This document shows positions 1 to 64,000 of a stretch of DNA of 64,000 nucleotides, piece by piece. How positions within the stretch are numbered: position 1 is the stretch's first letter; every line of letters begins with the position of its first letter. The DNA comes from Gammaproteobacteria bacterium (GTDB lineage Bacteria; Pseudomonadota; Gammaproteobacteria; Eutrophobiales; Eutrophobiaceae): assembly GCA_965220815.1 (NCBI GenBank), contig OZ244846.1, positions 1,987,620-2,051,619 on the forward strand, given 5' to 3'. A program made the position numbers and the translations under genes. Under the pieces are notes generated by a model, which had not been told where the DNA came from, did not search any database, and saw only the letters and a program-made list of their open reading frames with translations.

Positions 1-612
1 ACCAACAACCTTGATATCGACAACCTGAAACCCCTGTCGAGTTTTCTGGGCAAGCTGGGTAATCCGGAACTGGGCGGACTGGACCTGAAGGAGTTCAAAC
101 GCCGGCAGAAATTGCACCGGGTCGCGGAGATAAATTCCATGAACGACGTGCCGGAATTCATGCACAGGGCCCGTGAAGTGTACGGTTACGCCCATTTCGT
201 CAATGACGCCGGCGGCAGCCTGTGCGAACTCGATGATGACGTGATCGGGATGCTGGCTCGGCATACCCTGGTGTTGTACATGAAGGCCTCGGCAGCAGAT
301 GAAAAGGAGTTGATAGCCCGGGCGGAGCAGGACCCCAAGCCCTTGTATTACCAGGACGCATTCCTGGACGAGCAACTGGCCGGTTACATGCAGGAACGGG
401 GCCTGGATTATATCGCCCTGGTAGAACCCGATGATTTTGTCAGGTGGGTATTCCCAAGGCTGTTCCGCGCCCGCATTCCACGCTATGAGCAGATTGCTGC
501 AAGGTATGGTTATACCGTTGCCAGCGATGAGGTACTCGGTGTCGCATCGGAACAGGATTTCATTGAGGTCATCGCCGGCGTCCTTGACAGGCATGAGAAG
601 GGGTCGGACTGA
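1..612 (+). CDS. conserved hypothetical protein, 5'-truncated at window edge
   Basis: Frame 1 is open from nt 1 with no stop until 610-612. The track ORF 112..612 is only its in-window part. The stop overlaps the metA start (ATGA-style). Confidence 0.5.
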   Translation, partial: TNNLDIDNLKPLSSFLGKLGNPELGGLDLKEFKRRQKLHRVAEINSMNDVPEFMHRAREVYGYAHFVNDAGGSLCELDDDVIGMLARHTLVLYMKASAADEKELIARAEQDPKPLYYQDAFLDEQLAGYMQERGLDYIALVEPDDFVRWVFPRLFRARIPRYEQIAARYGYTVASDEVLGVASEQDFIEVIAGVLDRHEKGSD

Positions 613-1625
613 TGCCGTTGGTAGCTAATACTGACTTGCCCAGTTTTGCGCGGCTTGAGAGCGAAGGCAGTCTTGTCATTCCCCGGGACACGGCCCTGAG
701 CCAGGAGGTGCGCGAGCTGCATATCGGCCTGCTGAACATGATGCCGGACAAGGCCCTGGAGGCCACGGAGAGACAGTTCTTCCGGCTGGTCGGTGAAAGT
801 AACCAGATAGCGAGGTTTTACCTGCACCCGTTCACCCTGAAGGAACTGCAGCGCAGCAGGGAAGGCCGGGAGCACGTGGACAGGTATTACAAGAGTTTTG
901 AGGAGATACAGGCCGACGGACTGGATGCGTTGATCATCACCGGGGCCAATGTAGTCGACCCGGCCTTGGACCGGCAGGAATTCTGGGACCCGCTGATCAA
1001 GGTGGTTGACTGGGCCTGTGACAATGTCACGTCCATATTGTGTTCTTGTCTGGCTACCCATGCGGTATTGCAGTTCCGTTACCGGCAGCGCCGGGTCGCG
1101 CTGCCCGACAAGTGCTGGGGCGTTTATTCACACCGGGTCGTGGACCGTTCGCACCCCCTGGTGGCCGGCATGAATACCCGCTTTGATGTGCCGCACTCCC
1201 GTTTCAACGCGGTGACGCCGCAGCAGTTCGCTGCGGTCGGACTGAAGGTGCTGGCTCAAAGCGGCGAAGTCGGGGTGCATCTGGCTGTCAGCGAGGATGG
1301 GTTGCGCCTGGTATTTTTCCAGGGGCATCCCGAATATGACGCGAACAGCCTGTTCAAGGAATACAAGCGGGAGGTGTTGCGGTATTTCTCCGGCGAGACT
1401 GACGCATACCCGCCGTATCCTGAGAATTATTTCAGCCTGCAGACCAGGGCGATTCTGGCGGAGTACCGGGATCGCGTGGCAGCGGCCAGGAACAATGGCG
1501 GGGACCTGCCGCTGTTCCCGGAGCAGCTGATCAGTCCCGGCCTGGACAACACCTGGCATGACAGCGCCGAATCCGTCATCAACAACTGGATCGGACAGGT
1601 CTACCGCATGGCCCACCCGGGCTAG
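612..1625 (+). CDS. metA: homoserine O-acyltransferase (MetA family, HTS/HTA)
   Basis: 337 aa. Strong family similarity recalled from E. coli MetA (IGLLNMMP, ITGA, HSR motifs, GHPEYD). Confidence 0.85.
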   Translation: MPLVANTDLPSFARLESEGSLVIPRDTALSQEVRELHIGLLNMMPDKALEATERQFFRLVGESNQIARFYLHPFTLKELQRSREGREHVDRYYKSFEEIQADGLDALIITGANVVDPALDRQEFWDPLIKVVDWACDNVTSILCSCLATHAVLQFRYRQRRVALPDKCWGVYSHRVVDRSHPLVAGMNTRFDVPHSRFNAVTPQQFAAVGLKVLAQSGEVGVHLAVSEDGLRLVFFQGHPEYDANSLFKEYKREVLRYFSGETDAYPPYPENYFSLQTRAILAEYRDRVAAARNNGGDLPLFPEQLISPGLDNTWHDSAESVINNWIGQVYRMAHPG

Positions 1626-1639
1626 CGGCAGGGATAACG

Positions 1640-1984
1640 CTATTCGGTTTCCTTTTTTCTTGCAGGTGAACGGGTAGAACGGCGCCTGGTTCTGGTCCTG
1701 GGCGCAGGTTCCCTGGCTTTTTCCGGCCAGGGACTGAAGGGGAACGGCTTGTCATCCGACTGGAAAGTGATATAACCCAGGATCAGGGAGATGTAACGCA
1801 GCAGTCCGCCGTTGAAATCGGCCACTTGCCGGTTCAGATCACCCGTCAGCAGCTTTGTAACGAATTGAAAGACAACCACCAGCCACACAAGGATAACGGC
1901 AAAGTATAGAATAACGCCGAAAATGAGGATAAACAGGCCGCGCAGCCACACGTCCGGGTTTTTTACATTTTCTTTTACGGTCAT
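1640..1984 (-). CDS. small integral membrane protein (DUF4389-like)
   Basis: 114 aa with two hydrophobic helices (LFILIFGVILYFAVILVWLVVVF) and a basic C-terminal tail. Confidence 0.4.
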   Translation of the reverse strand: MTVKENVKNPDVWLRGLFILIFGVILYFAVILVWLVVVFQFVTKLLTGDLNRQVADFNGGLLRYISLILGYITFQSDDKPFPFSPWPEKAREPAPRTRTRRRSTRSPARKKETE

Positions 1985-2106
1985 TGATTTTTCCCGATTA
2001 TAAAATATGGATTATACAGAATTAACATTAGGCACCTCTGATTAATTCAGAGGCTCCATTATTGCATCTGCGCTAATCTGCGCCATCTGCGGATCAACCT
2101 GCGTAA

Positions 2107-3927
2107 TCATTCCAGGCTGAACGTCAGTATCTCGTCGCCGACCTCGTAGCCGAACAGGGAATTTCCCCCCGCGGCAACGGTAATATATTGTTTGCCCTTG
2201 TGCATGTAACTGACCGGTGGGGCGTTGACGCCGTATTCACTCATGTATTCCCACAGGGGTGTGCCGCTGTGGGCGTCATAGGCGACGAAGCGGCCGTTGC
2301 CTTCACCGGCAAATACCAGGTCGCCGGCAGTGGCCAGCGCGCCGCCGACCATGGGCCGCCCCACTTTCTGCTGCCAGCTTACCTTGCCGGACACGACGTC
2401 GATGGCGCTGAGCACGCCCCAATCGGGTTCATCGGCCTTTTTGAAAAACGACAGGCTCTGCCAGGGCGCACCCGGTTGCGGTTCCAGTTTCCTGGAAAAG
2501 AACAGTGAGGGCTGGTAAATGCCGGGAATGTACACCTGTTGCAGGCCGGGGTGGTACGCGACCGGAGACCAGGACACCGCGCCCAGGGTGCCGGGCACGA
2601 TGCGCACGCCGTCCTCTGTCGGCCGCGCGAACAGGTTTTCCGGCTTGATGAAAGGTTCGGTGCGCCGGATCAACCTACCGGTCTGCCGGTCATGGATAAA
2701 GAACCAGCCGAGCTTGCTCGCCTGTCCCACCGCCTTCACGGTCCTGCCGTTTTCAACCAGGTCGAACAGTACCGGCGGGCTGGCGACGTCATAGCCCCAG
2801 CGGTCATGGGGCACCTGCTGGTAATGCCAGCGCAGCCTGCCCGTCTCCGCTTCCAGGGCGACCAGACTGACGGTGTACAGGTTGTCGCCGGGACGGGTCG
2901 AGTCGTCCATCTGCGGCGACGGGTTGCCGGTGCCGATATACACCAGGCCCAGTTCAGGGTCGATGGCCGGTGTGGTGTAGATCGAACCACCACCGTAGCG
3001 CCAGGTATCGGCATAGGCCCTGTTGGCGTGTTTCTCTGCTTTCAGGTCCCGGTTCAACGGTACGCCATACCCGGTTTCCTCCCGCCACTCGCCCTGCCAG
3101 CCGGATTCCGGAGTGCTGTACCAGCGCCAGATTTCCTCGCCTGTCTCCGTATCGTAAGCAACGATGAAGCCGCGTAACCCATGGCCCCCGCCGGACAGCC
3201 CGCCGACCGACAATACATAGTCGCCGTCCTGATCAAGGTCCATGTGCAGGCCGTAACCCGCGCCGGAAATGCCCACCAGGACTTTACCGGCAAATACCTG
3301 CGGAGCCAGATTGGCGGTGTACCCGGTCTGCCCCGACTGTCTTGCGCCTTTCAGTTCATCCACGCCCAGCAACGGGTCGAGTTGTTCCGCCTTGCCCGCG
3401 TCGGTATCTGCGATTGCCGTGTCCCAGATTACTTTGCCCGTTTTCCGATCCAGGGCGATCAACCTGGCGTCGATGGTGACGCTGAACACCTTGTCCGCGC
3501 TCAGCGCCGGCCCGCGGTTGGCGGGGCCGCAGCAGAAACTCCTGTCTTCCGCCAGGTCATGGCGGTAACGCCACAACACTTTACCCGTGCCCGCGCGCAG
3601 GGCTATGACATCGTTGTAAGGGGTCGTTACGTACATGATTCCGTCCCGTATAATGGGCGAGGTCTGGAACGACCCGAACTTGCCGGTGTTGAAACGCCAG
3701 GCCAGCCGCAATCGCTCCACGTTGCCGGCATTGACCTGGGACAGGGGACTGAAACGCTGGTTGTCGAAGGTGCGCCCGTACAGGGGCCAGTCGCTGCTGT
3801 CGGTCAGAATGACGGCCGCGCCGGCGGGTTGCGCGACCAGGCAGAACAGCGCCGCCGCCAGTTGGTTGCGGCAACGGCGGATGAATGGGGTCAGGTCGCA
3901 CATTACGTACAGAATAACATTTTTCAA
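2107..3927 (-). CDS. PQQ-dependent dehydrogenase, methanol/ethanol quinoprotein family, periplasmic
   Basis: 606 aa with an N-terminal signal peptide. Vicinal Cys-Cys (SFCCGPANRG) as in MDH/ADH quinoproteins, repeated W-containing propeller motifs, and a PHDRWGYD segment aligned to XoxF PHDEWDYD. Confidence 0.8.
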   Translation of the reverse strand: MKNVILYVMCDLTPFIRRCRNQLAAALFCLVAQPAGAAVILTDSSDWPLYGRTFDNQRFSPLSQVNAGNVERLRLAWRFNTGKFGSFQTSPIIRDGIMYVTTPYNDVIALRAGTGKVLWRYRHDLAEDRSFCCGPANRGPALSADKVFSVTIDARLIALDRKTGKVIWDTAIADTDAGKAEQLDPLLGVDELKGARQSGQTGYTANLAPQVFAGKVLVGISGAGYGLHMDLDQDGDYVLSVGGLSGGGHGLRGFIVAYDTETGEEIWRWYSTPESGWQGEWREETGYGVPLNRDLKAEKHANRAYADTWRYGGGSIYTTPAIDPELGLVYIGTGNPSPQMDDSTRPGDNLYTVSLVALEAETGRLRWHYQQVPHDRWGYDVASPPVLFDLVENGRTVKAVGQASKLGWFFIHDRQTGRLIRRTEPFIKPENLFARPTEDGVRIVPGTLGAVSWSPVAYHPGLQQVYIPGIYQPSLFFSRKLEPQPGAPWQSLSFFKKADEPDWGVLSAIDVVSGKVSWQQKVGRPMVGGALATAGDLVFAGEGNGRFVAYDAHSGTPLWEYMSEYGVNAPPVSYMHKGKQYITVAAGGNSLFGYEVGDEILTFSLE

Positions 3928-3930
3928 GAT

Positions 3931-4845
3931 ATGCGAACGACAACACTGTTTCCGCTGGGGGCCGTCGCCATCAGCGTTTTTTCCTTCCTCTGTCCCGAAG
4001 CGCTGCTCCCTTTCAGGGGATACATCGTCCCGCTGCTCGGCCTGGTCATGCTGGGCATGGGTATGACCCTGCTCCCGGATGATTTCCGGAACGTGATCAG
4101 GAGTCCGAAACCGGTCACGATCGGCGTTGCCCTGCAGTTCATCCTGATGCCGTTTATCGCCTGGCTGCTGTCGGAGTCCATGGGCCTGCCGCCGGAACTG
4201 GCCCTGGGCATGGTGCTGGTGGGTTCATGCCCCGGCGGCACCGCATCCAATATCATCTGCTACCTGGCGAAAGGCGAGGTGGCCGTATCGATTACCCTGA
4301 CGGCCGTGTCCACGGTGCTGGCGGTACTGCTGACGCCGTTGCTGACCTGGGTATACATCGGGCAGAAAGTCCCCGTGCCGGTGTTGGCCATGATGTTTAA
4401 TATCTTTACCATCATCCTGGCGCCGGTCACCCTGGGCGTGTTAATCAATTACCGGTTCGGTGACAGGATACGGCCGGCCAAACGCGTCTTTCCGGGACTG
4501 TCCGCGGTTGCCGTCGTTTTGATCATCGGTATCATAATTGCCAATACCCGTGACCAGCTGGCGTTGCTTGCGGCGCCGGTTATCACCGCAGTATGCCTGC
4601 ACAATTTATCCGGCCTGGCCGGCGGCTATTGCCTGGCATGGCTGTTCGGGTGTGACAAACGCATCCGGCGCACCCTGGCCATTGAAGTGGGCATGCAGAA
4701 TTCCGGACTTGCAATCGCCCTGGTCGAACTGACGAAGTTTCCGCTGGCCGCCGCGTTGCCCGGCGCCCTGTTCAGCGTCTGGCATAATATCAGCGGTTCA
4801 CTGTTGGCAGCCTTGTGGGGACGGGAGTCAGGGGTTAGGGGCTAG
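3931..4845 (+). CDS. bile acid:sodium symporter (BASS) family transporter
   Basis: 304 aa polytopic membrane protein with BASS-family motifs (GMTL, LVGSCPGGTASN, EVGMQNSGLA). The track ORF 3181..4845 carries an artefactual N-extension overlapping the divergent PQQ gene. Confidence 0.8.
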   Translation: MRTTTLFPLGAVAISVFSFLCPEALLPFRGYIVPLLGLVMLGMGMTLLPDDFRNVIRSPKPVTIGVALQFILMPFIAWLLSESMGLPPELALGMVLVGSCPGGTASNIICYLAKGEVAVSITLTAVSTVLAVLLTPLLTWVYIGQKVPVPVLAMMFNIFTIILAPVTLGVLINYRFGDRIRPAKRVFPGLSAVAVVLIIGIIIANTRDQLALLAAPVITAVCLHNLSGLAGGYCLAWLFGCDKRIRRTLAIEVGMQNSGLAIALVELTKFPLAAALPGALFSVWHNISGSLLAALWGRESGVRG

Positions 4846-4888
4846 GGGTTAGGGGGAAATAACGACCTTTTGTCCCATTTACCAATCA

Positions 4889-5494
4889 CTAGTCCCTAGC
4901 CCCTGGTTCCTGACAACTGATGATGCGCTTCTCCGTGATGATCTTCTCCACCCGCACGTCTGTACTGGTGACCGGCATATCATCCACGATCTGGCATTCA
5001 TAACACAGCGCCACCCGCGCGCTCCGGGGATGCGCGGCAAACCACTTGTCATAATAGCCCCTGCCGTAGCCGATACGCCTGCCGTCCGGGGTAAAACCCA
5101 GGCCCGGCGTGATACAGAGGTCCGCCTCTCCGGGCCATTCCTCGTCTGAGTCCGGCGTGAGTATGCCGAGTTGTCCGACCTGCAACCTGTCCCAGCCGTC
5201 AAACTCCACGGCGATCATTTTTTCACGGTTGAGTATCCTCGGGATCAGCACTGTTATACCCGACCCGCGCAGGCAGTCGATGATGCCGCGGGTATCCACT
5301 TCCATCTCCGCCGACACGTAACAGAAAACCGTACCGGCCGGCGCCGCCTGCTCCAGCAGGCGTGCGCGAATGGCCCGGTCGTATTCCGGCCGCAGCCGCT
5401 GCGGCAGTTCCCTGCGTTTTTGCTTCAGGAAATGCCGCAGGCGCGCTTTCTCCCGCGCAGGTGTTGCCTCGTCTGTAACAGGGGTGGTTTCCAT
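4889..5494 (-). CDS. 5-formyltetrahydrofolate cyclo-ligase
   Basis: Roughly 200 aa. Characteristic GYGRGYYDK motif and conserved upstream acidic/Gly motifs. Start taken at the ATG METTPV. Confidence 0.8.
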   Translation of the reverse strand: METTPVTDEATPAREKARLRHFLKQKRRELPQRLRPEYDRAIRARLLEQAAPAGTVFCYVSAEMEVDTRGIIDCLRGSGITVLIPRILNREKMIAVEFDGWDRLQVGQLGILTPDSDEEWPGEADLCITPGLGFTPDGRRIGYGRGYYDKWFAAHPRSARVALCYECQIVDDMPVTSTDVRVEKIITEKRIISCQEPGARD

Positions 5495-5584
5495 GTTCAA
5501 TCAAGCGTTTTCTTTTTTTTGTAAAACATAATACAATAACGCACTTTTTTCATCGGAGAACCAGATCCGGTACAAGGTGTATAT

Positions 5585-5845
5585 ATGGTAACGATACGAT
5601 TAGCCCGGGCAGGCGCAAAGAAAAGGCCGTTTTACCACATTGTTGCCGCGGATTCGCGCAGTCCGCGGGACGGCAGGTATATAGAACGGCTGGGTTTTTT
5701 CAACCCGATAGCCAGCGGCCGGGAGGAGAAACTGAAACTGGAACAGGAGCGGATAGACTACTGGCTGTCCCAGGGGGCGCAGCCCACGGAGCGCGTGGCC
5801 GGACTGATAAAGATCAACGCCGGAAACCAAGCCGGCTCAGGCTGA
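5585..5845 (+). CDS. rpsP: 30S ribosomal protein S16
   Basis: [41 protein letters not shown] is near-identical to bacterial S16. Confidence 0.95.
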
Positions 5846-5850
5846 TTCCC

Positions 5851-6387
5851 ATGCCGGCGCAGGCTGGCAATGAGTCGGACAAGCGGATAATCATCGGCAG
5901 GATGTCCGGTGTGCATGGGACACGTGGCTGGTTGAAAGTATTTTCCTATACCGATCCCAGGGAAAACATCTTTTTATATCAACCCTGGCTGCTGGGAGAA
6001 GGCAGTAAGGGAAACGGAACGAAATGGACCGAAATCGAATTTGCGGATTGCGGGACCAGCGGCAAAACCCTGGTGGTCAAACTACCGGGAATCGAAGACA
6101 GGGAAGCGGCCCTCGAACTCGTCGGCCGGTCGCTGGCGGTGTATCGCGAGCGTTTGCCGAAGCCGGAGCCGGGTCAATATTACTGGACGGACCTTATGCA
6201 CATGGAGGTTGTTACGCTGACCGGGGAGCAGTTGGGCAGGGTCGTCGATATCCACGAAACCGGCGCCAACGACGTGCTGATCGTGCGGGGCGACCGGCGC
6301 CGTTCGATCCCGTTCGTCATGGATGAGGTTATCCGGCGGGTGGATCAGGACGCCGCCGTCATCACGGTGGACTGGGAATGGGATTAG
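5851..6387 (+). CDS. rimM: 16S rRNA processing protein RimM
   Basis: [21 protein letters not shown]-barrel signature, and the conserved rpsP-rimM-trmD-rplS order. Confidence 0.9.
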
Positions 6388-7127
6388 CGATTAATGTGGT
6401 TACGCTGTTTCCGGAGATGTTTGCTGCGGTCAGCGACTATGGCATTACCGGGAAAGCCGTCGGTTCCGGATTGCTGCAGCTCAGCACGGTTAATCCACGG
6501 GATTACGTAACGGACCGCCACCGGACCGTGGATGACAGGCCTTATGGCGGCGGGCCCGGCATGGTCATGATGGCGCAGCCGTTGCTGGCAGCCATACGCG
6601 ACGCCAGGCAGGCTTTGCCCTCGGCCGCGGTGATCTACCTGTCACCCCAGGGGCAGCGATTGCGGCAGCAGGACGTGATGGACTTTGCCGGCAGGGACGC
6701 GTTCATCCTGGTTGCAGGCAGGTATGAGGGCGTTGATGAACGGGTCATGGAACTGGAAGTCGACGAGGAGTGGTCCATCGGGGATTACGTACTCAGCGGC
6801 GGCGAGCTTCCTGCCATGGTATTGATAGACGCAGTGGCCAGGTGCCTGCCGGGAGCATTGGGCAATGATGAATCCGCTATGGAGGATTCTTTTTTCCGGG
6901 GGATACTGGATTGCCCCCATTACACCCGGCCCGAGGTGGTGGCGGGACTGGCGCCGCCGCCGGTATTGCTGAGCGGCGACCATGACAGGATACGGAAATG
7001 GCGCCTGAAACAGGCGCTGGGGCGCACCTGGAAACGGCGTCCCGACCTGCTGGAAGCACTGGTCATGGACACTGAAAAACGGGCGCTGCTGGATGAATAC
7101 ATCACTGAACAGCGGAATGACGAATGA
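6378..7127 (+). CDS. trmD: tRNA (guanine37-N1)-methyltransferase
   Basis: [20 protein letters not shown] and VCGRYEG TrmD motifs; 10-nt overlap with rimM. Confidence 0.95.
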
Positions 7128-7147
7128 CTCTGATGAGGTCTGGAAAC

Positions 7148-7504
7148 ATGGCAAATATTATTGAACAACTCGAAGCCGAGCAATGCGACCGGGACATCCC
7201 CGAGTTTCATCCCGGCGATACCGTCATCGTACAGGTCAAGGTGGTAGAGGGTCAGCGCGAACGGTTACAGGCGTTTGAGGGAACCGTTATCGCCAAGAAG
7301 AACCGCGGACTTAACTCCTCGTTCACCGTGCGCAAGATTTCCTACGGTGAAGGCGTGGAACGGGTATTCCAGACCTACAGCCCAAGTATTGCCGGCATCA
7401 CCGTGAAACGGCGCGGCGACGTGCGCAGGGCCAAGCTGTATTACATGCGCGACCGGCGCGGCAAGGCAGCCAGGATCAAGGAGAAAATCAAACCGTCTTC
7501 CTGA
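7148..7504 (+). CDS. rplS: 50S ribosomal protein L19
   Basis: [12 protein letters not shown]...HPGDTVIV...[16 protein letters not shown] matches L19. Start taken at the internal ATG (track 7124). Confidence 0.93.
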
Positions 7505-7507
7505 ATT

Positions 7508-7693
7508 TATCCACAGATTACGCAGATTAACACAGATGTTTCACTGTAAAGATGCGTATAAAACTCGTTATTCAAGGAACCATCTGATTAGGTCAGAGCT
7601 TCCTTAAATTATGTTGTGTAAATTTATGGGGACAGAATTAATTCTGTCCCCGGCCTGAAAATAATCTGTGTTAATCTGTGTAATCTGTGGATA
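7508..7693. mobile_element. MITE-like inverted-repeat element A (186 bp) filling the rplS-xerD intergenic region
   Basis: 31-bp terminal inverted repeats, TA|TCCACAGATTACGCAGATTAACACAGAT ... ATCTGTGTTAATCTGTGTAATCTGTGGA|TA, flanked by TA. Internal AGGAACC..TCTGATTA..GGTTCC-type hairpin at 7574-7607 and a GGGGACAGAATTAATTCTGTCCCC hairpin. Starts 3 nt after the rplS stop. Confidence 0.7.
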
Positions 7694-7710
7694 AAACATG
7701 GCGGTAGTTT

Positions 7711-8601
7711 GTGTCTGACAAACAGGCTGATATCGACCAGTTTCTTGATGCCCTGTGGCTGGAGCGGGGGCTGAGCGAGAATACCCTCAGCGCCTACCGC
7801 AGCGACCTTTATTCCTACTCCGGCTGGCTGGCGTCCTCCTCGTCCCGCGGCCTGTTGCAGTCCCGTGCCGAGGATGTGCTGGGCTACCTGGCCACGTTGA
7901 CCGGGAAATCCTCCCGCACCAGCGCCCGGCGCCTGTCATCCCTGCGCCGTTTCTTCCAGTACCTGGCCAGGGAGGGGCGTATCAGCCACGATCCCTGCGC
8001 CCGGGTCGCCGCGCCGCGTATCGGCCGTCCCCTGCCGAAATCCCTCACCGAGGAGGAGGTGGAGAGCCTGCTCGACGCGCCGGATACCGCCACAGCCGTG
8101 GGCCAGCGCGACCGGGCGATGCTGGAAGTATTGTACGCGACCGGGCTTAGAGTATCGGAACTGGTCGGCCTGCAACTGGCACAGGTGAATTTGAGACAGG
8201 GCGTGTTGCGGGTGATCGGCAAGGGCAACAAGGAACGCCTGGTGCCGCTGGGAGAGGAAGCTTCCGACTGGGTGGAGAAATTTATTCGCCAGGGACGCGC
8301 TGAACTGTTGCAGGGGCCTCCCGCGGACGTATTGTTTCCCAGCCGCCGCGGCCGCATGATGGCGCGCCAGACGTTCTGGCATGCAATAAAACGCCACGCA
8401 GTCCGGGCGGGCATCAGCAAGACGCTGTCCCCGCACGTGGTCAGGCACGCGTTCGCCACGCACCTGCTGAATCACGGCGCTGACTTGCGCGTGGTGCAGA
8501 TGCTGCTGGGCCACAGCGACATATCGACCACGCAGATCTATACCCACGTCGCCAGGGAACGGCTGAAGAACCTGCATGCTGAACATCACCCGCGGGGGTG
8601 A
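7711..8601 (+). CDS. xerD: site-specific tyrosine recombinase XerD
   Basis: GTG start. Long stretches identical to E. coli XerD ([74 protein letters not shown]). dsbC lies downstream as in E. coli. Confidence 0.93.
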   Translation: [296 protein letters not shown]

Positions 8602-8653
8602 TATGTTATGATCGCGGCATCACCGAACCGATGAAATTCTGGAGCAAAAAATC

Positions 8654-9373
8654 GTGCGACCTGGATTGATACTGCTGTTGACTGCGGCGTTGTTCACCGG
8701 CGCGGCGAATGCCGGCCCGGACCGGGAAGACTTCCTGCGTAAAGCCATCACCGACGTTTTCCCGGATGTTGAGATCACCCGGATCAAACCGGCCCCGATT
8801 CCCGGGCTGTACGAAGTCATGCTGGGCACGGAGATGTTCTACCTTAGCGAAGACGGCCGCTATATCCTGCAGGGGGACCTGATTGACCTGGGCGAAAAAA
8901 TCAACCTGAGCGAGCAGGAACGCGCCGCCGCCAGGAAGCGGGTCCTGGAAAGCATCCCTGAGTCCGAGACCATAGACTTTGTTCCTGAAGCCGCCCGGCA
9001 TACGGTATATGTCTTTACCGATATAACCTGCGGCTACTGCCGGCAATTCCACCGCGACATGGCCGAGTTGAACGGCAAGGGTGTTGCCGTCAGGTACCTG
9101 GCCTTCCCGCGGGCAGGGATCGACTCGGACTCCTTCAGGGAGATGGAATCAGTCTGGTGTGCGGCTGACCCGAATGAGGCAATGACCCTGGCCAAGGGGG
9201 GCAGGCCGGTTAAACCGGCGCAATGCGACAACCCGGTGCAGCGGCAATACGAACTGGGGCAGAACCTGGGCGTGCGGGGAACGCCCGCCATCTACCTGGA
9301 AAACGGCCAGGAAATGCCCGGTTACGTACCGCCGGACGACCTGCTTGAGGCGCTTAGCCTGTACGCAGGCTGA
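8654..9373 (+). CDS. dsbC: thiol:disulfide interchange protein DsbC
   Basis: Signal peptide, dimerisation N-domain, thioredoxin CGYC active site (DITCGYCRQFH). Confidence 0.85.
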   Translation: MRPGLILLLTAALFTGAANAGPDREDFLRKAITDVFPDVEITRIKPAPIPGLYEVMLGTEMFYLSEDGRYILQGDLIDLGEKINLSEQERAAARKRVLESIPESETIDFVPEAARHTVYVFTDITCGYCRQFHRDMAELNGKGVAVRYLAFPRAGIDSDSFREMESVWCAADPNEAMTLAKGGRPVKPAQCDNPVQRQYELGQNLGVRGTPAIYLENGQEMPGYVPPDDLLEALSLYAG

Positions 9374-9382
9374 ACTGCAGCA

Positions 9383-10189
9383 TCAGGGGACGGACTTCAA
9401 GTCCGTCCCCGGTGAACGCCGTTGCAGCTCGCCCTGCAATGATTTGAGCACCGCCACCGTGGTGCTGCCGTCCTTTTCGGTATGCTCGACCTTTACCTGC
9501 AGGAACTCGAGGTCCGGCGCGCACCAGAATACCGACTTGCGGCTGCTGCCGGGTTTGTGCCTGAGCATCTTTATGGTGTTGAAACTGCCAAGAGGCGTTT
9601 CCACCACTTCCTCGCCCAGCTTCTCGAAGCTGTAGGTCTTGATGCCTCCCCCATCGGCGATCCGGTAGGAAGCAGGTATCCGCCCGTTCTGCAGATCGTG
9701 CATGATGGCGAGCTGGTACAGCAGTTTGTCCATCACGGCAGGCTCCATCGGCAGGTGCCAGAAATCGCCGTTGATGGTGTTTTTTATCTTATTGGTCGCG
9801 CGGTTGAACTCGATGGAAACATCGCGTTTTTTCCTGTAGCCGGTGCGCCCGTAACTGTAGTGAAGCGGTTTCAGCATACGCTCCTCTACCATCAGGCGGC
9901 TGGACTCGACGATATGCAGCTTCCTGAATAATGAGATCAGGCCCACCGTTTTCGTCTCGGACCGGTACTCATAGCTGTTGTCATCCAGCCTGGTCAGGCT
10001 GCGGATAACCCGGGCGGCCCTGGTGTCTTTGGCGTACAGGGAATATTCCGCCTGGAAAGTACGCAGGCCGGTAACGTTTTCTGCGCCGGCGGGGGTCGGC
10101 GCCACGACCAGGCACGAAAAAATTACCGCAGTGAACAAAGAGACAATGCCTGTACAGTCAACCCGCCCCGGCTTTATACTGATCGTGAC
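9383..10189 (-). CDS. DUF3108-family periplasmic protein
   Basis: Signal peptide (IVSLFTAVIFSCLVVAPTPAGA) and a beta-rich body. The track start at 10228 would overlap hldE, so a GTG at 10189 is preferred. Confidence 0.5.
   Translation of the reverse strand, partial: VTISIKPGRVDCTGIVSLFTAVIFSCLVVAPTPAGAENVTGLRTFQAEYSLYAKDTRAARVIRSLTRLDDNSYEYRSETKTVGLISLFRKLHIVESSRLMVEERMLKPLHYSYGRTGYRKKRDVSIEFNRATNKIKNTINGDFWHLPMEPAVMDKLLYQLAIMHDLQNGRIPASYRIADGGGIKTYSFEKLGEEVVETPLGSFNTIKMLRHKPGSSRKSVFWCAPDLEFLQVKVEHTEKDGSTTVAVLKSLQGELQRRSPGTDLKSVP
9387..9411. terminator. bidirectional terminator-like perfect hairpin between dsbC and the convergent DUF3108 gene
   Basis: GGGGACGGACTTCAAGTCCGTCCCC: 10-bp perfect stem, 5-nt loop, 14 nt after the dsbC stop. 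No T-run; it overlaps the last 8 codons of the minus-strand ORF. Confidence 0.4.
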
Positions 10190-11635
10190 ATGGTCACGAC
10201 GCGCACAAATTTTTGTCCCGGAGAGCATGCGAATATCCTGGTAGCAGGCGATGTGATGCTGGACCGCTACGTTTTCGGCAGCGCCGGAAGAATTTCACCG
10301 GAAGCGCCGGTCCCGGTGGTCAGGGTGGACAGGGTCGAAGAACGGCCGGGAGGCGCGGCCAACGTCGCCGCGAATATCAGCAGCCTGGGGGTGCAGGTCA
10401 CGCTGGCGGGCATAACCGGAGATGACGGGCAGGCCGGGTTCCTGGAGTCGGCATTGGTGGAGTCGGGGGTCTGTTATCGTTGTTATCGTCTACCGGGCGC
10501 CTCCACTATAACCAAACTGAGGGTTTTAAGTCAAAACCAGCAGCTTCTGCGCCTGGATTACGAGGAGGAATTTCCGGCAAACGCAGCAGACCGCATGCTG
10601 GAGATTTACGCCGAACAGTTGCATGACGCCACCCTGGTGGTGCTGTCCGATTACGCCAAGGGCAGCCTGGCCCGGGTGGAGACGCTGGTCGGACTCGCCC
10701 GTGAACACGGACTGCCCGTGGTCATCGATCCGAAAGGCGCGGATTTTAACCGCTACAAAAACGCCTCGGTGCTGACGCCGAACTACCGGGAGTTCGAGAG
10801 CGTCGCAGGTGAAAGCCTGAGTGAAGACGAAGTCTGCGCCAAAGCCAGGTCCCTGTGTGACGAACTGTCGCTGGACGCCGTGCTGATTACCCGGGGCGAT
10901 CGCGGCATGACGCTGGTGGACGGGGCAGGGCGTGAAATCGTCGATCTGCCGGCTGAGACACATGAGGTGTTTGACGTCACCGGCGCCGGCGATACCGTGA
11001 TAGCGATGTTTGCGGCAGCGCTTGCTTCCGGCTACGGTTACCGCGAGGCGGCCGGCTTTGCCAACTCGGCAGCCGGAATTGCCGTCGGGAAACTGGGCGC
11101 GGCGACCGTCAGCGCGGCTGAATTGAATGCGCGCGCCGGACGCCCCGGCGCGCAGAAACGGATGCAGCCGGAGGACCTGCTCGGCGCGCTCGAACGCAGC
11201 AGGAGCAGGGGGGAAAAGATAGTCATGACCAACGGTTGTTTCGATCTGCTGCACGCGGGCCACGTCGATTGCCTGGAACAGGCCAGGGCGCTGGGTGACA
11301 GGCTGGTGGTTGCAGTGAACGACGACGCTTCCGTGCGCAGGCTCAAGGGTCCGGGAAGACCGTTGCAGGATCTTGACAAACGCCTGAAGGTCCTGGCGGG
11401 ACTGGAAGCGGTCGACTGGCTGGTGGCGTTTTCCGAGGATACGCCGGAACGGCTGGTGCAACTGGTCAATCCCGACCTGCTGGTCAAGGGCGGCGATTAC
11501 GCGCCGGAACAGGTTGCCGGCGCCGGGCATGTGCAGCAGCAGGGAGGCGGCGTAATAACGCTGCCGCTGGTGGACGGTTGTTCGACCAGCGGGATCGTGG
11601 ACGCCATCAGGAAATCAGACCGGGGTCCTGCATGA
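10190..11635 (+). CDS. hldE: bifunctional D-beta-D-heptose 7-phosphate kinase / D-beta-D-heptose 1-phosphate adenylyltransferase
   Basis: ILVAGDVMLDRY..SPEAPVPVV..EERPGGAANVA N-terminal kinase motifs and a C-terminal cytidylyltransferase-like domain (MTNGCFDLLHAGH). Confidence 0.9.
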   Translation: MVTTRTNFCPGEHANILVAGDVMLDRYVFGSAGRISPEAPVPVVRVDRVEERPGGAANVAANISSLGVQVTLAGITGDDGQAGFLESALVESGVCYRCYRLPGASTITKLRVLSQNQQLLRLDYEEEFPANAADRMLEIYAEQLHDATLVVLSDYAKGSLARVETLVGLAREHGLPVVIDPKGADFNRYKNASVLTPNYREFESVAGESLSEDEVCAKARSLCDELSLDAVLITRGDRGMTLVDGAGREIVDLPAETHEVFDVTGAGDTVIAMFAAALASGYGYREAAGFANSAAGIAVGKLGAATVSAAELNARAGRPGAQKRMQPEDLLGALERSRSRGEKIVMTNGCFDLLHAGHVDCLEQARALGDRLVVAVNDDASVRRLKGPGRPLQDLDKRLKVLAGLEAVDWLVAFSEDTPERLVQLVNPDLLVKGGDYAPEQVAGAGHVQQQGGGVITLPLVDGCSTSGIVDAIRKSDRGPA

Positions 11636-12579
11636 TCGTCGTGACCGGGGCGGCCGGGTTTATCGGCAGCAACCTGGTGCGGGGCCTGAACGCGGCCGGC
11701 CGGTCCGACATTATCGCCGTCGACGACCTGACCGATGGAGCCAGGTTCCGCAACCTGGTCGACTGCGATTTTCTCGATTACCTGGACAAGGATGAGTTCA
11801 TGGCATCCCTGCCCGGCGGGCTCGCCGGCGTGGAACGGGTATTTCACCAGGGCGCCTGTTCCGATACCCTGGAGCGGGACGGCAGGTTCATGCTGGAAAA
11901 CAACTACGCCTGGTCGAGGCGCCTGCTGGAGGCCTGCGTGGATAACGGCGCCGGCCTGATTTATGCCTCCAGCGCCGCGGTGTACGGCGGCAACCGGCGT
12001 TTTATCGAAAAGCCGCAATATGAGCAGCCTGCCAACCTGTACGGTTATTCCAAACTGCTGTTCGACCGCCATGCCCGCAGGATCATGCAGGGCGTGTCCT
12101 CCCAGGTTGCCGGCTTGAGGTATTTCAACGTGTACGGTCCCGGAGAACAGCACAAGGGAAAAATGGCCAGCATGGTTTTCCGCCTGCACCGGCAGTTGCT
12201 GGAAAACGGAGAAGCGAGGTTGTTCAAGGGCAGCGGCGGCTATCCGGACGGAGAACAGCGCCGGGATTTCATCCATGTCGATGACGTGGTGGATGTCAAC
12301 CTGTGGTTCATGAAACACAGCGGTGTCAGCGGCATTTTCAACGTCGGCGCCGGCAGGAGCAGGAGCTTTAACGATATCGCCCGCCTGCTCATCGACTGGC
12401 ACACGGGGGGCAGGGTCCAATACATGGATTTCCCGGAAGATCTGCTGGATGCATACCAGAGTTTTACCGAAGCGGATATTTCCGCCTTGCGGGAGGCCGG
12501 ATACCGTAAACCCTTCACCGTGCTGGAGCTGGGCATCAGGAAATACCTGGACAGGTTGAGCGGGCAGCCGGCCCGATGA
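11632..12579 (+). CDS. hldD: ADP-L-glycero-D-manno-heptose 6-epimerase
   Basis: MIVVTGAAGFIGSNLV Rossmann start and the SDR-epimerase YxxxK region. ATGA overlap with hldE. Confidence 0.9.
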   Translation: MIVVTGAAGFIGSNLVRGLNAAGRSDIIAVDDLTDGARFRNLVDCDFLDYLDKDEFMASLPGGLAGVERVFHQGACSDTLERDGRFMLENNYAWSRRLLEACVDNGAGLIYASSAAVYGGNRRFIEKPQYEQPANLYGYSKLLFDRHARRIMQGVSSQVAGLRYFNVYGPGEQHKGKMASMVFRLHRQLLENGEARLFKGSGGYPDGEQRRDFIHVDDVVDVNLWFMKHSGVSGIFNVGAGRSRSFNDIARLLIDWHTGGRVQYMDFPEDLLDAYQSFTEADISALREAGYRKPFTVLELGIRKYLDRLSGQPAR

Positions 12580-13850
12580 GGGTTTTATACAGCCTGGTCC
12601 TGTACCTGTGCGCGCCGCTGGCGCTGTGTTACCTGCTGTTGCGCGGGACAAAAAACCGCGCTTACCTGGAACGCATCCCCGAGCGCTTCGGTTACATCCC
12701 GGAACCCGGCTCCGCACAGCCGGTGATCTGGATCCACGCGGTATCCGTGGGCGAGGTGAAGGCATCGGGGATGCTGGTAAAACGCCTGCTCAGCGCTTAT
12801 CCCGATTGCCGGGTGTTGATGACGACCGTCACACCGACGGGCGCGGCGCGTGTAAGGTCTCTTTTCGCAGGTACGGTGGAGCACAGATACCTGCCCTATG
12901 ACCTGCCCCATGCCGTCCTCCTGTTTCTGCGCCGCATTAATCCGCGTCTGCTGGTTATCCTGGAGACGGAGATATGGCCGAACCTGCTGTATTATTGCAA
13001 ACGGCGCGGTGTTCCCGCGATCCTGGTCAATGCCAGGTTGTCTTCCGCCTCATACCAGGGTTACCTGAAGCTGCGCCGCTTCTCGGCTTCTGCCGTACAG
13101 TCGTTGAGTCACATAGCTGCCCGGGGCGCTGAAGATGCAGAGCGATTCCTGGCGCTGGGCGCGGACCCTGCCAGGGTCTCGATAGCGGGCAACCTGAAGT
13201 TCGACATCGACACGGGCGTTGACATTGTGGCACAGACGGCGTCACTGCGGCGCAGTATCGCTGCGGGGCGTCCGGTATGGATCGCGGCCAGCACCCACGC
13301 GGGCGAAGAGGAGCAGGCCCTGGATGCCTTCGTCCGCGTCGGGCAGGCATTTGCGGACTGCCTGCTGATCATTGCGCCGCGCCATCCCGAACGCTTCGAT
13401 AAGGTATATGACTTGTGCCGGCGGCGCGGCCTGGATGTTGCCAGGCGCAGCGCGGCTGCGGGCGTCGAGGCGCGGGATACGGACGTGTACCTGCTGGATA
13501 CCCTGGGAGAGCTTCCCCTGTTCTACGCCTGCGCCGATGCGGCGTTCGTGGGCGGCAGCCTGACACCCGTCGGCGGGCATAACGTGCTGGAACCGGCCGC
13601 GCTGGGCGTGCCGCTGATCAGCGGGCCACATACCGCCAATTTCAGGGAAGTTATCGAACTGTTCAAGGCTGACGACGCCATCATGATCGTTACGGATGCT
13701 GCGCAACTGGCCGCGGCAGTTACCGGCCTGTTGCAGGATGCCGATCTGGGACGAGCCCGTGGCGAGCGCGGGCAACGGCTGGTGCGCCGGAACCAGGGCG
13801 CTACCGATTCGATCATGGGATTACTCGACAAATGCCTGGCGAACCCCTGA
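12576..13850 (+). CDS. waaA: 3-deoxy-D-manno-octulosonic acid (Kdo) transferase
   Basis: N-terminal membrane anchor, PVIWIHAVSVGE motif, glycosyltransferase C-domain. ATGA overlap with hldD. Confidence 0.9.
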   Translation: MRVLYSLVLYLCAPLALCYLLLRGTKNRAYLERIPERFGYIPEPGSAQPVIWIHAVSVGEVKASGMLVKRLLSAYPDCRVLMTTVTPTGAARVRSLFAGTVEHRYLPYDLPHAVLLFLRRINPRLLVILETEIWPNLLYYCKRRGVPAILVNARLSSASYQGYLKLRRFSASAVQSLSHIAARGAEDAERFLALGADPARVSIAGNLKFDIDTGVDIVAQTASLRRSIAAGRPVWIAASTHAGEEEQALDAFVRVGQAFADCLLIIAPRHPERFDKVYDLCRRRGLDVARRSAAAGVEARDTDVYLLDTLGELPLFYACADAAFVGGSLTPVGGHNVLEPAALGVPLISGPHTANFREVIELFKADDAIMIVTDAAQLAAAVTGLLQDADLGRARGERGQRLVRRNQGATDSIMGLLDKCLANP

Positions 13851-13946
13851 TTTAACCAGTACCTTTTCCTGATATATAATTCTTGACTATTGTATTCGCA
13901 GAAACTAACCTGTACATGTTGGTTCGCTTTAAATGAAGGGGGCGTT

Positions 13947-16259
13947 ATGAAAACACAACATCACAAAACATACTACATAAGCCACATTCTGATTCCGGCC
14001 GTGGCCGGTTTGCTGTTATGTTCCGGTGCAGCCCGGGCCCAGGTGCTCGAGGAGATCGTGGTCACCGCGCAAAAGCGCGCGGAAGACCTGCAGGACACGC
14101 CGGTTGCCGTAACCGCGTTCACCGGGGAGCAACTGCAGCAGGCCGGTGTTTATGATGCCATCGGGCTCAGCAACGTCGTACCCAATGTGACCATAGGCAC
14201 CGAAGACGCCAGGGACGCAATTTTCATCAATATACGCGGCATTTCCCAGTCGGAACGCAGGAATACCTCGGACCCGACTACCGCGTTCTACATGGACGGC
14301 GCCCTGGTGCCGCGCATGTCCGGCGTCAACGCCTACTTTTACGATGTTGAGCGCATCGAAGTGCTGCGCGGCCCACAGGGCACGCTGTACGGTCGCAACA
14401 GCACGTCGGGAGTGGTCAATGTTATTACCAGGAAACCCGACCTGGAAGCGTTCGGGGGCGATATCCAGGTGGGTTACGGTAATTACGATGCGGTTGATGT
14501 AAGAGGCGCCCTGAATGTGCCTTTTTCAGACAGTTTCGGCGCGCGCGTCGCGTTCACCTATAACGAACGGGATGGTTACCGGGACAACAGTCCGGTTGCC
14601 GACGGCGACGACCTGGATGATGTCGGCGTGCGCGGCCACCTGCTCTGGGATATCACTGAAAATACCTCGCTGCTCCTCTCGGCGGACTACTATGAACACC
14701 AGGGTGTCGGACCGGTGCTGGCCCAGGTGGAATGCCCCGACCTCGGGTGCAACATCCCGATACCCCCGGACCCTGCCGACGCCAACCCGCTCAATACGGA
14801 AGGTTTTCGCGATAATACGGATACGAATTTCAAGGTCGAACTGAACCACTCGTTCCCGTTTGCCGACCTGACCTTCATCGGTTCCTACCGGGACCATGAA
14901 CGGGATTACCTGATGGATACCGACGGCACCGGCGCTTCCGTCTTCCTGCCGCCTGCCGGCAGGTTGGTTCCTATCGACACCATTGTCGTGGAACAGACGG
15001 AATCCGAGTCATTTTCGGGCGAACTCCGTTTGAATTCCAACACGGACGGCCGCTTCCAGTGGATCCTGGGGGGCTTTTACCTGGATGAGGATATCGCGGG
15101 CGATTTCCGTTACCAACCGGTGTTGCCGAACGGCGCGCACTTGAATGTGCAGTTTGTCGATAAAGGTTTCAACGTGGAGTCCTGGGCGGTGTTTGCCAAT
15201 GCTTCCGTGGATGTCACCGACCGGTTCACCCTGAACGGCGGCATTCGTTATACGGAAGATGAGAAAGACAAGGGCGGCGTCAACGACCCCGCCAATCCTA
15301 CGGCCGGCAGTTATATGACGGTCACCGTAAGAGAACTCGGCAGGCCCGTCGCGCCGGTATTTCCCCGCGCCCAGGTGTCGAATCCGTCCTGGAGTGAGGT
15401 TACTTATTCGTTCGGTCTTGACTGGCATATCAACGACGACACTCTTGTCTATATCAAGACCAGCAAGGGTTTCAAGTCGGGCGGTTTCAACCGCGGCAGC
15501 GTGGATCCCTTTCAACCGAGCGGCGCGCCCAATGTAGCAAACCTGATCGTCTATAACCCGGAGCAGGTGCTCGCCACGGAAGGCGGCATCAAATCCACTT
15601 TCATGGACGGCCGCGCCCGCGCTAACTTCAGTCTGTTCTGGTATGACTATTCCGACAAGGAGGAAGCCGTGGTGCGCGTCATTGGCGGGATCCCGACCAA
15701 TACGGCGATCAACGCGGGGCAGGCAACCATTTACGGGGCGGAACTGGAAACCTCGTTCCTGTACGGCGATCATGGCGGGCGCATCGATCTCAACATCGGC
15801 TGGCTGGATGCGGAATTCGATGAATTCGTCGGCCTGGACGATCCCCTGACGGCCGGCCAGGACAACCTGGACCTGGGCGGCGGTGAAATGGTCAATGCGC
15901 CGGACTGGAACATCAGCGCCACCTGGGTGCCCGTCGAGCTGGAAGTAATGAATGGAATATTACATCCCATGGTCCAGTTTTCGTTCAAGTCAGACTATAT
16001 AACACGGCCCCATAATCAATCGGTAGACCAGCAGGATTCCTACACCCGCACCAATGCAAGCCTGCACTGGGAATCCAGCAAAACCGGCCTGTTCCTGGAA
16101 GGTTTCGTGCATAACATAGAGAACGAGGACATCCAGACCGTATCGACGTGTCAACAGCAAGTCAATGGCGTGGCGGGAACACCCTTCCCCGGACTGGGCT
16201 GTACCCATATGTATCAACCGCCCCGCACCTACGGCGTGCGGCTGGGGTACAGGTTCTAG
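13947..16259 (+). CDS. TonB-dependent outer-membrane receptor
   Basis: Signal peptide, then a TonB-box/plug (EEIVVTAQKRAEDLQDTPVAVTAF), a 22-strand barrel body and a C-terminal aromatic residue (RLGYRF). RBS AAGGGGG precedes the ATG at 13947. Confidence 0.85.
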   Translation: MKTQHHKTYYISHILIPAVAGLLLCSGAARAQVLEEIVVTAQKRAEDLQDTPVAVTAFTGEQLQQAGVYDAIGLSNVVPNVTIGTEDARDAIFINIRGISQSERRNTSDPTTAFYMDGALVPRMSGVNAYFYDVERIEVLRGPQGTLYGRNSTSGVVNVITRKPDLEAFGGDIQVGYGNYDAVDVRGALNVPFSDSFGARVAFTYNERDGYRDNSPVADGDDLDDVGVRGHLLWDITENTSLLLSADYYEHQGVGPVLAQVECPDLGCNIPIPPDPADANPLNTEGFRDNTDTNFKVELNHSFPFADLTFIGSYRDHERDYLMDTDGTGASVFLPPAGRLVPIDTIVVEQTESESFSGELRLNSNTDGRFQWILGGFYLDEDIAGDFRYQPVLPNGAHLNVQFVDKGFNVESWAVFANASVDVTDRFTLNGGIRYTEDEKDKGGVNDPANPTAGSYMTVTVRELGRPVAPVFPRAQVSNPSWSEVTYSFGLDWHINDDTLVYIKTSKGFKSGGFNRGSVDPFQPSGAPNVANLIVYNPEQVLATEGGIKSTFMDGRARANFSLFWYDYSDKEEAVVRVIGGIPTNTAINAGQATIYGAELETSFLYGDHGGRIDLNIGWLDAEFDEFVGLDDPLTAGQDNLDLGGGEMVNAPDWNISATWVPVELEVMNGILHPMVQFSFKSDYITRPHNQSVDQQDSYTRTNASLHWESSKTGLFLEGFVHNIENEDIQTVSTCQQQVNGVAGTPFPGLGCTHMYQPPRTYGVRLGYRF

Positions 16260-16360
16260 AGATACGGGGTCAGGTCGCACAATGCACATTCTGAATGACC
16301 CCATGTTCTTTGCGCTTCAAAAAAGACAGAATGTGCATTGTGCGACCTGACCCCGTATCT
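16260..16360. repeat. 101-bp stem-loop with 34-bp perfect inverted arms downstream of the TonB receptor stop
   Basis: AGATACGGGGTCAGGTCGCACAATGCACATTCTG ... CAGAATGTGCATTGTGCGACCTGACCCCGTATCT, read directly from the sequence. Confidence 0.8.
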
Positions 16361-16408
16361 CCGGTTCATCCGGCCCCCATTGATTTTGAAGATACGTCCC
16401 TGTATCGT

Positions 16409-16442
16409 AGGAACCTCTGAGACTTTAACCAGAGGTTCCTGA
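16409..16442. repeat. REP-like hairpin, AGGAACCTCTG family, copy 1 (11-bp perfect stem)
   Basis: AGGAACCTCTGagactttaacCAGAGGTTCCT. The same arms recur at 16822, 7574 and 2028. Confidence 0.75.
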
Positions 16443-16446
16443 GTTC

Positions 16447-16815
16447 ATGCTGAAATCCATAACAATAATTCTGGTCCTGGCAGTGCCTTCATTTGCGGCG
16501 GCTGCCGGGTTTCCGACAGTTGAAACGGTCAGGCAGGTCGTCAGTTGCATGGCCGGGCTTGGCGACCAGACCGAAGAAAACCTGTTGACCTGCGCCTGCC
16601 GGCAGGACGTGATTGAAGCCGGGATAAGTTTTGAGATTTTCGAACAGGCCAGCCTGCAGGAGCGCTATAACCGGATGCCGGGCAAACGCGGCGGCCTGTT
16701 CCGTGACGATAAGATAAGCAGGGAACAACTCAAGCAGTTGAAAGACGTCAGGAAGCAGGCCCTGGCGGCATGCCCCGCAGTAAAAAAGGTCAGGCGGGCA
16801 GAGGAAGTACAGTAA
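16447..16815 (+). CDS. small secreted Cys-containing protein, hypothetical
   Basis: 122 aa with a signal peptide (MLKSITIILVLAVPSFAAAAG). Flanked on both sides by copies of the same hairpin. Confidence 0.4.
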   Translation: MLKSITIILVLAVPSFAAAAGFPTVETVRQVVSCMAGLGDQTEENLLTCACRQDVIEAGISFEIFEQASLQERYNRMPGKRGGLFRDDKISREQLKQLKDVRKQALAACPAVKKVRRAEEVQ

Positions 16816-16821
16816 ATCCGT

Positions 16822-16857
16822 TAAGGAACCTCTGATTAAGTCCAGAGGTTCCTTAAT
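16822..16857. repeat. REP-like hairpin, AGGAACCTCTG family, copy 2 (14-bp perfect stem), convergent terminator position
   Basis: TTAAGGAACCTCTGattaagtcCAGAGGTTCCTTAA, lying between the stops of convergent genes. Confidence 0.75.
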
Positions 16858-17689
16858 TCACCGCAAAATTCGAAGACCAGGAAGCGTTCTTGGTATCCGT
16901 TGCCTGGACCGTCAATGTCCCCTCGTTTTCCGGCACGAAGAAGAAACGCAGGCTTGGGTCCATGCTGATGGCAAAGGTCAATATTGCTTTCATTACCGGA
17001 GCCCCGTTGTAATCGACACTCAACGTGTTGACGAAATGGGCGGGGGGATGGACGTGGGAGCCTATCCGCATCGGTTGCAACCCGGTTATGTTGGGGTGCT
17101 TGATCCTGATCTGCATCAGGTTCGGCTTGCTGTATTCGACATCGCCGATCAGTTTCATTTTCATCATGCCCATGTTGGCGATGGAATCACCGATGCTCTT
17201 GGGCGGCGGCGCGGAACATGCGCCCCTTGCCCTGGTAAAACTCTTGACCATGTACAGTTCGCCGGTATTCAATTCGGCGACGGCGCGGACATAGGTATGA
17301 TCATTTATCCTGACGCGCATGGCCAGGTCGGCCTTGCCGCTGGCCGGCGTAAAATCGAAGATGCCCACCAGCGGGACCGGGTTCTTGTCGATGAAGACAT
17401 GCATCCGTTGTATATACAGTTCATCGGTCTGGGGAATTTTGGTATGTATGGTAACGGGAGCGAGCGTTGCATCTTCCGCCGCGTACGGCACTCTTATTTC
17501 CAGAACGCTCTGCTCGGCGTCTTCAATGATTTCCCGGTCCTGGAAGGCTGCATGGCGTGAATTCTCCTCCCAGGCCTGGTCCGACAGTTTCTGCCGCCAG
17601 TCAGGAGGCATCACGTCCGCCGCCACTGACGGCGCCCAGATGAGTATCAGTGCAACATATACGAGCGTTTTTATGGTTGTGTTCAACAT
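16853..17689 (-). CDS. periplasmic protein, possibly a quinoprotein-dehydrogenase-associated SoxYZ-like carrier
   Basis: Signal peptide (MLNTTIKTLVYVALILIWAPSVAA) with RBS GGAGA upstream. About 275 aa, beta-rich, with a single conserved-looking Cys (RARGACSAPPP). The family call is a guess from size, context next to xoxF and memory of the TIGR04557 family. Confidence 0.35.
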   Translation of the reverse strand: MLNTTIKTLVYVALILIWAPSVAADVMPPDWRQKLSDQAWEENSRHAAFQDREIIEDAEQSVLEIRVPYAAEDATLAPVTIHTKIPQTDELYIQRMHVFIDKNPVPLVGIFDFTPASGKADLAMRVRINDHTYVRAVAELNTGELYMVKSFTRARGACSAPPPKSIGDSIANMGMMKMKLIGDVEYSKPNLMQIRIKHPNITGLQPMRIGSHVHPPAHFVNTLSVDYNGAPVMKAILTFAISMDPSLRFFFVPENEGTLTVQATDTKNASWSSNFAVN

Positions 17690-17797
17690 ACGTTTCTCCA
17701 TAAATTCCCAGCGTTGGTTCAGGTGATTGATTTTATCCATCAAAGTATACAATATCGAAAATATCATTTCCAGATTTTACGTTATATTCAGATGGGT

Positions 17798-17874
17798 GGG
17801 GTCAGAGTAAAATCGCCGGGGGCGTCGGCAACAGCAGAGCCGCTGGTGATTTTACTCTGACCCCGGAATTTAGC
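17798..17874. repeat. stem-loop with 17-bp perfect arms between divergent genes
   Basis: GGGGTCAGAGTAAAATC ... GATTTTACTCTGACCCC. It shares a GGGGTCAG core with the 16260 palindrome. Confidence 0.7.
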
Positions 17875-17992
17875 GGGAACTGCCGGGATCAGAGGGAAGA
17901 TCGCGAATTATGCTTGACATCTCCTGAAATTAAGGTGGAATATGCCGTCTGTGTGTAAAAGTGCTTGCTTATTGCATGAATATTTCCTATAT

Positions 17993-18020
17993 TTGACTTG
18001 TTCTAGTATTGTGATAATAT
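17993..18020 (+). promoter_or_regulatory. candidate sigma70 promoter for xoxF
   Basis: TTGACT, 16-nt spacer, TAATAT, within the AT-rich region upstream of xoxF. Confidence 0.3.
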
Positions 18021-18111
18021 TCATTGAAATAGTAAGAGCATAAAAAAACAACATAATAAAATGCTAATGAAGTTTGACGCAGGGATGCGGCTCTGATAAA
18101 TTTAACTCTCA

Positions 18112-18137
18112 GCTATCTTTCATGATCTCGAGATAGC
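18112..18137. promoter_or_regulatory. dyad-symmetry element upstream of xoxF (candidate operator)
   Basis: GCTATCT, 12-nt spacer, AGATAGC, with a nested ATCTCGAGAT palindrome. It sits 60 bp upstream of the xoxF ATG. Confidence 0.3.
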
Positions 18138-18195
18138 GGGGAGGTCAATAAAAATCGAGATCAAAATTGTTAATTAGCAATAAGAGGAGGAGGTC

Positions 18196-20196
18196 ATGAG
18201 TAAATTTTCCTTCAGTAAATGGATAATTGTCTCCCTTGCCCTGTTCATGTCTTTACCAGCTTTCGCGAATGATGGTCTCAGAGAGTTGATGAAAGACCCG
18301 AACTACTGGGTATTTCCGGGCGGCAATTATAACAACTGGCGTTATTCTGAACTGGATCAGATTAACAGAGGTAACGCCGGTGACCTGGTGGCTGCGTGGA
18401 CGTTCTCGACGGGACGCCTGCAAGGCCATGAGGGAGGTCCGTTGGTCCTGCCGCCCAGTGAGACGGGTCTGGCTACCGACCACCTGTATATCCACGCATC
18501 ATTCCCGAATGATGTTTTTGCCATCGATCTCGAGACCCTGGAAATCACCTGGGACTTCGTGCCCGCGCAGGACGAGGAAGCAACCGTTCCCAAGATGTGT
18601 TGCGACATCGTAAACCGCGGTCTGGGTTACGGCGACGGGCAGATCTACCTGCAAGCCGCCGACACCACTTTGTATGCCTTGAACCCGAAGGACGGCAGCA
18701 TTATCTGGCAGACAAAGAACGGCGCGGACATCTCTGACGACATGGTTGGCCACGATACCGGCGGCAGAGGTTATGGCCCGCATAACGGCATGACCAACAC
18801 CAACGCCCCGCACCCGATTAAGGACAAGGTCTTTACCGGTTGCTCCGGCGCCGAGTTTGGTGTGCGCTGCTGGATCGCCGCTTTCAATGCGAGCGACGGC
18901 AGCCTGGCATGGCGTGCGTTCAGCATGGGTCCGGACGAGGATATCCTGTTTGACGAGAATACCACGTCCATGGGCCAGCCGGTCGGCGCGGATTCTTCCC
19001 TGAAGACCTGGTGTGCGTTTGACGCCGAAGTCAGCACCGGCAAGAGCTCCTGGGGCGAGATGGCCCTGCGTGCCAATTCTGCAGAAGAGCGTACGTGTAA
19101 AGAGACATCCGACCAGTGGGTGATCGGTGGCGGTTCCGTATGGGGCTGGTGGCCTGCCGACTTCGATGAGAACCTGATGTACTACGGCAACGGCAACCCC
19201 GGCACCTGGAACCCGGTCGTGCGTCCCGGCGACAACAAGTGGTCCATGACCATTTTTGCCCGTGATATCGACACCGGCGTGGCTCGTTGGGCATACCAGA
19301 TGACGCCTCACGATGAGTGGGACTATGACGGTATCAACGAGATGATCCTGGCCGAACTGGATGTTGGCGGCACCATGACACCGGCCCTGGTTCACTTCGA
19401 CCGTAACGGTTTCGGTTATACCATGAACCGTAAGACCGGCGAACTGCTGGTAGCGGAGAAGTATGATCCGGCCGTTAACTGGGCAACCCACGTCGATATG
19501 AAGACGGGTTATCCCCAGGTCGTTAATGAGTTCAGCACCCACTACAACGGACAGGACGTTGTCTCCAAGGATGTCTGCCCTGCGGCACTGGGAACAAAGG
19601 ATCAGCAGCCTGCTGCCTACTCCCCGAAAACCAACCTGTTCTATGTACCCACAAACCACGTCTGCATGACTTATGAACCGGTCAGCTACGACGCTGGTGG
19701 CGTTACTTATGAACAGGCAGCCGGCAGTTGGTATGTGAATGCCAACCTGACGATGTATCCGGCCGGCCAGGTTATGGACAACGGCACGACCAATATGGGC
19801 AACTTTATTGCCTGGGATGCAAGCGAAGGCAAGATCGTATGGTCTATTCCTGAGCGTTGGTCGGTATGGAGTGGCGCACTGGCAACCAATGGCGACGTAG
19901 TCTTCTACGGCACCCTCGAAGGATATGCCAAAGCGATTGATTCCGAGAGCGGCAAACTGCTGTGGCAGTTCAAGACTCCGTCCGGCATTATCGGCAACTT
20001 CAACACCTGGTCCCACAAGGGCAAGCAATACGTTGGTGTGCTTTCAGGCATCGGCGGATGGGCTGGCGCTGTTGTGGCTATCCCGGTTCTGCGTGACATG
20101 TCCGGCGATGCGGCGCTCGGCGCTGTCGGCGGCTATCGCGCACTGTGGAATTCAACACGTAACAGTGGCGTGTTGATGGTGTTCAGCCTGCCGTAG
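18196..20196 (+). CDS. xoxF: lanthanide-type PQQ-dependent methanol dehydrogenase XoxF
   Basis: Strong RBS AGGAGGAGG. Signal peptide, vicinal disulfide MCCDIVNRG, and PHDEWDYDG (an extra Asp two residues after the catalytic Asp, the XoxF signature; MxaF has Ala there). 666 aa. Confidence 0.9.
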   Translation: MSKFSFSKWIIVSLALFMSLPAFANDGLRELMKDPNYWVFPGGNYNNWRYSELDQINRGNAGDLVAAWTFSTGRLQGHEGGPLVLPPSETGLATDHLYIHASFPNDVFAIDLETLEITWDFVPAQDEEATVPKMCCDIVNRGLGYGDGQIYLQAADTTLYALNPKDGSIIWQTKNGADISDDMVGHDTGGRGYGPHNGMTNTNAPHPIKDKVFTGCSGAEFGVRCWIAAFNASDGSLAWRAFSMGPDEDILFDENTTSMGQPVGADSSLKTWCAFDAEVSTGKSSWGEMALRANSAEERTCKETSDQWVIGGGSVWGWWPADFDENLMYYGNGNPGTWNPVVRPGDNKWSMTIFARDIDTGVARWAYQMTPHDEWDYDGINEMILAELDVGGTMTPALVHFDRNGFGYTMNRKTGELLVAEKYDPAVNWATHVDMKTGYPQVVNEFSTHYNGQDVVSKDVCPAALGTKDQQPAAYSPKTNLFYVPTNHVCMTYEPVSYDAGGVTYEQAAGSWYVNANLTMYPAGQVMDNGTTNMGNFIAWDASEGKIVWSIPERWSVWSGALATNGDVVFYGTLEGYAKAIDSESGKLLWQFKTPSGIIGNFNTWSHKGKQYVGVLSGIGGWAGAVVAIPVLRDMSGDAALGAVGGYRALWNSTRNSGVLMVFSLP

Positions 20197-20229
20197 ACCG
20201 AACAAACTTTTCACAAAGTTTGTAGTTAT

Positions 20230-20264
20230 ATCCCCGGTATCGATGATACCGGGGATTTTTTTTG
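20230..20264 (+). terminator. rho-independent terminator after xoxF
   Basis: ATCCCCGGTATCgatGATACCGGGGAT (12-bp stem) followed by TTTTTTTT. Confidence 0.85.
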
Positions 20265-20361
20265 GAACTTACCGGAGAATCATCAATCATAGCTGTATGC
20301 CCAATAGCGGCGGGTTATGTTATGATGATCGCAAAAATAACAGGTAAAGGGGATAGAGAAT

Positions 20362-20832
20362 ATGTATTTGAAAAGAAGTCTTTTTATTGTTTTGTTTTTA
20401 CTTGGATCCTTGCAGGCGTCCGCCCAGCAGATTCACGTCATTAACGCTGAGGCGCGTATATTCAACCCGGACGTGATATACGTAAAACCGGGCGATAACG
20501 TGAGATTCGTCAATATGACGTCCCATGACGCCGTATCGATTAATCAGGTGCCGCTTCCCGACGGCCAGGTGTTCGAGGGAATGCTTCCCGAAGGCGCTGA
20601 AGGCTGGAAAAGTAAAATGGGCAACGACTTTACCTTGCAAATGGATATAGAGGGTGTGTATCCATACGTATGCATTCCCCATATCGGCTTCGGAATGGTG
20701 GGTGTCATAGTGGTAGGTGAGCCGGTTAACGTTGATGCCGCCATGGATGCTGCGAGAGCCAACCTTACGGGTCCTTATCGCCGGCTTATCGGCAAGATCC
20801 TCAAGGTGCAGCGGGCCGCAAAAAAGGGTTAA
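20362..20832 (+). CDS. pseudoazurin-like type-1 blue copper protein (cupredoxin)
   Basis: Signal peptide. Copper ligands His (MTSHD) and Cys-x-Pro-His-x4-Met (YVCIPHIGFGMVG), the classic pseudoazurin/plastocyanin motif. About 130 aa mature. Confidence 0.75.
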   Translation: MYLKRSLFIVLFLLGSLQASAQQIHVINAEARIFNPDVIYVKPGDNVRFVNMTSHDAVSINQVPLPDGQVFEGMLPEGAEGWKSKMGNDFTLQMDIEGVYPYVCIPHIGFGMVGVIVVGEPVNVDAAMDAARANLTGPYRRLIGKILKVQRAAKKG

Positions 20833-21707
20833 TGAAAATGAAAAGGTACTTTTTGGCGTGCTTGCTGTTGTTGAACGGCGCGCCCGCCATGGCGATTGAT
20901 GTCGAAGAAATGACCGTGTTGAAGGTATGCGCCGACCCGTACATGCTGCCTTTTTCCAATCTCAAGGAACAGGGTTTTGAGAACAGGATAGCTGAATTGT
21001 TCGCCGAGAAACTGGGTGTGGAACTGCAGTATGAGTTTTTTCCCCAGAGGATCGGGTTCATCCGCAATACCCTCAGGGCGGAATCCGAATCAGGTACCGG
21101 GTACAAGTGCGACCTGGTGATGAGCGCGCCGGTCAATTTCGAACGGGCTGCGGCTACAAATCCTTATTACACGTCTTCCTATGCCCTGGTATTGGCAAAG
21201 GGGCGGGGGATGGATGATGTGACATCGCCCGAAATGCTGGTCGATAAGGTAAAAAACGGCGGCCTGAAAATAAAGTTCGGCGTGACCGATCGCGGGCAGG
21301 ACCAGTTCTGGGTCTTCAGACACGGACTGATGAGGAGTATAGTGCCGTACCAGGGACAGCCCGGCGACCCCGAGGAGTATCCGGGCAAAACCCTGACCGA
21401 GGATTTGATTTCAGGGAAAATCGATGCGGCGATCATCTGGGGACCTATCATAGGCTATTTTTCCAGGACCATGGAAGGCGGCGAGGATCTCATCATCCTG
21501 CCGTTGGGCGATGACCCTACGACACCCTACCTGAAATTTTCATTCACCGTGGCCATGGCGGTCAGGCACGGGGAACAGGAATGGAGAGACAAGGTAAATC
21601 AACTCATCGCCGAAAACCAGGCGGAGATGAACGCCATCATGGAGAGCTACGGAGTGCCCTTGCTGCCCATAGAAAAAATCGAAATAAGAGATGATGACGA
21701 CGACTGA
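20832..21707 (+). CDS. xoxJ: quinoprotein dehydrogenase-associated periplasmic binding protein (MxaJ/XoxJ family)
   Basis: Signal peptide. LKVCADPYMLPFSN matches the MxaJ signature. SBP type-3 fold size (291 aa). TAATG overlap with the cupredoxin gene. Confidence 0.8.
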   Translation: MKMKRYFLACLLLLNGAPAMAIDVEEMTVLKVCADPYMLPFSNLKEQGFENRIAELFAEKLGVELQYEFFPQRIGFIRNTLRAESESGTGYKCDLVMSAPVNFERAAATNPYYTSSYALVLAKGRGMDDVTSPEMLVDKVKNGGLKIKFGVTDRGQDQFWVFRHGLMRSIVPYQGQPGDPEEYPGKTLTEDLISGKIDAAIIWGPIIGYFSRTMEGGEDLIILPLGDDPTTPYLKFSFTVAMAVRHGEQEWRDKVNQLIAENQAEMNAIMESYGVPLLPIEKIEIRDDDDD

Positions 21708-21711
21708 GATT

Positions 21712-21880
21712 TATCCGCAGATGACGCAGATAAACGCAGATAATATTAATGTTGCAGTGCAAATTGTGTAGCACTTGTTTATACAACGAAGAATCTGAAA
21801 TGTTTGCAGACTTGAGAATACATCCTGAAGAAAAGGAAACACATAAAAACATCTGCGCTAATCTGCGTCATCTGCGGATA
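21712..21880. mobile_element. MITE-like inverted-repeat element B (169 bp)
   Basis: TA|TCCGCAGATGACGCAGATAAACGCAGAT ... ATCTGCGCTAATCTGCGTCATCTGCGGA|TA. Starts 4 nt after the xoxJ stop. Confidence 0.7.
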
Positions 21881-22618
21881 ATTTTATGCGTTCTATGGCT
21901 GTTTTCAGCGCCGCCGGCTTTCGCTGAGGAAGCGGATGAAGACGTAGAAGTAAAAGGGGCCACCATCGGCAGGATGGGCGACCCCGCAGTGGTTGACCCG
22001 AACACCTACGAGTTTGCCGACGCGGAGGTAAAACTCTGGATGGATAATCACCTCAGGAACATCGACAGCCCCGGGCGGCTCTATTATGATTTCGTCAAGC
22101 GCGGCAGTTACGAGGAAGGATTCAGTGACTCGGTATTCCTGGATATCCTCAAGGTTAATGAGGATGGCAGTAAGGACGCCGACCTGGAATTTTTCACCGC
22201 GGACAGGCAACAGGATGCCCGGCGTGATAACCTGGTCGGCATAACGGGTAACCCGGTGCTGGTTGTATACATGCAGGGTGATGTCTACGAGATGAACCGC
22301 CTTACCAACGGTAGCTGGCGTTATTTCCAGAGGCGTATCAAGTCGGCATTTGCCGAGAACGCGAAAATAGAGCCGGTTACATTCGAGTATGACGGCGCTG
22401 AGATGACAGGGGAAAAGATTTCCATCACCCCGTATGTCAACGATCCCAGGCGCAGACAGTTCGCCGCGTTCGCTCCAAAGCTTTACGAGTTTATATTATC
22501 CGACCAGGTGCCGGGGAAACTGTACCAGATCAAGACAGTCATACCGGCCGGTTCACCGGACGGTGAACCGTTGATGGAAGAGATCCTGACCCTGCAAAAC
22601 GCAGAATTCGCGAACTGA
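21797..22618 (+). CDS. hypothetical periplasmic protein whose 5' end is encoded inside MITE B
   Basis: Downstream of the MITE, ILCVLWLFSAPPAFA|EE reads as the signal h-region and cleavage site. The only in-frame start codons (21749, 21797) lie inside the MITE. The body is D/E-rich with no recognised domain. Confidence 0.4.
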   Translation, partial: EMFADLRIHPEEKETHKNICANLRHLRIILCVLWLFSAPPAFAEEADEDVEVKGATIGRMGDPAVVDPNTYEFADAEVKLWMDNHLRNIDSPGRLYYDFVKRGSYEEGFSDSVFLDILKVNEDGSKDADLEFFTADRQQDARRDNLVGITGNPVLVVYMQGDVYEMNRLTNGSWRYFQRRIKSAFAENAKIEPVTFEYDGAEMTGEKISITPYVNDPRRRQFAAFAPKLYEFILSDQVPGKLYQIKTVIPAGSPDGEPLMEEILTLQNAEFAN

Positions 22619-22628
22619 GGTTTCCGCC

Positions 22629-23447
22629 TCAGCCCCTGTTCAGCAGCACCATGACCTCGCCCTTGCCGTCGTTGGCGAGATCGCCGGTGTACAGGCGCAC
22701 TTCCGGACCGAAGTTGCGAAAAAACCGGTAACGGCTTCCCATCCGGGACAGTTGCTTGAAAAACAGGCGCAGGTATTCCATCTTCAGCGCGCCGCAATTT
22801 GCCAGGGTGGTTCCGATACGGTCCGGCCGCCTGCCCAGGATGATGGTCCCGCGTTTCATTCCGTAGCCCGGGAGTCTGCCGGATTTGCCCAGGATCAATA
22901 TCGTGCCGGCAACCATGCCGGAACCGCTGAAATCGCCCGCATCGCCCCCGATCATGATCATGCCGCGCCGCATCCTGTCGCCGATTCGGTTCCCGGCATT
23001 GCCCCATACCGTTATCAGCCCGTCACGCATCCCGTACGCGCCGGTGTGTGTCCCGGCCCCGATGTAATCGCCGGCGTCGCCTTCCACGTCGATCCTGCCC
23101 CACTCCATGTCGCAACCCAGCCAGTCGCTGCAACTGCCGCTGACCTTTATTGTGCCGCCTTTCATGCCATGGCCGAGGTAACTGCCGCCGTGGGCCTTGA
23201 CGCTGATATGGCCGCGGGTCATCTGCGCGCCAATCCGGGTTACCAGTTCTGTAGTGCGGCGCAATTCGATGTGCTCATGGTTCTCCCCACTGATGGAAAA
23301 CAGCTCTCCGAGTCTGGTTGGTCTGGAACCGTAATCCAGTTTCAGATCGGTAATCTGTTGCACAGCCGACAACCTGTCCGGTGTCAATGATGACAAATCC
23401 AGTCGCCATCGCGGCTTTTTCTTCAGGGTGAAAATCATGGGCTTCAC
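22629..23447 (-). CDS. fhcC: formyltransferase/hydrolase complex subunit C (FwdC-like beta-helix), set 1
   Basis: Repeated GxxxGxG[ML]xxGxI beta-helix units typical of FwdC/GltB C-domain. GTG start; 4-nt overlap with upstream ftr. Confidence 0.85.
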   Translation of the reverse strand: MKPMIFTLKKKPRWRLDLSSLTPDRLSAVQQITDLKLDYGSRPTRLGELFSISGENHEHIELRRTTELVTRIGAQMTRGHISVKAHGGSYLGHGMKGGTIKVSGSCSDWLGCDMEWGRIDVEGDAGDYIGAGTHTGAYGMRDGLITVWGNAGNRIGDRMRRGMIMIGGDAGDFSGSGMVAGTILILGKSGRLPGYGMKRGTIILGRRPDRIGTTLANCGALKMEYLRLFFKQLSRMGSRYRFFRNFGPEVRLYTGDLANDGKGEVMVLLNRG

Positions 23448-24340
23448 TGTAATATGTCCCTGAGGTGGAAGTGATACTGCCCCAGTTTCCCGCCATAGTT
23501 TCCCGCACTGATTCGGTAGATGCCCTTGTCGGGCCCGTTTTTGCAGACAGCCTCGACCCCGGCGCGCATGGCTTCGCTTATCGCAGTTTCATTTAAACCA
23601 TCGATGACAATTTCCAGGACGGAACCGACCTCTTCGGTAAGCGTGCTGTTTACCCGGCCTTTCAGGGTGGGGCAGAATACTTCGTTGGTGGAGGCCGGTA
23701 AAAATGAATATTTGGACCCTACCTTGGAGCCGGACCCGACAATGCCGCCCGGGAACGTAGTGACCGCGCCTTCTACCGCCCTGATTGCTTTTACCGCTTT
23801 TTCACAGGCGTTCAGGCCGTGGCGGGATGTCTTTGCCATTACCAGGAAGTTGCCGCCGCCGATGGCGGGGACCACGCCGGTAGTCTCCTCGCACAGGAAT
23901 TCGCCGTGCATGACCGGGATGCGCCAGTAGCGGATTCCGTCCAGTATCTTTGATATCTGGTAACCGTCGCCGAAATACCTCAGGCTTTTTCCCAGGGGCA
24001 GCATGGTATCGCTGTGGGTCCCGGCAAAACAGGCGCTGGTTGCGGTGGTCATCACGGATTGGCCGACGCGCCGGGTGAGCTGGTCCGCGAGTTGGGATTT
24101 GGACATGGCGAACATGATGATCGCCACACCGGGCCTGCCGTCCGGGGTTTCATCGGGTCCCAGTTCCCGTTCTATGTCGGCCTCACAACCGCAGGCTATC
24201 ACGGAAGAGGCGAACCCGGTCAGTGAGTTGGCCGCGATGTATGCGTACTTCATGGTCATCGCGGTGATGATCAACCGGGTCGCCTTCATGGGGAAGGCCT
24301 CGGCAAAGGTATCGTCGATGGTTACGCCGTTGATATTCAT
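23444..24340 (-). CDS. fhcD: formylmethanofuran:tetrahydromethanopterin N-formyltransferase (Ftr/FhcD), set 1
   Basis: 298 aa. Ftr family similarity, and paralogous to 30169..31056 (about 50% identity by eye). Confidence 0.85.
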   Translation of the reverse strand: MNINGVTIDDTFAEAFPMKATRLIITAMTMKYAYIAANSLTGFASSVIACGCEADIERELGPDETPDGRPGVAIIMFAMSKSQLADQLTRRVGQSVMTTATSACFAGTHSDTMLPLGKSLRYFGDGYQISKILDGIRYWRIPVMHGEFLCEETTGVVPAIGGGNFLVMAKTSRHGLNACEKAVKAIRAVEGAVTTFPGGIVGSGSKVGSKYSFLPASTNEVFCPTLKGRVNSTLTEEVGSVLEIVIDGLNETAISEAMRAGVEAVCKNGPDKGIYRISAGNYGGKLGQYHFHLRDILQ

Positions 24341-24350
24341 GTTTATTCTA

Positions 24351-24606
24351 TATCCACAGATGACACAGATGAACGCAGATGATTTATTGTTTATTTATCC
24401 ACAGATTACACAGATTACACAGATATTTTCAGGTGTTATTTGTGTGCGTCTCCGGTTATCATTCCCGCGCAAGCAGGGACTCAACAGATAAATTCTTCCG
24501 TTTCAAAAAAAGTTTTTTACCTGCCATGTGTTTACATTCGTGATGTTAAGCAGAAGGATATGAAATCATTTCAATCATCTGTGTTAATCTGTGTAATCTG
24601 TGGATA
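24351..24606. mobile_element. MITE-like element inside the fhc operon (256 bp, two left ends and one right end)
   Basis: TA|TCCACAGATGACACAGATGAACGCAGAT, then a second TTATCCACAGATTACACAGATTACACAGAT at 24394, then the right end CATCTGTGTTAATCTGTGTAATCTGTGGA|TA at 24577-24606. The fhcA stop codon (24584-24586) lies inside the right end. Confidence 0.7.
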
Positions 24607-26260
24607 AGTCCCGTTTGCAGTCATGCACCAGCAGAGAATGCTGGTTGTAGCCTTCAAGTTCGTCCCGGCTGATTTTGAAATTCTCAAGGCTCATGGTCAT
24701 GTACCTGTCGAAGTAGCGTTTAAGGGGTTTCTCTATTCCCGGGTCGTATTCCGGTTCGACCACGTGGGTGGAGGTAGCCGGGATGGCGCAGACCTTGCCG
24801 TTCCTGACGCAGGGTTCGCCGCGCTTGAATACGTATTCCGGTTTGCCGAACATGGTCTCGAGGTTGTCGTCGGGCGTGTACACGGTGATATCCGCTATTG
24901 CCCCGATGCCGAGGTGGCCCAGGTCCCGGAGGCCCAGGCTCCGTGCCGGCGCGGCGCGGGTGATGATCGCTATCTCGTATAACGAGTATTCCCGGTCGAG
25001 TGAGGACAGGACGCTGGCGCCTGCTGCGTCCCTGTTTATCGCGCCCAGCATGTCGTTGCGGAAACTCCTGTCCATGAGCAGCCTGATCAGGTGCGGGTAA
25101 AAGGTAAACGGCGCGCCGTTGGGATGGTCGGTGGTCATGAACACGCGCCAGGGATCATTCACGAGCAGGAATATTTCCAGGCCGATGCACCACTGCAAGG
25201 CGTTGACAAAATTTTTGTCCCGGTAACGGAACGGCACCACGCCGCAGCCTGCATCGCATTCGATATCCATGCATACCCATTTTTTCGGGTTGGCATGAAC
25301 ATGTCCCCTGTGTTGCATCATGGTATCGGCGGAGGCGGTGACCGTCTGGCCGAACATGACCTGGCCTACGTCAATGGACAGGTTCGGGTTCAGGTTTACC
25401 GCCTCTGCCAACTGTGCCGCCGCGGATGAGAATTTCCTGTCCCCTTCCTGCCCGTAACTGTGGAACTGTACGTGGGTCAGGTGCATGGGTCTCCCCTCGG
25501 CCGAAGCTATGGTGTCGAGGGTCGTCCGGTAATTGCCCGGCACCCCCAGGTTGCAGGCATGGACGTGCAGCGGGTGGGGAACGCCGATGGCCTCCAGCGC
25601 ATCGAGCAGGGCGGACAGGATGGCGCGCGGCGTTAATCCGTAATATTTGTTGGATTCATCCAGGTCCAGCTTTCTCTGGTTGAACTTGAACGCGTTGATG
25701 CCTCCGGGGTTGACTACCTTGACGCCCATGGCCCGTGTTGCCTGTATGGTCCACGCCACGTAATCGTTGACAAGTTGCGAGTCCCTGTTGCGTTGTAGCA
25801 GGCGTAACAGGAAATCATCATTTCCGAGCAGGACATAAGCGCCGGTATCCAGCATGGGAGTATCGGCCATCTCCAGGTGCGACTGGCGTGCATTCACCGG
25901 CATCATGGCCGGTTCGAAACAGGAGGTATAACCCATTTCGGCATAGCGGTATCCGGTAACGAAACTGCTTGGCGCGATGCTGCCTGAACCGGAGCGCATC
26001 AGCATGTCGGGAGCAACGGGGTTGCCGGCGTGGTCCTCAGCCAGCAACATCCTGGCGATACTGACCTTGCCTCCGCCGATATGGGTGTGGATATCGATAC
26101 CGCCCGGCATGACGACGCGCCCGGCCAGGTCCAGTACCCGGTCAATCCTGCCTGCAGTCGCCGGATCGGCCAGCCTGCCGTCCTCGATATACAGGTCCAT
26201 AACCTTGCCGTCTATCCCGTTCGCCGGGTCGTAAACCTTTCCGCCTTCGAGCTTGATCAT
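24584..26260 (-). CDS. fhcA: formylmethanofuran dehydrogenase subunit A homolog (amidohydrolase), set 1
   Basis: 558 aa. Metal-dependent amidohydrolase motifs (PGGIDIHTHIGGGK ...HVHAC...). Paralogous to 31053..32690. The last 7 codons are encoded by the MITE terminal repeat. Confidence 0.85.
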   Translation of the reverse strand: MIKLEGGKVYDPANGIDGKVMDLYIEDGRLADPATAGRIDRVLDLAGRVVMPGGIDIHTHIGGGKVSIARMLLAEDHAGNPVAPDMLMRSGSGSIAPSSFVTGYRYAEMGYTSCFEPAMMPVNARQSHLEMADTPMLDTGAYVLLGNDDFLLRLLQRNRDSQLVNDYVAWTIQATRAMGVKVVNPGGINAFKFNQRKLDLDESNKYYGLTPRAILSALLDALEAIGVPHPLHVHACNLGVPGNYRTTLDTIASAEGRPMHLTHVQFHSYGQEGDRKFSSAAAQLAEAVNLNPNLSIDVGQVMFGQTVTASADTMMQHRGHVHANPKKWVCMDIECDAGCGVVPFRYRDKNFVNALQWCIGLEIFLLVNDPWRVFMTTDHPNGAPFTFYPHLIRLLMDRSFRNDMLGAINRDAAGASVLSSLDREYSLYEIAIITRAAPARSLGLRDLGHLGIGAIADITVYTPDDNLETMFGKPEYVFKRGEPCVRNGKVCAIPATSTHVVEPEYDPGIEKPLKRYFDRYMTMSLENFKISRDELEGYNQHSLLVHDCKRDLSTDYTD

Positions 26261-27492
26261 GCCGCGCTGCCGGTTATATGTGACAGGACCTGGCCGATGA
26301 CGGTAGCGGCACTGGGGGCGCCCGATTCCCTCAGCTTTTTCAAAGGCAGGCTTATGACGCCGTCCGTCCTGAACAGGGTGCCGGCATGGTCTATGCCGGG
26401 AACGCCCGTGGGAATGTAAACGTCTGCATCACTCGTCCCGGCACTGTACGGAGACAGGATGATCACAGGTACGTCCAGGTCCGGGGGCATTTCTTCGGCA
26501 AACCCCGATATCCACAACAGGCTGTCCACGTCCGCCGGGTGTACGCCGGCGCCGGAAGGACGCCCGCCGTTGAAATCGACTGCAGCCGGGAAGCCGGTCT
26601 GCCAGGTGGCTACGCTCTGCCAGGATGCGCCGCCGTTGCTGCCGCCCAGGGATAAACCGGCAAAACGCTGCCTCGCGTTAAGGTCGCGCAACAGGTCCTG
26701 CGCCGAACTGATGACGAAGTCGGCCTGATCCTGGGGCAGGGCTGCGGGGCTCCATACCAGTACGCCGTATTGCGCGTCCCTGATCATGCCGGCAACCTGT
26801 TTCAGTTTACGGGTTTTTGACGCCGGTATTTTTCTGAAATCCGGCAGTTGCCGGTCGGCCAGCAGGGCGCGCAGCAGCGCGAAGTTGTCGGCGATTTCAT
26901 CACCCTGGCCGGAAAGGACCGCAGGCTCATGGTGGTCGCAGCCGGCCAATTCGGTCCTGCCCGGCCTGCCCAGGTAAGCCAGCTTCTTGTGTTGCCCCGC
27001 GAACAATGAATGGGGCGTGTTGATGAATCGCTCGATAAACCGGGGATAATTGCCGCAGACATTATTGCCGATAAAGATGACGACGTCCGCACGGTTCTTT
27101 ACCTCCGCCAGGGTGGCCGTGATCCCGCCGCGTGCCTGCAACGCTTTCAGGTTATGCAGGGACTGGTTTTCCTGCGAATGCAACAGCGCCGCATCCGTCT
27201 TTTCGGCCAGTTGCAGGGCTGCGCGCAGGCCGTTAACGTCTGTGCCGAGGCCGGCGATCAATGGTTTGCGGGACTTGCGCAGGAGTTTTGCCGCAGCGCT
27301 TAAGGCTTGTCCCACAGTTGCAGGAGCGCCCCTGACAGAGGCTTCCGATGCCGGGGGCGGGGCGGAAAAGCCCTGCCTGGCAAGCCGGCAGGCATTGGCG
27401 GAGACGCTGAGTTGATTCTTCTGTGCGCGAAGCGTCAGGTCATCGCATAACAGGCTGCAGAACGGACAGGTGACGTTATCAATCGACGCCAT
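26257..27492 (-). CDS. fhcB: formylmethanofuran dehydrogenase subunit B homolog lacking the metal-ligand Cys (Fhc type), set 1
   Basis: Start at MASIDNVTCPFCSLLCDD, an N-terminal Cys cluster. At the position aligned to CHGPS of the paralog it reads SLHNL. The track ORF extends 96 codons further upstream as R/G/Q-rich junk overlapping fprA. Confidence 0.8.
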   Translation of the reverse strand: MASIDNVTCPFCSLLCDDLTLRAQKNQLSVSANACRLARQGFSAPPPASEASVRGAPATVGQALSAAAKLLRKSRKPLIAGLGTDVNGLRAALQLAEKTDAALLHSQENQSLHNLKALQARGGITATLAEVKNRADVVIFIGNNVCGNYPRFIERFINTPHSLFAGQHKKLAYLGRPGRTELAGCDHHEPAVLSGQGDEIADNFALLRALLADRQLPDFRKIPASKTRKLKQVAGMIRDAQYGVLVWSPAALPQDQADFVISSAQDLLRDLNARQRFAGLSLGGSNGGASWQSVATWQTGFPAAVDFNGGRPSGAGVHPADVDSLLWISGFAEEMPPDLDVPVIILSPYSAGTSDADVYIPTGVPGIDHAGTLFRTDGVISLPLKKLRESGAPSAATVIGQVLSHITGSAA

Positions 27493-28865
27493 CAATCCAG
27501 CAGGGCCAGCATTTCGCTGACGTAAGTGAATTTCTCCCTGGGTTTGTCCACAGGTTCGCCGCGCGCGATCTCGGCGGCATCGATTATTTTCCAGTCTGCG
27601 AAACTGATATGGCGTATGTTGCGCCGGTCCAGGACCTCGTAACAGCCCTCGGCGCCGCGCTTGTTTTCCCCATTTTGCAGATTGTCCAGATTGTCCAGGT
27701 CTTCCAGCAACATCCGCACGGTTTCCACGCTGTCCGCCTTGTTGGTGCCGATGATGCCGGTGGGACCGCGCTTGATCCATCCGGCGGTATACAATCCCCG
27801 TTCAACCGTACCGTCCTTCATGACCCTGCCTTTATCATTGGAAAAGACCCCGCGGGCTTCATCAAACGGCACCCCGGGCATGGGTATGCCGTGGTAGCCG
27901 ATACTGCGAAAGACGATACCCGTGTCGAGAGTGAATGTTTCTCCGCTGCCCCTGGCCGATTGCCGGAACGATTCTCCCGACAGGGAGTTTTTTTCTATCA
28001 GCAGGCTTTCCACCCGGCCGTCGCCGAGTATTTCCCTGGGACTCTTCAGGAAGGTGAAAATACAGCGCCTGTCCCCCCCCGCCTCACGGTCGGCAAATCC
28101 GCAGAACAGGTCATAGATTTTTTTGTTGCCGGTATTTTCCAGTTCAGCTTCACTTTCCGGGTTCAACAACAGTTCGCCCGCATCGATGACCGGGTCGCAG
28201 TCGGCCAGCGCGCCGAATTCCTTCAATTCCTTGGAGGTGAACTTGGCCTGCGCCGGCCCGCGCCGGCCGATAACGTAGATGTTTTTGATTTTACTGGTCG
28301 CAAGTACATCCAGGGCATGTTCGGATATGTCGGTGTGTTTCAATTCATCAACAGTCTTGGCCAGTATCCGGCTCACGTCGGCAGCCACGTTGCCCTGGCC
28401 GATAATGACGGCGGTTTCATGGGACAGGTCGAATTGCCTGTCGCGATAATCGGGATGGCCGTTATACCAGCCGACAAATTCCGTTGCCGTGTAGCTGCCG
28501 GACAGGTCCTCACCAGGGATGCCCAGGCGGCGGTCGGTTTCGGCGCCGCAGGTGAGGATCACGGCATGATGGTTTGCCCGCAATTCGTCAATGCTGATGT
28601 CCCTGCCCGCAGCCACGTTGCCGATGTAATTGAACTGTTCCGCCTCGGCAAGCCTGGCATAGACCTTGATAGCCTGTTTCAGTTTTGGATGGTCGGGCGC
28701 AACGCCGCTTCTTACCAGGCCGTAAGGTACGGGCAGGCGCTCGAACATATTGACCCTGAATTCGATGCCCGCCTTGATGAGCGCGTCTACGGCGTAGAAG
28801 CCGCTGGGGCCGCTGCCTACGACGGCGACTGTCAGGGGATTATCCGGGGTTCCTAATCGACTCAT
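27492..28865 (-). CDS. fprA: NADPH:ferredoxin (adrenodoxin-type) oxidoreductase, FprA family
   Basis: VAVVGSGPSGFYA FAD site at the N-terminus. WIKRGPTGIIGTNKAD and overall colinearity with M. tuberculosis FprA, from memory. Its stop overlaps the fhcB start. Confidence 0.8.
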   Translation of the reverse strand: MSRLGTPDNPLTVAVVGSGPSGFYAVDALIKAGIEFRVNMFERLPVPYGLVRSGVAPDHPKLKQAIKVYARLAEAEQFNYIGNVAAGRDISIDELRANHHAVILTCGAETDRRLGIPGEDLSGSYTATEFVGWYNGHPDYRDRQFDLSHETAVIIGQGNVAADVSRILAKTVDELKHTDISEHALDVLATSKIKNIYVIGRRGPAQAKFTSKELKEFGALADCDPVIDAGELLLNPESEAELENTGNKKIYDLFCGFADREAGGDRRCIFTFLKSPREILGDGRVESLLIEKNSLSGESFRQSARGSGETFTLDTGIVFRSIGYHGIPMPGVPFDEARGVFSNDKGRVMKDGTVERGLYTAGWIKRGPTGIIGTNKADSVETVRMLLEDLDNLDNLQNGENKRGAEGCYEVLDRRNIRHISFADWKIIDAAEIARGEPVDKPREKFTYVSEMLALLD

Positions 28866-28998
28866 GATTCACACAGTTGGTAAAAGAAGAGAAACGTATC
28901 CCGAACACCCTACGCCGCGCGGTCAGGGTTCGTTCAGGGTTGAATGGGGGAACCCCGATCAAATCGAGGTTCCCCGGTTAAAAAATACAGGGTGCCGG

Positions 28999-29304
28999 CT
29001 AGAAACCCAGGGCCGCTTTCTTTTCGTCCGCGCCGGGCAACGGATCCATGGTATCGGTGATGACCGGCAGTTCCTTGGACCTCTCAGCGTTGATTTCTAT
29101 CCACTCATACTTGTCTTCGGGCAGGTCATCTTCCTCGTAGATGGCTTCAACAGGACATTCCGGCAGGCACGCACTGCAGTCGATGCAGACTTCCGGGTCG
29201 ATATACAGCATCTGATCGTCGTAGTGGAAGCATTCCACCGGGCACACTGCGACACAGTCGGTATAGCGGCAGTCTTTACAGTTGTCGGTTACGATTGTTG
29301 TCAT
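28999..29304 (-). CDS. fdxA: 7Fe ferredoxin ([3Fe-4S][4Fe-4S], FdxA type)
   Basis: CKDCRYTDCVAVCPVECF ... CIDCSACLPECP in the Azotobacter ferredoxin I pattern. Strong SD AGGAGAA. Confidence 0.85.
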   Translation of the reverse strand: MTTIVTDNCKDCRYTDCVAVCPVECFHYDDQMLYIDPEVCIDCSACLPECPVEAIYEEDDLPEDKYEWIEINAERSKELPVITDTMDPLPGADEKKAALGF

Positions 29305-29346
29305 GATGTTCTCCTGTATAAGCTCTTCTGCGGGATATTACCCCAT

Positions 29347-30156
29347 CTATCCTGCATATAATAATATTTCTCCCCGGTTCAACTCAACACTGTCCCCGCA
29401 ATAGCGTTTATACGAGCCCTGCAGGTATTCTTCAGCAATTGCGAATACCCGGGACAGGTGCAATAAATAAAGTGTCATGTAACCCGGCCGGTAGGTGCAG
29501 GAATAGCTGAACGTGGGCAGTAACGGAGCGTCTTTCATGCTGACGATGGATCCCCGCTTCATCCCTGCCCCGGTGCGGATGCCGAGTTCTCCCAGGACGA
29601 ATATGCTGCCGGACAACATGTTGACGCCGGTAAAGTCACCGCTGTTGCCGCCCACAGCGATCAGCCCGCCACGGATGGCGTTGCCGGTCTCGTTGCGCAC
29701 GTTGCCGTGAATGATGATTTCCCCTCCTGTCATGCCCACGGATGCTCCCCGATAGGCGCTGCCGACAAGGTGGCCTGCATTACCGTGAATTTCGATTTTC
29801 CCCCCCGACATCTCCGGTCCGACCCAGTCGGTGGCATTGCCGTTGACTCGGATTTCCCCTCCGCTCATGCCGGCGCCCAGGTGTTCGCCCACGTCGCCTT
29901 CAACCCGGATTGTTCCCCGGGACATGCCGGCGCCGATGAATTTCACCCGCCCCAGGTCATCACCCTGCAGGTCGATGACCCCGTCATAGCAGCCCGTAAC
30001 GCTGAAGAAGTCCCCGATGGATCGGGACTCGCTGCCGTGCATGACCGTCAGTCTTTCCACGTCAGCCGCGCCCTGGCCGGTGAGCCGGTCAGGCGTGACG
30101 TTATCGGCCTCCATGGGCACGTCCGGCGCGGCAATCTGTCTCAGTAATAAAGGCAT
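29347..30156 (-). CDS. fwdC: formylmethanofuran dehydrogenase subunit C, set 2
   Basis: 269 aa with the same GxxGxxG beta-helix repeats as fhcC. Confidence 0.8.
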   Translation of the reverse strand: MPLLLRQIAAPDVPMEADNVTPDRLTGQGAADVERLTVMHGSESRSIGDFFSVTGCYDGVIDLQGDDLGRVKFIGAGMSRGTIRVEGDVGEHLGAGMSGGEIRVNGNATDWVGPEMSGGKIEIHGNAGHLVGSAYRGASVGMTGGEIIIHGNVRNETGNAIRGGLIAVGGNSGDFTGVNMLSGSIFVLGELGIRTGAGMKRGSIVSMKDAPLLPTFSYSCTYRPGYMTLYLLHLSRVFAIAEEYLQGSYKRYCGDSVELNRGEILLYAG

Positions 30157-30168
30157 ATCATTGTGCTG

Positions 30169-31056
30169 TCAACCGAGGTTGAGATCGTGCAGGTTGATTT
30201 TGTACTGTCCGAGGTTCCCCCCGTAATTACCCGCGGAGACCTGCCTGATCCCGGGTTTTGCGGCGGCCTGTATGCCCGCGGCCATGGCCTGCCTGACCGC
30301 GTCCTCAGTAAGGCCGTCGATCACTATTTCCAGCACGCAGTTGACATCCGCCGGCAGGCTGCTTTCGGTGACCGACTTCAACGTTGGACAATAGGCGTCG
30401 TTGGTGGATGCGGGCAGGGCCTTGTAACGTGAGCCCACCTTGCTGCCGCTGCGCACGACGCCGTTGGGGAACGGCAGGATAATATCCCTGATGGTTCCCA
30501 TGGCCCGGGTTGCGGCGCCTGCCGCGGCCAGGGTTTTCTTCTCGTTGGTGCCCAGTATGATGATATTGCCGCCTCCCACTGCTTCCCGTACGGAAAACGA
30601 TTCTTCCACGGTAAATTCACCGTCCATGACCGGGATGCGCCAGAAGCGGCGCTCCGCCAGTTTCTTGCTGCCCTGGAAACCGTCGCCGAAATAGCGCAGT
30701 TGTGAACCTACCTGTACTGTCTCCTCACCATCCAGGCCGTTGAAACAGGCCGTTGTCGGGCAAGTCATGACGCATTGGCCGATGCGTTCCAGCAGGCGCT
30801 TTCCCACCGATGCCTTGTCCATGGCGAACAGCAGGATGCTGGCGCCCGGACGGCGATCCGGCGTCTCGTCCGGAGACAGGAATCTCTCGATGCCGGCCTC
30901 GCACTTGCAGCCGATAACCGATGTGGCAAAGCCCGTCATCGATTGCGCCGCTGCCTGGCTCCATTGCCTGGTTGCCGCGGTGACGATTACCCGCGCGCCC
31001 CACATGCCGAATGCTTCGGCAAAGGTATCGACGATCTCCGTGGACTTTATCTTCAT
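30169..31056 (-). CDS. ftr: formylmethanofuran:tetrahydromethanopterin N-formyltransferase, set 2
   Basis: 295 aa Ftr-family paralog of 23444..24340. Confidence 0.85.
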   Translation of the reverse strand: MKIKSTEIVDTFAEAFGMWGARVIVTAATRQWSQAAAQSMTGFATSVIGCKCEAGIERFLSPDETPDRRPGASILLFAMDKASVGKRLLERIGQCVMTCPTTACFNGLDGEETVQVGSQLRYFGDGFQGSKKLAERRFWRIPVMDGEFTVEESFSVREAVGGGNIIILGTNEKKTLAAAGAATRAMGTIRDIILPFPNGVVRSGSKVGSRYKALPASTNDAYCPTLKSVTESSLPADVNCVLEIVIDGLTEDAVRQAMAAGIQAAAKPGIRQVSAGNYGGNLGQYKINLHDLNLG

Positions 31057-32690
31057 ACCGTGTCGATCACTTCGTGGTCGTGCAGGTAGCTGTCATCGAC
31101 TGCATAATTGGGGAACTCGATGGAATAGTAGTTCTCGAAAAACGGTCTTATCTCGGTGACGATGGTCTCGTCATAACCGGGTTCCGTATGCAGGAGTTTC
31201 CCGTAGTAATCCCGGCGGAACTCGTGGTTCTCGATGATGAGGGCGCCGGACTTGATCACGTAGCGCGGTGCGTTGAACATGGCCTCCTTGTCGGCCATGT
31301 CATCGTAGATGGTGATGTCGGCATCGGCGCCCGGACCAAGGTGGCCCTTGTTGCTGAGGTTCAGGGCGCGGGCCGGACCGGCGCGGGTAATAATGGCTAT
31401 CTCATTGAGCGTATATTCACGCTTCAATTCATTCAGTATGGTGTTGTTGATGGCCTTCTGGTTGACGCGTTTGATCTCCTCCCTGCGAAATTCCCGGTCC
31501 ATCAGCAGTCGGATCAGCTTCGGGTAGCTCATAAAGGAACCGCCATTGGGGTGATCGGTGGACAGCACGATGCGCCAGGGATCTTTTGACAGCAGGAACA
31601 GTTCCAGGCCGATGGCCCACTGCAGGGCGTGGACATAGACGTGTTCCTGGTAATTGAACGGCACGATACCGCAACCGCTTTCACACTCCGTATCGGCGTT
31701 TACCCACTTCCCTTTCTTGAATCCCCTGAGCATGTAGGCCAGCGGCGCGTCCGCGGTCATGATCGTCGATTTGCCGAACATGACCTGGCCTACGTCACAG
31801 GTGATGTTGGGATGGTCATTGACGTACTCGGCAATTTCCCGGGATGCCGATTTGGGATTCTTGCCGAGTTCCCCCGCGTAGCTGTGAAACTGAATATGGG
31901 CCAGGTGCGCGCGCCGGTCACCGGCGGTTTTCATGGTCTCCAGGGTGGTCTGGAAGTTGCCGCTATGGCCCAGGTTGTTGCAATGGATATGGGGCGGGTG
32001 TGGCAGGCCCAGTTCATTGACCGTTTCCACAAAGGCATCGATCACCTGCCGCGGCGACACCTCGATGAAGTCGCTTTTCTCATCGATGTCCTTGACGTTG
32101 GAATTCTTCTTGCCCTTCCAGGGTTCATCTCCGCCCGGGTTGACCAGCTTGGTCGTATAAGCCTTGGTTGCGTTGATCCACCAGGCGACGGCCTGGCGGA
32201 ATTCCTCCTTGCGCCCGTCCTTGATCAACTGCTGCAGGAAGATATTATTGCCCAGCAGCACGTAAAACCCCTTGTCGATGACCGGCGTATCATGAAGTTC
32301 TTCAATGGTATGCCGGGCGCCGATTGGGGTGACGGCCGCCTCCATGGCGGTGGTGTAGCCCAGGGTGGCATAACGGTACCCCGTGGCAAAGGTGGAAGGA
32401 ACGGTGCCGCCCGCGCCTGAGCGGGTGTGTTCCGTGCCCGGATGCGGGTCGCGGCGATGGTCTTCAGGTTGCAGTTTCCTGGCCAGGTTTACCTTGGGGC
32501 CGGCAATGTGGCAGTGGATATCCACGCCGCCGGGCATGACCACCATACCGCTAACGTCAATTTTTCGGGGATTGGGGGAGGGTGTTTCCACCATGCGTCC
32601 CTGCTCCACGTAGAGGTCTCTTACTTCCCCGTCGATACCATTGGCCGGGTCATAAACCTTGCCCCCTGCAAGTTGAATGCACTCCGTCAT
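31053..32690 (-). CDS. fwdA: formylmethanofuran dehydrogenase subunit A, set 2
   Basis: 545 aa amidohydrolase paralog (PGGVDIHCHIAGPK). Confidence 0.85.
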   Translation of the reverse strand: MTECIQLAGGKVYDPANGIDGEVRDLYVEQGRMVETPSPNPRKIDVSGMVVMPGGVDIHCHIAGPKVNLARKLQPEDHRRDPHPGTEHTRSGAGGTVPSTFATGYRYATLGYTTAMEAAVTPIGARHTIEELHDTPVIDKGFYVLLGNNIFLQQLIKDGRKEEFRQAVAWWINATKAYTTKLVNPGGDEPWKGKKNSNVKDIDEKSDFIEVSPRQVIDAFVETVNELGLPHPPHIHCNNLGHSGNFQTTLETMKTAGDRRAHLAHIQFHSYAGELGKNPKSASREIAEYVNDHPNITCDVGQVMFGKSTIMTADAPLAYMLRGFKKGKWVNADTECESGCGIVPFNYQEHVYVHALQWAIGLELFLLSKDPWRIVLSTDHPNGGSFMSYPKLIRLLMDREFRREEIKRVNQKAINNTILNELKREYTLNEIAIITRAGPARALNLSNKGHLGPGADADITIYDDMADKEAMFNAPRYVIKSGALIIENHEFRRDYYGKLLHTEPGYDETIVTEIRPFFENYYSIEFPNYAVDDSYLHDHEVIDTV

Positions 32691-32725
32691 ATTATTATCT
32701 GAATTCCGTAATCAGCCCGCGTATC

Positions 32726-34090
32726 TTACTGCAGGGGCGCGGCTGCTCGGCTTACGCCGGTCGCTCCTCGGGCCTGGCCTCTGGCCAGGACCAGTTCGCG
32801 CACGCGTTTTCTGATCGCAGTCAGTATTTCCTCGTCGTTGGGGAAGGGTGAATCGAAGGCCTTGCGCAAGGTGATCGGCACGTCGTCCATCCGGTATACG
32901 GTGCCTGCGGTGTTGATGCCGTAGGTGGAAGTCCGGAATGCCACGTGCGCCAGCTTGCTGGTGAGGGTTGCCTTGGTGTCCAGGCAGACGACCGGGATGT
33001 TTGCCAGGTGGTCGATAGCCGCCTGGGGGAAATTGGATGCGGGGTCGGTGGCGACGATCAGGGCGGCATCGACGTCCCGCTTCGCCAGCAGGTCCACGGT
33101 TGTGAACTCGCCCGGGTTGAAACGGGGGAAGCCGCGGCTGAAATTGACGCCGAAAGGATAGCCGGTCTGCCAGGACATGACATTGTCGGCGCCCGTGACG
33201 TTACCGTGGCCCCGTACCGGTTTGGCGACGAAATGGGTGTATTCATTCAGGTCCGTGGCCAGGGCGAGCAGGGCGCCCGAATTGAAATGCCGGCCGCGGG
33301 TCATGGTCAGGCCCATGCCGAAAAACAACACGCCGTAGCGGCAGTTTTTCATCCGCTCCACCAGTTCCTCCATGGTTTCCAGGCTGACCCCGGTCTCTTC
33401 TTCGATATCCGGGTCAATCCTGCGGTTTTTGACCAGCGCCCGCAGGGCCCATAACACTTCAAAGTCCTTGCCCGGTTTTACCTGGATAAACTGGCTGGCT
33501 GCCGGCGCGCTGGGGGTTCTGCGCACGTCCACCAGGACCACGTGCCGATCTTTTTTGCCCCTGGGGGTAAACATCCCCTTGGCGGTGACCGCATAGCGGC
33601 CGAAGTGGCGCGGGTGGGACTCGGCAGGATTACCGCCCCAGTAGATGACCAGGTCGGCGCGGTTTTTGACTTCACCCAGGGTCATGGTGCTTTCCCCGAC
33701 TCCCTGGAGAGCTATGCCGGACGGGCCGTGACAGACCGACGTGGTGGTGTCGATATTGCCCCTGATGGTGTCGGTAATGGCGACGGCCTGGCGCTGCGCC
33801 TCACAGGTCGTGTCGCTGAGGCCGTAAGTTATCGGGAACCTGGCATTTACCAGTGTTCTCGCGGCTTCCTCCACCGCTTCCTCCATGGAGACAGGCCGGT
33901 TATCTATCATGGCCACCGGCGCGTCCTCTTCGATATAGTGTTCCGCAAACCAGGCTTTGCCGAGTATACAGGCATTCTTCGATTTGGTGATCCGCTTTTC
34001 ATCCATGTCCACGGTCAGGATCATGTCGTCACAGACACAGCCGCAGAATGTGCAGGTGGCATTCTCTACAACTTTTACGTTTTCACTCAT
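32726..34090 (-). CDS. fwdB: formylmethanofuran dehydrogenase subunit B with the metal-ligand Cys retained (molybdo/tungstopterin type), set 2
   Basis: N-terminal CTFCGCVCDD Fe-S motif. Cys120 sits in SVCHGPSG, the Cys/Sec-His position of the formate-dehydrogenase superfamily active site. 454 aa. Confidence 0.8.
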   Translation of the reverse strand: MSENVKVVENATCTFCGCVCDDMILTVDMDEKRITKSKNACILGKAWFAEHYIEEDAPVAMIDNRPVSMEEAVEEAARTLVNARFPITYGLSDTTCEAQRQAVAITDTIRGNIDTTTSVCHGPSGIALQGVGESTMTLGEVKNRADLVIYWGGNPAESHPRHFGRYAVTAKGMFTPRGKKDRHVVLVDVRRTPSAPAASQFIQVKPGKDFEVLWALRALVKNRRIDPDIEEETGVSLETMEELVERMKNCRYGVLFFGMGLTMTRGRHFNSGALLALATDLNEYTHFVAKPVRGHGNVTGADNVMSWQTGYPFGVNFSRGFPRFNPGEFTTVDLLAKRDVDAALIVATDPASNFPQAAIDHLANIPVVCLDTKATLTSKLAHVAFRTSTYGINTAGTVYRMDDVPITLRKAFDSPFPNDEEILTAIRKRVRELVLARGQARGATGVSRAAAPLQ

Positions 34091-34157
34091 GATTAATCCC
34101 CATGGGGTCAGGCCGGCCTTGATATTGCATCCGCTTATGAAATATCAAACAACCATT

Positions 34158-34502
34158 TTAACCAATTTTTTCCACCTCAACAGAAATATGTTTGGACAGG
34201 GGCATGCCGCTGCCGGCAGTATCACTTTCCATCAGCCGGCTGGAGGTGGGCCCATAGGCAATGAAGATCATCCCCTCAGGCAGGTCGGTGGCTTTTTTTG
34301 AGACGCAGGTTACAACGGCTTCCCCGATATGATTTTTCAGGCGCAGCCGGTCGCCGCTGTTGAAACCGAGGCGAACCATCTCGTCCGCATTGATTTCAAC
34401 GGTAGAAGTAACGTCCCGGTACTCGTCACCGAGTTTTCCCTTGTTGAGGGAGGTCCCCTGTTTACTGGACCGCCCAGGTATCAATAACATGGTTTCCGGC
34501 AT
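34158..34502 (-). CDS. fwdD: formylmethanofuran dehydrogenase subunit D (molybdopterin-dinucleotide-binding barrel domain)
   Basis: 114 aa. LGFNSGDRLRLKNHIGEAVVTCVSKKATDLPEGMIFIAYG matches the C-terminal beta-barrel domain of Mo-bisPGD enzymes. It sits directly upstream of fwdB. Confidence 0.7.
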   Translation of the reverse strand: MPETMLLIPGRSSKQGTSLNKGKLGDEYRDVTSTVEINADEMVRLGFNSGDRLRLKNHIGEAVVTCVSKKATDLPEGMIFIAYGPTSSRLMESDTAGSGMPLSKHISVEVEKIG

Positions 34503-34679
34503 ATTTCAGTTCCGCAAATGCGCTGTAAGAATCAGTGAAGAATCCTCCGGCCAGGCCAGAGGAAGTAGGAACAGACAGGGATATATGCCGGCGCCATAAT
34601 CCACATCGGTTCCTGTTTATATCATTTTCCCGCGAAATCGTCAAATCCGCCTCTCCGGCCAAAATAAGCTCAGGAGTTT

Positions 34680-34779
34680 TTACAGGACACCCACGTAAAT
34701 TACAGGACACCCATGTAAATTACAGGACACCCATGCAAATTTTATGGGTGTCCTGTAATTTACATGGGTGTCCTGTAAT
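34680..34779. promoter_or_regulatory. array of five 20-bp repeats (3 direct plus 2 inverted) in the divergent fwdD/mptG promoter region
   Basis: TTACAGGACACCCA[C/T]G[T/C]AAA three times (34680-34739), then TTTTATGGGTGTCCTGTAA and TTTACATGGGTGTCCTGTAA, giving a palindromic overall arrangement. Confidence 0.7.
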
Positions 34780-34790
34780 TTCTCCCTCCC

Positions 34791-34875
34791 CGCAGATAAC
34801 ATCCGCAGATGACGCAGGTTAACGCAGATGTTTTCGGGTAAAATAATCTGCGTTAACCTGCGTCATCTGCGGATA
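34791..34875. mobile_element. minimal MITE-like element C (two terminal repeats with a 14-bp spacer)
   Basis: CGCAGATAACATCCGCAGATGACGCAGGTTAACGCAGATG ttttcgggtaaaat AATCTGCGTTAACCTGCGTCATCTGCGGA|TA. It ends 11 nt before the mptG start. Confidence 0.6.
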
Positions 34876-34885
34876 AAAAATATCT

Positions 34886-35878
34886 GTGCCTTTGAAGACA
34901 CGACAAGACAATACCGCCACTACTGAATCGGTAAGGGTAACCGCCCCGGCGCGCTTGCACCTGGGTTTCCTGGGGCTGGATGGAGCTGACCGGGGGCGGT
35001 TTGGTAGTATTGGTGTGGGTATTACCGGTTTTTCCACGGTGGTATGCGCAGAGCGCAGTGAGCGGGTGGAGATCGATGGGGAGGACGACGGTCATATTGC
35101 CGGCATCACGCGAAACGTACTGGAGCGGTTCCGTATTGATGCCGGGGTCAGGGTGAAGGTTGAGCAGCGTATTCCCCGGCACCAGGGTCTCGGTTCCGGC
35201 ACGCAGATGGCCCTGGCCCTGGGCACTGCCATCACTACCTTGCACGGCGTCCATGCCAGCGTTGAAGACATTGCCCTGGCAACCGGCAGGGGCATGCGTT
35301 CCGGGGTGGGACTGGGCGTGTTCACGCAAGGTGGTTTCATCCTTGACAGCGGCCGGTCGGAAGGACGCAGGTTGCCGACTACAATTTTCCGTCATGACTT
35401 CCCGGAAGAATGGCGGTTTGTGCTGGTCATGGATACGCGGGATGAAGGGATCAGTGGAACGGATGAGGTGGAAGCGTTCAAATCCCTGCCGGACATGTCC
35501 CCGGGAGCTTGTGCGGAAATCTGCCGGCAGGTATTGATGCAGATGTTGCCGGGCATCATGGAAAAGGATTGCGACCGGTTCGGCGCGTCCGTCAGCAGTA
35601 TCCAGTCCAGCATCGGTGAGTATTTCAGCGCTGCCCAGGGGGGCGCCTACGCAAGTGAAAACGTCAGGCAGACACTGGATTTTCTGCTGGAACACAATGC
35701 AACGGGCACAGGCCAGACATCCTGGGGGCCCACCGGTTTTGCCGTTTTTCCGGATGAAAAATCGGCGCGACGGGCCATTGACGCTTTTGCGGGGCGCGAT
35801 GACATGGTAAGTCTCCTGCTTGCCGGGGCGGAAAACAACCGGGCGCGGATCAGCCGGTCGGCAACAGGGGCCGGCTGA
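34886..35878 (+). CDS. mptG: beta-ribofuranosylaminobenzene 5'-phosphate synthase (GHMP-kinase-like, H4MPT biosynthesis)
   Basis: 330 aa. ARLHLGFLGLDGADRGRFGSIGVG N-terminus and a GHMP-like Gly-rich loop (PRHQGLGSGTQ). Context with mch and fae. Confidence 0.6.
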   Translation: MPLKTRQDNTATTESVRVTAPARLHLGFLGLDGADRGRFGSIGVGITGFSTVVCAERSERVEIDGEDDGHIAGITRNVLERFRIDAGVRVKVEQRIPRHQGLGSGTQMALALGTAITTLHGVHASVEDIALATGRGMRSGVGLGVFTQGGFILDSGRSEGRRLPTTIFRHDFPEEWRFVLVMDTRDEGISGTDEVEAFKSLPDMSPGACAEICRQVLMQMLPGIMEKDCDRFGASVSSIQSSIGEYFSAAQGGAYASENVRQTLDFLLEHNATGTGQTSWGPTGFAVFPDEKSARRAIDAFAGRDDMVSLLLAGAENNRARISRSATGAG

Positions 35879-35959
35879 CCTCGTTGACAGGCCAGGGGAC
35901 CTCTGCCTGGGGGCACAATTTCGGGTTTGCAGAGCGCGCGGGTGTGCTATACTGCCTGC

Positions 35960-36199
35960 ATGAAACTCACACAGGAAACCTTTGCCATCCTCGGCGTCGG
36001 AGCTGGTCTGCTGGTCGGGCTGGGTGGCCTGCAAATCAGCTTGCACGGTGATTTGTCCCGGCGCATCGATACCCTGGCTGCCGGGCAGGCGGAGGTGCGT
36101 GAACGACTGGCCCGCGTCGAGACCCACCTTGCGATACCGGCTGCCACCGACGCCGCGCTGGCCGTCACCGTCAAGTCAGGTAGCGCCCCGGATGAGTAG
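35960..36199 (+). CDS. small hypothetical membrane protein
   Basis: MKLTQETFAILGVGAGLLVGLGGL hydrophobic helix. Coding status uncertain. Confidence 0.25.
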   Translation: MKLTQETFAILGVGAGLLVGLGGLQISLHGDLSRRIDTLAAGQAEVRERLARVETHLAIPAATDAALAVTVKSGSAPDE

Positions 36200-36249
36200 C
36201 CGCCCCGACCAGAATAATCACTCTATGTTCGAGCCCGGGATGTAACGAC

Positions 36250-37269
36250 ATGAATATTGCGGCAGTGGGAAACATGAACAGTCCTGACACCGGGAATAAG
36301 AACCTGAGCATCAACAACCTGAGCGCGCCCAAGGTCAACCAGTTGGTCAACTTTGCCCACGGTCTGGGCCTGGATACCACCCGCACGGAAAACGGCAGTT
36401 TGCTGATCGACGCCGGCATCAACAGCTACGGCAGCATCGAGGCCGGACGGCAGATCGCCGAGATTTGCCTGGGTGGTCTGGCCACCGCCAGGTTGCGCGC
36501 CTCCAGGGACTATGAGAACTGGCCCTGGCACGTGGACGTGCATACCAGCCACCCGGTTATCGCCTGCCTCGCCAGCCAGTATGCCGGCTGGAGTCTTTCC
36601 CACGGCCAGGGCAAGGGCACGTTCAATGCGCTGGGCTCCGGCCCTGCCCGGGCGCTGGGCAGCAGGGAACCGTTACTGGATGAGATCGGTTACCGCGACC
36701 AGGCGGACACCACCTGCATCGTGCTGGAAGTGGACCGGATCCCGCCGGTCGAGATCGCCGATAAAATAGCCGAACGCTGCCGGGTCGCGCCGGAGAACCT
36801 CACCCTGATTCTCACGCCCACCTCCAGCCTGGCCGGCGCGGTGCAGGTGGTGGCCCGCGTGTTCGAGTCCGCGCTGCACAAGGCGCACACCTTGCGCTTC
36901 CCCCTGAAAGAGATTGTGGACGGCATGGGCACCGTGCCCTTATGCCCGCCCTCGCCGGACTTCCTTACCGCCATGAGCCGCACCAACGACGCCATATTGT
37001 TCGGCGGCCACGTGCACCTGTTCGTCAGTTGCGGTGATGAGGACGCCGAAGACCTGGCCCGCCGCCTGCCCAGCAATACCTCGGACGATTACGGCCGGCC
37101 GTTTGCCGAGGTGTTCAAGAGCGTCAATTTCGATTTCTACAAACTGGACCCCATGCTGTTCAGCCCGGCCCGGGTGACCGTCAGTTCCCTCAAAACCGGG
37201 CACTCGTTCCAGGCCGGCGAGGTTAACCTGCCGGCATTGAATGAGTCATTTACCAGCATTTTCAGTTAA
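36250..37269 (+). CDS. mch: methenyltetrahydromethanopterin cyclohydrolase
   Basis: 339 aa. GSGPARALG and surrounding conservation recalled for Mch. Sits in an H4MPT-pathway operon. Confidence 0.65.
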   Translation: MNIAAVGNMNSPDTGNKNLSINNLSAPKVNQLVNFAHGLGLDTTRTENGSLLIDAGINSYGSIEAGRQIAEICLGGLATARLRASRDYENWPWHVDVHTSHPVIACLASQYAGWSLSHGQGKGTFNALGSGPARALGSREPLLDEIGYRDQADTTCIVLEVDRIPPVEIADKIAERCRVAPENLTLILTPTSSLAGAVQVVARVFESALHKAHTLRFPLKEIVDGMGTVPLCPPSPDFLTAMSRTNDAILFGGHVHLFVSCGDEDAEDLARRLPSNTSDDYGRPFAEVFKSVNFDFYKLDPMLFSPARVTVSSLKTGHSFQAGEVNLPALNESFTSIFS

Positions 37270-38134
37270 AGACCTCGTTGCCCTGGTCCACGACTGCTTC
37301 CTCACCGACATCAACGCATTAAAACCCGGCAACGTAGGCCGGCACGGTGACGGGCACGGCATGGACTGCGCGGATTTCATCCGTAGCGCAGACGTCGCCA
37401 CCCCCATCCTGTGCGACCACCGGCGCGGCCTGGGCGGGCGTATCCTGGCCGCAGTGCAGGCTACACAGGCCGCGGTGCAGTGCAACACCAACCTGGGCAT
37501 GATCCTGCTGCTGGCCCCCATCATCCGGGTGTTTGAACAGTACGGTTCCATCGCAGATTTCCAGCGTCGGGTCACCGCCACGTTACAAAACCTGGGCAAC
37601 GAGGAGTCACAGCACATCTTCAGCGCCATACGCCTCGCCAACCCGGGCGGGCTGGGCAAAGCCGAACGCTACGACGTCAATTCACTGCCGGATATCGGCG
37701 TCCGCGCAGCCATGGACGCCGCCAAAGACCGCGACCTGATCGCCCGGCAATACGCCAACGGCTACCGGGAAGTGGCGGATTTGGGTGTAAAATGCTTGCA
37801 AAAACACCACCGCAAGTGGCACAGTGTTGAATGGGCGGTTGTTTCCTGCTATCTTATGTTGCTGGGGAGCTTCCCGGATTCTCATATTTGCAGAAAACAC
37901 GGAAGCAGTAGCGCGCAGGAAGTGCGGAAGAAAGCGCTTCCCCTGTTCAGGCAGTTTGTGAGTTATGATGATCCGGAAGATGCAAAAGAAGTATTATTGA
38001 TCTTTGACAGGGAACTCAAAGAATCAGATCTGAATCCGGGCGCCTGCGCCGACCTGACGGTGGCCAGCCTGCTGTTCTACCGGCTTGGCAACGGCCCAGT
38101 TCAGGCCGTGGCTGATGGCGCCAGAGAGGATTGA
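37241..38134 (+). CDS. triphosphoribosyl-dephospho-CoA synthase (CitG/MdcB)-like protein associated with H4MPT-pathway genes
   Basis: [24 protein letters not shown] resembles the CitG KPGLVDRxxxGAHxDMD motif. 297 aa. The start may be downstream of 37241, which overlaps mch. Confidence 0.55.
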
Positions 38135-38217
38135 CAGACCTTTACGGAGGTATCATGTTTAAAATTCTTGACAAACTTTGTAGCATTTTTAAATCCGATG
38201 AAGAAGGAGGTAATGAA

Positions 38218-38730
38218 ATGGCTGTAATCGATAGAGTACTCGTTGGTGAAGCATTGGTGGGGGATGGTAATGAGGTCGCCCATATCGACCTGATCATGGG
38301 CCCCCGCGGCAGCGCTGCGGAAACCGCGGCCTGTAATGCCCTGACCAATAACAAAGACGGTTTTACGTCCCTGCTGGCGGTAGTCTCGCCGAACCTGGCG
38401 TGCAAACCGAGCACGGTAATGTTCAACAAGGTGACCATCAAGGGCGCCGCCCAGGCGGTGCAGATGTTCGGCCCGGCCCAGCGTGCGGTGTCCATGGCGG
38501 TCATGGATTGCGTGGAAGACGGCACCATTCCAGCCGATGAAGCCGACGATGTGTTTATCTGCGTCGGCGTGTTCATCCACTGGCTGGCCGAGGACGACGC
38601 CAAAATCCAGGACTACAACTACGAGGCCACCAAGATGTCCATCAAACGCGCAGTCGCGCGCGAACCCAAGGCATCCGAGGTACTGAGCAAGCGCGGTGAC
38701 GCCGATCATCCGTTCCAGGCTCACTCGTAA
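38218..38730 (+). CDS. fae: formaldehyde-activating enzyme
   Basis: 170 aa. [53 protein letters not shown] is near-identical to M. extorquens Fae, from memory. RBS GGAGG. The track ORF starts 29 codons too early (TTG). Confidence 0.9.
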
Positions 38731-38749
38731 GCGCAGCGCCAGCGCAACA

Positions 38750-38780
38750 AAAAACCCCGGCCTGCCCCGGGGTTTTTTTA
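38750..38780 (+). terminator. rho-independent terminator after fae
   Basis: AAAAACCCCGGcctgccCCGGGGTTTTTTTAT. Confidence 0.85.
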
Positions 38781-38857
38781 TTTCTTGTGCTGTACTTCAG
38801 GAACGATGAACCTTGCATCGATCTCGCAATACAAACACACAAAAAAGTGACAAATTT

Positions 38858-38887
38858 TTGAATTTCAGATTACCATTCTGCTACAAT
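38858..38887 (+). promoter_or_regulatory. candidate sigma70 promoter for the giant gene
   Basis: TTGAAT, 18-nt spacer, TACAAT. Confidence 0.3.
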
Positions 38888-39016
38888 GGGATGAGTACAT
38901 AAGATGCAAGATTACAATGAAGATGTCGTATATGATTTTAAGTCACCTGATCTCCAGGAGGGCACAGTTTTTCCTAGTTAAACAGGGTGTTACCGCGCCC
39001 TGCATGATCTGTTTTA

Positions 39017-39032
39017 CCCCCCCCCCCCCCCC
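39017..39032. repeat. homopolymeric C16 tract in the leader of the giant gene
   Basis: 16 consecutive C read directly, 121 nt upstream of the ATG at 39154. Confidence 0.9.
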
Positions 39033-39153
39033 AACTAAATCCGAGCGCTTACGTACAAGCTATAACCGGCTGCCTTCCCGATCGGACTGGCGCCGGATAA
39101 ATTAGCCGCGCCTGAACCGGTCTTTCAGTATTCCCCACCTGAGCGTCCGCATC

Positions 39154-42100
39154 ATGCGAGTGGACACACTCATAGCACCTGAAACCCTCCTCCGCGCACT
39201 TCTGGCTTGCGCCGGTGGTATCGGGTGCTTGTTGCTGGCGGGATTTCTGGCCGCGTTGCCGGGAGGAGTGGTAGCGCAGCAGGCGCCTTCGGTTTCTATT
39301 ACCAAACCAGCAGGTTCGGTGACAGAAGGAGAGACGGTGACTTTCACCGTAAGCAGGATCGGAGACAGTTCACAAGAACTGAGAGTGAACTTCGAAACTC
39401 AGGATGGAGATACAGGTGGAAATGCCTTTTTCACTGATGCAGTAGCGGGAAGTGACTATACGAGAGTATCCCGCACCCTTACCTTTCCAGCAGGAAACTC
39501 CCAGTCCCAGACAATTTCGGTGCAGACGCTGTCTGACGACGTTTATGAACCACTAGAATATTTCCATATAAGAGCGGTTGTCACCTACAACGATGGAGAA
39601 AAAGATATTACTCGTACTGTGCTTTCTCGCGATCAAAGAATCAGAGAAGCCCAGCAGAGATATCTTACCCTCAAACCTGTTTCATCATCGAGTTACTCCA
39701 TTCCTGAGTTCAGAGCAAAAGAAGGAGAGGAAAATAAGCTGACAATCGAACTTAACGAGCCTCTTCCATACGACCTGAGTATCACCTACACCGTCGGCAA
39801 CACGCTTCATACAACTGCCGAAAAGGGCAAAGACTACACGATGGAAACGGGTACAAAAACGATATCCAGCGGTCAGAAGTCTACCACCCTTATGCTCGAT
39901 ATCAAAGATGATGATGAGGTCGAACCGGATGAATACTTCACGATATTGTTTACTGAAATCGGAAAGGCTAATCCCCTGACTGTTCAAGAAACATACAACG
40001 AAGTTAGCTTTCAAGAAGGAAGCAACCTTTCCGTCCTCATTGAGGATAACGATTCGGGAGAGGGTGCCGTTTACTTGCGTGGGCAAGCGAGGAGTGGTCA
40101 ACTATCTGGCTATCCGGTCACCCGCAATACCCTTACCGAAGGTCAAAGCACAACTATCTACGCAGAAATAGCAGGTGGCGCGCCAAGCACAAGTATTAAC
40201 ATTCCACTCGAGGTCACAGGCTACCCATCAGGTGAAGTAACATCGGGCGACTACAGTATTCCCCCCTCTATACAAATCGCAGCCGGCGACAAAACCGGCA
40301 GCGTTACGCTGAGCATCACAGACGACGCCGTAGACGAGCGCTTCCGTGAATTGCTGGTCGTCAAAATTGATAATGCAGTGACTTCGACCGGCTACAGCAA
40401 GGGAGACCGTAGCGAGTTCCATGTCGTCATGGAGGATAACGACAAGACCGTAGTAGTGCTGAAGAACGAGGACAGAGAGGTCGCCTTGTCGGAGAATTCG
40501 GGCAAGCGGAAGACAACATTTGACATTGTGTTGGCGCGCATACCCAAACCAACTGCTAGCGGACCTCCCGGCTTTGATGTTGATATTAATGAAAGCGATC
40601 CCAAATTCACTCTAACTTATAAGGGCGAAGCAACACACGGTTCCGACTACAGAGCCACCACCTCAGTTCCAGGCTCAGACACGCGCTGCGGCAATACCGG
40701 TAACGATCCTAAAAATTCGAATCACATCTGCACCGTAACGCTCACGGTACTAGATGACAACCTGTATGAAGGGGGAGCCAAAACGACCGAAAAAATCAGT
40801 ATCAGCCTGGCAGGCGGGATGTTTAACGACGGCTTAGATCCCGCCACCAGCACGCCGATCAAACTTACGATTGAAGATAACGATACGCAACCCACGTTTT
40901 CCATCGAAGACGTCTCGGTCACTGAGGACGACCCGGCAAAATTCACAATCTCCCGTAGCGGCGCCAAGGAGAACAGGATTTCAGTACGCGCAAAGACTGC
41001 AATGGGCGGGTCGAACCCTGCACAATCCGCTGATTATGCCGCGCGCACACACACAGTGACCCTTGGCTCAGGCGTTATGAGTAACACTTTTCAAGTTGCG
41101 ATAACAGATGACATTATTCACGAGCCCGGTCCTCCCGAAACCTTTCTGGTAAAGCTGGACCAACCCAAAGACATCGGAGGTCTGCCTCCCCCCGCTATTG
41201 AGGATGACGAGGCTACCGGCACTATCAACGACAATGACGAAAAACCCTCAGCGCTTGAGATCACGGTAGATACCAACACCGCTACCAACGCTGACGATAC
41301 CAACATCGCCGAGGCCGCAGGCGAGACCGACGTCAAGGTTACCGCCACCATCACCAGCGGCACTCGTTTTGCCACCGCGCAAACTGTGGCTGTTACCGTG
41401 GGCAATAGTGACAACGACAATGAAGCCGTCGAGGGCACAGACTACGGCAATGTAGCCGGTTTTGACATCACCATCCCCGCAGGTCAGGCCAGTGGTACTC
41501 ACACTTTCAAACTGACGCCCACTGACGACGATATCGATGATGATAATGAAAAAATCAGTGTCGAAGGCGCTCTCGATGATTTAACCGTTACCCATGCCGC
41601 CATCACGATTGTGGATGACGACACCCGCGGCATTACCGTGGCGCCTGCCAGCCTGACCCTGGATGAGAAGGACGACTCGAATACCGCCACCAGCCAGGAA
41701 AACCAGGGCACCTACGATGTGGTACTTACCAGCGAACCTACGGGAGGCGAGGTGACGGTAAACGTTGCAAGCGGTGATGGAACTGTTGCCACGGTGGATA
41801 AGGCCAGCCTGACGTTCGATGCGACCAACTGGAAAACGGCACAGACTGTTACCGTGACCGCCCAGGACGACCCCATCGACAACACCGGCGATAAGCGCGA
41901 GACCACCATCATCCACACAGTCAGCGCCGCTGACACGGACTATGAAGGAGAGAAGGCAGAATCTGTCGATGTAACCGTCACCGACGACGACGCCGCGCCC
42001 ATGGCGCTCACGCTCAAGGTAGATACCGACGCCACTACTATCGGTGATCAGACCAACATAAACGAGGGCACCGGCTCACCCACCGTCTCACACACCGTGA

Positions 42101-45100
42101 CTGTCACCGCCACCCTGGACGGCGACACCCGTTTCGCCACCGAGCAGACCATCAACGTCACCGTAGGCGCCGCGAGTGACAGCGCCACCGAAGGAAGCGG
42201 CGGCGACTACGACACGGTGGCGGACTTCGAGATCACGCTGGATGCCAGTGAGGGAAGCGCTTCCAAGACGTTCATATTTACCCCTGATCCTGACAGCGTG
42301 GACGAACCGGATGAGACAATCAGCGTCAACGGTGTACTCTCCGGCGTAACGGTTGCAGGCACAACTATCACGCTCGAAGATGATGACGATACCCCCACAG
42401 TCACATTGGCGCTCGCGCCCGCATCGATAAACGAGAGCGGCGCCACCAACGCCAGCACGGTCACGGCCACGCTGAACGGCACATCCAGCGAGGCTGTGAC
42501 CCTCACTGTCTCCGCCACGCCGGTCTCGCCCGCGGTCGCAAGCGACATCACCTTGAGCAATAACAAAACACTGACAATCCCGGCTCTCTCTACAGACAGC
42601 ACCGGCGTCGTCACCATCACCGCGGTCGATAACCACGTGGACGCGGACAACAAGACAGTCACCGTTTCAGCCACTGCCTCAGGTGGCAACGGCCTTGCAG
42701 CGCCGGATGATGTAACTCTCACGATCACAGACGACGACGAACGCGGCATTAATGTGTCAAAGACAACATTGACGTTGGATGAGGCAGACGACACGGACAC
42801 CATGGACGCTGACGAGCATGAGGACACGTATAACGTCGTGCTCGAGAGTGAACCCACGGGCGGTACGGTGACGATAAATGTCGCAAGTGGCGATACGGAT
42901 ATAGCTATTGTCGCCCCGGCGAGTCTCACTTTTAATTCCTCCAACTGGAAGACGCCGCAACCAGTTACCGTCACCGCCGTACCCAACACGGCCGACGACC
43001 CGATGAACAGGCGCCTTGTCACTATTACCCACACCGTCAGCGCCGAGGGTACGGACTACGAGAGCGAAACCGCAAGCAACGTGGAAGTAACGGTAAACGA
43101 CGACGATGGAGCGCCATCGATGTCCATCAACCGCCCATCCGTGACCGAGGGTGACAGCGCCACGGCAACACTCACCTTCACAGTACGTCTGACACCGGCC
43201 AGCGGGAACCAGGTGACAGTAGCCTACGCGGACGCCGGCAGCGGCACCGCAACCTCAGCCACGGACTACGCAGCGTTGACTGCAGGTACGCTTACCTTTG
43301 CCCCCGGCGATACCAGCAAGCCTGTAGCGGTAACGGTGAACGGCGATGTGCTGGATGAGCCCGACGAAACGGTGGTCTTACGCCTGTCCTCGCTTGTCAA
43401 TGCCGTGTTTACGGGTGTAGCGGGGACCACTCTGGACGGCACAGGCACCATCACAGATAACGATCCGACACCAACGGTTTCAGTCTCCGACGCCACGGCA
43501 GTGAACGAAGGCAACGTGATGTCACCTGATCCTCCCAACAACATGACCTTCACGGTACAACTCTCCGCCGTAAGCGGCCAGACCGTGACAGTGCCCTACA
43601 CCCTGGGAGGGACAGCCACAGCCGGCGAGGATTACATCGAGCCTAACCCGCGCTCCGTCACCATCGCCGCAGGTTCCCCGTCTGCAACGATCACAATCCC
43701 CGTGAAAGGCGACGAGGTGGACGAGGATAACGAGACGGTGATAGTGACGCTGGGCACACCGACGAACGCAACAGTATCGACTGCCGAAGGCGCCGCCACT
43801 GCCACTGGAACGATCACGGACGATGACACCCGCGGCATCACCGTGATGCCGCTCACGCGCACCTTGGACGAGGTGGACAACACGGCCACCGACGCCATAA
43901 CGGAAAACCAGGCCACCTACACGGTGGTGCTTGACAGCCAGCCCACCGGCACCGTGACCGTCAACCTGGCCAGCAAGGACGGGACGGTGGCCACGGTCGG
44001 CACGGCCCGCCTGGAGTTCACCACCGGCAACTGGAACACGGTGCGCACGGTGACCATCACCGCGGTGCCGGACATCATCGACAACACCGGCAACCGGCGC
44101 ACGGTGGACATCGAGCACACGGTCAGCGCCGCCGGCACGGACTACAGTGGGGAGCGCGCGGCCAGCGTGGCCGTCACGGTCACGGACGACGATGCTGCAC
44201 CCAGCGGCATCACCCTCACGGCTAGCCCTGACTCGGTGGCGGAGGAGGGCGGCGCAGAGACCATCACCGTCACCGCCGCGGTAAACGGGATAACCCGTTA
44301 TGCGGAAGCCAAGACCGTGACGGTGAGTGTCGGCGGCGGTTCGGCCATCTCAGGCGCGGACTATATGACGGTGTCCAATTTCAATATTACCATTCCCGCG
44401 GGCGCGGCCAGTGAGGCTGAAACGTTCACGCTGACGCCGGCTAGTGACGTGCTGCACGAGGGCAATGAGACACTCAACGTAATGGGAACTCTGACCGGAA
44501 TCACGATAACCCCGGATGAGATTACCATCACCGATAATGACGCGGCGCCCACAGCGCTGACGTTGACAGTGGATGCTGACACGGGCACGGACAACGTGCA
44601 AAGCAGCATTGCCGAGGATAGTGGCGCCAAGACGGTGCGGGTGACGGCAACGCTGGATGGCAGTTCACAGTTTACCACTGATAAGACCGTTTCGGTGGAG
44701 GTGGGCAAGTCGGGCGACTCGGCCGGTGAAGGCTCGGACTATGCCACGGTTGGCGCCCTGACCATTACGATCAAAGCCGGGACATCGAGCGCGCACGTGG
44801 ACTTCACGCTCACGCCCACCAACGACGTGCTGGATGAGGAGAACGAGATCATCAGTCTTGACGGCACCGCGACGGGGCTGATGGTGGCCGATGCGGAGAT
44901 TACCCTGACCGACGATGACGCCACGCCCACTGGCATCACGCTGACGGTAGATACCAACGGCGCGACCGCCGGCACGCCGGACACGGTAGGCGAGGGTGCC
45001 GGGGCCACCACAGTCACCGTCATCGCCGCGGTCAACGGGACCACCCGTTACGTGGACGCCAAGACGGTGGCGGTGAGCGTGAGTGACGATGAAGCAACCT

Positions 45101-48100
45101 CACCAGCCGACTACGCGGCGGTGTCCAATTTTAACATTGTCATCCCCGCGGGCGCGGCCAGCCACACCAACACGTTTACCCTCACGCCCGTGAACGACAA
45201 CCTGGACGAGGAGAATGAAACGATAGACGTGACAGGCACGGTTCCCGGTTCCATCACTGTTACGCCTGCCACGGTAAGCCTCACCGACAATGACGACCCG
45301 CCCATTTTTTCCATTGCCGGTGACGCCGCGTCCGAGGGCGATGCGATTGACTTTGTTGTGACCCGCGGCGGGGCCACGGCGAACGTGGCGACGGTCAAGA
45401 TTGCCACCGCCGCCCATTCAGGTGACGATGTGAATCCTGCCGGCGCCGACGATTACACCGCGATTACAACAGCACAGACACTCAGTTTCGCCAGTGGGGA
45501 TACCAGCCAGACCGTCTCGGTACAGACGACCGAGGACGATTTATATGAGGAAGACGAGACCTTCCTGGCAGTACTGAGCGAGCCGGCGCTGGCGGAGGGA
45601 GACCCGGGCACGGGGGTGAGCATTGCGCCCAACGCCGGCAGCGCCACGGGCACGATACGGAACGATGATACCGAGCCGTCGTTTTCCATTACCGATGCCA
45701 GCGCCTCGGAAGGCGATGCCATCACCTTCACGGTGACCCGTTCCGGGGCCATGGACAATGCCGTGTCGGTATCCTGGAACACCAAGCCGGCGACCGGCGC
45801 CAATGCGGCTGCGACCTCAGATTACACGCCGGTAACAACGCCGACTCAACTGGACTTTGGCGCCGGTGTGGGCAGGGTGACGTTCACGGTCAGCACCACG
45901 GAGGACGTACTGGACGAGGGCAATGAGACCTTCCTGGTGGAGTTGACGAGTCCGGTAGGCGGCGCCATCACCACCGACGAGGCGACCGGTACTATCAACG
46001 ATGATGACGATGCACCGACTGGCATAACCTTGACAGTGGACGAGAACTCGTTCGCGGAGAATGCGGACACCGCAACGGTGACCGTCACTGCCACGGTCAC
46101 GGGCGGCACCACCTTTGCCGATACGAAGACAGTGGTGGTGAGCGTGGACGATGGCACGGCGATTTCTGGCACCGACTATGCAGCGGTGCCCGGCTTCAAC
46201 ATCGCCCTCGCTGTCGGCGCCGAGAGTGCCACCGGAACATTCAGCTTCAAACCGACGGACGACGAACTGGACGAGCCGAATGAGACACTGGACGTGACTG
46301 GGACCCTGACGGATGTGACGATCACGAAGGCCACGATCACGATCAACGACAATGATACGACGCCGAGTTTCAAGGTAGGGGATGCAAGTGCCGCGGAAGG
46401 GGAGGCATTGAGTTTCGTGGTGACGCGGGACGGTGCGACGGCAAACGTGGTGACGGTGGATTGGGCGACGGCGTTGGTGGACGGCGAGGCGTCAGCGATG
46501 GACTTCACAGCGGTGCCGGCAACGACGTTGACCTTTGCGGCGGGGGACACGACGAAGATGGTGACGGTGATGTCGACGGAGGACGTGCTGGACGAGGAGG
46601 ACGAGACGTTCGAGGTCAAGCTGACCAACCCGGCCAAGGGTGCGAGTGACCCGGGCAGCGTCCCGACGATCAGCGATGACACGGGTGAGGGGACCATCAC
46701 CGACGATGACGCGGCGCCGATGACGATGACCCTGACGGTGGATGCGGACACGGCCACGAACAACGTGCAGGGCAGCCTGGCCGAGGACGGCGGGGCGAAG
46801 ACGGTGCGGGTCACGGCCGCGATTACCGGCGCCACCCGCTTTGCCGCCGCGCAGACGGTGAGCGTGGCGGTGGGCAAGGCGATGGACAGCGCCCGGGAGG
46901 GGACGGACTACGCCACGGTGGCCGACCAGACCATCACGATTGCGGCGGGGGCGGCCAGCGGGCAGGTGGACTTCACGCTGACGCCCACGGACGATGACAT
47001 CGACGAGCCGAACGAGACGATAAGCATCGCGGGCACGCTGGCCGGTGTGACGTTCACCGACACCGTCATCACCATTACGGACGATGAGGCCCTGCCGACG
47101 CTGAGCCTGGCGCTCGGCGCAGCGTCGATTAACGAGAGCGGCAACGGCAACAGCACCGCGGTGACGGCGCGCTTGTCGGGCAAGTCCAGCGTGGACGTGA
47201 CGGTGGCGGTGGGCACGGCGCCGGGGGCGGACACGACCACCGGCGATTACACGGTGAGCGCCAACACGACGCTGACGATTGCCGCGGGGTCGACGGCGAG
47301 CACGGGGGAGGTGACCATCACCGCAGTCGATAACAAGGTGGACGCCCCGAACAAGAGCGTGACGGTCTCGGGCACGGCCAGTGGCGGCGGGGTGGCGAAC
47401 CCGGGCAACCAGACGTTGACCATCACGGACGATGACACCCGCGGCATCACCGTGACGCCGCTCACGCGCACCCTGGACGAGGTCGATGACGCGGACACCG
47501 ACGACGCTACGGAAAACCGGGCCACCTACACGGTGGTGCTCGACAGCGAGCCCACCGGCACCGTGACCGTCAACCTGGCCAGCAAGGACGGGACGGTGGC
47601 CACGGTCGGCACGGCCAGCCTGGTCTTCACCACCGCCGACTGGAACACGGTGCGCACGGTGACCGTCACCGCGGTGCCGGACATCATCGACAACACCGGC
47701 AATGCGCGCACGGTGGACATCGAGCACACGGTGGTGGCGGCGGGCACGGACTACGAGGACGAGAGTGCGGCCAGCGTGACCGTCACGGTCACCGACGATG
47801 ACGCGGCGCCGATGACGATGACCCTGACGGTGGATGCGGACACGGCCACGAACAACGTGCAGGGCAGCCTGGCCGAGGACGGCGGGGCGAAGACGGTGCG
47901 GGTCACGGCCGCGATTACCGGCGCCACCCGCTTTGCCGCCGCGCAGACGGTGAGCGTGGCGGTGGGCAAGGCGATGGACAGCGCCCGGGAGGGGACGGAC
48001 TACGCCACGGTGGCCGACCAGACCATCACGATTGCGGCGGGGGCGGCCAGCGGGCAGGTGGACTTCACGCTGACGCCCACGGACGATGACATCGACGAGC

Positions 48101-51100
48101 CGAACGAGACGATAAGCATCGCGGGCACGCTGGCCGGTGTGACGTTCACCGACACCGTCATCACCATTACGGACGATGAGGCCCTGCCGACGCTGAGCCT
48201 GGCGCTCGGCGCAGCGTCGATTAACGAGAGCGGCAACGGCAACAGCACCGCGGTGACGGCGCGCTTGTCGGGCAAGTCCAGCGTGGACGTGACGGTGGCG
48301 GTGGGCACGGCGCCGGGGGCGGACACGACCACCGGCGATTACACGGTGAGCGCCAACACGACGCTGACGATTGCCGCGGGGTCGACGGCGAGCACGGGGG
48401 AGGTGACCATCACCGCAGTCGATAACAAGGTGGACGCCCCGAACAAGAGCGTGACGGTCTCGGGCACGGCCAGTGGCGGCGGGGTGGCGAACCCGGGCAA
48501 CCAGACGTTGACCATCACGGACGATGACACCCGCGGCATCACCGTGACGCCGCTCACGCGCACCCTGGACGAGGTCGATGACGCGGACACCGACGACGCT
48601 ACGGAAAACCGGGCCACCTACACGGTGGTGCTCGACAGCGAGCCCACCGGCACCGTGACCGTCAACCTGGCCAGCAAGGACGGGACGGTGGCCACGGTCG
48701 GCACGGCCAGCCTGGTCTTCACCACCGCCGACTGGAACACGGTGCGCACGGTGACCGTCACCGCGGTGCCGGACATCATCGACAACACCGGCAATGCGCG
48801 CACGGTGGACATCGAGCACACGGTGGTGGCGGCGGGCACGGACTACGAGGACGAGAGTGCGGCCAGCGTGACCGTCACGGTCACCGACGATGACGCGGCG
48901 CCGATGACGATGACCCTGACGGTGGATGCGGACACGGCCACGAACAACGTGCAGGGCAGCCTGGCCGAGGACGGCGGGGCGAAGACGGTGCGGGTCACGG
49001 CCGCGATTACCGGCGCCACCCGCTTTGCCGCCGCGCAGACGGTGAGCGTGGCGGTGGGCAAGGCGATGGACAGCGCCCGGGAGGGGACGGACTACGCCAC
49101 GGTGGCCGACCAGACCATCACGATTGCGGCGGGGGCGGCCAGCGGGCAGGTGGACTTCACGCTGACGCCCACGGACGATGACATCGACGAGCCGAACGAG
49201 ACGATAAGCATCGCGGGCACGCTGGCCGGTGTGACGTTCACCGACACCGTCATCACCATTACGGACGATGAGGCCCTGCCGACGCTGAGCCTGGCGCTCG
49301 GCGCAGCGTCGATTAACGAGAGCGGCAACGGCAACAGCACCGCGGTGACGGCGCGCTTGTCGGGCAAGTCCAGCGTGGACGTGACGGTGGCGGTGGGCAC
49401 GGCGCCGGGGGCGGACACGACCACCGGCGATTACACGGTGAGCGCCAACACGACGCTGACGATTGCCGCGGGGTCGACGGCGAGCACGGGGGAGGTGACC
49501 ATCACCGCAGTCGATAACAAGGTGGACGCCCCGAACAAGAGCGTGACGGTCTCGGGCACGGCCAGTGGCGGCGGGGTGGCGAACCCGGGCAACCAGACGT
49601 TGACCATCACGGACGATGACACCCGCGGCATCACCGTGACGCCGCTCACGCGCACCCTGGACGAGGTCGATGACGCGGACACCGACGACGCTACGGAAAA
49701 CCGGGCCACCTACACGGTGGTGCTCGACAGCGAGCCCACCGGCACCGTGACCGTCAACCTGGCCAGCAAGGACGGGACGGTGGCCACGGTCGGCACGGCC
49801 AGCCTGGTCTTCACCACCGCCGACTGGAACACGGTGCGCACGGTGACCGTCACCGCGGTGCCGGACATCATCGACAACACCGGCAATGCGCGCACGGTGG
49901 ACATCGAGCACACGGTGGTGGCGGCGGGCACGGACTACGAGGACGAGAGTGCGGCCAGCGTGACCGTCACGGTCACCGACGATGACGCGGCGCCGATGAC
50001 GATGACCCTGACGGTGGATGCGGACACGGCCACGAACAACGTGCAGGGCAGCCTGGCCGAGGACGGCGGGGCGAAGACGGTGCGGGTCACGGCCGCGATT
50101 ACCGGCGCCACCCGCTTTGCCGCCGCGCAGACGGTGAGCGTGGCGGTGGGCAAGGCGATGGACAGCGCCCGGGAGGGGACGGACTACGCCACGGTGGCCG
50201 ACCAGACCATCACGATTGCGGCGGGGGCGGCCAGCGGGCAGGTGGACTTCACGCTGACGCCCACGGACGATGACATCGACGAGCCGAACGAGACGATAAG
50301 CATCGCGGGCACGCTGGCCGGTGTGACGTTCACCGACACCGTCATCACCATTACGGACGATGAGGCCCTGCCGACGCTGAGCCTGGCGCTCGGCGCAGCG
50401 TCGATTAACGAGAGCGGCAACGGCAACAGCACCGCGGTGACGGCGCGCTTGTCGGGCAAGTCCAGCGTGGACGTGACGGTGGCGGTGGGCACGGCGCCGG
50501 GGGCGGACACGACCACCGGCGATTACACGGTGAGCGCCAACACGACGCTGACGATTGCCGCGGGGTCGACGGCGAGCACGGGGGAGGTGACCATCACCGC
50601 AGTCGATAACAAGGTGGACGCCCCGAACAAGAGCGTGACGGTCTCGGGCACGGCCAGTGGCGGCGGGGTGGCGAACCCGGGCAACCAGACGTTGACCATC
50701 ACGGACGATGACACCCGCGGCATCACCGTGACGCCGCTCACGCGCACCCTGGACGAGGTCGATGACGCGGACACCGACGACGCTACGGAAAACCGGGCCA
50801 CCTACACGGTGGTGCTCGACAGCGAGCCCACCGGCACCGTGACCGTCAACCTGGCCAGCAAGGACGGGACGGTGGCCACGGTCGGCACGGCCAGCCTGGT
50901 CTTCACCACCGCCGACTGGAACACGGTGCGCACGGTGACCGTCACCGCGGTGCCGGACATCATCGACAACACCGGCAATGCGCGCACGGTGGACATCGAG
51001 CACACGGTGGTGGCGGCGGGCACGGACTACGAGGACGAGAGTGCGGCCAGCGTGACCGTCACGGTCACCGACGATGACGCGGCGCCGATGACGATGACCC

Positions 51101-54100
51101 TGACGGTGGATGCGGACACGGCCACGAACAACGTGCAGGGCAGCCTGGCCGAGGACGGCGGGGCGAAGACGGTGCGGGTCACGGCCGCGATTACCGGCGC
51201 CACCCGCTTTGCCGCCGCGCAGACGGTGAGCGTGGCGGTGGGCAAGGCGATGGACAGCGCCCGGGAGGGGACGGACTACGCCACGGTGGCCGACCAGACC
51301 ATCACGATTGCGGCGGGGGCGGCCAGCGGGCAGGTGGACTTCACGCTGACGCCCACGGACGATGACATCGACGAGCCGAACGAGACGATAAGCATCGCGG
51401 GCACGCTGGCCGGTGTGACGTTCACCGACACCGTCATCACCATTACGGACGATGAGGCCCTGCCGACGCTGAGCCTGGCGCTCGGCGCAGCGTCGATTAA
51501 CGAGAGCGGCAACGGCAACAGCACCGCGGTGACGGCGCGCTTGTCGGGCAAGTCCAGCGTGGACGTGACGGTGGCGGTGGGCACGGCGCCGGGGGCGGAC
51601 ACGACCACCGGCGATTACACGGTGAGCGCCAACACGACGCTGACGATTGCCGCGGGGTCGACGGCGAGCACGGGGGAGGTGACCATCACCGCAGTCGATA
51701 ACAAGGTGGACGCCCCGAACAAGAGCGTGACGGTCTCGGGCACGGCCAGTGGCGGCGGGGTGGCGAACCCGGGCAACCAGACGTTGACCATCACGGACGA
51801 TGACACCCGCGGCATCACCGTGACGCCGCTCACGCGCACCCTGGACGAGGTCGATGACGCGGACACCGACGACGCTACGGAAAACCGGGCCACCTACACG
51901 GTGGTGCTCGACAGCGAGCCCACCGGCACCGTGACCGTCAACCTGGCCAGCAAGGACGGGACGGTGGCCACGGTCGGCACGGCCAGCCTGGTCTTCACCA
52001 CCGCCGACTGGAACACGGTGCGCACGGTGACCGTCACCGCGGTGCCGGACATCATCGACAACACCGGCAATGCGCGCACGGTGGACATCGAGCACACGGT
52101 GGTGGCGGCGGGCACGGACTACGAGGACGAGAGTGCGGCCAGCGTGACCGTCACGGTCACCGACGATGACGCGGCGCCGATGACGATGACCCTGACGGTG
52201 GATGCGGACACGGCCACGAACAACGTGCAGGGCAGCCTGGCCGAGGACGGCGGGGCGAAGACGGTGCGGGTCACGGCCGCGATTACCGGCGCCACCCGCT
52301 TTGCCGCCGCGCAGACGGTGAGCGTGGCGGTGGGCAAGGCGATGGACAGCGCCCGGGAGGGGACGGACTACGCCACGGTGGCCGACCAGACCATCACGAT
52401 TGCGGCGGGGGCGGCCAGCGGGCAGGTGGACTTCACGCTGACGCCCACGGACGATGACATCGACGAGCCGAACGAGACGATAAGCATCGCGGGCACGCTG
52501 GCCGGTGTGACGTTCACCGACACCGTCATCACCATTACGGACGATGAGGCCCTGCCGACGCTGAGCCTGGCGCTCGGCGCAGCGTCGATTAACGAGAGCG
52601 GCAACGGCAACAGCACCGCGGTGACGGCGCGCTTGTCGGGCAAGTCCAGCGTGGACGTGACGGTGGCGGTGGGCACGGCGCCGGGGGCGGACACGACCAC
52701 CGGCGATTACACGGTGAGCGCCAACACGACGCTGACGATTGCCGCGGGGTCGACGGCGAGCACGGGGGAGGTGACCATCACCGCAGTCGATAACAAGGTG
52801 GACGCCCCGAACAAGAGCGTGACGGTCTCGGGCACGGCCAGTGGCGGCGGGGTGGCGAACCCGGGCAACCAGACGTTGACCATCACGGACGATGACACCC
52901 GCGGCATCACCGTGACGCCGCTCACGCGCACCCTGGACGAGGTCGATGACGCGGACACCGACGACGCTACGGAAAACCGGGCCACCTACACGGTGGTGCT
53001 CGACAGCGAGCCCACCGGCACCGTGACCGTCAACCTGGCCAGCAAGGACGGGACGGTGGCCACGGTCGGCACGGCCAGCCTGGTCTTCACCACCGCCGAC
53101 TGGAACACGGTGCGCACGGTGACCGTCACCGCGGTGCCGGACATCATCGACAACACCGGCAATGCGCGCACGGTGGACATCGAGCACACGGTGGTGGCGG
53201 CGGGCACGGACTACGAGGACGAGAGTGCGGCCAGCGTGACCGTCACGGTCACCGACGATGACGCCGCGCCGGGCGGGATTGCGCTCTCGGTCTCCCCGGC
53301 CTCGGTGGGCGAGGGGGCCGGGGAGACGGAGGTGACGGTGACGGCCACGGTGGGCGGGGCCTCCCGTTACGAGGCGGCGCAGACGGTGGCGGTGAGCGTG
53401 GGCGGGGGTACGGCCACCGCCCCGGCGGACTATGCGGCGGTGGCGGGGTTTAACATTGTCATTGCCGCGGGGGCGGTGAGCGCGACCGGCACGTTCGACC
53501 TGACGCCGGTGGACGATGCGCTGGCGGAGGGCAACGAGACCATCGACGTGACGGGCGTCGCCGGCGCGCTGGACGTGACCGACACGGAGATTACCCTTAA
53601 CGACGATGACACCGCGCCCACGGCGCTGACCCTGACGGTGGATGCGGACACGGCCACGAACAACGTGCAGGGCAGCCTGGCCGAGAACGGCGGGGCGAAG
53701 ACGGTGCGGGTGACGGCGACCCTGGACGGGGCCGGGCGCTTTACCGAGGCCAAGACCGTGACGGTGGCGGTGGGCAAGAACACGGACGGCGCCCGGGAGG
53801 GGACGGACTACGCCGTTGTCGCCGACCTGAGCATCGTGATTGCGGCGGGGGAAGGCAGCGCGCACGCGGACTTCACGCTGACGCCGACCGATGACGCCCT
53901 GGCGGAGGGCAGCGAGACGATAAGCATCGCGGGCACGGTGGCCGGGCTGAGTGTCACCGACACTGAAATTACCCTTAACGACGATGACGTGGCGCCCACG
54001 GGCATCACGGTCACGGTGGACGTGGACCCGGACACGGTCGGCGACCAGACCAGTCTGGCCGAGGACGCCGGGGCGCGCACGGTGACGGTGACCGCCGCGG

Positions 54101-57100
54101 TGAACGGGGCGACCCGTTACGTGGCGGCGACGACGGTGGCGGTGGCGGTGGGCAAGGCGGATGACGGGGCCACGGAGGGCACGGACTACGCCAACGTGGC
54201 CGACCTCAGCCTGACGATTGCGGCCGGTGAGCAGAGCGCCAGCGCCACGTTCACGCTGACGGTGACGGACGATGCCTTTAACGAGGGCAACGAGACCATC
54301 AGCGTGGACGGCACGGCGGGCACGCTGAGCGTGACCGATGCGGAAATCACCATTAACGACGATGACGCCGCGCCGGGCGGGATTGCGCTCTCGGTCTCCC
54401 CGGCCTCGGTGGGCGAGGGGGCCGGGGAGACGGAGGTGACGGTGACGGCCACGGTGGGCGGGGCCTCCCGTTACGAGGCGGCGCAGACGGTGGCGGTGAG
54501 CGTGGGCGGGGGTACGGCCACCGCCCCGGCGGACTATGCGGCGGTGGCGGGGTTTAACATTGTCATTGCCGCGGGGGCGGTGAGCGCGACCGGCACGTTC
54601 GACCTGACGCCGGTGGACGATGCGCTGGCGGAGGGCAACGAGACCATCGACGTGACGGGCGTCGCCGGCGCGCTGGACGTGACCGACACGGAGATTACCC
54701 TTAACGACGATGACACCGCGCCCACGGCGCTGACCCTGACGGTGGATGCGGACACGGCCACGAACAACGTGCAGGGCAGCCTGGCCGAGAACGGCGGGGC
54801 GAAGACGGTGCGGGTGACGGCGACCCTGGACGGGGCCGGGCGCTTTACCGAGGCCAAGACCGTGACGGTGGCGGTGGGCAAGAACACGGACGGCGCCCGG
54901 GAGGGGACGGACTACGCCGTTGTCGCCGACCTGAGCATCGTGATTGCGGCGGGGGAAGGCAGCGCGCACGCGGACTTCACGCTGACGCCGACCGATGACG
55001 CCCTGGCGGAGGGCAGCGAGACGATAAGCATCGCGGGCACGGTGGCCGGGCTGAGTGTCACCGACACTGAAATTACCCTTAACGACGATGACGTGGCGCC
55101 CACGGGCATCACGGTCACGGTGGACGTGGACCCGGACACGGTCGGCGACCAGACCAGTCTGGCCGAGGACGCCGGGGCGCGCACGGTGACGGTGACCGCC
55201 GCGGTGAACGGGGCGACCCGTTACGTGGCGGCGACGACGGTGGCGGTGGCGGTGGGCAAGGCGGATGACGGGGCCACGGAGGGCACGGACTACGCCAACG
55301 TGGCCGACCTCAGCCTGACGATTGCGGCCGGTGAGCAGAGCGCCAGCGCCACGTTCACGCTGACGGTGACGGACGATGCCTTTAACGAGGGCAACGAGAC
55401 CATCAGCGTGGACGGCACGGCGGGCACGCTGAGCGTGACCGATGCGGAAATCACCATTAACGACGATGACGCCGCGCCGGGCGGGATTGCGCTCTCGGTC
55501 TCCCCGGCCTCGGTGGGCGAGGGGGCCGGGGAGACGGAGGTGACGGTGACGGCCACGGTGGGCGGGGCCTCCCGTTACGAGGCGGCGCAGACGGTGGCGG
55601 TGAGCGTGGGCGGGGGTACGGCCACCGCCCCGGCGGACTATGCGGCGGTGGCGGGGTTTAACATTGTCATTGCCGCGGGGGCGGTGAGCGCGACCGGCAC
55701 GTTCGACCTGACGCCGGTGGACGATGCGCTGGCGGAGGGCAACGAGACCATCGACGTGACGGGCGTCGCCGGCGCGCTGGACGTGACCGACACGGAGATT
55801 ACCCTTAACGACGATGACACCGCGCCCACGGCGCTGACCCTGACGGTGGATGCGGACACGGCCACGAACAACGTGCAGGGCAGCCTGGCCGAGAACGGCG
55901 GGGCGAAGACGGTGCGGGTGACGGCGACCCTGGACGGGGCCGGGCGCTTTACCGAGGCCAAGACCGTGACGGTGGCGGTGGGCAAGAACACGGACGGCGC
56001 CCGGGAGGGGACGGACTACGCCGTTGTCGCCGACCTGAGCATCGTGATTGCGGCGGGGGAAGGCAGCGCGCACGCGGACTTCACGCTGACGCCGACCGAT
56101 GACGCCCTGGCGGAGGGCAGCGAGACGATAAGCATCGCGGGCACGGTGGCCGGGCTGAGTGTCACCGACACTGAAATTACCCTTAACGACGATGACGTGG
56201 CGCCCACGGGCATCACGGTCACGGTGGACGTGGACCCGGACACGGTCGGCGACCAGACCAGTCTGGCCGAGGACGCCGGGGCGCGCACGGTGACGGTGAC
56301 CGCCGCGGTGAACGGGGCGACCCGTTACGTGGCGGCGACGACGGTGGCGGTGGCGGTGGGCAAGGCGGATGACGGGGCCACGGAGGGCACGGACTACGCC
56401 AACGTGGCCGACCTCAGCCTGACGATTGCGGCCGGTGAGCAGAGCGCCAGCGCCACGTTCACGCTGACGGTGACGGACGATGCCTTTAACGAGGGCAACG
56501 AGACCATCAGCGTGGACGGCACGGCGGGCACGCTGAGCGTGACCGATGCGGAAATCACCATTAACGACGATGACGCCGCGCCGGGCGGGATTGCGCTCTC
56601 GGTCTCCCCGGCCTCGGTGGGCGAGGGGGCCGGGGAGACGGAGGTGACGGTGACGGCCACGGTGGGCGGGGCCTCCCGTTACGAGGCGGCGCAGACGGTG
56701 GCGGTGAGCGTGGGCGGGGGTACGGCCACCGCCCCGGCGGACTATGCGGCGGTGGCGGGGTTTAACATTGTCATTGCCGCGGGGGCGGTGAGCGCGACCG
56801 GCACGTTCGACCTGACGCCGGTGGACGATGCGCTGGCGGAGGGCAACGAGACCATCGACGTGACGGGCGTCGCCGGCGCGCTGGACGTGACCGACACGGA
56901 GATTACCCTTAACGACGATGACACCGCGCCCACGGCGCTGACCCTGACGGTGGATGCGGACACGGCCACGAACAACGTGCAGGGCAGCCTGGCCGAGAAC
57001 GGCGGGGCGAAGACGGTGCGGGTGACGGCGACCCTGGACGGGGCCGGGCGCTTTACCGAGGCCAAGACCGTGACGGTGGCGGTGGGCAAGAACACGGACG

Positions 57101-60100
57101 GCGCCCGGGAGGGGACGGACTACGCCGTTGTCGCCGACCTGAGCATCGTGATTGCGGCGGGGGAAGGCAGCGCGCACGCGGACTTCACGCTGACGCCGAC
57201 CGATGACGCCCTGGCGGAGGGCAGCGAGACGATAAGCATCGCGGGCACGGTGGCCGGGCTGAGTGTCACCGACACTGAAATTACCCTTAACGACGATGAC
57301 GTGGCGCCCACGGGCATCACGGTCACGGTGGACGTGGACCCGGACACGGTCGGCGACCAGACCAGTCTGGCCGAGGACGCCGGGGCGCGCACGGTGACGG
57401 TGACCGCCGCGGTGAACGGGGCGACCCGTTACGTGGCGGCGACGACGGTGGCGGTGGCGGTGGGCAAGGCGGATGACGGGGCCACGGAGGGCACGGACTA
57501 CGCCAACGTGGCCGACCTCAGCCTGACGATTGCGGCCGGTGAGCAGAGCGCCAGCGCCACGTTCACGCTGACGGTGACGGACGATGCCTTTAACGAGGGC
57601 AACGAGACCATCAGCGTGGACGGCACGGCGGGCACGCTGAGCGTGACCGATGCGGAAATCACCATTAACGACGATGACGCCGCGCCGGGCGGGATTGCGC
57701 TCTCGGTCTCCCCGGCCTCGGTGGGCGAGGGGGCCGGGGAGACGGAGGTGACGGTGACGGCCACGGTGGGCGGGGCCTCCCGTTACGAGGCGGCGCAGAC
57801 GGTGGCGGTGAGCGTGGGCGGGGGTACGGCCACCGCCCCGGCGGACTATGCGGCGGTGGCGGGGTTTAACATTGTCATTGCCGCGGGGGCGGTGAGCGCG
57901 ACCGGCACGTTCGACCTGACGCCGGTGGACGATGCGCTGGCGGAGGGCAACGAGACCATCGACGTGACGGGCGTCGCCGGCGCGCTGGACGTGACCGACA
58001 CGGAGATTACCCTTAACGACGATGACACCGCGCCCACGGCGCTGACCCTGACGGTGGATGCGGACACGGCCACGAACAACGTGCAGGGCAGCCTGGCCGA
58101 GAACGGCGGGGCGAAGACGGTGCGGGTGACGGCGACCCTGGACGGGGCCGGGCGCTTTACCGAGGCCAAGACCGTGACGGTGGCGGTGGGCAAGAACACG
58201 GACGGCGCCCGGGAGGGGACGGACTACGCCGTTGTCGCCGACCTGAGCATCGTGATTGCGGCGGGGGAAGGCAGCGCGCACGCGGACTTCACGCTGACGC
58301 CGACCGATGACGCCCTGGCGGAGGGCAGCGAGACGATAAGCATCGCGGGCACGGTGGCCGGGCTGAGTGTCACCGACACTGAAATTACCCTTAACGACGA
58401 TGACGTGGCGCCCACGGGCATCACGGTCACGGTGGACGTGGACCCGGACACGGTCGGCGACCAGACCAGTCTGGCCGAGGACGCCGGGGCGCGCACGGTG
58501 ACGGTGACCGCCGCGGTGAACGGGGCGACCCGTTACGTGGCGGCGACGACGGTGGCGGTGGCGGTGGGCAAGGCGGATGACGGGGCCACGGAGGGCACGG
58601 ACTACGCCAACGTGGCCGACCTCAGCCTGACGATTGCGGCCGGTGAGCAGAGCGCCAGCGCCACGTTCACGCTGACGGTGACGGACGATGCCTTTAACGA
58701 GGGCAACGAGACCATCAGCGTGGACGGCACGGCGGGCACGCTGAGCGTGACCGATGCGGAAATCACCATTAACGACGATGACGCCGCGCCGGGCGGGATT
58801 GCGCTCTCGGTCTCCCCGGCCTCGGTGGGCGAGGGGGCCGGGGAGACGGAGGTGACGGTGACGGCCACGGTGGGCGGGGCCTCCCGTTACGAGGCGGCGC
58901 AGACGGTGGCGGTGAGCGTGGGCGGGGGTACGGCCACCGCCCCGGCGGACTATGCGGCGGTGGCGGGGTTTAACATTGTCATTGCCGCGGGGGCGGTGAG
59001 CGCGACCGGCACGTTCGACCTGACGCCGGTGGACGATGCGCTGGCGGAGGGCAACGAGACCATCGACGTGACGGGCGTCGCCGGCGCGCTGGACGTGACC
59101 GACACGGAGATTACCCTTAACGACGATGACACCGCGCCCACGGCGCTGACCCTGACGGTGGATGCGGACACGGCCACGAACAACGTGCAGGGCAGCCTGG
59201 CCGAGAACGGCGGGGCGAAGACGGTGCGGGTGACGGCGACCCTGGACGGGGCCGGGCGCTTTACCGAGGCCAAGACCGTGACGGTGGCGGTGGGCAAGAA
59301 CACGGACGGCGCCCGGGAGGGGACGGACTACGCCGTTGTCGCCGACCTGAGCATCGTGATTGCGGCGGGGGAAGGCAGCGCGCACGCGGACTTCACGCTG
59401 ACGCCGACCGATGACGCCCTGGCGGAGGGCAGCGAGACGATAAGCATCGCGGGCACGGTGGCCGGGCTGAGTGTCACCGACACTGAAATTACCCTTAACG
59501 ACGATGACGTGGCGCCCACGGGCATCACGGTCACGGTGGACGTGGACCCGGACACGGTCGGCGACCAGACCAGTCTGGCCGAGGACGCCGGGGCGCGCAC
59601 GGTGACGGTGACCGCCGCGGTGAACGGGGCGACCCGTTACGTGGCGGCGACGACGGTGGCGGTGGCGGTGGGCAAGGCGGATGACGGGGCCACGGAGGGC
59701 ACGGACTACGCCAACGTGGCCGACCTCAGCCTGACGATTGCGGCCGGTGAGCAGAGCGCCAGCGCCACGTTCACGCTGACGGTGACGGACGATGCCTTTA
59801 ACGAGGGCAACGAGACCATCAGCGTGGACGGCACGGCGGGCACGCTGAGCGTGACCGATGCGGAAATCACCATTAACGACGATGACGCCGCGCCGGGCGG
59901 GATTGCGCTCTCGGTCTCCCCGGCCTCGGTGGGCGAGGGGGCCGGGGAGACGGAGGTGACGGTGACGGCCACGGTGGGCGGGGCCTCCCGTTACGAGGCG
60001 GCGCAGACGGTGGCGGTGAGCGTGGGCGGGGGTACGGCCACCGCCCCGGCGGACTATGCGGCGGTGGCGGGGTTTAACATTGTCATTGCCGCGGGGGCGG

Positions 60101-63100
60101 TGAGCGCGACCGGCACGTTCGACCTGACGCCGGTGGACGATGCGCTGGCGGAGGGCAACGAGACCATCGACGTGACGGGCGTCGCCGGCGCGCTGGACGT
60201 GACCGACACGGAGATTACCCTTAACGACGATGACACCGCGCCCACGGCGCTGACCCTGACGGTGGATGCGGACACGGCCACGAACAACGTGCAGGGCAGC
60301 CTGGCCGAGAACGGCGGGGCGAAGACGGTGCGGGTGACGGCGACCCTGGACGGGGCCGGGCGCTTTACCGAGGCCAAGACCGTGACGGTGGCGGTGGGCA
60401 AGAACACGGACGGCGCCCGGGAGGGGACGGACTACGCCGTTGTCGCCGACCTGAGCATCGTGATTGCGGCGGGGGAAGGCAGCGCGCACGCGGACTTCAC
60501 GCTGACGCCGACCGATGACGCCCTGGCGGAGGGCAGCGAGACGATAAGCATCGCGGGCACGGTGGCCGGGCTGAGTGTCACCGACACTGAAATTACCCTT
60601 AACGACGATGACGTGGCGCCCACGGGCATCACGGTCACGGTGGACGTGGACCCGGACACGGTCGGCGACCAGACCAGTCTGGCCGAGGACGCCGGGGCGC
60701 GCACGGTGACGGTGACCGCCGCGGTGAACGGGGCGACCCGTTACGTGGCGGCGACGACGGTGGCGGTGGCGGTGGGCAAGGCGGATGACGGGGCCACGGA
60801 GGGCACGGACTACGCCAACGTGGCCGACCTCAGCCTGACGATTGCGGCCGGTGAGCAGAGCGCCAGCGCCACGTTCACGCTGACGGTGACGGACGATGCC
60901 TTTAACGAGGGCAACGAGACCATCAGCGTGGACGGCACGGCGGGCACGCTGAGCGTGACCGATGCGGAAATCACCATTAACGACGATGACGCCGCGCCGG
61001 GCGGGATTGCGCTCTCGGTCTCCCCGGCCTCGGTGGGCGAGGGGGCCGGGGAGACGGAGGTGACGGTGACGGCCACGGTGGGCGGGGCCTCCCGTTACGA
61101 GGCGGCGCAGACGGTGGCGGTGAGCGTGGGCGGGGGTACGGCCACCGCCCCGGCGGACTATGCGGCGGTGGCGGGGTTTAACATTGTCATTGCCGCGGGG
61201 GCGGTGAGCGCGACCGGCACGTTCGACCTGACGCCGGTGGACGATGCGCTGGCGGAGGGCAACGAGACCATCGACGTGACGGGCGTCGCCGGCGCGCTGG
61301 ACGTGACCGACACGGAGATTACCCTTAACGACGATGACACCGCGCCCACGGCGCTGACCCTGACGGTGGATGCGGACACGGCCACGAACAACGTGCAGGG
61401 CAGCCTGGCCGAGAACGGCGGGGCGAAGACGGTGCGGGTGACGGCGACCCTGGACGGGGCCGGGCGCTTTACCGAGGCCAAGACCGTGACGGTGGCGGTG
61501 GGCAAGAACACGGACGGCGCCCGGGAGGGGACGGACTACGCCGTTGTCGCCGACCTGAGCATCGTGATTGCGGCGGGGGAAGGCAGCGCGCACGCGGACT
61601 TCACGCTGACGCCGACCGATGACGCCCTGGCGGAGGGCAGCGAGACGATAAGCATCGCGGGCACGGTGGCCGGGCTGAGTGTCACCGACACTGAAATTAC
61701 CCTTAACGACGATGACGTGGCGCCCACGGGCATCACGGTCACGGTGGACGTGGACCCGGACACGGTCGGCGACCAGACCAGTCTGGCCGAGGACGCCGGG
61801 GCGCGCACGGTGACGGTGACCGCCGCGGTGAACGGGGCGACCCGTTACGTGGCGGCGACGACGGTGGCGGTGGCGGTGGGCAAGGCGGATGACGGGGCCA
61901 CGGAGGGCACGGACTACGCCAACGTGGCCGACCTCAGCCTGACGATTGCGGCCGGTGAGCAGAGCGCCAGCGCCACGTTCACGCTGACGGTGACGGACGA
62001 TGCCTTTAACGAGGGCAACGAGACCATCAGCGTGGACGGCACGGCGGGCACGCTGAGCGTGACCGATGCGGAAATCACCATTAACGACGATGACGCCGCG
62101 CCGGGCGGGATTGCGCTCTCGGTCTCCCCGGCCTCGGTGGGCGAGGGGGCCGGGGAGACGGAGGTGACGGTGACGGCCACGGTGGGCGGGGCCTCCCGTT
62201 ACGAGGCGGCGCAGACGGTGGCGGTGAGCGTGGGCGGGGGTACGGCCACCGCCCCGGCGGACTATGCGGCGGTGGCGGGGTTTAACATTGTCATTGCCGC
62301 GGGGGCGGTGAGCGCGACCGGCACGTTCGACCTGACGCCGGTGGACGATGCGCTGGCGGAGGGCAACGAGACCATCGACGTGACGGGCGTCGCCGGCGCG
62401 CTGGACGTGACCGACACGGAGATTACCCTTAACGACGATGACACCGCGCCCACGGCGCTGACCCTGACGGTGGATGCGGACACGGCCACGAACAACGTGC
62501 AGGGCAGCCTGGCCGAGAACGGCGGGGCGAAGACGGTGCGGGTGACGGCGACCCTGGACGGGGCCGGGCGCTTTACCGAGGCCAAGACCGTGACGGTGGC
62601 GGTGGGCAAGAACACGGACGGCGCCCGGGAGGGGACGGACTACGCCGTTGTCGCCGACCTGAGCATCGTGATTGCGGCGGGGGAAGGCAGCGCGCACGCG
62701 GACTTCACGCTGACGCCGACCGATGACGCCCTGGCGGAGGGCAGCGAGACGATAAGCATCGCGGGCACGGTGGCCGGGCTGAGTGTCACCGACACTGAAA
62801 TTACCCTTAACGACGATGACGTGGCGCCCACGGGCATCACGGTCACGGTGGACGTGGACCCGGACACGGTCGGCGACCAGACCAGTCTGGCCGAGGACGC
62901 CGGGGCGCGCACGGTGACGGTGACCGCCGCGGTGAACGGGGCGACCCGTTACGTGGCGGCGACGACGGTGGCGGTGGCGGTGGGCAAGGCGGATGACGGG
63001 GCCACGGAGGGCACGGACTACGCCAACGTGGCCGACCTCAGCCTGACGATTGCGGCCGGTGAGCAGAGCGCCAGCGCCACGTTCACGCTGACGGTGACGG

Positions 63101-64000
63101 ACGATGCCTTTAACGAGGGCAACGAGACCATCAGCGTGGACGGCACGGCGGGCACGCTGAGCGTGACCGATGCGGAAATCACCATTAACGACGATGACGC
63201 CGCGCCGGGCGGGATTGCGCTCTCGGTCTCCCCGGCCTCGGTGGGCGAGGGGGCCGGGGAGACGGAGGTGACGGTGACGGCCACGGTGGGCGGGGCCTCC
63301 CGTTACGAGGCGGCGCAGACGGTGGCGGTGAGCGTGGGCGGGGGTACGGCCACCGCCCCGGCGGACTATGCGGCGGTGGCGGGGTTTAACATTGTCATTG
63401 CCGCGGGGGCGGTGAGCGCGACCGGCACGTTCGACCTGACGCCGGTGGACGATGCGCTGGCGGAGGGCAACGAGACCATCGACGTGACGGGCGTCGCCGG
63501 CGCGCTGGACGTGACCGACACGGAGATTACCCTTAACGACGATGACACCGCGCCCACGGCGCTGACCCTGACGGTGGATGCGGACACGGCCACGAACAAC
63601 GTGCAGGGCAGCCTGGCCGAGAACGGCGGGGCGAAGACGGTGCGGGTGACGGCGACCCTGGACGGGGCCGGGCGCTTTACCGAGGCCAAGACCGTGACGG
63701 TGGCGGTGGGCAAGAACACGGACGGCGCCCGGGAGGGGACGGACTACGCCGTTGTCGCCGACCAGCGTATCACGATTGCGGCGGGGGCGGGCAGCGCGCA
63801 CGTGGACTTCACGCTGACCCCCACGAACGATGCTATAGACGAACCAGACGAGATGATCAGCATTGAGGGTTCGCTTGCCGGTGTCACTTTCACCCAGGCA
63901 ACCATCACCATCACGGACGATGACGACGCGCCGACGACACTGACCCTGTCGGTGGATGCGGACACGGGCACGAACGGTACGCAAAACAGTATCGCGGAGG
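39154..64000 (+). CDS. giant Calx-beta-repeat extracellular/adhesin-like protein, 3' end beyond the window (>8,282 codons in window)
   Basis: Hand translation from the ATG at 39154 (in-frame stop TAG at 39103-39105 upstream) is open through nt 64000. The product is built from ~120-aa units ending in DEPNET..GT..GVT.TD..ITI.DDD (Calx-beta-like), Thr/Val/Asp/Ala-rich and highly acidic. The N-terminus is a signal-like hydrophobic segment (LLACAGGIGCLLLAGFLAALPGGVVAQQ). Absent from the ORF track because it has no in-window stop. Confidence 0.85.
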   Translation, partial: MRVDTLIAPETLLRALLACAGGIGCLLLAGFLAALPGGVVAQQAPSVSITKPAGSVTEGETVTFTVSRIGDSSQELRVNFETQDGDTGGNAFFTDAVAGSDYTRVSRTLTFPAGNSQSQTISVQTLSDDVYEPLEYFHIRAVVTYNDGEKDITRTVLSRDQRIREAQQRYLTLKPVSSSSYSIPEFRAKEGEENKLTIELNEPLPYDLSITYTVGNTLHTTAEKGKDYTMETGTKTISSGQKSTTLMLDIKDDDEVEPDEYFTILFTEIGKANPLTVQETYNEVSFQEGSNLSVLIEDNDSGEGAVYLRGQARSGQLSGYPVTRNTLTEGQSTTIYAEIAGGAPSTSINIPLEVTGYPSGEVTSGDYSIPPSIQIAAGDKTGSVTLSITDDAVDERFRELLVVKIDNAVTSTGYSKGDRSEFHVVMEDNDKTVVVLKNEDREVALSENSGKRKTTFDIVLARIPKPTASGPPGFDVDINESDPKFTLTYKGEATHGSDYRATTSVPGSDTRCGNTGNDPKNSNHICTVTLTVLDDNLYEGGAKTTEKISISLAGGMFNDGLDPATSTPIKLTIEDNDTQPTFSIEDVSVTEDDPAKFTISRSGAKENRISVRAKTAMGGSNPAQSADYAARTHTVTLGSGVMSNTFQVAITDDIIHEPGPPETFLVKLDQPKDIGGLPPPAIEDDEATGTINDNDEKPSALEITVDTNTATNADDTNIAEAAGETDVKVTATITSGTRFATAQTVAVTVGNSDNDNEAVEGTDYGNVAGFDITIPAGQASGTHTFKLTPTDDDIDDDNEKISVEGALDDLTVTHAAITIVDDDTRGITVAPASLTLDEKDDSNTATSQENQGTYDVVLTSEPTGGEVTVNVASGDGTVATVDKASLTFDATNWKTAQTVTVTAQDDPIDNTGDKRETTIIHTVSAADTDYEGEKAESVDVTVTDDDAAPMALTLKVDTDATTIGDQTNINEGTGSPTVSHTVTVTATLDGDTRFATEQTINVTVGAASDSATEGSGGDYDTVADFEITLDASEGSASKTFIFTPDPDSVDEPDETISVNGVLSGVTVAGTTITLEDDDDTPTVTLALAPASINESGATNASTVTATLNGTSSEAVTLTVSATPVSPAVASDITLSNNKTLTIPALSTDSTGVVTITAVDNHVDADNKTVTVSATASGGNGLAAPDDVTLTITDDDERGINVSKTTLTLDEADDTDTMDADEHEDTYNVVLESEPTGGTVTINVASGDTDIAIVAPASLTFNSSNWKTPQPVTVTAVPNTADDPMNRRLVTITHTVSAEGTDYESETASNVEVTVNDDDGAPSMSINRPSVTEGDSATATLTFTVRLTPASGNQVTVAYADAGSGTATSATDYAALTAGTLTFAPGDTSKPVAVTVNGDVLDEPDETVVLRLSSLVNAVFTGVAGTTLDGTGTITDNDPTPTVSVSDATAVNEGNVMSPDPPNNMTFTVQLSAVSGQTVTVPYTLGGTATAGEDYIEPNPRSVTIAAGSPSATITIPVKGDEVDEDNETVIVTLGTPTNATVSTAEGAATATGTITDDDTRGITVMPLTRTLDEVDNTATDAITENQATYTVVLDSQPTGTVTVNLASKDGTVATVGTARLEFTTGNWNTVRTVTITAVPDIIDNTGNRRTVDIEHTVSAAGTDYSGERAASVAVTVTDDDAAPSGITLTASPDSVAEEGGAETITVTAAVNGITRYAEAKTVTVSVGGGSAISGADYMTVSNFNITIPAGAASEAETFTLTPASDVLHEGNETLNVMGTLTGITITPDEITITDNDAAPTALTLTVDADTGTDNVQSSIAEDSGAKTVRVTATLDGSSQFTTDKTVSVEVGKSGDSAGEGSDYATVGALTITIKAGTSSAHVDFTLTPTNDVLDEENEIISLDGTATGLMVADAEITLTDDDATPTGITLTVDTNGATAGTPDTVGEGAGATTVTVIAAVNGTTRYVDAKTVAVSVSDDEATSPADYAAVSNFNIVIPAGAASHTNTFTLTPVNDNLDEENETIDVTGTVPGSITVTPATVSLTDNDDPPIFSIAGDAASEGDAIDFVVTRGGATANVATVKIATAAHSGDDVNPAGADDYTAITTAQTLSFASGDTSQTVSVQTTEDDLYEEDETFLAVLSEPALAEGDPGTGVSIAPNAGSATGTIRNDDTEPSFSITDASASEGDAITFTVTRSGAMDNAVSVSWNTKPATGANAAATSDYTPVTTPTQLDFGAGVGRVTFTVSTTEDVLDEGNETFLVELTSPVGGAITTDEATGTINDDDDAPTGITLTVDENSFAENADTATVTVTATVTGGTTFADTKTVVVSVDDGTAISGTDYAAVPGFNIALAVGAESATGTFSFKPTDDELDEPNETLDVTGTLTDVTITKATITINDNDTTPSFKVGDASAAEGEALSFVVTRDGATANVVTVDWATALVDGEASAMDFTAVPATTLTFAAGDTTKMVTVMSTEDVLDEEDETFEVKLTNPAKGASDPGSVPTISDDTGEGTITDDDAAPMTMTLTVDADTATNNVQGSLAEDGGAKTVRVTAAITGATRFAAAQTVSVAVGKAMDSAREGTDYATVADQTITIAAGAASGQVDFTLTPTDDDIDEPNETISIAGTLAGVTFTDTVITITDDEALPTLSLALGAASINESGNGNSTAVTARLSGKSSVDVTVAVGTAPGADTTTGDYTVSANTTLTIAAGSTASTGEVTITAVDNKVDAPNKSVTVSGTASGGGVANPGNQTLTITDDDTRGITVTPLTRTLDEVDDADTDDATENRATYTVVLDSEPTGTVTVNLASKDGTVATVGTASLVFTTADWNTVRTVTVTAVPDIIDNTGNARTVDIEHTVVAAGTDYEDESAASVTVTVTDDDAAPMTMTLTVDADTATNNVQGSLAEDGGAKTVRVTAAITGATRFAAAQTVSVAVGKAMDSAREGTDYATVADQTITIAAGAASGQVDFTLTPTDDDIDEPNETISIAGTLAGVTFTDTVITITDDEALPTLSLALGAASINESGNGNSTAVTARLSGKSSVDVTVAVGTAPGADTTTGDYTVSANTTLTIAAGSTASTGEVTITAVDNKVDAPNKSVTVSGTASGGGVANPGNQTLTITDDDTRGITVTPLTRTLDEVDDADTDDATENRATYTVVLDSEPTGTVTVNLASKDGTVATVGTASLVFTTADWNTVRTVTVTAVPDIIDNTGNARTVDIEHTVVAAGTDYEDESAASVTVTVTDDDAAPMTMTLTVDADTATNNVQGSLAEDGGAKTVRVTAAITGATRFAAAQTVSVAVGKAMDSAREGTDYATVADQTITIAAGAASGQVDFTLTPTDDDIDEPNETISIAGTLAGVTFTDTVITITDDEALPTLSLALGAASINESGNGNSTAVTARLSGKSSVDVTVAVGTAPGADTTTGDYTVSANTTLTIAAGSTASTGEVTITAVDNKVDAPNKSVTVSGTASGGGVANPGNQTLTITDDDTRGITVTPLTRTLDEVDDADTDDATENRATYTVVLDSEPTGTVTVNLASKDGTVATVGTASLVFTTADWNTVRTVTVTAVPDIIDNTGNARTVDIEHTVVAAGTDYEDESAASVTVTVTDDDAAPMTMTLTVDADTATNNVQGSLAEDGGAKTVRVTAAITGATRFAAAQTVSVAVGKAMDSAREGTDYATVADQTITIAAGAASGQVDFTLTPTDDDIDEPNETISIAGTLAGVTFTDTVITITDDEALPTLSLALGAASINESGNGNSTAVTARLSGKSSVDVTVAVGTAPGADTTTGDYTVSANTTLTIAAGSTASTGEVTITAVDNKVDAPNKSVTVSGTASGGGVANPGNQTLTITDDDTRGITVTPLTRTLDEVDDADTDDATENRATYTVVLDSEPTGTVTVNLASKDGTVATVGTASLVFTTADWNTVRTVTVTAVPDIIDNTGNARTVDIEHTVVAAGTDYEDESAASVTVTVTDDDAAPMTMTLTVDADTATNNVQGSLAEDGGAKTVRVTAAITGATRFAAAQTVSVAVGKAMDSAREGTDYATVADQTITIAAGAASGQVDFTLTPTDDDIDEPNETISIAGTLAGVTFTDTVITITDDEALPTLSLALGAASINESGNGNSTAVTARLSGKSSVDVTVAVGTAPGADTTTGDYTVSANTTLTIAAGSTASTGEVTITAVDNKVDAPNKSVTVSGTASGGGVANPGNQTLTITDDDTRGITVTPLTRTLDEVDDADTDDATENRATYTVVLDSEPTGTVTVNLASKDGTVATVGTASLVFTTADWNTVRTVTVTAVPDIIDNTGNARTVDIEHTVVAAGTDYEDESAASVTVTVTDDDAAPMTMTLTVDADTATNNVQGSLAEDGGAKTVRVTAAITGATRFAAAQTVSVAVGKAMDSAREGTDYATVADQTITIAAGAASGQVDFTLTPTDDDIDEPNETISIAGTLAGVTFTDTVITITDDEALPTLSLALGAASINESGNGNSTAVTARLSGKSSVDVTVAVGTAPGADTTTGDYTVSANTTLTIAAGSTASTGEVTITAVDNKVDAPNKSVTVSGTASGGGVANPGNQTLTITDDDTRGITVTPLTRTLDEVDDADTDDATENRATYTVVLDSEPTGTVTVNLASKDGTVATVGTASLVFTTADWNTVRTVTVTAVPDIIDNTGNARTVDIEHTVVAAGTDYEDESAASVTVTVTDDDAAPGGIALSVSPASVGEGAGETEVTVTATVGGASRYEAAQTVAVSVGGGTATAPADYAAVAGFNIVIAAGAVSATGTFDLTPVDDALAEGNETIDVTGVAGALDVTDTEITLNDDDTAPTALTLTVDADTATNNVQGSLAENGGAKTVRVTATLDGAGRFTEAKTVTVAVGKNTDGAREGTDYAVVADLSIVIAAGEGSAHADFTLTPTDDALAEGSETISIAGTVAGLSVTDTEITLNDDDVAPTGITVTVDVDPDTVGDQTSLAEDAGARTVTVTAAVNGATRYVAATTVAVAVGKADDGATEGTDYANVADLSLTIAAGEQSASATFTLTVTDDAFNEGNETISVDGTAGTLSVTDAEITINDDDAAPGGIALSVSPASVGEGAGETEVTVTATVGGASRYEAAQTVAVSVGGGTATAPADYAAVAGFNIVIAAGAVSATGTFDLTPVDDALAEGNETIDVTGVAGALDVTDTEITLNDDDTAPTALTLTVDADTATNNVQGSLAENGGAKTVRVTATLDGAGRFTEAKTVTVAVGKNTDGAREGTDYAVVADLSIVIAAGEGSAHADFTLTPTDDALAEGSETISIAGTVAGLSVTDTEITLNDDDVAPTGITVTVDVDPDTVGDQTSLAEDAGARTVTVTAAVNGATRYVAATTVAVAVGKADDGATEGTDYANVADLSLTIAAGEQSASATFTLTVTDDAFNEGNETISVDGTAGTLSVTDAEITINDDDAAPGGIALSVSPASVGEGAGETEVTVTATVGGASRYEAAQTVAVSVGGGTATAPADYAAVAGFNIVIAAGAVSATGTFDLTPVDDALAEGNETIDVTGVAGALDVTDTEITLNDDDTAPTALTLTVDADTATNNVQGSLAENGGAKTVRVTATLDGAGRFTEAKTVTVAVGKNTDGAREGTDYAVVADLSIVIAAGEGSAHADFTLTPTDDALAEGSETISIAGTVAGLSVTDTEITLNDDDVAPTGITVTVDVDPDTVGDQTSLAEDAGARTVTVTAAVNGATRYVAATTVAVAVGKADDGATEGTDYANVADLSLTIAAGEQSASATFTLTVTDDAFNEGNETISVDGTAGTLSVTDAEITINDDDAAPGGIALSVSPASVGEGAGETEVTVTATVGGASRYEAAQTVAVSVGGGTATAPADYAAVAGFNIVIAAGAVSATGTFDLTPVDDALAEGNETIDVTGVAGALDVTDTEITLNDDDTAPTALTLTVDADTATNNVQGSLAENGGAKTVRVTATLDGAGRFTEAKTVTVAVGKNTDGAREGTDYAVVADLSIVIAAGEGSAHADFTLTPTDDALAEGSETISIAGTVAGLSVTDTEITLNDDDVAPTGITVTVDVDPDTVGDQTSLAEDAGARTVTVTAAVNGATRYVAATTVAVAVGKADDGATEGTDYANVADLSLTIAAGEQSASATFTLTVTDDAFNEGNETISVDGTAGTLSVTDAEITINDDDAAPGGIALSVSPASVGEGAGETEVTVTATVGGASRYEAAQTVAVSVGGGTATAPADYAAVAGFNIVIAAGAVSATGTFDLTPVDDALAEGNETIDVTGVAGALDVTDTEITLNDDDTAPTALTLTVDADTATNNVQGSLAENGGAKTVRVTATLDGAGRFTEAKTVTVAVGKNTDGAREGTDYAVVADLSIVIAAGEGSAHADFTLTPTDDALAEGSETISIAGTVAGLSVTDTEITLNDDDVAPTGITVTVDVDPDTVGDQTSLAEDAGARTVTVTAAVNGATRYVAATTVAVAVGKADDGATEGTDYANVADLSLTIAAGEQSASATFTLTVTDDAFNEGNETISVDGTAGTLSVTDAEITINDDDAAPGGIALSVSPASVGEGAGETEVTVTATVGGASRYEAAQTVAVSVGGGTATAPADYAAVAGFNIVIAAGAVSATGTFDLTPVDDALAEGNETIDVTGVAGALDVTDTEITLNDDDTAPTALTLTVDADTATNNVQGSLAENGGAKTVRVTATLDGAGRFTEAKTVTVAVGKNTDGAREGTDYAVVADLSIVIAAGEGSAHADFTLTPTDDALAEGSETISIAGTVAGLSVTDTEITLNDDDVAPTGITVTVDVDPDTVGDQTSLAEDAGARTVTVTAAVNGATRYVAATTVAVAVGKADDGATEGTDYANVADLSLTIAAGEQSASATFTLTVTDDAFNEGNETISVDGTAGTLSVTDAEITINDDDAAPGGIALSVSPASVGEGAGETEVTVTATVGGASRYEAAQTVAVSVGGGTATAPADYAAVAGFNIVIAAGAVSATGTFDLTPVDDALAEGNETIDVTGVAGALDVTDTEITLNDDDTAPTALTLTVDADTATNNVQGSLAENGGAKTVRVTATLDGAGRFTEAKTVTVAVGKNTDGAREGTDYAVVADLSIVIAAGEGSAHADFTLTPTDDALAEGSETISIAGTVAGLSVTDTEITLNDDDVAPTGITVTVDVDPDTVGDQTSLAEDAGARTVTVTAAVNGATRYVAATTVAVAVGKADDGATEGTDYANVADLSLTIAAGEQSASATFTLTVTDDAFNEGNETISVDGTAGTLSVTDAEITINDDDAAPGGIALSVSPASVGEGAGETEVTVTATVGGASRYEAAQTVAVSVGGGTATAPADYAAVAGFNIVIAAGAVSATGTFDLTPVDDALAEGNETIDVTGVAGALDVTDTEITLNDDDTAPTALTLTVDADTATNNVQGSLAENGGAKTVRVTATLDGAGRFTEAKTVTVAVGKNTDGAREGTDYAVVADLSIVIAAGEGSAHADFTLTPTDDALAEGSETISIAGTVAGLSVTDTEITLNDDDVAPTGITVTVDVDPDTVGDQTSLAEDAGARTVTVTAAVNGATRYVAATTVAVAVGKADDGATEGTDYANVADLSLTIAAGEQSASATFTLTVTDDAFNEGNETISVDGTAGTLSVTDAEITINDDDAAPGGIALSVSPASVGEGAGETEVTVTATVGGASRYEAAQTVAVSVGGGTATAPADYAAVAGFNIVIAAGAVSATGTFDLTPVDDALAEGNETIDVTGVAGALDVTDTEITLNDDDTAPTALTLTVDADTATNNVQGSLAENGGAKTVRVTATLDGAGRFTEAKTVTVAVGKNTDGAREGTDYAVVADLSIVIAAGEGSAHADFTLTPTDDALAEGSETISIAGTVAGLSVTDTEITLNDDDVAPTGITVTVDVDPDTVGDQTSLAEDAGARTVTVTAAVNGATRYVAATTVAVAVGKADDGATEGTDYANVADLSLTIAAGEQSASATFTLTVTDDAFNEGNETISVDGTAGTLSVTDAEITINDDDAAPGGIALSVSPASVGEGAGETEVTVTATVGGASRYEAAQTVAVSVGGGTATAPADYAAVAGFNIVIAAGAVSATGTFDLTPVDDALAEGNETIDVTGVAGALDVTDTEITLNDDDTAPTALTLTVDADTATNNVQGSLAENGGAKTVRVTATLDGAGRFTEAKTVTVAVGKNTDGAREGTDYAVVADQRITIAAGAGSAHVDFTLTPTNDAIDEPDEMISIEGSLAGVTFTQATITITDDDDAPTTLTLSVDADTGTNGTQNSIAE
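46701..53252 (+). repeat. tandem array A inside the giant gene: 6 apparently identical copies of a 1092-bp (364-aa) unit
   Basis: Unit starts at 46701, 47793, 48885, 49977, 51069 and 52161. Sequence lines are identical copy to copy. Identical antisense track ORFs are spaced exactly 1092 nt apart (46908, 48000 ... 52368). Confidence 0.9.
53254..63753 (+). repeat. tandem array B inside the giant gene: about 9.5 apparently identical copies of a 1104-bp (368-aa, three-subdomain) unit
   Basis: Unit starts at 53254 + n x 1104 (n = 0..9). Identical antisense track ORFs at 53430, 54534 ... 63366. The 10th copy diverges at ~63754. Confidence 0.9.

What the first reader, a model, noticed from the sequence alone, without database searches (positions are those of the whole stretch)
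38917..39153. C16 homopolymer in the leader of the giant gene: a candidate slipped-strand phase-variation switch
Sixteen consecutive C (39017-39032) lie between a TTGAAT-18-TACAAT promoter-like site (38858-38887) and the giant gene ATG (39154).
Homopolymeric G/C tracts of this length in promoters or leaders of surface-protein genes are classic contingency loci (Neisseria, Haemophilus, Bordetella).
The tract also sits inside a 62-codon ORF (38917..39105) that reads it as PPPPP and ends at a TAG in the same frame as the giant gene. Length changes of +/-1 would alter this putative leader peptide and its stop.
Basis: partly seen in the sequence, partly recalled or inferred. Interest (0 to 1): 0.65.

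Follow-up and report, generated by a model that had tools for sequence, protein, structure and literature searches.

The report
Hypermutable poly-C switch before giant gene
A run of 16 C's sits in the transcribed leader of a giant (>8,000 aa) surface-protein gene; related bacteria (by their record names, sponge symbionts) keep an uninterrupted repeat at the same spot but with a different length each time, which is the signature of a mutational switch for a costly surface protein, although no effect on expression has been measured.

Summary
C16 lies at 39017-39032, the only homopolymer longer than 8 nt in the 64 kb window (0.0007 runs of this length expected by chance). It sits 129 nt downstream of a TGnTACAAT extended -10 and 121 nt upstream of the ATG of a Calx-beta repeat gene of more than 8,282 codons.

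The phase-variation reading is supported by comparison, not by experiment.
- The same promoter-leader-gene module occurs in six other assemblies. Each has a pure C tract at the same position, with lengths 10, 11, 13, 13, 15 and 24.
- Two strains that are 96.5% identical over 649 nt differ by a single indel, the tract itself (C10 versus C13).
- Homologues of the gene in other MAGs (record names point to sponge symbionts) have unrelated leaders that carry other repeats: poly-G (8-16), a second poly-C (11 and 19) or perfect (GAGCCGCC)n arrays (3-21 copies).
- All 14 homopolymers of 9 nt or more in 275 kb of fetched DNA lie upstream of this gene family.

The tract is not in a promoter spacer and not inside the giant ORF. 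How its length affects expression is unknown. An ORF that reads the tract as poly-proline is open in 5 of 6 lineages, but it shows no Shine-Dalgarno sequence and no peptide conservation.

Verdict: a new member of a known kind (simple-sequence-repeat contingency locus in a 5' leader) in a new biological setting. No expression effect has been measured.

The parts
38749..38778 (+). Rho-independent terminator of the upstream fae gene; marks the 5' boundary of the spacer
   Evidence: Terminator scan. It is conserved, with compensatory changes, in L001, L002, L004, L008, L015 and L025.
38858..38887 (+). Predicted sigma-70 promoter: TTGAAT, 18-nt spacer, TG-extended -10 (TGCTACAAT, 38879-38887). The transcription start is inferred at about 38894.
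   Evidence: Promoter scan. The block ATTYTGCTAnAAT is conserved in all six lineages with this leader, and homology between lineages begins about 45 nt upstream of it. No transcription-start data were available.
38888..39153 (+). Conserved leader of about 265 nt (inferred 5' UTR) of the giant gene
   Evidence: An nhmmer profile of the leader matches the window, L001/L003, L025, L008, L011 and L015 with E-values from 1e-70 to 1e-98, and matches nothing else. In L011 the leader follows a tRNA-Thr gene instead of fae.
38917..39105 (+). Candidate upstream ORF of 62 codons (a second in-frame ATG lies at 39004). It reads the tract as poly-proline and stops 48 nt before the giant ATG.
   Evidence: An ATG-to-tract frame this long appears in only 5-16% of dinucleotide shuffles per lineage. 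There is no Shine-Dalgarno sequence, no excess of third-position substitutions, and a TAG breaks it in L001. Its status is uncertain.
38980..39014 (+). Predicted hairpin immediately 5' of the tract (AAACAG...CTGTTT with an inner helix)
   Evidence: RNAalifold. Pair counts: 96% of cells paired in helices 1-2, with 2 compensatory pairs. Absent from L011 because of a deletion.
39017..39032 (+). C16 homopolymer, the hypermutable simple-sequence repeat
   Evidence: Homologous tracts are C10 (L025), C11 (L015), C13 (L001/L003), C15 (L011) and C24 (L008).
39066..39096 (+). Conserved hairpin 3' of the tract (CCGGCTGCC...GGCGCCGG)
   Evidence: RNAalifold. Helix 3 has 87% of cells paired and 2 pairs changed on both sides.
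39154..64000 (+). 5' part of the giant gene: a signal-peptide-like N-terminus followed by Calx-beta repeats, more than 8,282 codons, running off the window
   Evidence: 18 Calx-beta stretches in total.

Best explanation
The C16 run is a slippage-prone simple-sequence repeat in the transcribed leader of a giant secreted or surface Calx-beta protein gene. It acts as a contingency locus.

Replication slippage changes the tract length at high frequency. This is established knowledge for G/C homopolymers of 10 nt or more. Different lengths are then expected to give different expression of the gene, which is over 25 kb long, so that a clonal population always contains cells with and without (or with more and less of) this costly, host-exposed protein.

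Shown here:
- The tract is real.
- It lies between the only conserved promoter element and the start codon.
- It is kept pure and at the same position in six lineages.
- Its length differs in every lineage, including between near-identical strains.

Inferred:
- The leader is transcribed from the conserved extended -10.
- Tract length changes expression.

My preferred coupling mechanism is speculative. An upstream ORF reads the tract. With C16 its ribosomes travel to within 48 nt of the giant start. A +1 change (C17) would stop them at a TAA directly after the tract. That would leave about 115 nt of C-rich, G-poor leader untranslated and exposed to Rho-dependent termination or to folding around the start codon. 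Changes of 3 nt would instead alter the number of consecutive prolines, and with it possibly ribosome stalling.
For: 1. The tract is far beyond chance: it is unique in the window, with 0.00066 expected.

2. It sits in a conserved promoter-leader-gene module, with tract lengths 10, 11, 13, 15, 16 and 24, all uninterrupted.

3. L025 and L001 are 96.5% identical over 649 nt, and their only indel is C10 versus C13.

4. Repeats have arisen convergently upstream of homologous genes:
- Poly-G of 8, 9, 10, 10, 12 and 16 nt. Four of these loci have upstream flanks that are 99-100% identical and free of gaps.
- A second poly-C type, C11 and C19, placed 21 nt before the start codon.
- Perfect 8-mer arrays of 3 to 21 copies.

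5. All 14 homopolymers of 9 nt or more in 275 kb of fetched DNA are these tracts.

6. Every proline codon in the tract is CCC in all lineages, although CCN would encode the same peptide. This argues that the DNA homopolymer is what is maintained, not the prolines.

7. The leader is better conserved than the gene. Between L025 and L001 the promoter is 100% identical, the leader 94-97%, and the coding sequence 70% falling to 56%. Known phase-variable adhesins such as uspA1 show the same pattern (PMC7302503).

8. Experimentally shown precedents for repeats upstream of, or in the leader of, adhesin genes:
- uspA1 G(n), 29 bp upstream of the ORF (PMC7302503).
- hmw1A heptamer repeats transcribed in the 5' UTR (PMC12721329).
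- The tlpB G-repeat in the mRNA leader (PMC8295292).

9. For the upstream-ORF and Rho idea:
- The ATG frame is open from the promoter through the tract in 5 of 6 lineages, and indels within it are multiples of 3.
- In all 6 lineages it runs into one of the two long downstream frames, never the short one.
- The 78-nt window around the tract has the highest C/G ratio on the + strand of the whole window, 3.1 against a 99th percentile of 1.9.
- The tract is predicted to be unpaired.
Against: - No read-level heterogeneity, transcription-start or expression data exist here. Every length comes from a consensus assembly, and long homopolymers are error-prone in both Illumina and HiFi consensus sequences.
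- Predicted RNA folding of the leader, including pairing around the start codon, does not change with tract lengths from 8 to 24. A simple structural read-out of length is therefore not supported.
- The upstream ORF has no recognisable Shine-Dalgarno sequence and no third-position bias in substitutions. Substitutions between L015 and L008 are mostly nonsynonymous, and the ORF is interrupted in L001.
- Finding 6 of 6 lineages in a long frame has a chance probability of about 0.09-0.13.
- The Rho idea rests on composition alone.
- One homologous locus with readable upstream sequence (L007) shows no repeat.
Confidence: 0.65

Rival explanations
1. The tract is a fixed cis-regulatory element, not a switch. 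In this reading the poly-C RNA, or the poly-proline it encodes, is itself the functional element. It could be a Rho loading (rut) site, a protein- or sRNA-binding site, or an EF-P-sensitive stalling leader peptide that tunes transcription of a very long gene. The length differences between lineages would be a tolerated, neutral by-product of slippage.
For: The position is conserved and flanked by two conserved hairpins. The tract is predicted unpaired and forms the strongest C-over-G region in the window. An ORF reads it as 3-8 prolines in every lineage. Proline-codon leader ORFs that sense translation are known from Salmonella mgtL and mgtP (my own knowledge, not checked here).
Against: Homologous genes with other leaders carry poly-G or 8-mer repeats instead. 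What these share is mutability, not a poly-C RNA or a proline peptide. All tracts are pure CCC, with no synonymous CCN codons and no interruptions, despite about 40% divergence in the flanks. A length range of 10 to 24 shows no length constraint. No ops or RfaH-type element is present and Rfam has no match.
Confidence: 0.2
2. It is a promoter-spacer switch of the Bordetella fim or Neisseria opc/porA type. The tract would separate a -35 or activator site (TTTACC, 39013-39018) from a -10-like hexamer (CTAAAT or TAAATC, 39035-39041), so that its length sets promoter strength.
For: In the window TTTACC-N16/17-CTAAAT/TAAATC can be read across the tract (sequence). A hexamer of the form nAnAAT (CAGAAT, CAAAAT, CTAAAT) is conserved just 3' of the tract.
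Against: The scan does not call this site, and the window's hexamer lacks the key A2 or T6. The implied spacers in relatives would be 9, 12, 19 or longer, and the -35-like hexamer is missing in L008 and L011. The strongly conserved promoter element lies 129-142 nt upstream in five of the six lineages (69 nt in L011, which carries a deletion). The whole stretch between it and the ATG is conserved like a transcribed leader, with base-pair covariation.
Confidence: 0.05
3. The tract is functionless. It would be a slippage-prone remnant that hitch-hikes with the mobile giant-gene module, or partly an assembly artefact, with no effect on expression.
For: No functional data exist. Homopolymer lengths in consensus assemblies are error-prone. 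The module has moved between genomic contexts (fae versus tRNA-Thr), so a neutral passenger could spread with it.
Against: Independent assemblies from different technologies and samples all contain the tract. Neutral homopolymers decay by interruption, yet all copies are pure across flanks about 40% diverged. Four unrelated repeat solutions sit upstream of the same gene family while homopolymers are otherwise absent from 275 kb.
Confidence: 0.08

Closest known systems
Moraxella catarrhalis uspA1 G(n) tract (PMC7302503 and the Lafontaine et al. work cited there)
   Same: A G/C homopolymer lies upstream of the ORF of a large surface adhesin gene, outside the coding sequence. Its length differs between strains (6-11). 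Length sets mRNA level in a graded high/low manner. The adhesin gene itself varies greatly between strains.
   Different: The uspA1 tract is 29 bp from the ORF; this one is 121 nt from it, inside a structured leader of about 265 nt. The tract here is longer (10-24). The gene is a Calx-beta giant of over 25 kb, not a trimeric autotransporter. The organism is by inference a sponge-associated bacterium rather than a human pathogen. No expression data exist here.
Haemophilus influenzae hmw1A/hmw2A (ATCTTTC)n repeat in the 5' UTR (PMC12721329)
   Same: The repeat lies between the promoter and the start codon of a very large adhesin gene and is transcribed as part of the leader. Repeat number tunes expression.
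   Different: The hmw repeat is a heptamer array that pairs with a G-rich arm to form a long hairpin cut by RNase III. Here the tract is predicted unpaired, has no G-rich partner, and its length does not alter the predicted fold. The (GAGCCGCC)n arrays upstream of homologues in other MAGs resemble hmw more closely.
Helicobacter pylori tlpB leader G-repeat targeted by the sRNA RepG (PMC8295292)
   Same: A variable homopolymer in an mRNA leader. Its length gives gradual post-transcriptional control.
   Different: That system needs a trans-acting sRNA with a complementary C/U-rich loop. No G-rich sRNA candidate was found here, although only the 64 kb window could be inspected.
Bordetella fim2/fim3 poly-C and Neisseria opc/porA/fetA promoter tracts (own knowledge)
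   Same: A poly-C or poly-G tract of 10-16 nt upstream of a surface-structure gene, with slipped-strand phase variation acting at the level of transcription.
   Different: In those systems the tract sets the spacing between promoter or activator elements. Here the conserved -10 lies 129 nt upstream, and no conserved hexamers flank the tract.
Proline-codon leader ORFs mgtL and mgtP of Salmonella (own knowledge)
   Same: A short ORF in a long leader with consecutive proline codons. Its translation could decide whether the downstream gene is transcribed or translated.
   Different: Those ORFs are not built on a mutable homopolymer and their function has been shown. Here translation of the ORF is unproven and the peptide is not conserved.

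Membership tests
Simple-sequence-repeat contingency locus (slipped-strand phase variation) | An uninterrupted repeat long enough to slip (G/C homopolymer of about 8-9 nt or more) | tested here: met
   Pure C16. Homologous tracts are pure C10 to C24.
Simple-sequence-repeat contingency locus (slipped-strand phase variation) | Repeat length is polymorphic between closely related strains while the flanks are conserved | tested here: met
   L025 (C10) and L001 (C13) are 96.5% identical over 649 nt and the tract is the only indel. In the analogous poly-G loci the upstream flanks are 99-100% identical with G8, G9, G10 and G10.
Simple-sequence-repeat contingency locus (slipped-strand phase variation) | Length heterogeneity within one population or clone | not testable with these tools
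   Only consensus assemblies are available; no reads.
Simple-sequence-repeat contingency locus (slipped-strand phase variation) | The repeat is placed where its length can affect expression (promoter, leader or 5' coding region) of a surface or host-interaction gene | tested here: met
   It lies between the conserved extended -10 and the ATG of a Calx-beta giant gene that has a signal-peptide-like N-terminus. Surface location of the protein is inferred.
Simple-sequence-repeat contingency locus (slipped-strand phase variation) | Reversible on/off or graded change of expression with repeat length | not testable with these tools
   Needs reporter fusions or transcript and protein measurements.
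Promoter-spacer switch (Bordetella fim, Neisseria opc/porA) | The tract lies between the -35 or activator site and the -10 of the promoter in use | tested here: not met
   No scan hit spans the tract. The flanking hexamers are weak and not conserved, and implied spacers range from 9 to over 19 nt. The conserved -10 is 129 nt upstream.
Intragenic translational frameshift switch (opa, pilC, badE type) | The repeat lies inside the reading frame of the regulated gene | tested here: not met
   An in-frame TAG at 39103-39105 separates the tract from the giant ORF. No tract length can fuse an upstream ATG to the giant frame.
hmw-type structured 5' UTR repeat | The repeat forms a long hairpin with a complementary arm, which is processed by RNase III | tested here: not met
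   Mean pairing probability of the tract is about 0.2. The minimum free energy and the pairing of the start region are unchanged for lengths 8-24.
Leader-peptide attenuator with proline codons (mgtL/mgtP-like) | A translated short ORF with consecutive proline codons, whose translation alters the fate of the downstream gene | tested here: inconclusive
   The ORF is open through the tract in 5 of 6 lineages, with shuffle probabilities of 0.05-0.16 per lineage. It has no Shine-Dalgarno sequence, no codon-phase signal, and is broken in L001.
Any described RNA family (Rfam 15) | A match at or above the gathering score | tested here: not met
   The best hits (24 bits or less) are far below threshold and fall on the fae terminator.

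The most novel reading that the evidence does not exclude
The homopolymer would be the coding core of a phase-variable upstream ORF. Slippage by 1 nt would move the stop of a poly-proline leader peptide from about 40-50 nt before the giant start codon to directly after the tract. Slippage by 3 nt would change the number of consecutive prolines. Ribosome coverage and stalling on a C-rich, rut-like leader would then decide whether Rho aborts transcription of the gene, which is over 25 kb long. This would join slipped-strand mutation to leader-peptide attenuation, a combination I do not know to have been described. It would also be one of four convergent repeat solutions that bacteria of several classes use on a horizontally shared giant Calx-beta protein. 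That protein may mimic the sponge's own Calx-beta-rich aggregation factor.
Probability: 0.2. Interest if true: 0.8.

Novelty: new member of a known kind. Interest (0 to 1): 0.65.

Why it matters
Phase variation through simple-sequence repeats is textbook biology for mucosal pathogens. My searches of the held literature found no description of it in sponge symbionts.

Here a giant Calx-beta protein family is found in MAGs labelled Gammaproteobacteria, Alphaproteobacteria, Rhodospirillales and Paracoccaceae. It is preceded by a length-variable repeat in 20 of the 21 loci where upstream sequence could be read. There are four unrelated repeat architectures. That suggests strong, repeated selection for stochastic expression of this protein. 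Possible reasons are its cost, phage or host recognition, or interaction with the sponge's own Calx-beta aggregation factors (PMC5400394, PMC11670116).

The idea can be tested directly on existing HiFi metagenome reads. It would give symbiosis research a concrete locus where population heterogeneity is genetically programmed.

Tried and rejected
- **Exact DNA pattern scan.** The 5' flank (GCGCCCTGCATGATCTGTTTTAC) gave 0 hits in JGI metagenomes.
- **The window's own genome.** Exact-protein look-ups of the CitG-like protein (both start variants) and of the 62-aa ORF found nothing. No second assembly of the same strain could be compared.
- **Rfam.** Only sub-threshold hits, all on the fae terminator.
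- **ops/RfaH element.** None in the leader.
- **Fusion to the giant ORF.** Rejected because of the in-frame TAG at 39103.
- **Promoter-spacer model.** Rejected as the main reading.
- **Tract pairing with a G-rich arm, or length-dependent refolding around the start codon.** Not supported.
- **Peptide conservation of the upstream ORF.** Not supported. Substitutions are spread evenly over codon positions and are mostly nonsynonymous (and inspection).
- **Second metagenome scan, protein-based.** It yielded one useful locus, L022, which has an 8-mer array.
- **G-quadruplex on the template strand.** Considered and set aside, because C10 and C11 alleles are too short for a stable one (reasoning only).

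Full report
**1. Observation**

The window (61% G+C) has 16 consecutive C's at 39017-39032. It is the only homopolymer longer than 8 nt in 64 kb. An independent-base model expects 0.00066 runs of 16 or more.

Upstream lies an H4MPT-type C1 gene cluster:
- mch at 36250-37269
- a CitG-like gene at 37241-38134
- fae at 38218-38730, followed by a strong intrinsic terminator at 38749-38778

Downstream, ATG 39154 opens a frame that is still open 8,282 codons later, at the window end. It begins with a signal-peptide-like segment and consists of Calx-beta repeats.

The scan finds TTGAAT-18-TACAAT with a TG extension at 38858-38887. The 62-codon ORF 38917..39105 reads the tract as T-PPPPP. It ends at a TAG that is in frame with the giant gene and 48 nt before its ATG.

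**2. Relatives with the same leader**

An exact-protein look-up with Fae found related assemblies. Homologues of the giant protein's N-terminus are rare and about 50% identical. They come almost entirely from MAGs whose record names point to sponge symbionts: Gammaproteobacteria, Candidatus Poriferihabitaceae (order Arenicellales), Alphaproteobacteria, Rhodospirillales and Paracoccaceae. A genome note describes such Poriferihabitaceae MAGs as coming from PacBio HiFi sponge metagenomes (PMC12859430). The sponge origin of the particular accessions used here is inferred from their names.

An alignment and an nhmmer profile show one conserved module shared by the window, L001/L003, L025, L008, L011 and L015, with E-values of 1e-70 to 1e-98. 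Its parts, in order:
- an invariant extended -10, ATTYTGCTAnAAT
- about 130 nt of leader
- a pure C tract
- about 120-130 nt of well-conserved leader
- the start codon

Homology between lineages starts about 45 nt upstream of the -10. The module sits behind fae in most lineages but behind a tRNA-Thr gene in L011. Promoter, leader and gene therefore travel together.

Tract lengths in this module:

| Locus | Tract |
|---|---|
| window | C16 |
| L001/L003 | C13 |
| L025 | C10 |
| L015 | C11 |
| L011 | C15 |
| L008 | C24 |

L025 and L001 come from sister samples. They are 96.5% identical over 649 nt, and the tract is their only indel.

The leader is more conserved than the gene. Between L025 and L001 the promoter is 100% identical, the leader 94-97%, the first 300 nt of coding sequence 70% and the next 600 nt 56%.

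**3. Other repeats upstream of the same gene family**

Homologues with unrelated upstream regions carry other simple-sequence repeats.

| Repeat type | Loci and lengths | Position |
|---|---|---|
| Poly-G | L029 G8, L005 G9, L016 G10, L026 G10, L017 G12, L028 G16 | about 50 nt before a ~455-aa signal-peptide ORF that precedes the Calx-beta part |
| Second poly-C | L013 C11, L027 C19 | 21 nt before the start codon |
| Perfect octanucleotide arrays, (GAGCCGCC)n or the GAGCCGTC variant | L010 and L014 3.1 copies, L012 7.6, L022 12.9, L009 20.6, L006 21.1 | directly after a TTGACA...TAnAAT-like element |

Four of the poly-G loci have upstream flanks that are 99-100% identical and free of gaps.

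Only L007 shows no repeat. That is 20 of 21 loci with readable upstream sequence.

What the four architectures share is mutability, not any particular sequence.

**4. Where the tract acts**

It is not inside the giant ORF. The TAG at 39103-39105, in the giant frame, lies between the tract and the ATG.

It is unlikely to be a promoter spacer. The flanking hexamers are weak and not conserved, and the spacers they would imply range from 9 to over 19 nt.

It lies in what behaves like a transcribed leader. Two hairpins flank it (38980-39014 and 39066-39096). In these, 91.5% of cells are paired, against 27-43% in slid controls, and four pairs have changes on both sides. The structure was derived from the same five sequences, so this is moderate evidence only.

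Rfam has no match, and there is no ops element in the leader.

**5. How tract length might be read out**

Thermodynamic folding predicts the tract to be mostly unpaired. It predicts no change in the fold or in start-codon pairing for lengths 8-24. An hmw-like hairpin mechanism is therefore not supported.

*Observations in favour of the upstream-ORF idea*
- In each lineage exactly one frame has start codons upstream of the tract, and in 5 of 6 lineages it is open from the promoter to the tract. Dinucleotide shuffles reach this in 5-16% of trials per lineage.
- Indels within it are multiples of three: the ATG-to-tract distances are 100, 100, 97 and 109 nt.
- In all six lineages this frame continues into one of two long downstream frames that stop 25-48 nt before the giant start. 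It never enters the short frame, which stops directly after the tract, 110-115 nt before the start.
- In the window, C17 would give the short frame (AAC TAA at 39036-39038), and C15 the other long frame (TAA at 39098-39100).
- The window clade also lacks the Shine-Dalgarno-like AGGTG and the upstream ATG that the other clade has before the giant start. Its translation might therefore depend on upstream ribosomes.

*Observations against it*
- The ORF has no Shine-Dalgarno sequence.
- Substitutions are spread evenly over codon positions.
- A TAG interrupts it in L001.
- The 6-of-6 result has a chance probability of about 0.1.

The 78-nt window around the tract has the highest C/G ratio of the whole + strand, 3.1 against a 99th percentile of 1.9. 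This is compatible with a Rho loading site, but it rests on composition only.

One point favours mutability over peptide function. All proline codons are CCC in all lineages, although flanking sequence has diverged by about 40%.

**6. Comparison with known systems**

The kind is known. Examples are:
- uspA1 G(n), and an upstream 8-mer repeat at gor, in Moraxella (PMC7302503)
- the hmw1A heptamer repeat transcribed in the 5' UTR of a large adhesin gene (PMC12721329)
- the tlpB leader G-repeat read by the sRNA RepG (PMC8295292)
- intragenic homopolymers in the Bartonella adhesin gene badE (PMC11466379)

The locus meets the sequence-level criteria of a contingency locus: a long pure repeat, a regulatory position, a surface-type target gene, and length polymorphism between near-identical strains. 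It fails the criteria of the promoter-spacer, intragenic and hmw-hairpin subtypes. The functional criteria (within-population heterogeneity and length-dependent expression) could not be tested.

I found no paper describing phase variation in sponge symbionts. Sponge aggregation factors are themselves rich in Calx-beta domains (PMC5400394, PMC11670116), which makes host mimicry or host interaction by this protein a reasonable lead.

**7. Verdict**

| Reading | Confidence |
|---|---|
| Tract length varies at high frequency | about 0.9 |
| Functional contingency switch of the giant gene | about 0.65 |
| Fixed cis-element whose length variation is incidental | 0.2 |
| Functionless remnant or artefact | 0.08 |
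| Promoter-spacer switch | 0.05 |

It is a new member of a known kind, in a new biological setting and with notable convergence. Interest is 0.65. The most novel reading the evidence does not exclude is a phase-variable poly-proline upstream ORF gating Rho-dependent attenuation, at probability about 0.2.

Noticed in passing
L006 892-1060; L009 3348-3512; L010 3491-3515; L012 3515-3575; L014 3488-3512; L022 21-123: Perfect octanucleotide tandem arrays, (GAGCCGCC)n or the GAGCCGTC variant, with 3 to 21 copies. They lie a few hundred nt upstream of homologous giant Calx-beta genes in other MAGs, directly after a conserved TTGACA...TAnAAT-like element whose spacer is unusually long (20-23 nt). An ORF starting at the adjacent ATG reads the array as SRRAAEPP repeats. 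It is in a long open frame in L006, L010 and L014 but not in L009.
   Followed up: partly
L029 1079-1086; L005 2581-2589; L016 2553-2562; L026 1065-1074; L017 2542-2553; L028 1056-1071: Poly-G tracts of 8, 9, 10, 10, 12 and 16 nt lie about 50 nt upstream of a ~455-aa signal-peptide ORF that precedes the Calx-beta gene. The 400-nt upstream flanks are 99-100% identical among four of the loci, while the downstream gene is 86-93% identical.
   Followed up: partly
L013 3156-3166; L027 1796-1814: A fourth architecture: poly-C (C11 and C19) lying 21 nt before the ATG of a 435-aa signal-peptide ORF of the same locus family. The upstream flanks are 98.5% identical.
   Followed up: partly
window 46492-63984 (- strand) and 46974-63383 (+ strand): The giant gene contains long runs of near-identical tandem repeats, with a period of 1092 nt from about 46970 to 52850 and of 1104 nt from about 53430 to 63380. 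This was seen as periodic pattern hits. The antisense strand carries a stop-free ORF of 5,830 codons, most likely a shadow of the repeats.
   Followed up: no
L025 versus L001 (L025 1-2275): The leader is 94-100% identical between the two strains, but identity collapses about 146 nt into the giant gene, to 70% and then 56%, with a stretch that does not align. This suggests allele replacement by recombination, or diversifying selection, downstream of a conserved control region.
   Followed up: partly
L011 3605-3680: In this MAG a tRNA-Thr(CGT) gene, not fae, lies directly upstream of the promoter-leader-giant gene module. Together with the spread of the gene family over several bacterial classes, this points to horizontal transfer of the whole module.
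   Followed up: partly
L005 5435-7686; L026 3935-6180: In two poly-G loci the Calx-beta gene is only 448 aa long and is followed directly by two tyrosine-integrase genes. The giant gene may have been truncated by an integrative element.
   Followed up: no
window 7700-7711 (+): A perfect match to the ops/RfaH recruitment consensus, GGCGGTAGTTTG, ends at the first base of the ORF 7711-8601. About 0.1 exact matches are expected by chance in the window (for the match; the expectation is my own estimate).
   Followed up: no
window 2065-2091, 7662-7689, 21716-21743, 21850-21876, 24351-24441, 24577-24602: Short 9-10-nt tandem motifs of the type CACAGATKA / CGCAGATAAA, and their reverse complements (for example TAATCTGTGT, CATCTGCGCT), recur at several sites. 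They may be a dispersed repeat or a regulator binding motif.
   Followed up: no
window 34680-34781: Three direct copies of the 20-mer TTACAGGACACCCATGTAAA are followed by two inverted copies, just beside the 3' end of the minus-strand ORF 34853-36127.
   Followed up: no
window 39139-39156 compared with L001, L008, L011 and L015: In the other lineages an in-frame ATG lies 15 nt upstream of the aligned start codon; in L008, L011 and L015 it is preceded by an AGGTG Shine-Dalgarno-like sequence. In the window that codon is CTG. The Shine-Dalgarno-like sequence is absent from the window, L001 and L025, so the giant gene in this clade has no obvious ribosome-binding site.
   Followed up: partly

Follow-up and report, generated by a model that had tools for sequence, protein, structure and literature searches.

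How is the last 24.8 kb of this locus to be read, and by what route would its product reach the cell surface? The window, a stretch of 64,000 nucleotides of gammaproteobacterial DNA, carries a minus-strand reading frame of 5,830 codons that is the longest closed ORF in a mechanical list. The initial annotation had set this ORF aside as an antisense shadow of a still longer plus-strand gene, and had described the product of that gene as a repetitive Calx-beta protein of the kind secreted by a type I secretion system (T1SS). Here, we describe the gene, its modules and its leader, and use its homologues to consider how the protein might be exported and anchored.

A giant gene on the plus strand

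Translation of the window in frame +1, starting with the ATG at 39154, yielded 8,282 codons up to base 63999 without a single stop. This ATG is preceded by an in-frame stop at 39103, the closest on its 5' side, and the remaining two plus frames of the same region contain 472 and 283 stops. The feature (39154..64000, plus strand) is the 5' part of a gene that is still open at the window edge, as the initial annotation had it. The part of the protein that is seen has a mass of 827 kDa and a pI of 4.05, with 1,286 Asp and Glu residues vs 305 Lys and Arg; its commonest residues are T (17.4%), A (14.9%), V (10.9%), D (10.4%) and G (9.3%), in agreement with the extremely acidic, Thr/Val/Asp/Ala-rich product described previously. 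The GC content by codon position is 0.62/0.53/0.84, which is the pattern of the neighbouring genes, and an HMM search of the translation gave 28 Pfam Calx-beta matches. Codon statistics and Pfam thus confirm a real plus-strand gene for a giant protein of the Calx-beta type.

The 5,830-aa ORF (46492..63984, minus strand) has a GC content by codon position of 0.92/0.54/0.64. The peak is in codon position 1, which coincides with position 3 of the plus frame, and not in position 3. Its predicted product is dominated by R (23.6%), G (14%), V (13.4%) and H (9.4%), and a Pfam scan found no family above threshold. Because the GC content is high in codon position 1 and domain support is absent, this ORF is an antisense shadow and not a gene, and we rejected the reading of it as the real gene; despite its length, the probability of that reading is practically nil. 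Four smaller minus-strand ORFs between 42.1 and 46.9 kb all lie fully within the giant gene. Two of them (42088..42636 and 43522..44118) are in register with the 5,830-aa ORF, and their GC content likewise peaks in codon position 1 (0.75 and 0.83). The remaining pair (42207..43034 and 46176..46877), both S/V-rich, occupies the other antisense register.

Stops on the minus strand arise only where the sense strand has TTA, CTA or TCA. The giant gene contains 31 such sense codons, all of them at or before 46492. The initial annotation had attributed the stop-free reverse strand to codon bias, an explanation that is incomplete, since the extent of the ORF coincides with two perfect tandem arrays (see below). 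The antisense frame is open for so long because of these arrays: with copies that are 100% identical, the unique sequence that needed to be free of TTA, CTA and TCA amounts to only ≈2.6 kb. For annotation, the lesson is that a mechanical ORF list delivers a 5,830-aa artefact here and overlooks a true gene of at least 8,282 codons, and that perfect arrays explain why.

Calx-beta modules and perfect tandem arrays

The Pfam Calx-beta family (PF03160) matched the plus-strand translation with E-values of 6e-67 (9 stretches) and 3e-81 (19 stretches), corresponding to scores of 223.5 and 269.6 bits against a gathering cut-off of 27. A profile built from 22 distinct modules of the window matched solved Ca-binding domains of NCX1/CALX at E-values from 9e-16 to 7e-10, with 3us9, 8sgi, 3rb5 and 2fws falling between 9e-16 and 3e-12. 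With regard to acidic residues that may bind Ca2+, the module consensus retains TxTDDxxDExNET and a terminal DDD, and little or no variation is seen at E12, D55, Y56 and D82. The Calx-beta nature of the protein reported earlier, with its dozens of ≈120-aa modules, is therefore upheld by Pfam and by NCX1/CALX, but not every module scores singly in Pfam. When the array module types were scanned one by one, one of the six was above the cut-off (29.5 bits, E 8e-7), a second was just under it (25.3 bits, E 1.6e-5), and a 122-aa module, which we denote “Y”, had no Pfam match alone. An iterative profile search united all module types except “Y” in one family, and hhalign related “Y” to the Calx-type modules with a probability of 96% (E 5e-9).

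The giant protein is a rod of ≈66 beta-sandwich modules of the Calx-beta type, 47 of which are in the arrays. The non-repeated N-terminal third (39277..46696, plus strand) comprises 16 diverged Calx-beta-type modules and three “Y” modules, as delineated by iterative profile search, with aa 412-566 unassigned. It is followed by array A (46697..53264, plus strand), made of 6.0 copies of a 1,092-bp unit that encodes a 126-aa Calx-like, a 116-aa Calx-like and the 122-aa “Y” module. Array B (53253..63763, plus strand) has 9.5 copies of a 1,104-bp unit with three Calx-beta-type modules of 116, 126 and 126 aa. Past array B, a diverged continuation (63764..64000, plus strand) contains the end of a hybrid module and the start of a new one, and the gene continues beyond the window. 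By analogy with other Calx-beta proteins, the modules probably stiffen the rod and/or adhere through Ca2+.

Together, the two arrays account for 17 kb of the gene. No mismatch was found between copies, either at a lag of 1,092 over 46697-52172 or at a lag of 1,104 over 53253-62659; both arrays would be recently amplified or homogenised. Such uniformity over 1.1-kb repeats that extend for 6.6 kb and 10.5 kb can also be produced by repeat-aware assemblers and polishers, and we considered the possibility that the arrays, and hence the extreme length, were an assembly artefact, through over-expansion or consensus homogenisation of shorter, less regular repeats. Several observations make this unlikely. 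The reading frame is kept through both arrays, the junctions with the diverged flanking modules are clean, and near-identical tandem modules are also present in the relatives P0147, P0149 and P0217. In L002, an independent assembly, each copy of array A is matched at 92%. Even with one copy per unit, the gene would still exceed 3,500 aa. The copy numbers themselves are not certain, and the complete lack of mismatches could in part be an effect of assembly or polishing.

The N-terminus and the export route

A predicted Sec-type signal peptide occupies aa 1-41 (39154..39276, plus strand). The N-terminus, MRVDTLIAPETLLRALLACAGGIGCLLLAGFLAALPGGVVA followed by QQ, combines a charged start with a long hydrophobic core and a small-x-small motif of the cleavage type; by inspection and conservation it is probably cleaved after VVA. 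An equivalent ...LLLAxLLAALPLQAVA, again followed by Q, is conserved in the orthologues P0001-P0012. The signal-like hydrophobic N-terminus noted in the initial annotation is thus present, and its conservation bears on the secretion route.

The classic substrates of the T1SS include giant adhesins built of identical tandem repeats of the Calx-beta or Ig-like kind, a precedent for which we draw in part on PMC12153261. If the window gene encoded an RTX-type adhesin of the LapA (Pseudomonas), SiiE (Salmonella) or MpIBP (Marinomonas primoryensis) kind, its C-terminus would be expected to carry a secretion signal and its ABC/MFP/TolC genes to lie past the window end, a region that does fall beyond the sequence at hand. 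These proteins are also very large, acidic, Ca2+-type beta-sandwich rods encoded by identical tandem DNA repeats. LapA is reported to hold Calx-beta-like domains (PMC12153261), and weak, sub-threshold matches to the Pfam LapA-domain (E 1e-3) were obtained for the 116-aa module of array A and for the N-terminal 300 aa. However, LapA, SiiE and MpIBP are without a cleavable Sec signal, have a C-terminal RTX region and are encoded beside ABC/MFP/TolC genes, whereas the window gene has a conserved Sec-type signal, and its homologues are without RTX, those with intact ends closing in an outer-membrane barrel. An adhesin of that class would also have an N-terminal retention module in place of a Sec signal. 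A scan of 30 ORFs over the upstream 39 kb found no ABC/MFP/TolC genes, and the 150 best giant homologues contain practically no RTX nonapeptides (GGxGxD 0-4 per protein). The earlier assignment to the T1SS is not supported by these data, and we consider type I secretion very improbable.

C-termini of the homologues

The secretion route was inferred from homologues, as the C-terminus of the giant gene lies beyond the window. The exact 40-mer from the window end is absent from both the genome-contig and the metagenome-contig collections, and the surroundings of the fragments P0025, P0105 and P0034 end at contig ends or gene remnants, before any C-terminus. Full-length giant homologues were taken only from the representative protein search. 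Two of these are N-terminally collinear with the window gene: P0146 (7,300 aa), in which residues 10-805 align with residues 14-823 of the query, and P0145 (7,203 aa). In both, the C-terminus consists of PMPAAWLGRFGRTVAEQALDGIAGRIAA and then a barrel that finishes in ...RW. A profile of this barrel matched 61 of the 150 best giant homologues, in 57 cases at the extreme C-terminus, and the last residue is F or W in 53 of the 150. The barrel also closes the same reading frame in 16 of 22 related genome loci.

In the AF2 model of a full translocator (pLDDT 72.5), a 26-residue helix is followed by an all-beta domain with ≈19 strand segments. The best structural matches of the helix and barrel unit were the autotransporter translocators NalP, AIDA-I, Hbp and EstA, and several family members carry the NCBI name [quoted passage not shown]. 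At the sequence level, the Pfam Autotransporter family (PF03797) matched four of 23 barrel domains and two of 27 full translocators (best E 7e-13), and none of the three closest barrel-bearing homologues at E 0.01. Comparison of the barrel profile with PDB sequences gave chance matches only, and an NCBIfam scan of the barrel gave nothing.

By analogy with these homologues, the missing C-terminus of the giant protein is most likely a linker helix and an outer-membrane beta-barrel. The reading that we favour, and hold to be reasonably probable, is that of a single giant, acidic, Sec-exported Calx-beta rod with such a barrel at its C-terminus, displayed in a type V-like rather than a type I manner. 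The Sec signal peptide would direct export by Sec, the helix and barrel would anchor the protein, as in the collinear homologues, and the rod would be displayed on the cell in the way of a type V (autotransporter-like) adhesin, stiffened and/or made adhesive by Ca2+.

Gene neighbourhood and relatives

Upstream of the giant gene is fae (Pfam Fae, E 2e-68). The order mch-citG-fae-giant gene is also that of L005, and in L002 and L003 the giant gene comes after fae. A protein scan of genome contigs with aa 7764-8282 found no relative closer than 59% identity; the closest genome relatives are mostly MAGs with names or sources pointing to sponges. One related locus is from the actinomycetotal genus Ca. 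Poriferisocius.

In a further alternative, Sec export is followed by some other surface or matrix route (T2SS, a periplasmic or matrix polymer, a different anchor), or the gene is truncated or inactivated downstream, such that the barrel of the homologues would not apply. Broken members are common in the family: of P0034 there is a remnant next to mobile elements, and L031 and L032 are cut by integrase genes. In L001, a related strain, fae has no giant gene behind it, and no barrel match was found at the Ca. Poriferisocius locus, where the ORF runs off the end. The window gene, on the other hand, has 8,282 intact codons with a strong coding bias, and the barrel is present in both of the collinear homologues whose ends are complete. 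Moreover, its neighbours are similar to genes of proteobacterial methylotrophs, which we take to imply the presence of an outer membrane. This alternative retains some probability, if a rather low one, and display through a C-terminal barrel is the reading that we carry forward.

The leader region

An intrinsic terminator of fae, with a 12-bp stem and a T run, is located at 38749..38778 (plus strand) and sets the giant gene apart from the H4MPT gene cluster. The best promoter-like site, a putative TTGAAT-18-TACAAT with an extended -10 TG, is at 38858..38887 (plus strand), and the element TGcTA(C/A)AAT is conserved in L002, L003 and L005. Between this site and the gene is a putative, conserved small ORF of 25 codons, MQDYNEDVVYDFKSPDLQEGTVFPS followed by a stop (38904..38981, plus strand). 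It is kept in L002 and L003 with a mixture of synonymous and conservative changes, and is preceded there by AGGAGG. A search of the leader against Rfam gave no known RNA family, with all matches far under the gathering score.

A poly-C tract of 16 residues (39017..39032, plus strand) lies 121 nt upstream of the ATG and is a candidate slipped-strand switch. The sole other homopolymer run in the window (C/G ≥8 nt, A/T ≥9 nt) is a C8 at 28073. With the same left flank, the tract is C13 in L002 and L003 and C10 in L005, and the tracts of L031 and L032 are G9 and G10, differences that come from assemblies, where homopolymer lengths are error-prone. Analogous tracts of differing length are found upstream of homologous genes in other phyla. 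The occurrence of such tracts at the same position in several phyla suggests that the poly-C tract is a phase-variation switch of the giant gene. In L020, the tract forms the spacer between the -35 and -10 elements; as a general mechanism, this promoter-spacer model was not adopted, since neither the window nor L005 conforms to it.

Comparison with known systems

The type Va autotransporters AIDA-I, Hbp, NalP and EstA have a beta-helix passenger, whereas ≈66 or more Calx-beta sandwiches are found here, in a protein several times longer; beta-sandwich passengers exceeding 8,000 residues are not typical of type Va. The barrels of the homologues also depart from this type, in that most are too divergent for PF03797 and the model has more strand segments than the 12 of a type Va barrel, which encloses the helix in its pore. 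Long arrays of Ig-like beta-sandwich domains are exported by other type V proteins, the inverse autotransporters (intimin/invasin, type Ve). In type Ve, however, the barrel is N-terminal, while in the homologues of the window gene it is C-terminal. BapP of Pseudoalteromonas tunicata is a biofilm adhesin with Calx-beta/Big_9 repeats and a predicted Sec signal peptide, for which the secretion route is debated (PMC12153261). It differs in being much smaller (the gene gives a ≈5.3-kb PCR product), in having an N-terminal beta-propeller and in adjoining T1SS-like genes, and no barrel domain is mentioned (PMC12153261). A full-text literature search returned no description of a Sec and C-terminal-barrel design for giant Calx-beta proteins; the present reading would move this giant Calx-beta family from the usual T1SS/RTX adhesin class to that design.

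Sponge aggregation factors (MAFp4, AqAFs) are extracellular proteins with 2-15 Calx-beta domains and Ca2+-dependent adhesiveness (PMC5400394). These belong to the eukaryotic host and carry Wreath/VWA/VWD domains, and their likeness to the window gene lies in the Calx-beta domains and in the sponge association of its relatives. We tentatively raise the idea, which we would not call likely, of an undescribed class of giant autotransporter-like proteins, with Calx-beta passengers of several thousand residues, disseminated by horizontal transfer through sponge-associated bacteria from many phyla and controlled by a hypermutable poly-C/G switch. Such proteins might engage or mimic the host Calx-beta aggregation factor, leading to anchoring in the mesohyl or to escape from phagocytosis. 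That sponge symbionts are enriched in Calx-beta domains is known no further than as a statistic (PMC9531527, PMC11706023). The window locus puts a concrete molecule behind this statistic; taken together, the size, module grammar, likely anchor and candidate on/off switch of that molecule make for a testable hypothesis on symbiont-host adhesion.

The poly-C tract resembles those of Bordetella fim and Neisseria opc/porA, where a surface-protein gene likewise has a G/C homopolymer of 9-20 nt a short way upstream, with a length that varies between close strains. Unlike in those loci, the tract in the window is downstream of the best promoter-like site, and the mechanism may differ.

Reality and composition of the giant gene

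The plus-strand frame starting at the ATG at 39154 is stop-free in translation for 8,282 codons, as far as the window edge. The closest in-frame stop 5' of this ATG is at 39103, and the remaining two plus frames contain 472 and 283 stops. GC content by codon position is 0.62/0.53/0.84, a shape shared, less strongly, by the neighbouring genes. The product is rich in Thr, Ala, Val, Asp and Gly, and the part seen (827 kDa, pI ~4.05) has 1,286 acidic and 305 basic residues. A Pfam search matched Calx-beta with E-values of 6e-67 and 3e-81, in 9 and 19 stretches. Thus, the giant gene proposed in the initial annotation is a real, very large gene. Its product is of a known domain kind, in an unusual and little described architecture.

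The 5,830-aa minus-strand ORF at 46492–63984, which came from a mechanical ORF list, has a GC distribution of 0.92/0.54/0.64, peaking at codon position 1, which coincides with position 3 of the plus frame. Its hypothetical product is 24% Arg and 9% His and had no Pfam match above threshold, all of which bears out its earlier dismissal as an artefact. Four smaller minus-strand ORFs between 42.1 and 46.9 kb all lie inside the giant gene; two read in the register of the long ORF, with its position-1 GC peak, and the remaining pair read in the second antisense register. Stops in the register of the long ORF are possible only opposite sense TTA, CTA or TCA codons, and all 31 of these in the giant gene are located at or before 46492. 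The limits of the ORF agree with the extent of two perfect tandem arrays (A and B, below), so that only ~2.6 kb of unique sequence had to lack these three rare codons. Codon bias, the reason originally given for the open antisense frame, is therefore correct but incomplete, since the perfect arrays are also needed.

Repeat arrays and module anatomy

The first 41 residues of the giant protein form a signal-like N-terminus, followed by a non-repeated part (aa 42–2515) comprised of 16 diverged Calx-beta-type modules, three 122-aa modules of a second type, denoted Y, and one unassigned stretch. From 46697 on, the gene consists of two plus-strand tandem arrays with zero nucleotide mismatches between copies. 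Array A (46697–53264) repeats every 1,092 bp, giving ~6.0 copies of a three-module unit (126-aa Calx-like, 116-aa Calx-like and 122-aa Y), and array B (53253–63763) repeats every 1,104 bp, giving ~9.5 copies of a unit with three Calx-beta-type modules (116, 126 and 126 aa). In all, the part seen contains ~66 complete modules. Past array B the modules diverge once more, and the gene therefore extends beyond the window. GC3 climbs along the gene, with successive values of 0.52, 0.70 and 0.78 and, for the arrays, 0.94 and 0.91; this may reflect a foreign origin or, within the arrays, GC-biased gene conversion. For comparison, array GC3 of up to 0.94 (giant gene, 39154–63763) contrasts with ~0.70 in neighbouring genes.

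When the six array module types were tested singly against Pfam Calx-beta, only one exceeded the cut-off (29.5 vs. 27 bits) and a second scored just under it; the Y type had no match. A profile of the 22 distinct Calx-type modules in the window matched the solved Ca2+-binding domains of NCX1 and Drosophila CALX with E-values of 9e-16 to 7e-10. The Y module aligned with the Calx-type family at an hhalign probability of 96% (E 5e-9), and by this profile comparison appears to be a distant relative. Because the module consensus retains two acidic motifs, TDDxxDExNET and a terminal DDD, the modules are predicted to bind Ca2+.

Probable secretion route and the C-terminal barrel of homologues

The giant protein starts with a predicted Sec-type signal peptide, in line with the signal-like N-terminus noted previously; the orthologous fragments P0001–P0012 share a conserved counterpart, ...LLLAxLLAALPLQAVA|Q. 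A full HMMER search with aa 1–1200 yielded 16,654 relatives, among them giants as long as 7,937 aa. Two of these, P0146 (7,300 aa) and P0145 (7,203 aa), are N-terminally collinear with the window protein and have intact ends, where a conserved helix, PMPAAWLGRFGRTVAEQALDGIAGRIAA, is followed by a spacer and a ~420-aa all-beta domain finishing in ...RW. A profile of this barrel domain matched 61 of the 150 best giants, at the very C-terminus in 57; the final residue is F or W in 53 of the 150, and most of the remaining giants stop at contig edges or in apparent frameshift sequence. Among 22 related genome loci, 16 have a reading frame that itself ends in the barrel. Matches to PF03797 (Autotransporter) were marginal, and weak or absent in most members; the best was to one full translocator (E 7e-13). 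Several family members are named autotransporter beta-barrel proteins by NCBI, and AF2 models of the barrel region (pLDDT 79.8 and 72.5) display a 26-residue helix and then an all-beta fold. The C-terminal barrel in the homologues, the NCBI labels and the models suggest that the family works like an autotransporter and is a putative member of that class in the strict sense. Going by its homologues, the window gene itself would also carry the barrel.

Type I secretion, the route initially suggested, is probably wrong: the Sec-type signal is conserved, the upstream genes in the window include neither an ABC exporter nor a gene for a membrane-fusion protein or TolC, and the collinear homologues with intact ends are barrel-ended, with essentially no RTX nonapeptides in the best 150 giants.

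Upstream region and poly-C/G tract

Upstream of the giant gene are two paralogous minus-strand fhc-type clusters (22629–26260 and 29347–34090; GXGXG, FTR/FTR_C and Amidohydro_3), adjoined by mch, a CitG-like gene and fae. The second cluster also holds an ORF of 454 aa that matched no Pfam family. Together with two PQQ dehydrogenases (2107–3927 and 18196–20196) and SoxYZ (16853–17767), this gene set points to a methylotroph; a TonB-dependent receptor and housekeeping genes are also present. After fae there is a terminator, then an AT-richer 423-nt spacer with a promoter-like site, a 25-codon ORF (38904–38981) conserved in the related loci L002 and L003, there with AGGAGG upstream, and a C16 tract (39017–39032).

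Tracts with the same left flank as in the window occur in L002 (C13, 4128–4140), L003 (C13, 1568–1580) and L005 (C10, 9877–9886). In eight further loci, tracts of 9–20 nt lie 20–175 nt 5' of homologous genes or two-gene operons: L006 (4037–4048), L007 (2621–2630), L031 (G9, 1581–1589), L032 (G10, 1565–1574), L009 (1493–1502), L012 (2125–2135), L014 (3926–3945) and L020 (9247–9258). Such a C or G tract of 9–20 nt thus precedes the giant gene or operon in 12 of 16 loci with a visible 5' end; none was found upstream of the homologues in L011, L016, L021 and L033. Ten of the 12 tracts of ≥10 nt in 543 kb of related loci are at this position. Lengths vary among relatives, including G9 vs. G10 in L031 and L032, related contigs from one metagenome, although these comparisons rest on assemblies, where homopolymer lengths carry error. 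The pattern fits a contingency locus. The mechanism may differ between loci: the L020 tract forms the promoter spacer, whereas the window C16 tract would lie in the 5'UTR.

In one lineage, a gene of ~410–460 aa that encodes a signal peptide and belongs to no Pfam family follows the G/C tract, preceding and overlapping the giant gene (L007, 2833–4056; L031, 1640–3004; L032, 1625–3004; L012, 2157–3461). In L023, a G10 (13172–13181) sits inside the coding region, exactly at the register change between two overlapping Calx-type frames, and may reflect either in-frame phase variation or an error in sequencing.

Relatives and possible habitat

L005 shares the mch-citG-fae-giant order, with a giant ~52% identical, and in the close relatives L002 and L003 fae likewise precedes the giant gene. 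In another relative, L001 (10757–14802), which encodes an identical Fae protein, fae is followed by Fic and AAA-ATPase genes and no giant gene; its presence at the locus therefore varies by strain. A genome scan found giant homologues (27–59% identical) in MAGs of many groups, including Thermodesulfobacteriota, Dadabacteria, Alpha- and Gammaproteobacteria, Rhodothermales, Terriglobia and Acidimicrobiia. Several of these MAGs bear Porifer- or Spongii- names, and one such family name occurs in a sponge genome note reporting associated metagenome sequences. Sponge symbionts are statistically enriched in Calx-beta (PMC9531527, PMC11706023), and the sponge aggregation factor, whose adhesiveness requires Ca2+, is made of Calx-beta domains (PMC5400394). 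We hypothesize that the window organism may be sponge-dwelling and that its giant protein might interact with the host aggregation factor.

Pairs of phage-type integrase genes cut the giant homologues short in L031 (4435–6686) and L032 (4435–6680), and in L008 (10001–18566) all that is left of the homologue is a remnant of 884 aa, with integrase, transposase and toxin-antitoxin-like genes next to it.

Follow-up and report, generated by a model that had tools for sequence, protein, structure and literature searches.

Two base-perfect arrays of three-domain repeats in a giant, putative surface adhesin gene of a gammaproteobacterium

Two back-to-back arrays of base-perfect tandem repeats, which together span 17,067 bp (positions 46697-63763), were found inside a single giant gene in the window, that is, the whole 64,000-nucleotide stretch of DNA that was analysed. 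As an adhesin repeat expansion they are genuine and extreme in scale, though of a well-known type. We interpret them as the recently amplified stalk of a giant adhesin exported through the Sec pathway, and we assign this reading a probability of roughly 0.75; within it, we infer the mechanism of recombination, the adhesive function, the C-terminal barrel, the stiffening by Ca2+ and the exact copy number.

The gene and its two perfect arrays

The features of the gene and of the arrays are as follows.

39154..64000, plus strand: 5′ part of a giant surface-protein gene, running for at least 8,282 codons and still open where the window ends
39154..39282, plus strand: long Sec-type signal peptide of about 43 aa, MRVDTLIAPETLLRALLACAGGIGCLLLAGFLAALPGGVVA followed by QQ, read from the sequence by inspection
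39283..41241, plus strand: non-repeated N-terminal region with canonical Calx-beta modules and a low GC3 (0.52)
46697..53264, plus strand: array A, in which the 1092-bp (364-aa) unit T1-T2-T3 recurs perfectly 6.01 times, from lag self-comparison
53253..63763, plus strand: array B, in which the 1104-bp (368-aa) unit T1-T1-T1 recurs perfectly 9.52 times, from lag self-comparison
53253..53264, plus strand: A/B junction, 12 bp common to both arrays (CGACGATGACGC), inside the linker-coding TCACCGACGATGACGC, which encodes TDDDA
63764..64000, plus strand: diverged B2-like edge module, after which a further module begins; the gene runs on past the window
46492..63984, minus strand: open frame of 5,830 codons on the antisense strand, sharing the register of the sense codons and explained as an artefact of composition

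On the plus strand, the frame that contains position 39154 has no stop between 39106 and 64000, where the window ends. The ATG at 39154 was preferred as the start over the GTG at 39337 chosen by the gene caller, since homologues align from M1 through the signal peptide, and their equivalent N-termini end in ...LAALPLQAVA/QTQ. By inspection, the putative signal peptide combines basic residues with a hydrophobic core some 21 aa long and a VVA/QQ site. The non-repeated N-terminal region that follows shares about 55% amino acid identity with homologues. Rfam and tRNA scans of the 64-kb window were empty.

The sequence-only reading had placed the repeats at 46701-63753, as 6 copies of 1092 bp followed by about 9.5 copies of 1104 bp in one gene, identical from copy to copy at the nucleotide level, and had proposed a self-comparison as a check. 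When the window was compared with itself at lags of 1092 and 1104, perfect periodicity was found, with ends that differ from those positions by 4-10 bp. In array A (6,568 bp), the match is unbroken over 46697-52172 at lag 1092, and in array B (10,511 bp) it is unbroken over 53253-62659 at lag 1104, with 0 mismatches between copies in either array. Just outside the arrays, the identity at these lags drops at once to about 30-35%. Tandem Repeats Finder (TRF), with a maximum period of 500, reported only a 378-bp sub-period. The boundaries of the arrays fall in shared linker microhomology, and each unit comprises a whole number of codons (364 and 368). The gene carries a feature of length-variable repeat surface proteins, namely identical in-frame DNA repeats that each correspond to whole domains. 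In total, the base-perfect three-domain repeats occupy 5,693 codons, and copy number scales protein length as had been proposed, each unit adding 364 or 368 aa, or three beta-sandwich modules.

The antisense strand had been described as carrying identical open reading frames that recur along the arrays; these are actually one continuous frame. It is open because the sense codons TTA, CTA and TCA are absent at a GC3 of about 0.92, the last of them lying at 46492. That this frame is a real gene or a second gene is hardly credible: its openness over 5,830 codons speaks for a gene, but it gave zero Pfam matches and shares its register with the sense codons, and on these two grounds it was rejected as a gene. 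The sense strand, for its part, carries all of the Calx-beta (PF03160) matches, with zero on the antisense translation, and has thousands of homologues.

Module types and older copies upstream

Three module types make up the two units. Unit A consists of T1 (Calx-beta-like), T2 (LapA-domain-like) and T3 (no Pfam family), while unit B is T1-T1-T1, and the module map of the gene reads C2C13-123-CC3-111-CC1C-(123)x6-(111)x9.5. Against the PF03160 gathering score of 27 bits, the N-terminal 1,200 aa scored 84.6 bits, residues 1201-2515 scored 188.8 bits and unit B scored 46.9 bits. The whole of unit A gave no PF03160 match at E <= 0.01, and its T1 module alone scored 14.8 bits. T2 resembles the LapA domain PF20579 at 25.9 bits, against a cut-off of 27.

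For T3, an AF2 model built from a 35-sequence alignment reached a pLDDT of 93.4 and was usable, whereas a single-sequence AlphaFold model of unit A reached a pLDDT of 41. The top Foldseek matches of the T3 model included CBD1 and CBD2 of NCX1, CBD1 of CALX and the Calx-beta domain of integrin beta4 (TM 0.57-0.65, E 3e-4 to 3e-3), and Ig-like folds of other kinds (PapD, MSP) were among them too. A T3 profile searched against PDB sequences gave only a marginal match to an Ig-like group 1 domain (5ldy, E 0.06). The predicted structure thus supports a Calx-beta-type beta-sandwich as the fold class of T3, with moderate specificity for Calx-beta. The earlier proposal of three Calx-beta-like subdomains per unit is borne out by sequence only for T1, as in unit B; T2 is LapA-like, and T3 joins the class by its predicted fold only.

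Upstream of the arrays lie older, diverged copies of the same modules.

41605..41979, plus strand: oldest T3 module copy, 69.6% nucleotide identity to A3
41992..43095, plus strand: old diverged single T1-T2-T3 block of unit A type (64.6%, 65.2% and 65.3% nucleotide identity to A1, A2 and A3)
43810..44181, plus strand: T3′ module, 90.3% nucleotide identity to T3 of array A, the recombination partner in the sister strain
44158..45288, plus strand: old diverged single T1-T1-T1 block of unit B type (60-73% nucleotide identity to B modules)

Diverged copies had been reported at 41.6-42.0, 42.7-43.1 and 43.8-44.2 kb, and T3 modules are indeed present at each of these places (69.6%, 65.3% and 90.3% nucleotide identity, the second of them at 42721-43095). 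They do not form the smooth 5′-to-3′ gradient of divergence that had been described; instead, the old single copies have 60-70% identity, a lone copy has 90%, and the two perfect arrays follow.

Origin of the arrays and the assembly question

We propose that the two three-module units, T1-T2-T3 (364 aa) and T1-T1-T1 (368 aa), would each have been amplified in frame by very recent unequal homologous recombination or slippage, with the unit boundaries in conserved linker-coding ...ACCGACGATGACGC... (T-D-D-D-A). The 6 and 9.5 copies would have been kept identical, or made identical, to the point of 0 differences, and each gain or loss of a unit would alter the stalk by three domains with the frame unbroken. 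The sequence-only reading had likewise favoured very recent amplification or homogenisation, which is still the best reading given the perfect in-frame arrays, a recombinant joint in a sister strain and the perfect arrays that relatives carry; as the mechanism, unequal recombination in the recent past fits best.

The sister strain comes from a second assembly, ERZ25072367, in which contig_5 matches the window with 100% identity along 15.5 kb, up to position 43863, and then follows array A. A three-way alignment with this contig locates the joint.

43848..43863, plus strand: crossover interval of the T3′/A3 recombinant joint, 16 bp

Past the joint, the unit A copies of contig_5 are base-identical to those of the window. 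Relative to the window, contig_5 has an in-frame deletion of 3,609 + 1,092k bp, its array copy numbers not being visible. Elsewhere, the same assembly differs from the window by 9 SNPs in 4.6 kb, and it therefore stems from a separate, closely related strain or sample.

A single assembly is the source of both the copy numbers (6 and 9.5) and the absolute identity, and the warning in the sequence-only reading that assemblies may fail here was apt, as the second assembly, of a near-identical strain, differs structurally inside the gene. This difference could be an error in either assembly, and array B, at 10.5 kb, may approach the read length. The repeats might thus be real while their copy number, their absolute identity or both were produced by the assembler or polisher through collapse, inflation or consensus homogenisation, an alternative that we regard as less likely. 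Nothing is harder for assemblers than perfect arrays such as these of 6.6 and 10.5 kb, the two assemblies of nearly one strain disagree inside the gene, the second is fragmented nearby (contig_2 and contig_5 break within the window at 25-28 kb), and short-read scaffolds of relatives (L018 and L019) break at the start of the repeats. However, the 24.8-kb open reading frame is intact with both units multiples of 3, and unit A is base-identical in the independent contig_5. The contig_5 joint is clean and in frame, with 16 bp of identity in a 372-bp segment of 90% identity, which would be too short and diverged for a typical long-read collapse. In addition, chromosome-level relatives keep perfect and imperfect (82-99%) arrays side by side, and therefore the copies were not blindly homogenised. 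In scaffold L018, which has flanks of about 93% identity, T3 is followed directly by an A1-like module; it was set aside as evidence for an ancestral arrangement, since a de Bruijn assembly may skip from one such repeat to another.

Perfect arrays were also found in homologous genes of chromosome-level metagenome-assembled genomes (MAGs), with 6.3 copies of 1086 bp (1 mismatch), at least 5.6 copies of 345 bp and 3.25 copies of 2889 bp. At the amino acid level, 25 of the 149 representative homologues have at least two perfect units, up to 23 x 117 aa.

Instead of a recent burst, long-term concerted evolution by continuous gene conversion, with selection for identical modules, is a possible though less probable origin of the identity. 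Sense GC3 is 0.91-0.94 in the arrays against 0.72 in the flanking genes and 0.52 at the 5′ end of the gene, and this gradient along the gene is the same in all relatives, which is compatible with long-standing GC-biased gene conversion. The edge module at 63547-63918, at the right end of array B, has 88% nucleotide identity to B2, as expected if edges escape homogenisation. In contrast, the left edge of array A and the A/B junction are razor sharp, with terminal copies as perfect as the internal ones, and both unit types and periods differ among close relatives (1086, 1092, 2889 and 345 bp), which argues for lineage-specific recent expansions.

Export route, known systems and meaning

The array block would form the stalk (extender) of one giant, Sec-exported, multi-domain beta-sandwich surface adhesin. 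Two full-length homologues, P0064 and P0065, share the N-terminal region with the window protein. Their 420-aa C-terminal domain is homologous to PF03797-positive C-termini, namely those of P0072 (41.1 bits on PF03797) and of the PF03797-annotated P0024 and P0033 (E 4e-16 to 1e-145), and both proteins end in an aromatic residue (...ARW and ...FRW). Searched alone against Pfam, the C-termini of P0064 and P0065 were missed by PF03797; TIGR01414 was borderline on the homologue C-termini (15.3 bits against a cut-off of 16), and the P0064 C-terminus had zero matches among PDB sequences. Since the full-length homologues end in an autotransporter beta-barrel, the window protein is probably a type V giant adhesin rather than one of the Lap/RTX type. 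By homology, its own C-terminus past the window would be such a barrel, and if so, the arrays would be the membrane-proximal stalk and the unique N-terminal ~700 aa (with region 39283..41241) would be the distal tip, which probably binds a ligand. Ca2+ bound by the acidic D-D/N-D linkers would make the rod stiffer.

The 39 kb upstream of the gene encodes C1 metabolism, KdtA, a TonB-dependent receptor, and XerD-like and DsbC proteins; the xerD and dsbC genes are adjacent, which, like the labels of related MAGs, suggests Proteobacteria. KdtA and the TonB-dependent receptor indicate an outer membrane, and close relatives of the locus were found in sponge metagenomes and sponge-symbiont MAGs. In our reading, the host is an uncultured, Gram-negative sponge symbiont bearing methylotrophy genes.

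In favour of a Lap/Bap-like RTX adhesin with type I secretion, in place of a type V autotransporter, are the giant size, the tandem beta-sandwiches with their acidic linkers and a weak resemblance of T2 to the LapA domain PF20579; the C-terminus of the gene and the downstream genes lie beyond the window. We nevertheless consider this very improbable. The N-terminus has a Sec-type signal peptide and no retention module, the 39 kb upstream contains no type I secretion genes (ABC, MFP, TolC or LapG/D), and homologues with the same N-terminal region have, at their C-terminus, an autotransporter-type barrel whose last residue is aromatic. RTX nonapeptides (GGxGxDxUx) number 0 in the 8,282 aa within the window, the protein's own C-terminus lying outside, and 1 and 0 (chance matches) in P0064 and P0065. 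The earlier label of Bap/Lap-type adhesin therefore holds as a functional analogy for the extender region, but these same features speak against membership.

Homologues of the gene form a large family, with 3,316 cluster representatives at E <= 1e-30. The homologous-protein search returned proteins of at most about 2,100 aa, many cut by frameshifts or contig ends, and missed the 8,846-aa product known from contig_5. Because several homologues are frameshifted, some members of the family may be decaying. An exact 48-mer from the window tail had no match among GTDB representative genomes, and the tail protein gave no confirmed relative among JGI metagenome contigs.

In the alpha C/Rib, Esp and SasG/Aap proteins of Gram-positive cocci, identical in-frame DNA repeats encode whole domains, and their copy number changes by recombination between isolates. 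These proteins differ from the window protein in cell envelope, LPXTG anchoring and domain families, and their arrays are much smaller. The adhesin MpIBP has about 120 near-identical 104-aa repeats. The extenders of RTX adhesins (MpIBP of Marinomonas primoryensis, SiiE, LapA, MhLap and AhLap; PMC7493085) resemble the arrays in having dozens of tandem 10-15 kDa beta-sandwiches with acidic Ca2+-type linkers, in making up most of a giant protein as a length-setting rod, and in their typically near-identical DNA repeats. That giant adhesins can have extenders of tandem beta-sandwiches stiffened by Ca2+ is well established (PMC7493085). The window protein departs from them in having a Sec signal peptide and in lacking both RTX repeats and, nearby on the upstream side, type I secretion genes; its homologues end in an autotransporter barrel, so that its polarity would be reversed (N-terminus distal), and its repeated unit is a three-domain, higher-order one instead of a single domain.

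The likeness to type Va autotransporters lies in the long N-terminal signal peptide and, in the full-length homologues, in a C-terminal beta-barrel of about 400 aa with an aromatic end, PF03797-positive directly or by transitive homology. In place of a beta-helix, the passenger here consists of at least 66 Calx-beta/Ig-like sandwiches over more than 8,000 aa. In this it is like the inverse autotransporters (intimin/invasin), whose passengers are also Ig-like, but its topology would be the opposite of theirs, the barrel being known from homologues. BapP of Pseudoalteromonas tunicata, a marine host-associated bacterium, is a Ca2+-dependent outer-membrane adhesin with a Sec/SPI signal peptide, and is likewise built from Calx-beta-type and BIg-type beta-sandwich repeats (PMC12153261). 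BapP has 12 repeats and an N-terminal beta-propeller, whereas the window protein is about 5-fold or more larger, lacks a propeller and has perfect higher-order arrays. The Calx-beta domain (PF03160) is reported to be enriched across several bacterial phyla in sponges (PMC9531527, PMC11706023), and these 'eukaryote-like' proteins of sponge symbionts share habitat and domain with the window gene. Those two studies count domains; a giant autotransporter-like family and perfect higher-order arrays are not described there.

A broader idea, which we offer as doubtful speculation, is that the homologues are an undescribed large family of Sec-dependent, autotransporter-type Calx-beta adhesins that is exchanged horizontally across classes of sponge symbionts, with a stalk continually retuned by in-frame higher-order repeat expansion. 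A GC3 of 0.9 whatever the GC of the host would then reflect GC-biased gene conversion. The aggregation factor matrix of the sponge, itself rich in Calx-beta, may be what the rod interacts with or imitates.

The gene is a clean, extreme example of how giant bacterial surface proteins are built and resized, with a recombinant allele in a sister strain. Metagenome assemblies break, frameshift or disagree in such genes, and therefore protein lengths in this family are untrustworthy without spanning reads. The large family of Calx-beta-like giant adhesins in sponge symbionts is a concrete molecular candidate to account for the Calx-beta enrichment that has been reported for sponge microbiomes.

Tandem arrays in a giant surface-protein gene

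The arrays were delimited by comparing the window sequence with itself at fixed lags. The match is unbroken over 46697-52172 at lag 1092 and over 53253-62659 at lag 1104, and beyond the arrays identity at these lags falls at once to about 30-35%. The sequence-only reading had placed two perfect arrays here; its coordinates, periods and copy numbers are right to a few bases, and copies within each array are indeed identical. Arrays A and B have 12 bp in common at their junction. As TRF handles periods of at most 500, it gave only a 378-bp sub-period (66% identity). The array boundaries sit in the conserved linker-coding sequence TCACCGACGATGACGC(G/C)GCGCC, which encodes T-D-D-D-A-A-P, and the right end of array B passes into a module 88% identical to B2, the second module of its unit. 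The diverged upstream sub-modules of the earlier reading were also located, as T3 modules.

Repeat features of the gene
46697-53264, plus strand: array A, 6,568 bp, 6.01 copies of a 1092-bp unit, 0 mismatches between copies
53253-63763, plus strand: array B, 10,511 bp, 9.52 copies of a 1104-bp unit, 0 mismatches between copies
41992-43095, plus strand: old single T1-T2-T3 copy upstream of the arrays, 60-73% nucleotide identity
44158-45288, plus strand: old single T1-T1-T1 copy upstream of the arrays, 60-73% nucleotide identity
41605-41979, plus strand: upstream T3 module
42721-43095, plus strand: upstream T3 module
43810-44181, plus strand: upstream T3 module (T3'), 90.3% identical to the T3 of array A (A3)

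Module types
C: canonical Calx-beta module
1 (T1): Calx-beta-like module, about 124 aa
2 (T2): 112 aa, weak match to the LapA domain PF20579 (25.9 bits, cut-off 27)
3 (T3): 124 aa, 'DDDTRGITV...NW.T.QTVTVTA', without a Pfam family

Searching the protein with its own modules gave the order C 2 C 1 3 / 1 2 3 / C C 3 / 1 1 1 / C C 1 C / (1 2 3) x 6 / (1 1 1) x 9.5 and onward. Unit A is thus T1-T2-T3 and unit B is T1-T1-T1, which makes both arrays higher-order repeats; nucleotide identity between the modules inside a unit is no more than 66-81%. Over its roughly 66 modules the protein carries 79 D-[DN]-[DE] motifs. T3 (in the array, e.g., 47419-47790) showed no match to Pfam or PDB sequences, and an AlphaFold model from a 35-sequence alignment (pLDDT 93.4) had as best structural matches the Calx-beta domains of NCX1, CALX and integrin-beta4, together with other Ig-like sandwiches. 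T3 is thus confidently modelled as a Calx-beta-like sandwich and is a candidate new domain family. Its conserved motifs are D-D-D near the N-terminus, P45, F70, W75, D88 and Y112, and the collected homologues hold hundreds of copies (590 distinct segments).

The plus-strand frame of 39154 stays open between 39106 and the window end, with 8,282 codons in the window and no stop. Calx-beta (PF03160) matches its translation before the arrays (84.6 and 188.8 bits) and in unit B (46.9 bits), and did not match the antisense translation. The gene start is best placed at ATG 39154, from which the N-terminus MRVDTLIAPETLLRALLACAGGIGCLLLAGFLAALPGGVVA|QQ aligns with those of homologues and can be read as a long signal peptide of the Sec type; in one public assembly the gene caller chose GTG 39337. 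A minus-strand ORF of 5,830 codons at 46492-63984 shares its register with the sense codons. It stays open solely through the lack of sense TTA, CTA and TCA codons beyond 46492, which in turn is due to a GC3 of 0.91-0.94 in the arrays. GC3 rises to this level from 0.52 in the first 2 kb of the gene (flanking genes, mean 0.72, range 0.62-0.83), and at every homologous locus (L002, L004-L016) it also climbs 5' to 3' to about 0.9, whatever the flanking GC (0.50-0.71). This gradient could reflect GC-biased gene conversion in a recombining repeat region or a common foreign origin.

Origin of the perfect arrays

Both unit lengths are divisible by three and the 24.8-kb ORF is intact. ERZ25072367, a second public assembly from a near-identical strain, provides a putative variant allele: its contig_5 matches window 28329-43863 at 100% identity, and its contig_2 shows 9 SNPs in 4.6 kb (the break between these contigs falls within window 25-28 kb). 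From window 43864 on, contig_5 follows A3, not T3', and then continues with perfect unit A copies, base-identical to those of the window. The switch falls within 16 bp (43848-43863) common to T3' and A3, and against the window the putative allele amounts to an in-frame deletion of 3,609 + 1,092k bp. Such a joint would be expected from one homologous crossover joining the 90% copy to a copy in the array; collapse of long reads is a poor fit to it. Counted from the GTG start, the ERZ25072367 product has 8,846 aa; all else being equal, this would put the window allele above about 10,000 aa.

Relatives carry arrays of their own: 6.3 x 1086 bp with one mismatch and at least 5.6 x 345 bp, perfect, at L011; 3.25 x 2889 bp, perfect, at L013; and 1092-bp units at 82-100% identity at L002. 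In protein sequence, two or more perfect tandem units occur in 25 of 149 representatives (maximum 23 x 117 aa). Taken together, the intact ORF, the contig_5 joint, the relatives' arrays and these perfect units favour an expansion that is real, lineage-specific and recent, through slippage or unequal recombination at linker or unit homologies, perhaps with conversion still under way in addition. The copy numbers of 6 and 9.5 are as assembled, and this evidence does not establish exact counts. Short-read scaffolds of relatives stop right where the repeats start, and thus illustrate the assembly problem.

Homologues, anchor and host

At E <= 1e-30 an exhaustive HMMER search gave 3,316 cluster representatives, and lengths of 4,000-7,900 aa are frequent among them. 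Over the N-terminal 1,200 aa, relatives at 53-57% identity occur in chromosome-level MAGs labelled Gammaproteobacteria (including Candidatus Poriferihabitaceae), Alphaproteobacteria, Rhodospirillales and Paracoccaceae, and a Nitrospira relative is at 35%. Similarity of this region among L004-L016 is discordant with the MAG labels: a Gammaproteobacteria and a Paracoccaceae MAG share 77% aa, and an Alphaproteobacteria and a Poriferihabitaceae (Gammaproteobacteria) MAG 78%, whereas two Poriferihabitaceae MAGs share only 46%. The OY761822.1 genome has two paralogues. This distribution points to paralogy or to horizontal exchange between sponge symbionts. Some giant homologues are frameshifted (the C-terminal tails of P0001 and P0002; L002 15709-17259; L007 around 20464), with out-of-frame tails after which the reading frame picks up in another frame, through either gene decay or indel errors in assemblies rich in repeats.

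Full-length relatives with the same N-terminal region, P0064 (7,203 aa) and P0065 (7,300 aa), close with a domain of roughly 420 aa, its last residues ...RW, which is found at the C-terminus of 50 of the 211 collected proteins. Among these 50, P0072 scores 41 bits on PF03797 (Autotransporter), and P0024 and P0033 carry precomputed PF03797 annotation. The P0064 domain alone had no Pfam match and was borderline on TIGR01414 (15.3 bits, cut-off 16). Because this barrel-like domain recurs, including in PF03797-positive members, the family is best described as a signal peptide, a beta-sandwich passenger and a type Va barrel. By homology, the window gene, whose 3' end lies beyond the window, would end in such a barrel. 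If so, the arrays would form a membrane-proximal stalk and the unique low-GC3 N-terminal region the distal tip, a polarity opposite to that of RTX adhesins.

The 39 kb upstream encode two PQQ dehydrogenases, two fhcC-D-A clusters, mch, fae and other H4MPT-linked C1 genes, and XerD-like and DsbC proteins; KdtA and a TonB-dependent receptor indicate that the host has an outer membrane. This region looks like a methylotrophy island.

Methylotrophy-like region segments
2107-3927, minus strand
18196-20196, plus strand
22629-26260, minus strand
29347-32690, minus strand

The fhcC-D-A clusters are paralogous (domains GXGXG, FTR, Amidohydro_3), and the region also holds a SoxY-SoxZ fusion ORF and an SBP_bac_3 protein. 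A mechanical ORF at 3181-4845 (plus strand) overlaps the opposite-strand PQQ dehydrogenase gene 2107-3927; its real start is probably near 4.0 kb, since its SBF transporter domain spans only residues 284-460. In the divergent intergenic region of the H4MPT cluster (34680-34875), a 20-bp unit, TTACAGGACACCCATGTAAA, occurs five times, three direct then two inverted, adjoining a long inverted repeat (about 34801-34875) with the potential to fold into a hairpin; these may be a regulatory or REP-like element.

An identical Fae protein is found in sponge metagenomes, namely GCA_001752985.1 (LXNI01; data set of PMC5099237) and KELL22-1 METAG scaffolds. Together with the relatives and upstream genes, this indicates that the host is an uncultured, Gram-negative, sponge-associated bacterium with methylotrophy genes. 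In a relative whose flanks are 82-97% identical (L017 10757-14802, KELL22-1 scaffold_2716), Fic and AAA-ATPase/DUF4143 genes immediately follow fae with no giant gene there, so presence of the giant gene at this site varies.

Relation to known adhesins

By analogy, the array block would resemble in function the extender regions of the giant Ca2+-dependent adhesins MpIBP, SiiE and LapA, and the length-variable repeat proteins of Gram-positive cocci. The extender logic would be that of RTX adhesins, with tandem beta-sandwiches and acidic linkers in which Ca2+ provides stiffening (PMC7493085). The sequence-only reading was largely right on genetics but partly wrong on family: Lap/RTX membership is unsupported, given the predicted Sec signal, no RTX nonapeptides in the window part of the protein, homologues that end in a barrel, and no type I secretion genes in the 39 kb upstream. 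In architecture and habitat, the nearest of the described proteins is the Ca2+-dependent BapP of Pseudoalteromonas tunicata, with a Sec signal and both Calx-beta and BIg repeats (PMC12153261); the window protein is far larger and its N-terminus is different. Calx-beta enrichment in sponge symbionts has been reported (PMC9531527, PMC11706023), and the literature searched contained no account of this giant autotransporter-like family or of the higher-order arrays in it.

Taken together, the arrays are an extreme case of the well-known recombination-prone, in-frame tandem domain repeats of giant adhesin genes. The more unusual leads are the GC3 gradient in all relatives, the taxonomy-discordant distribution of the family, and T3 as a module without a Pfam family.
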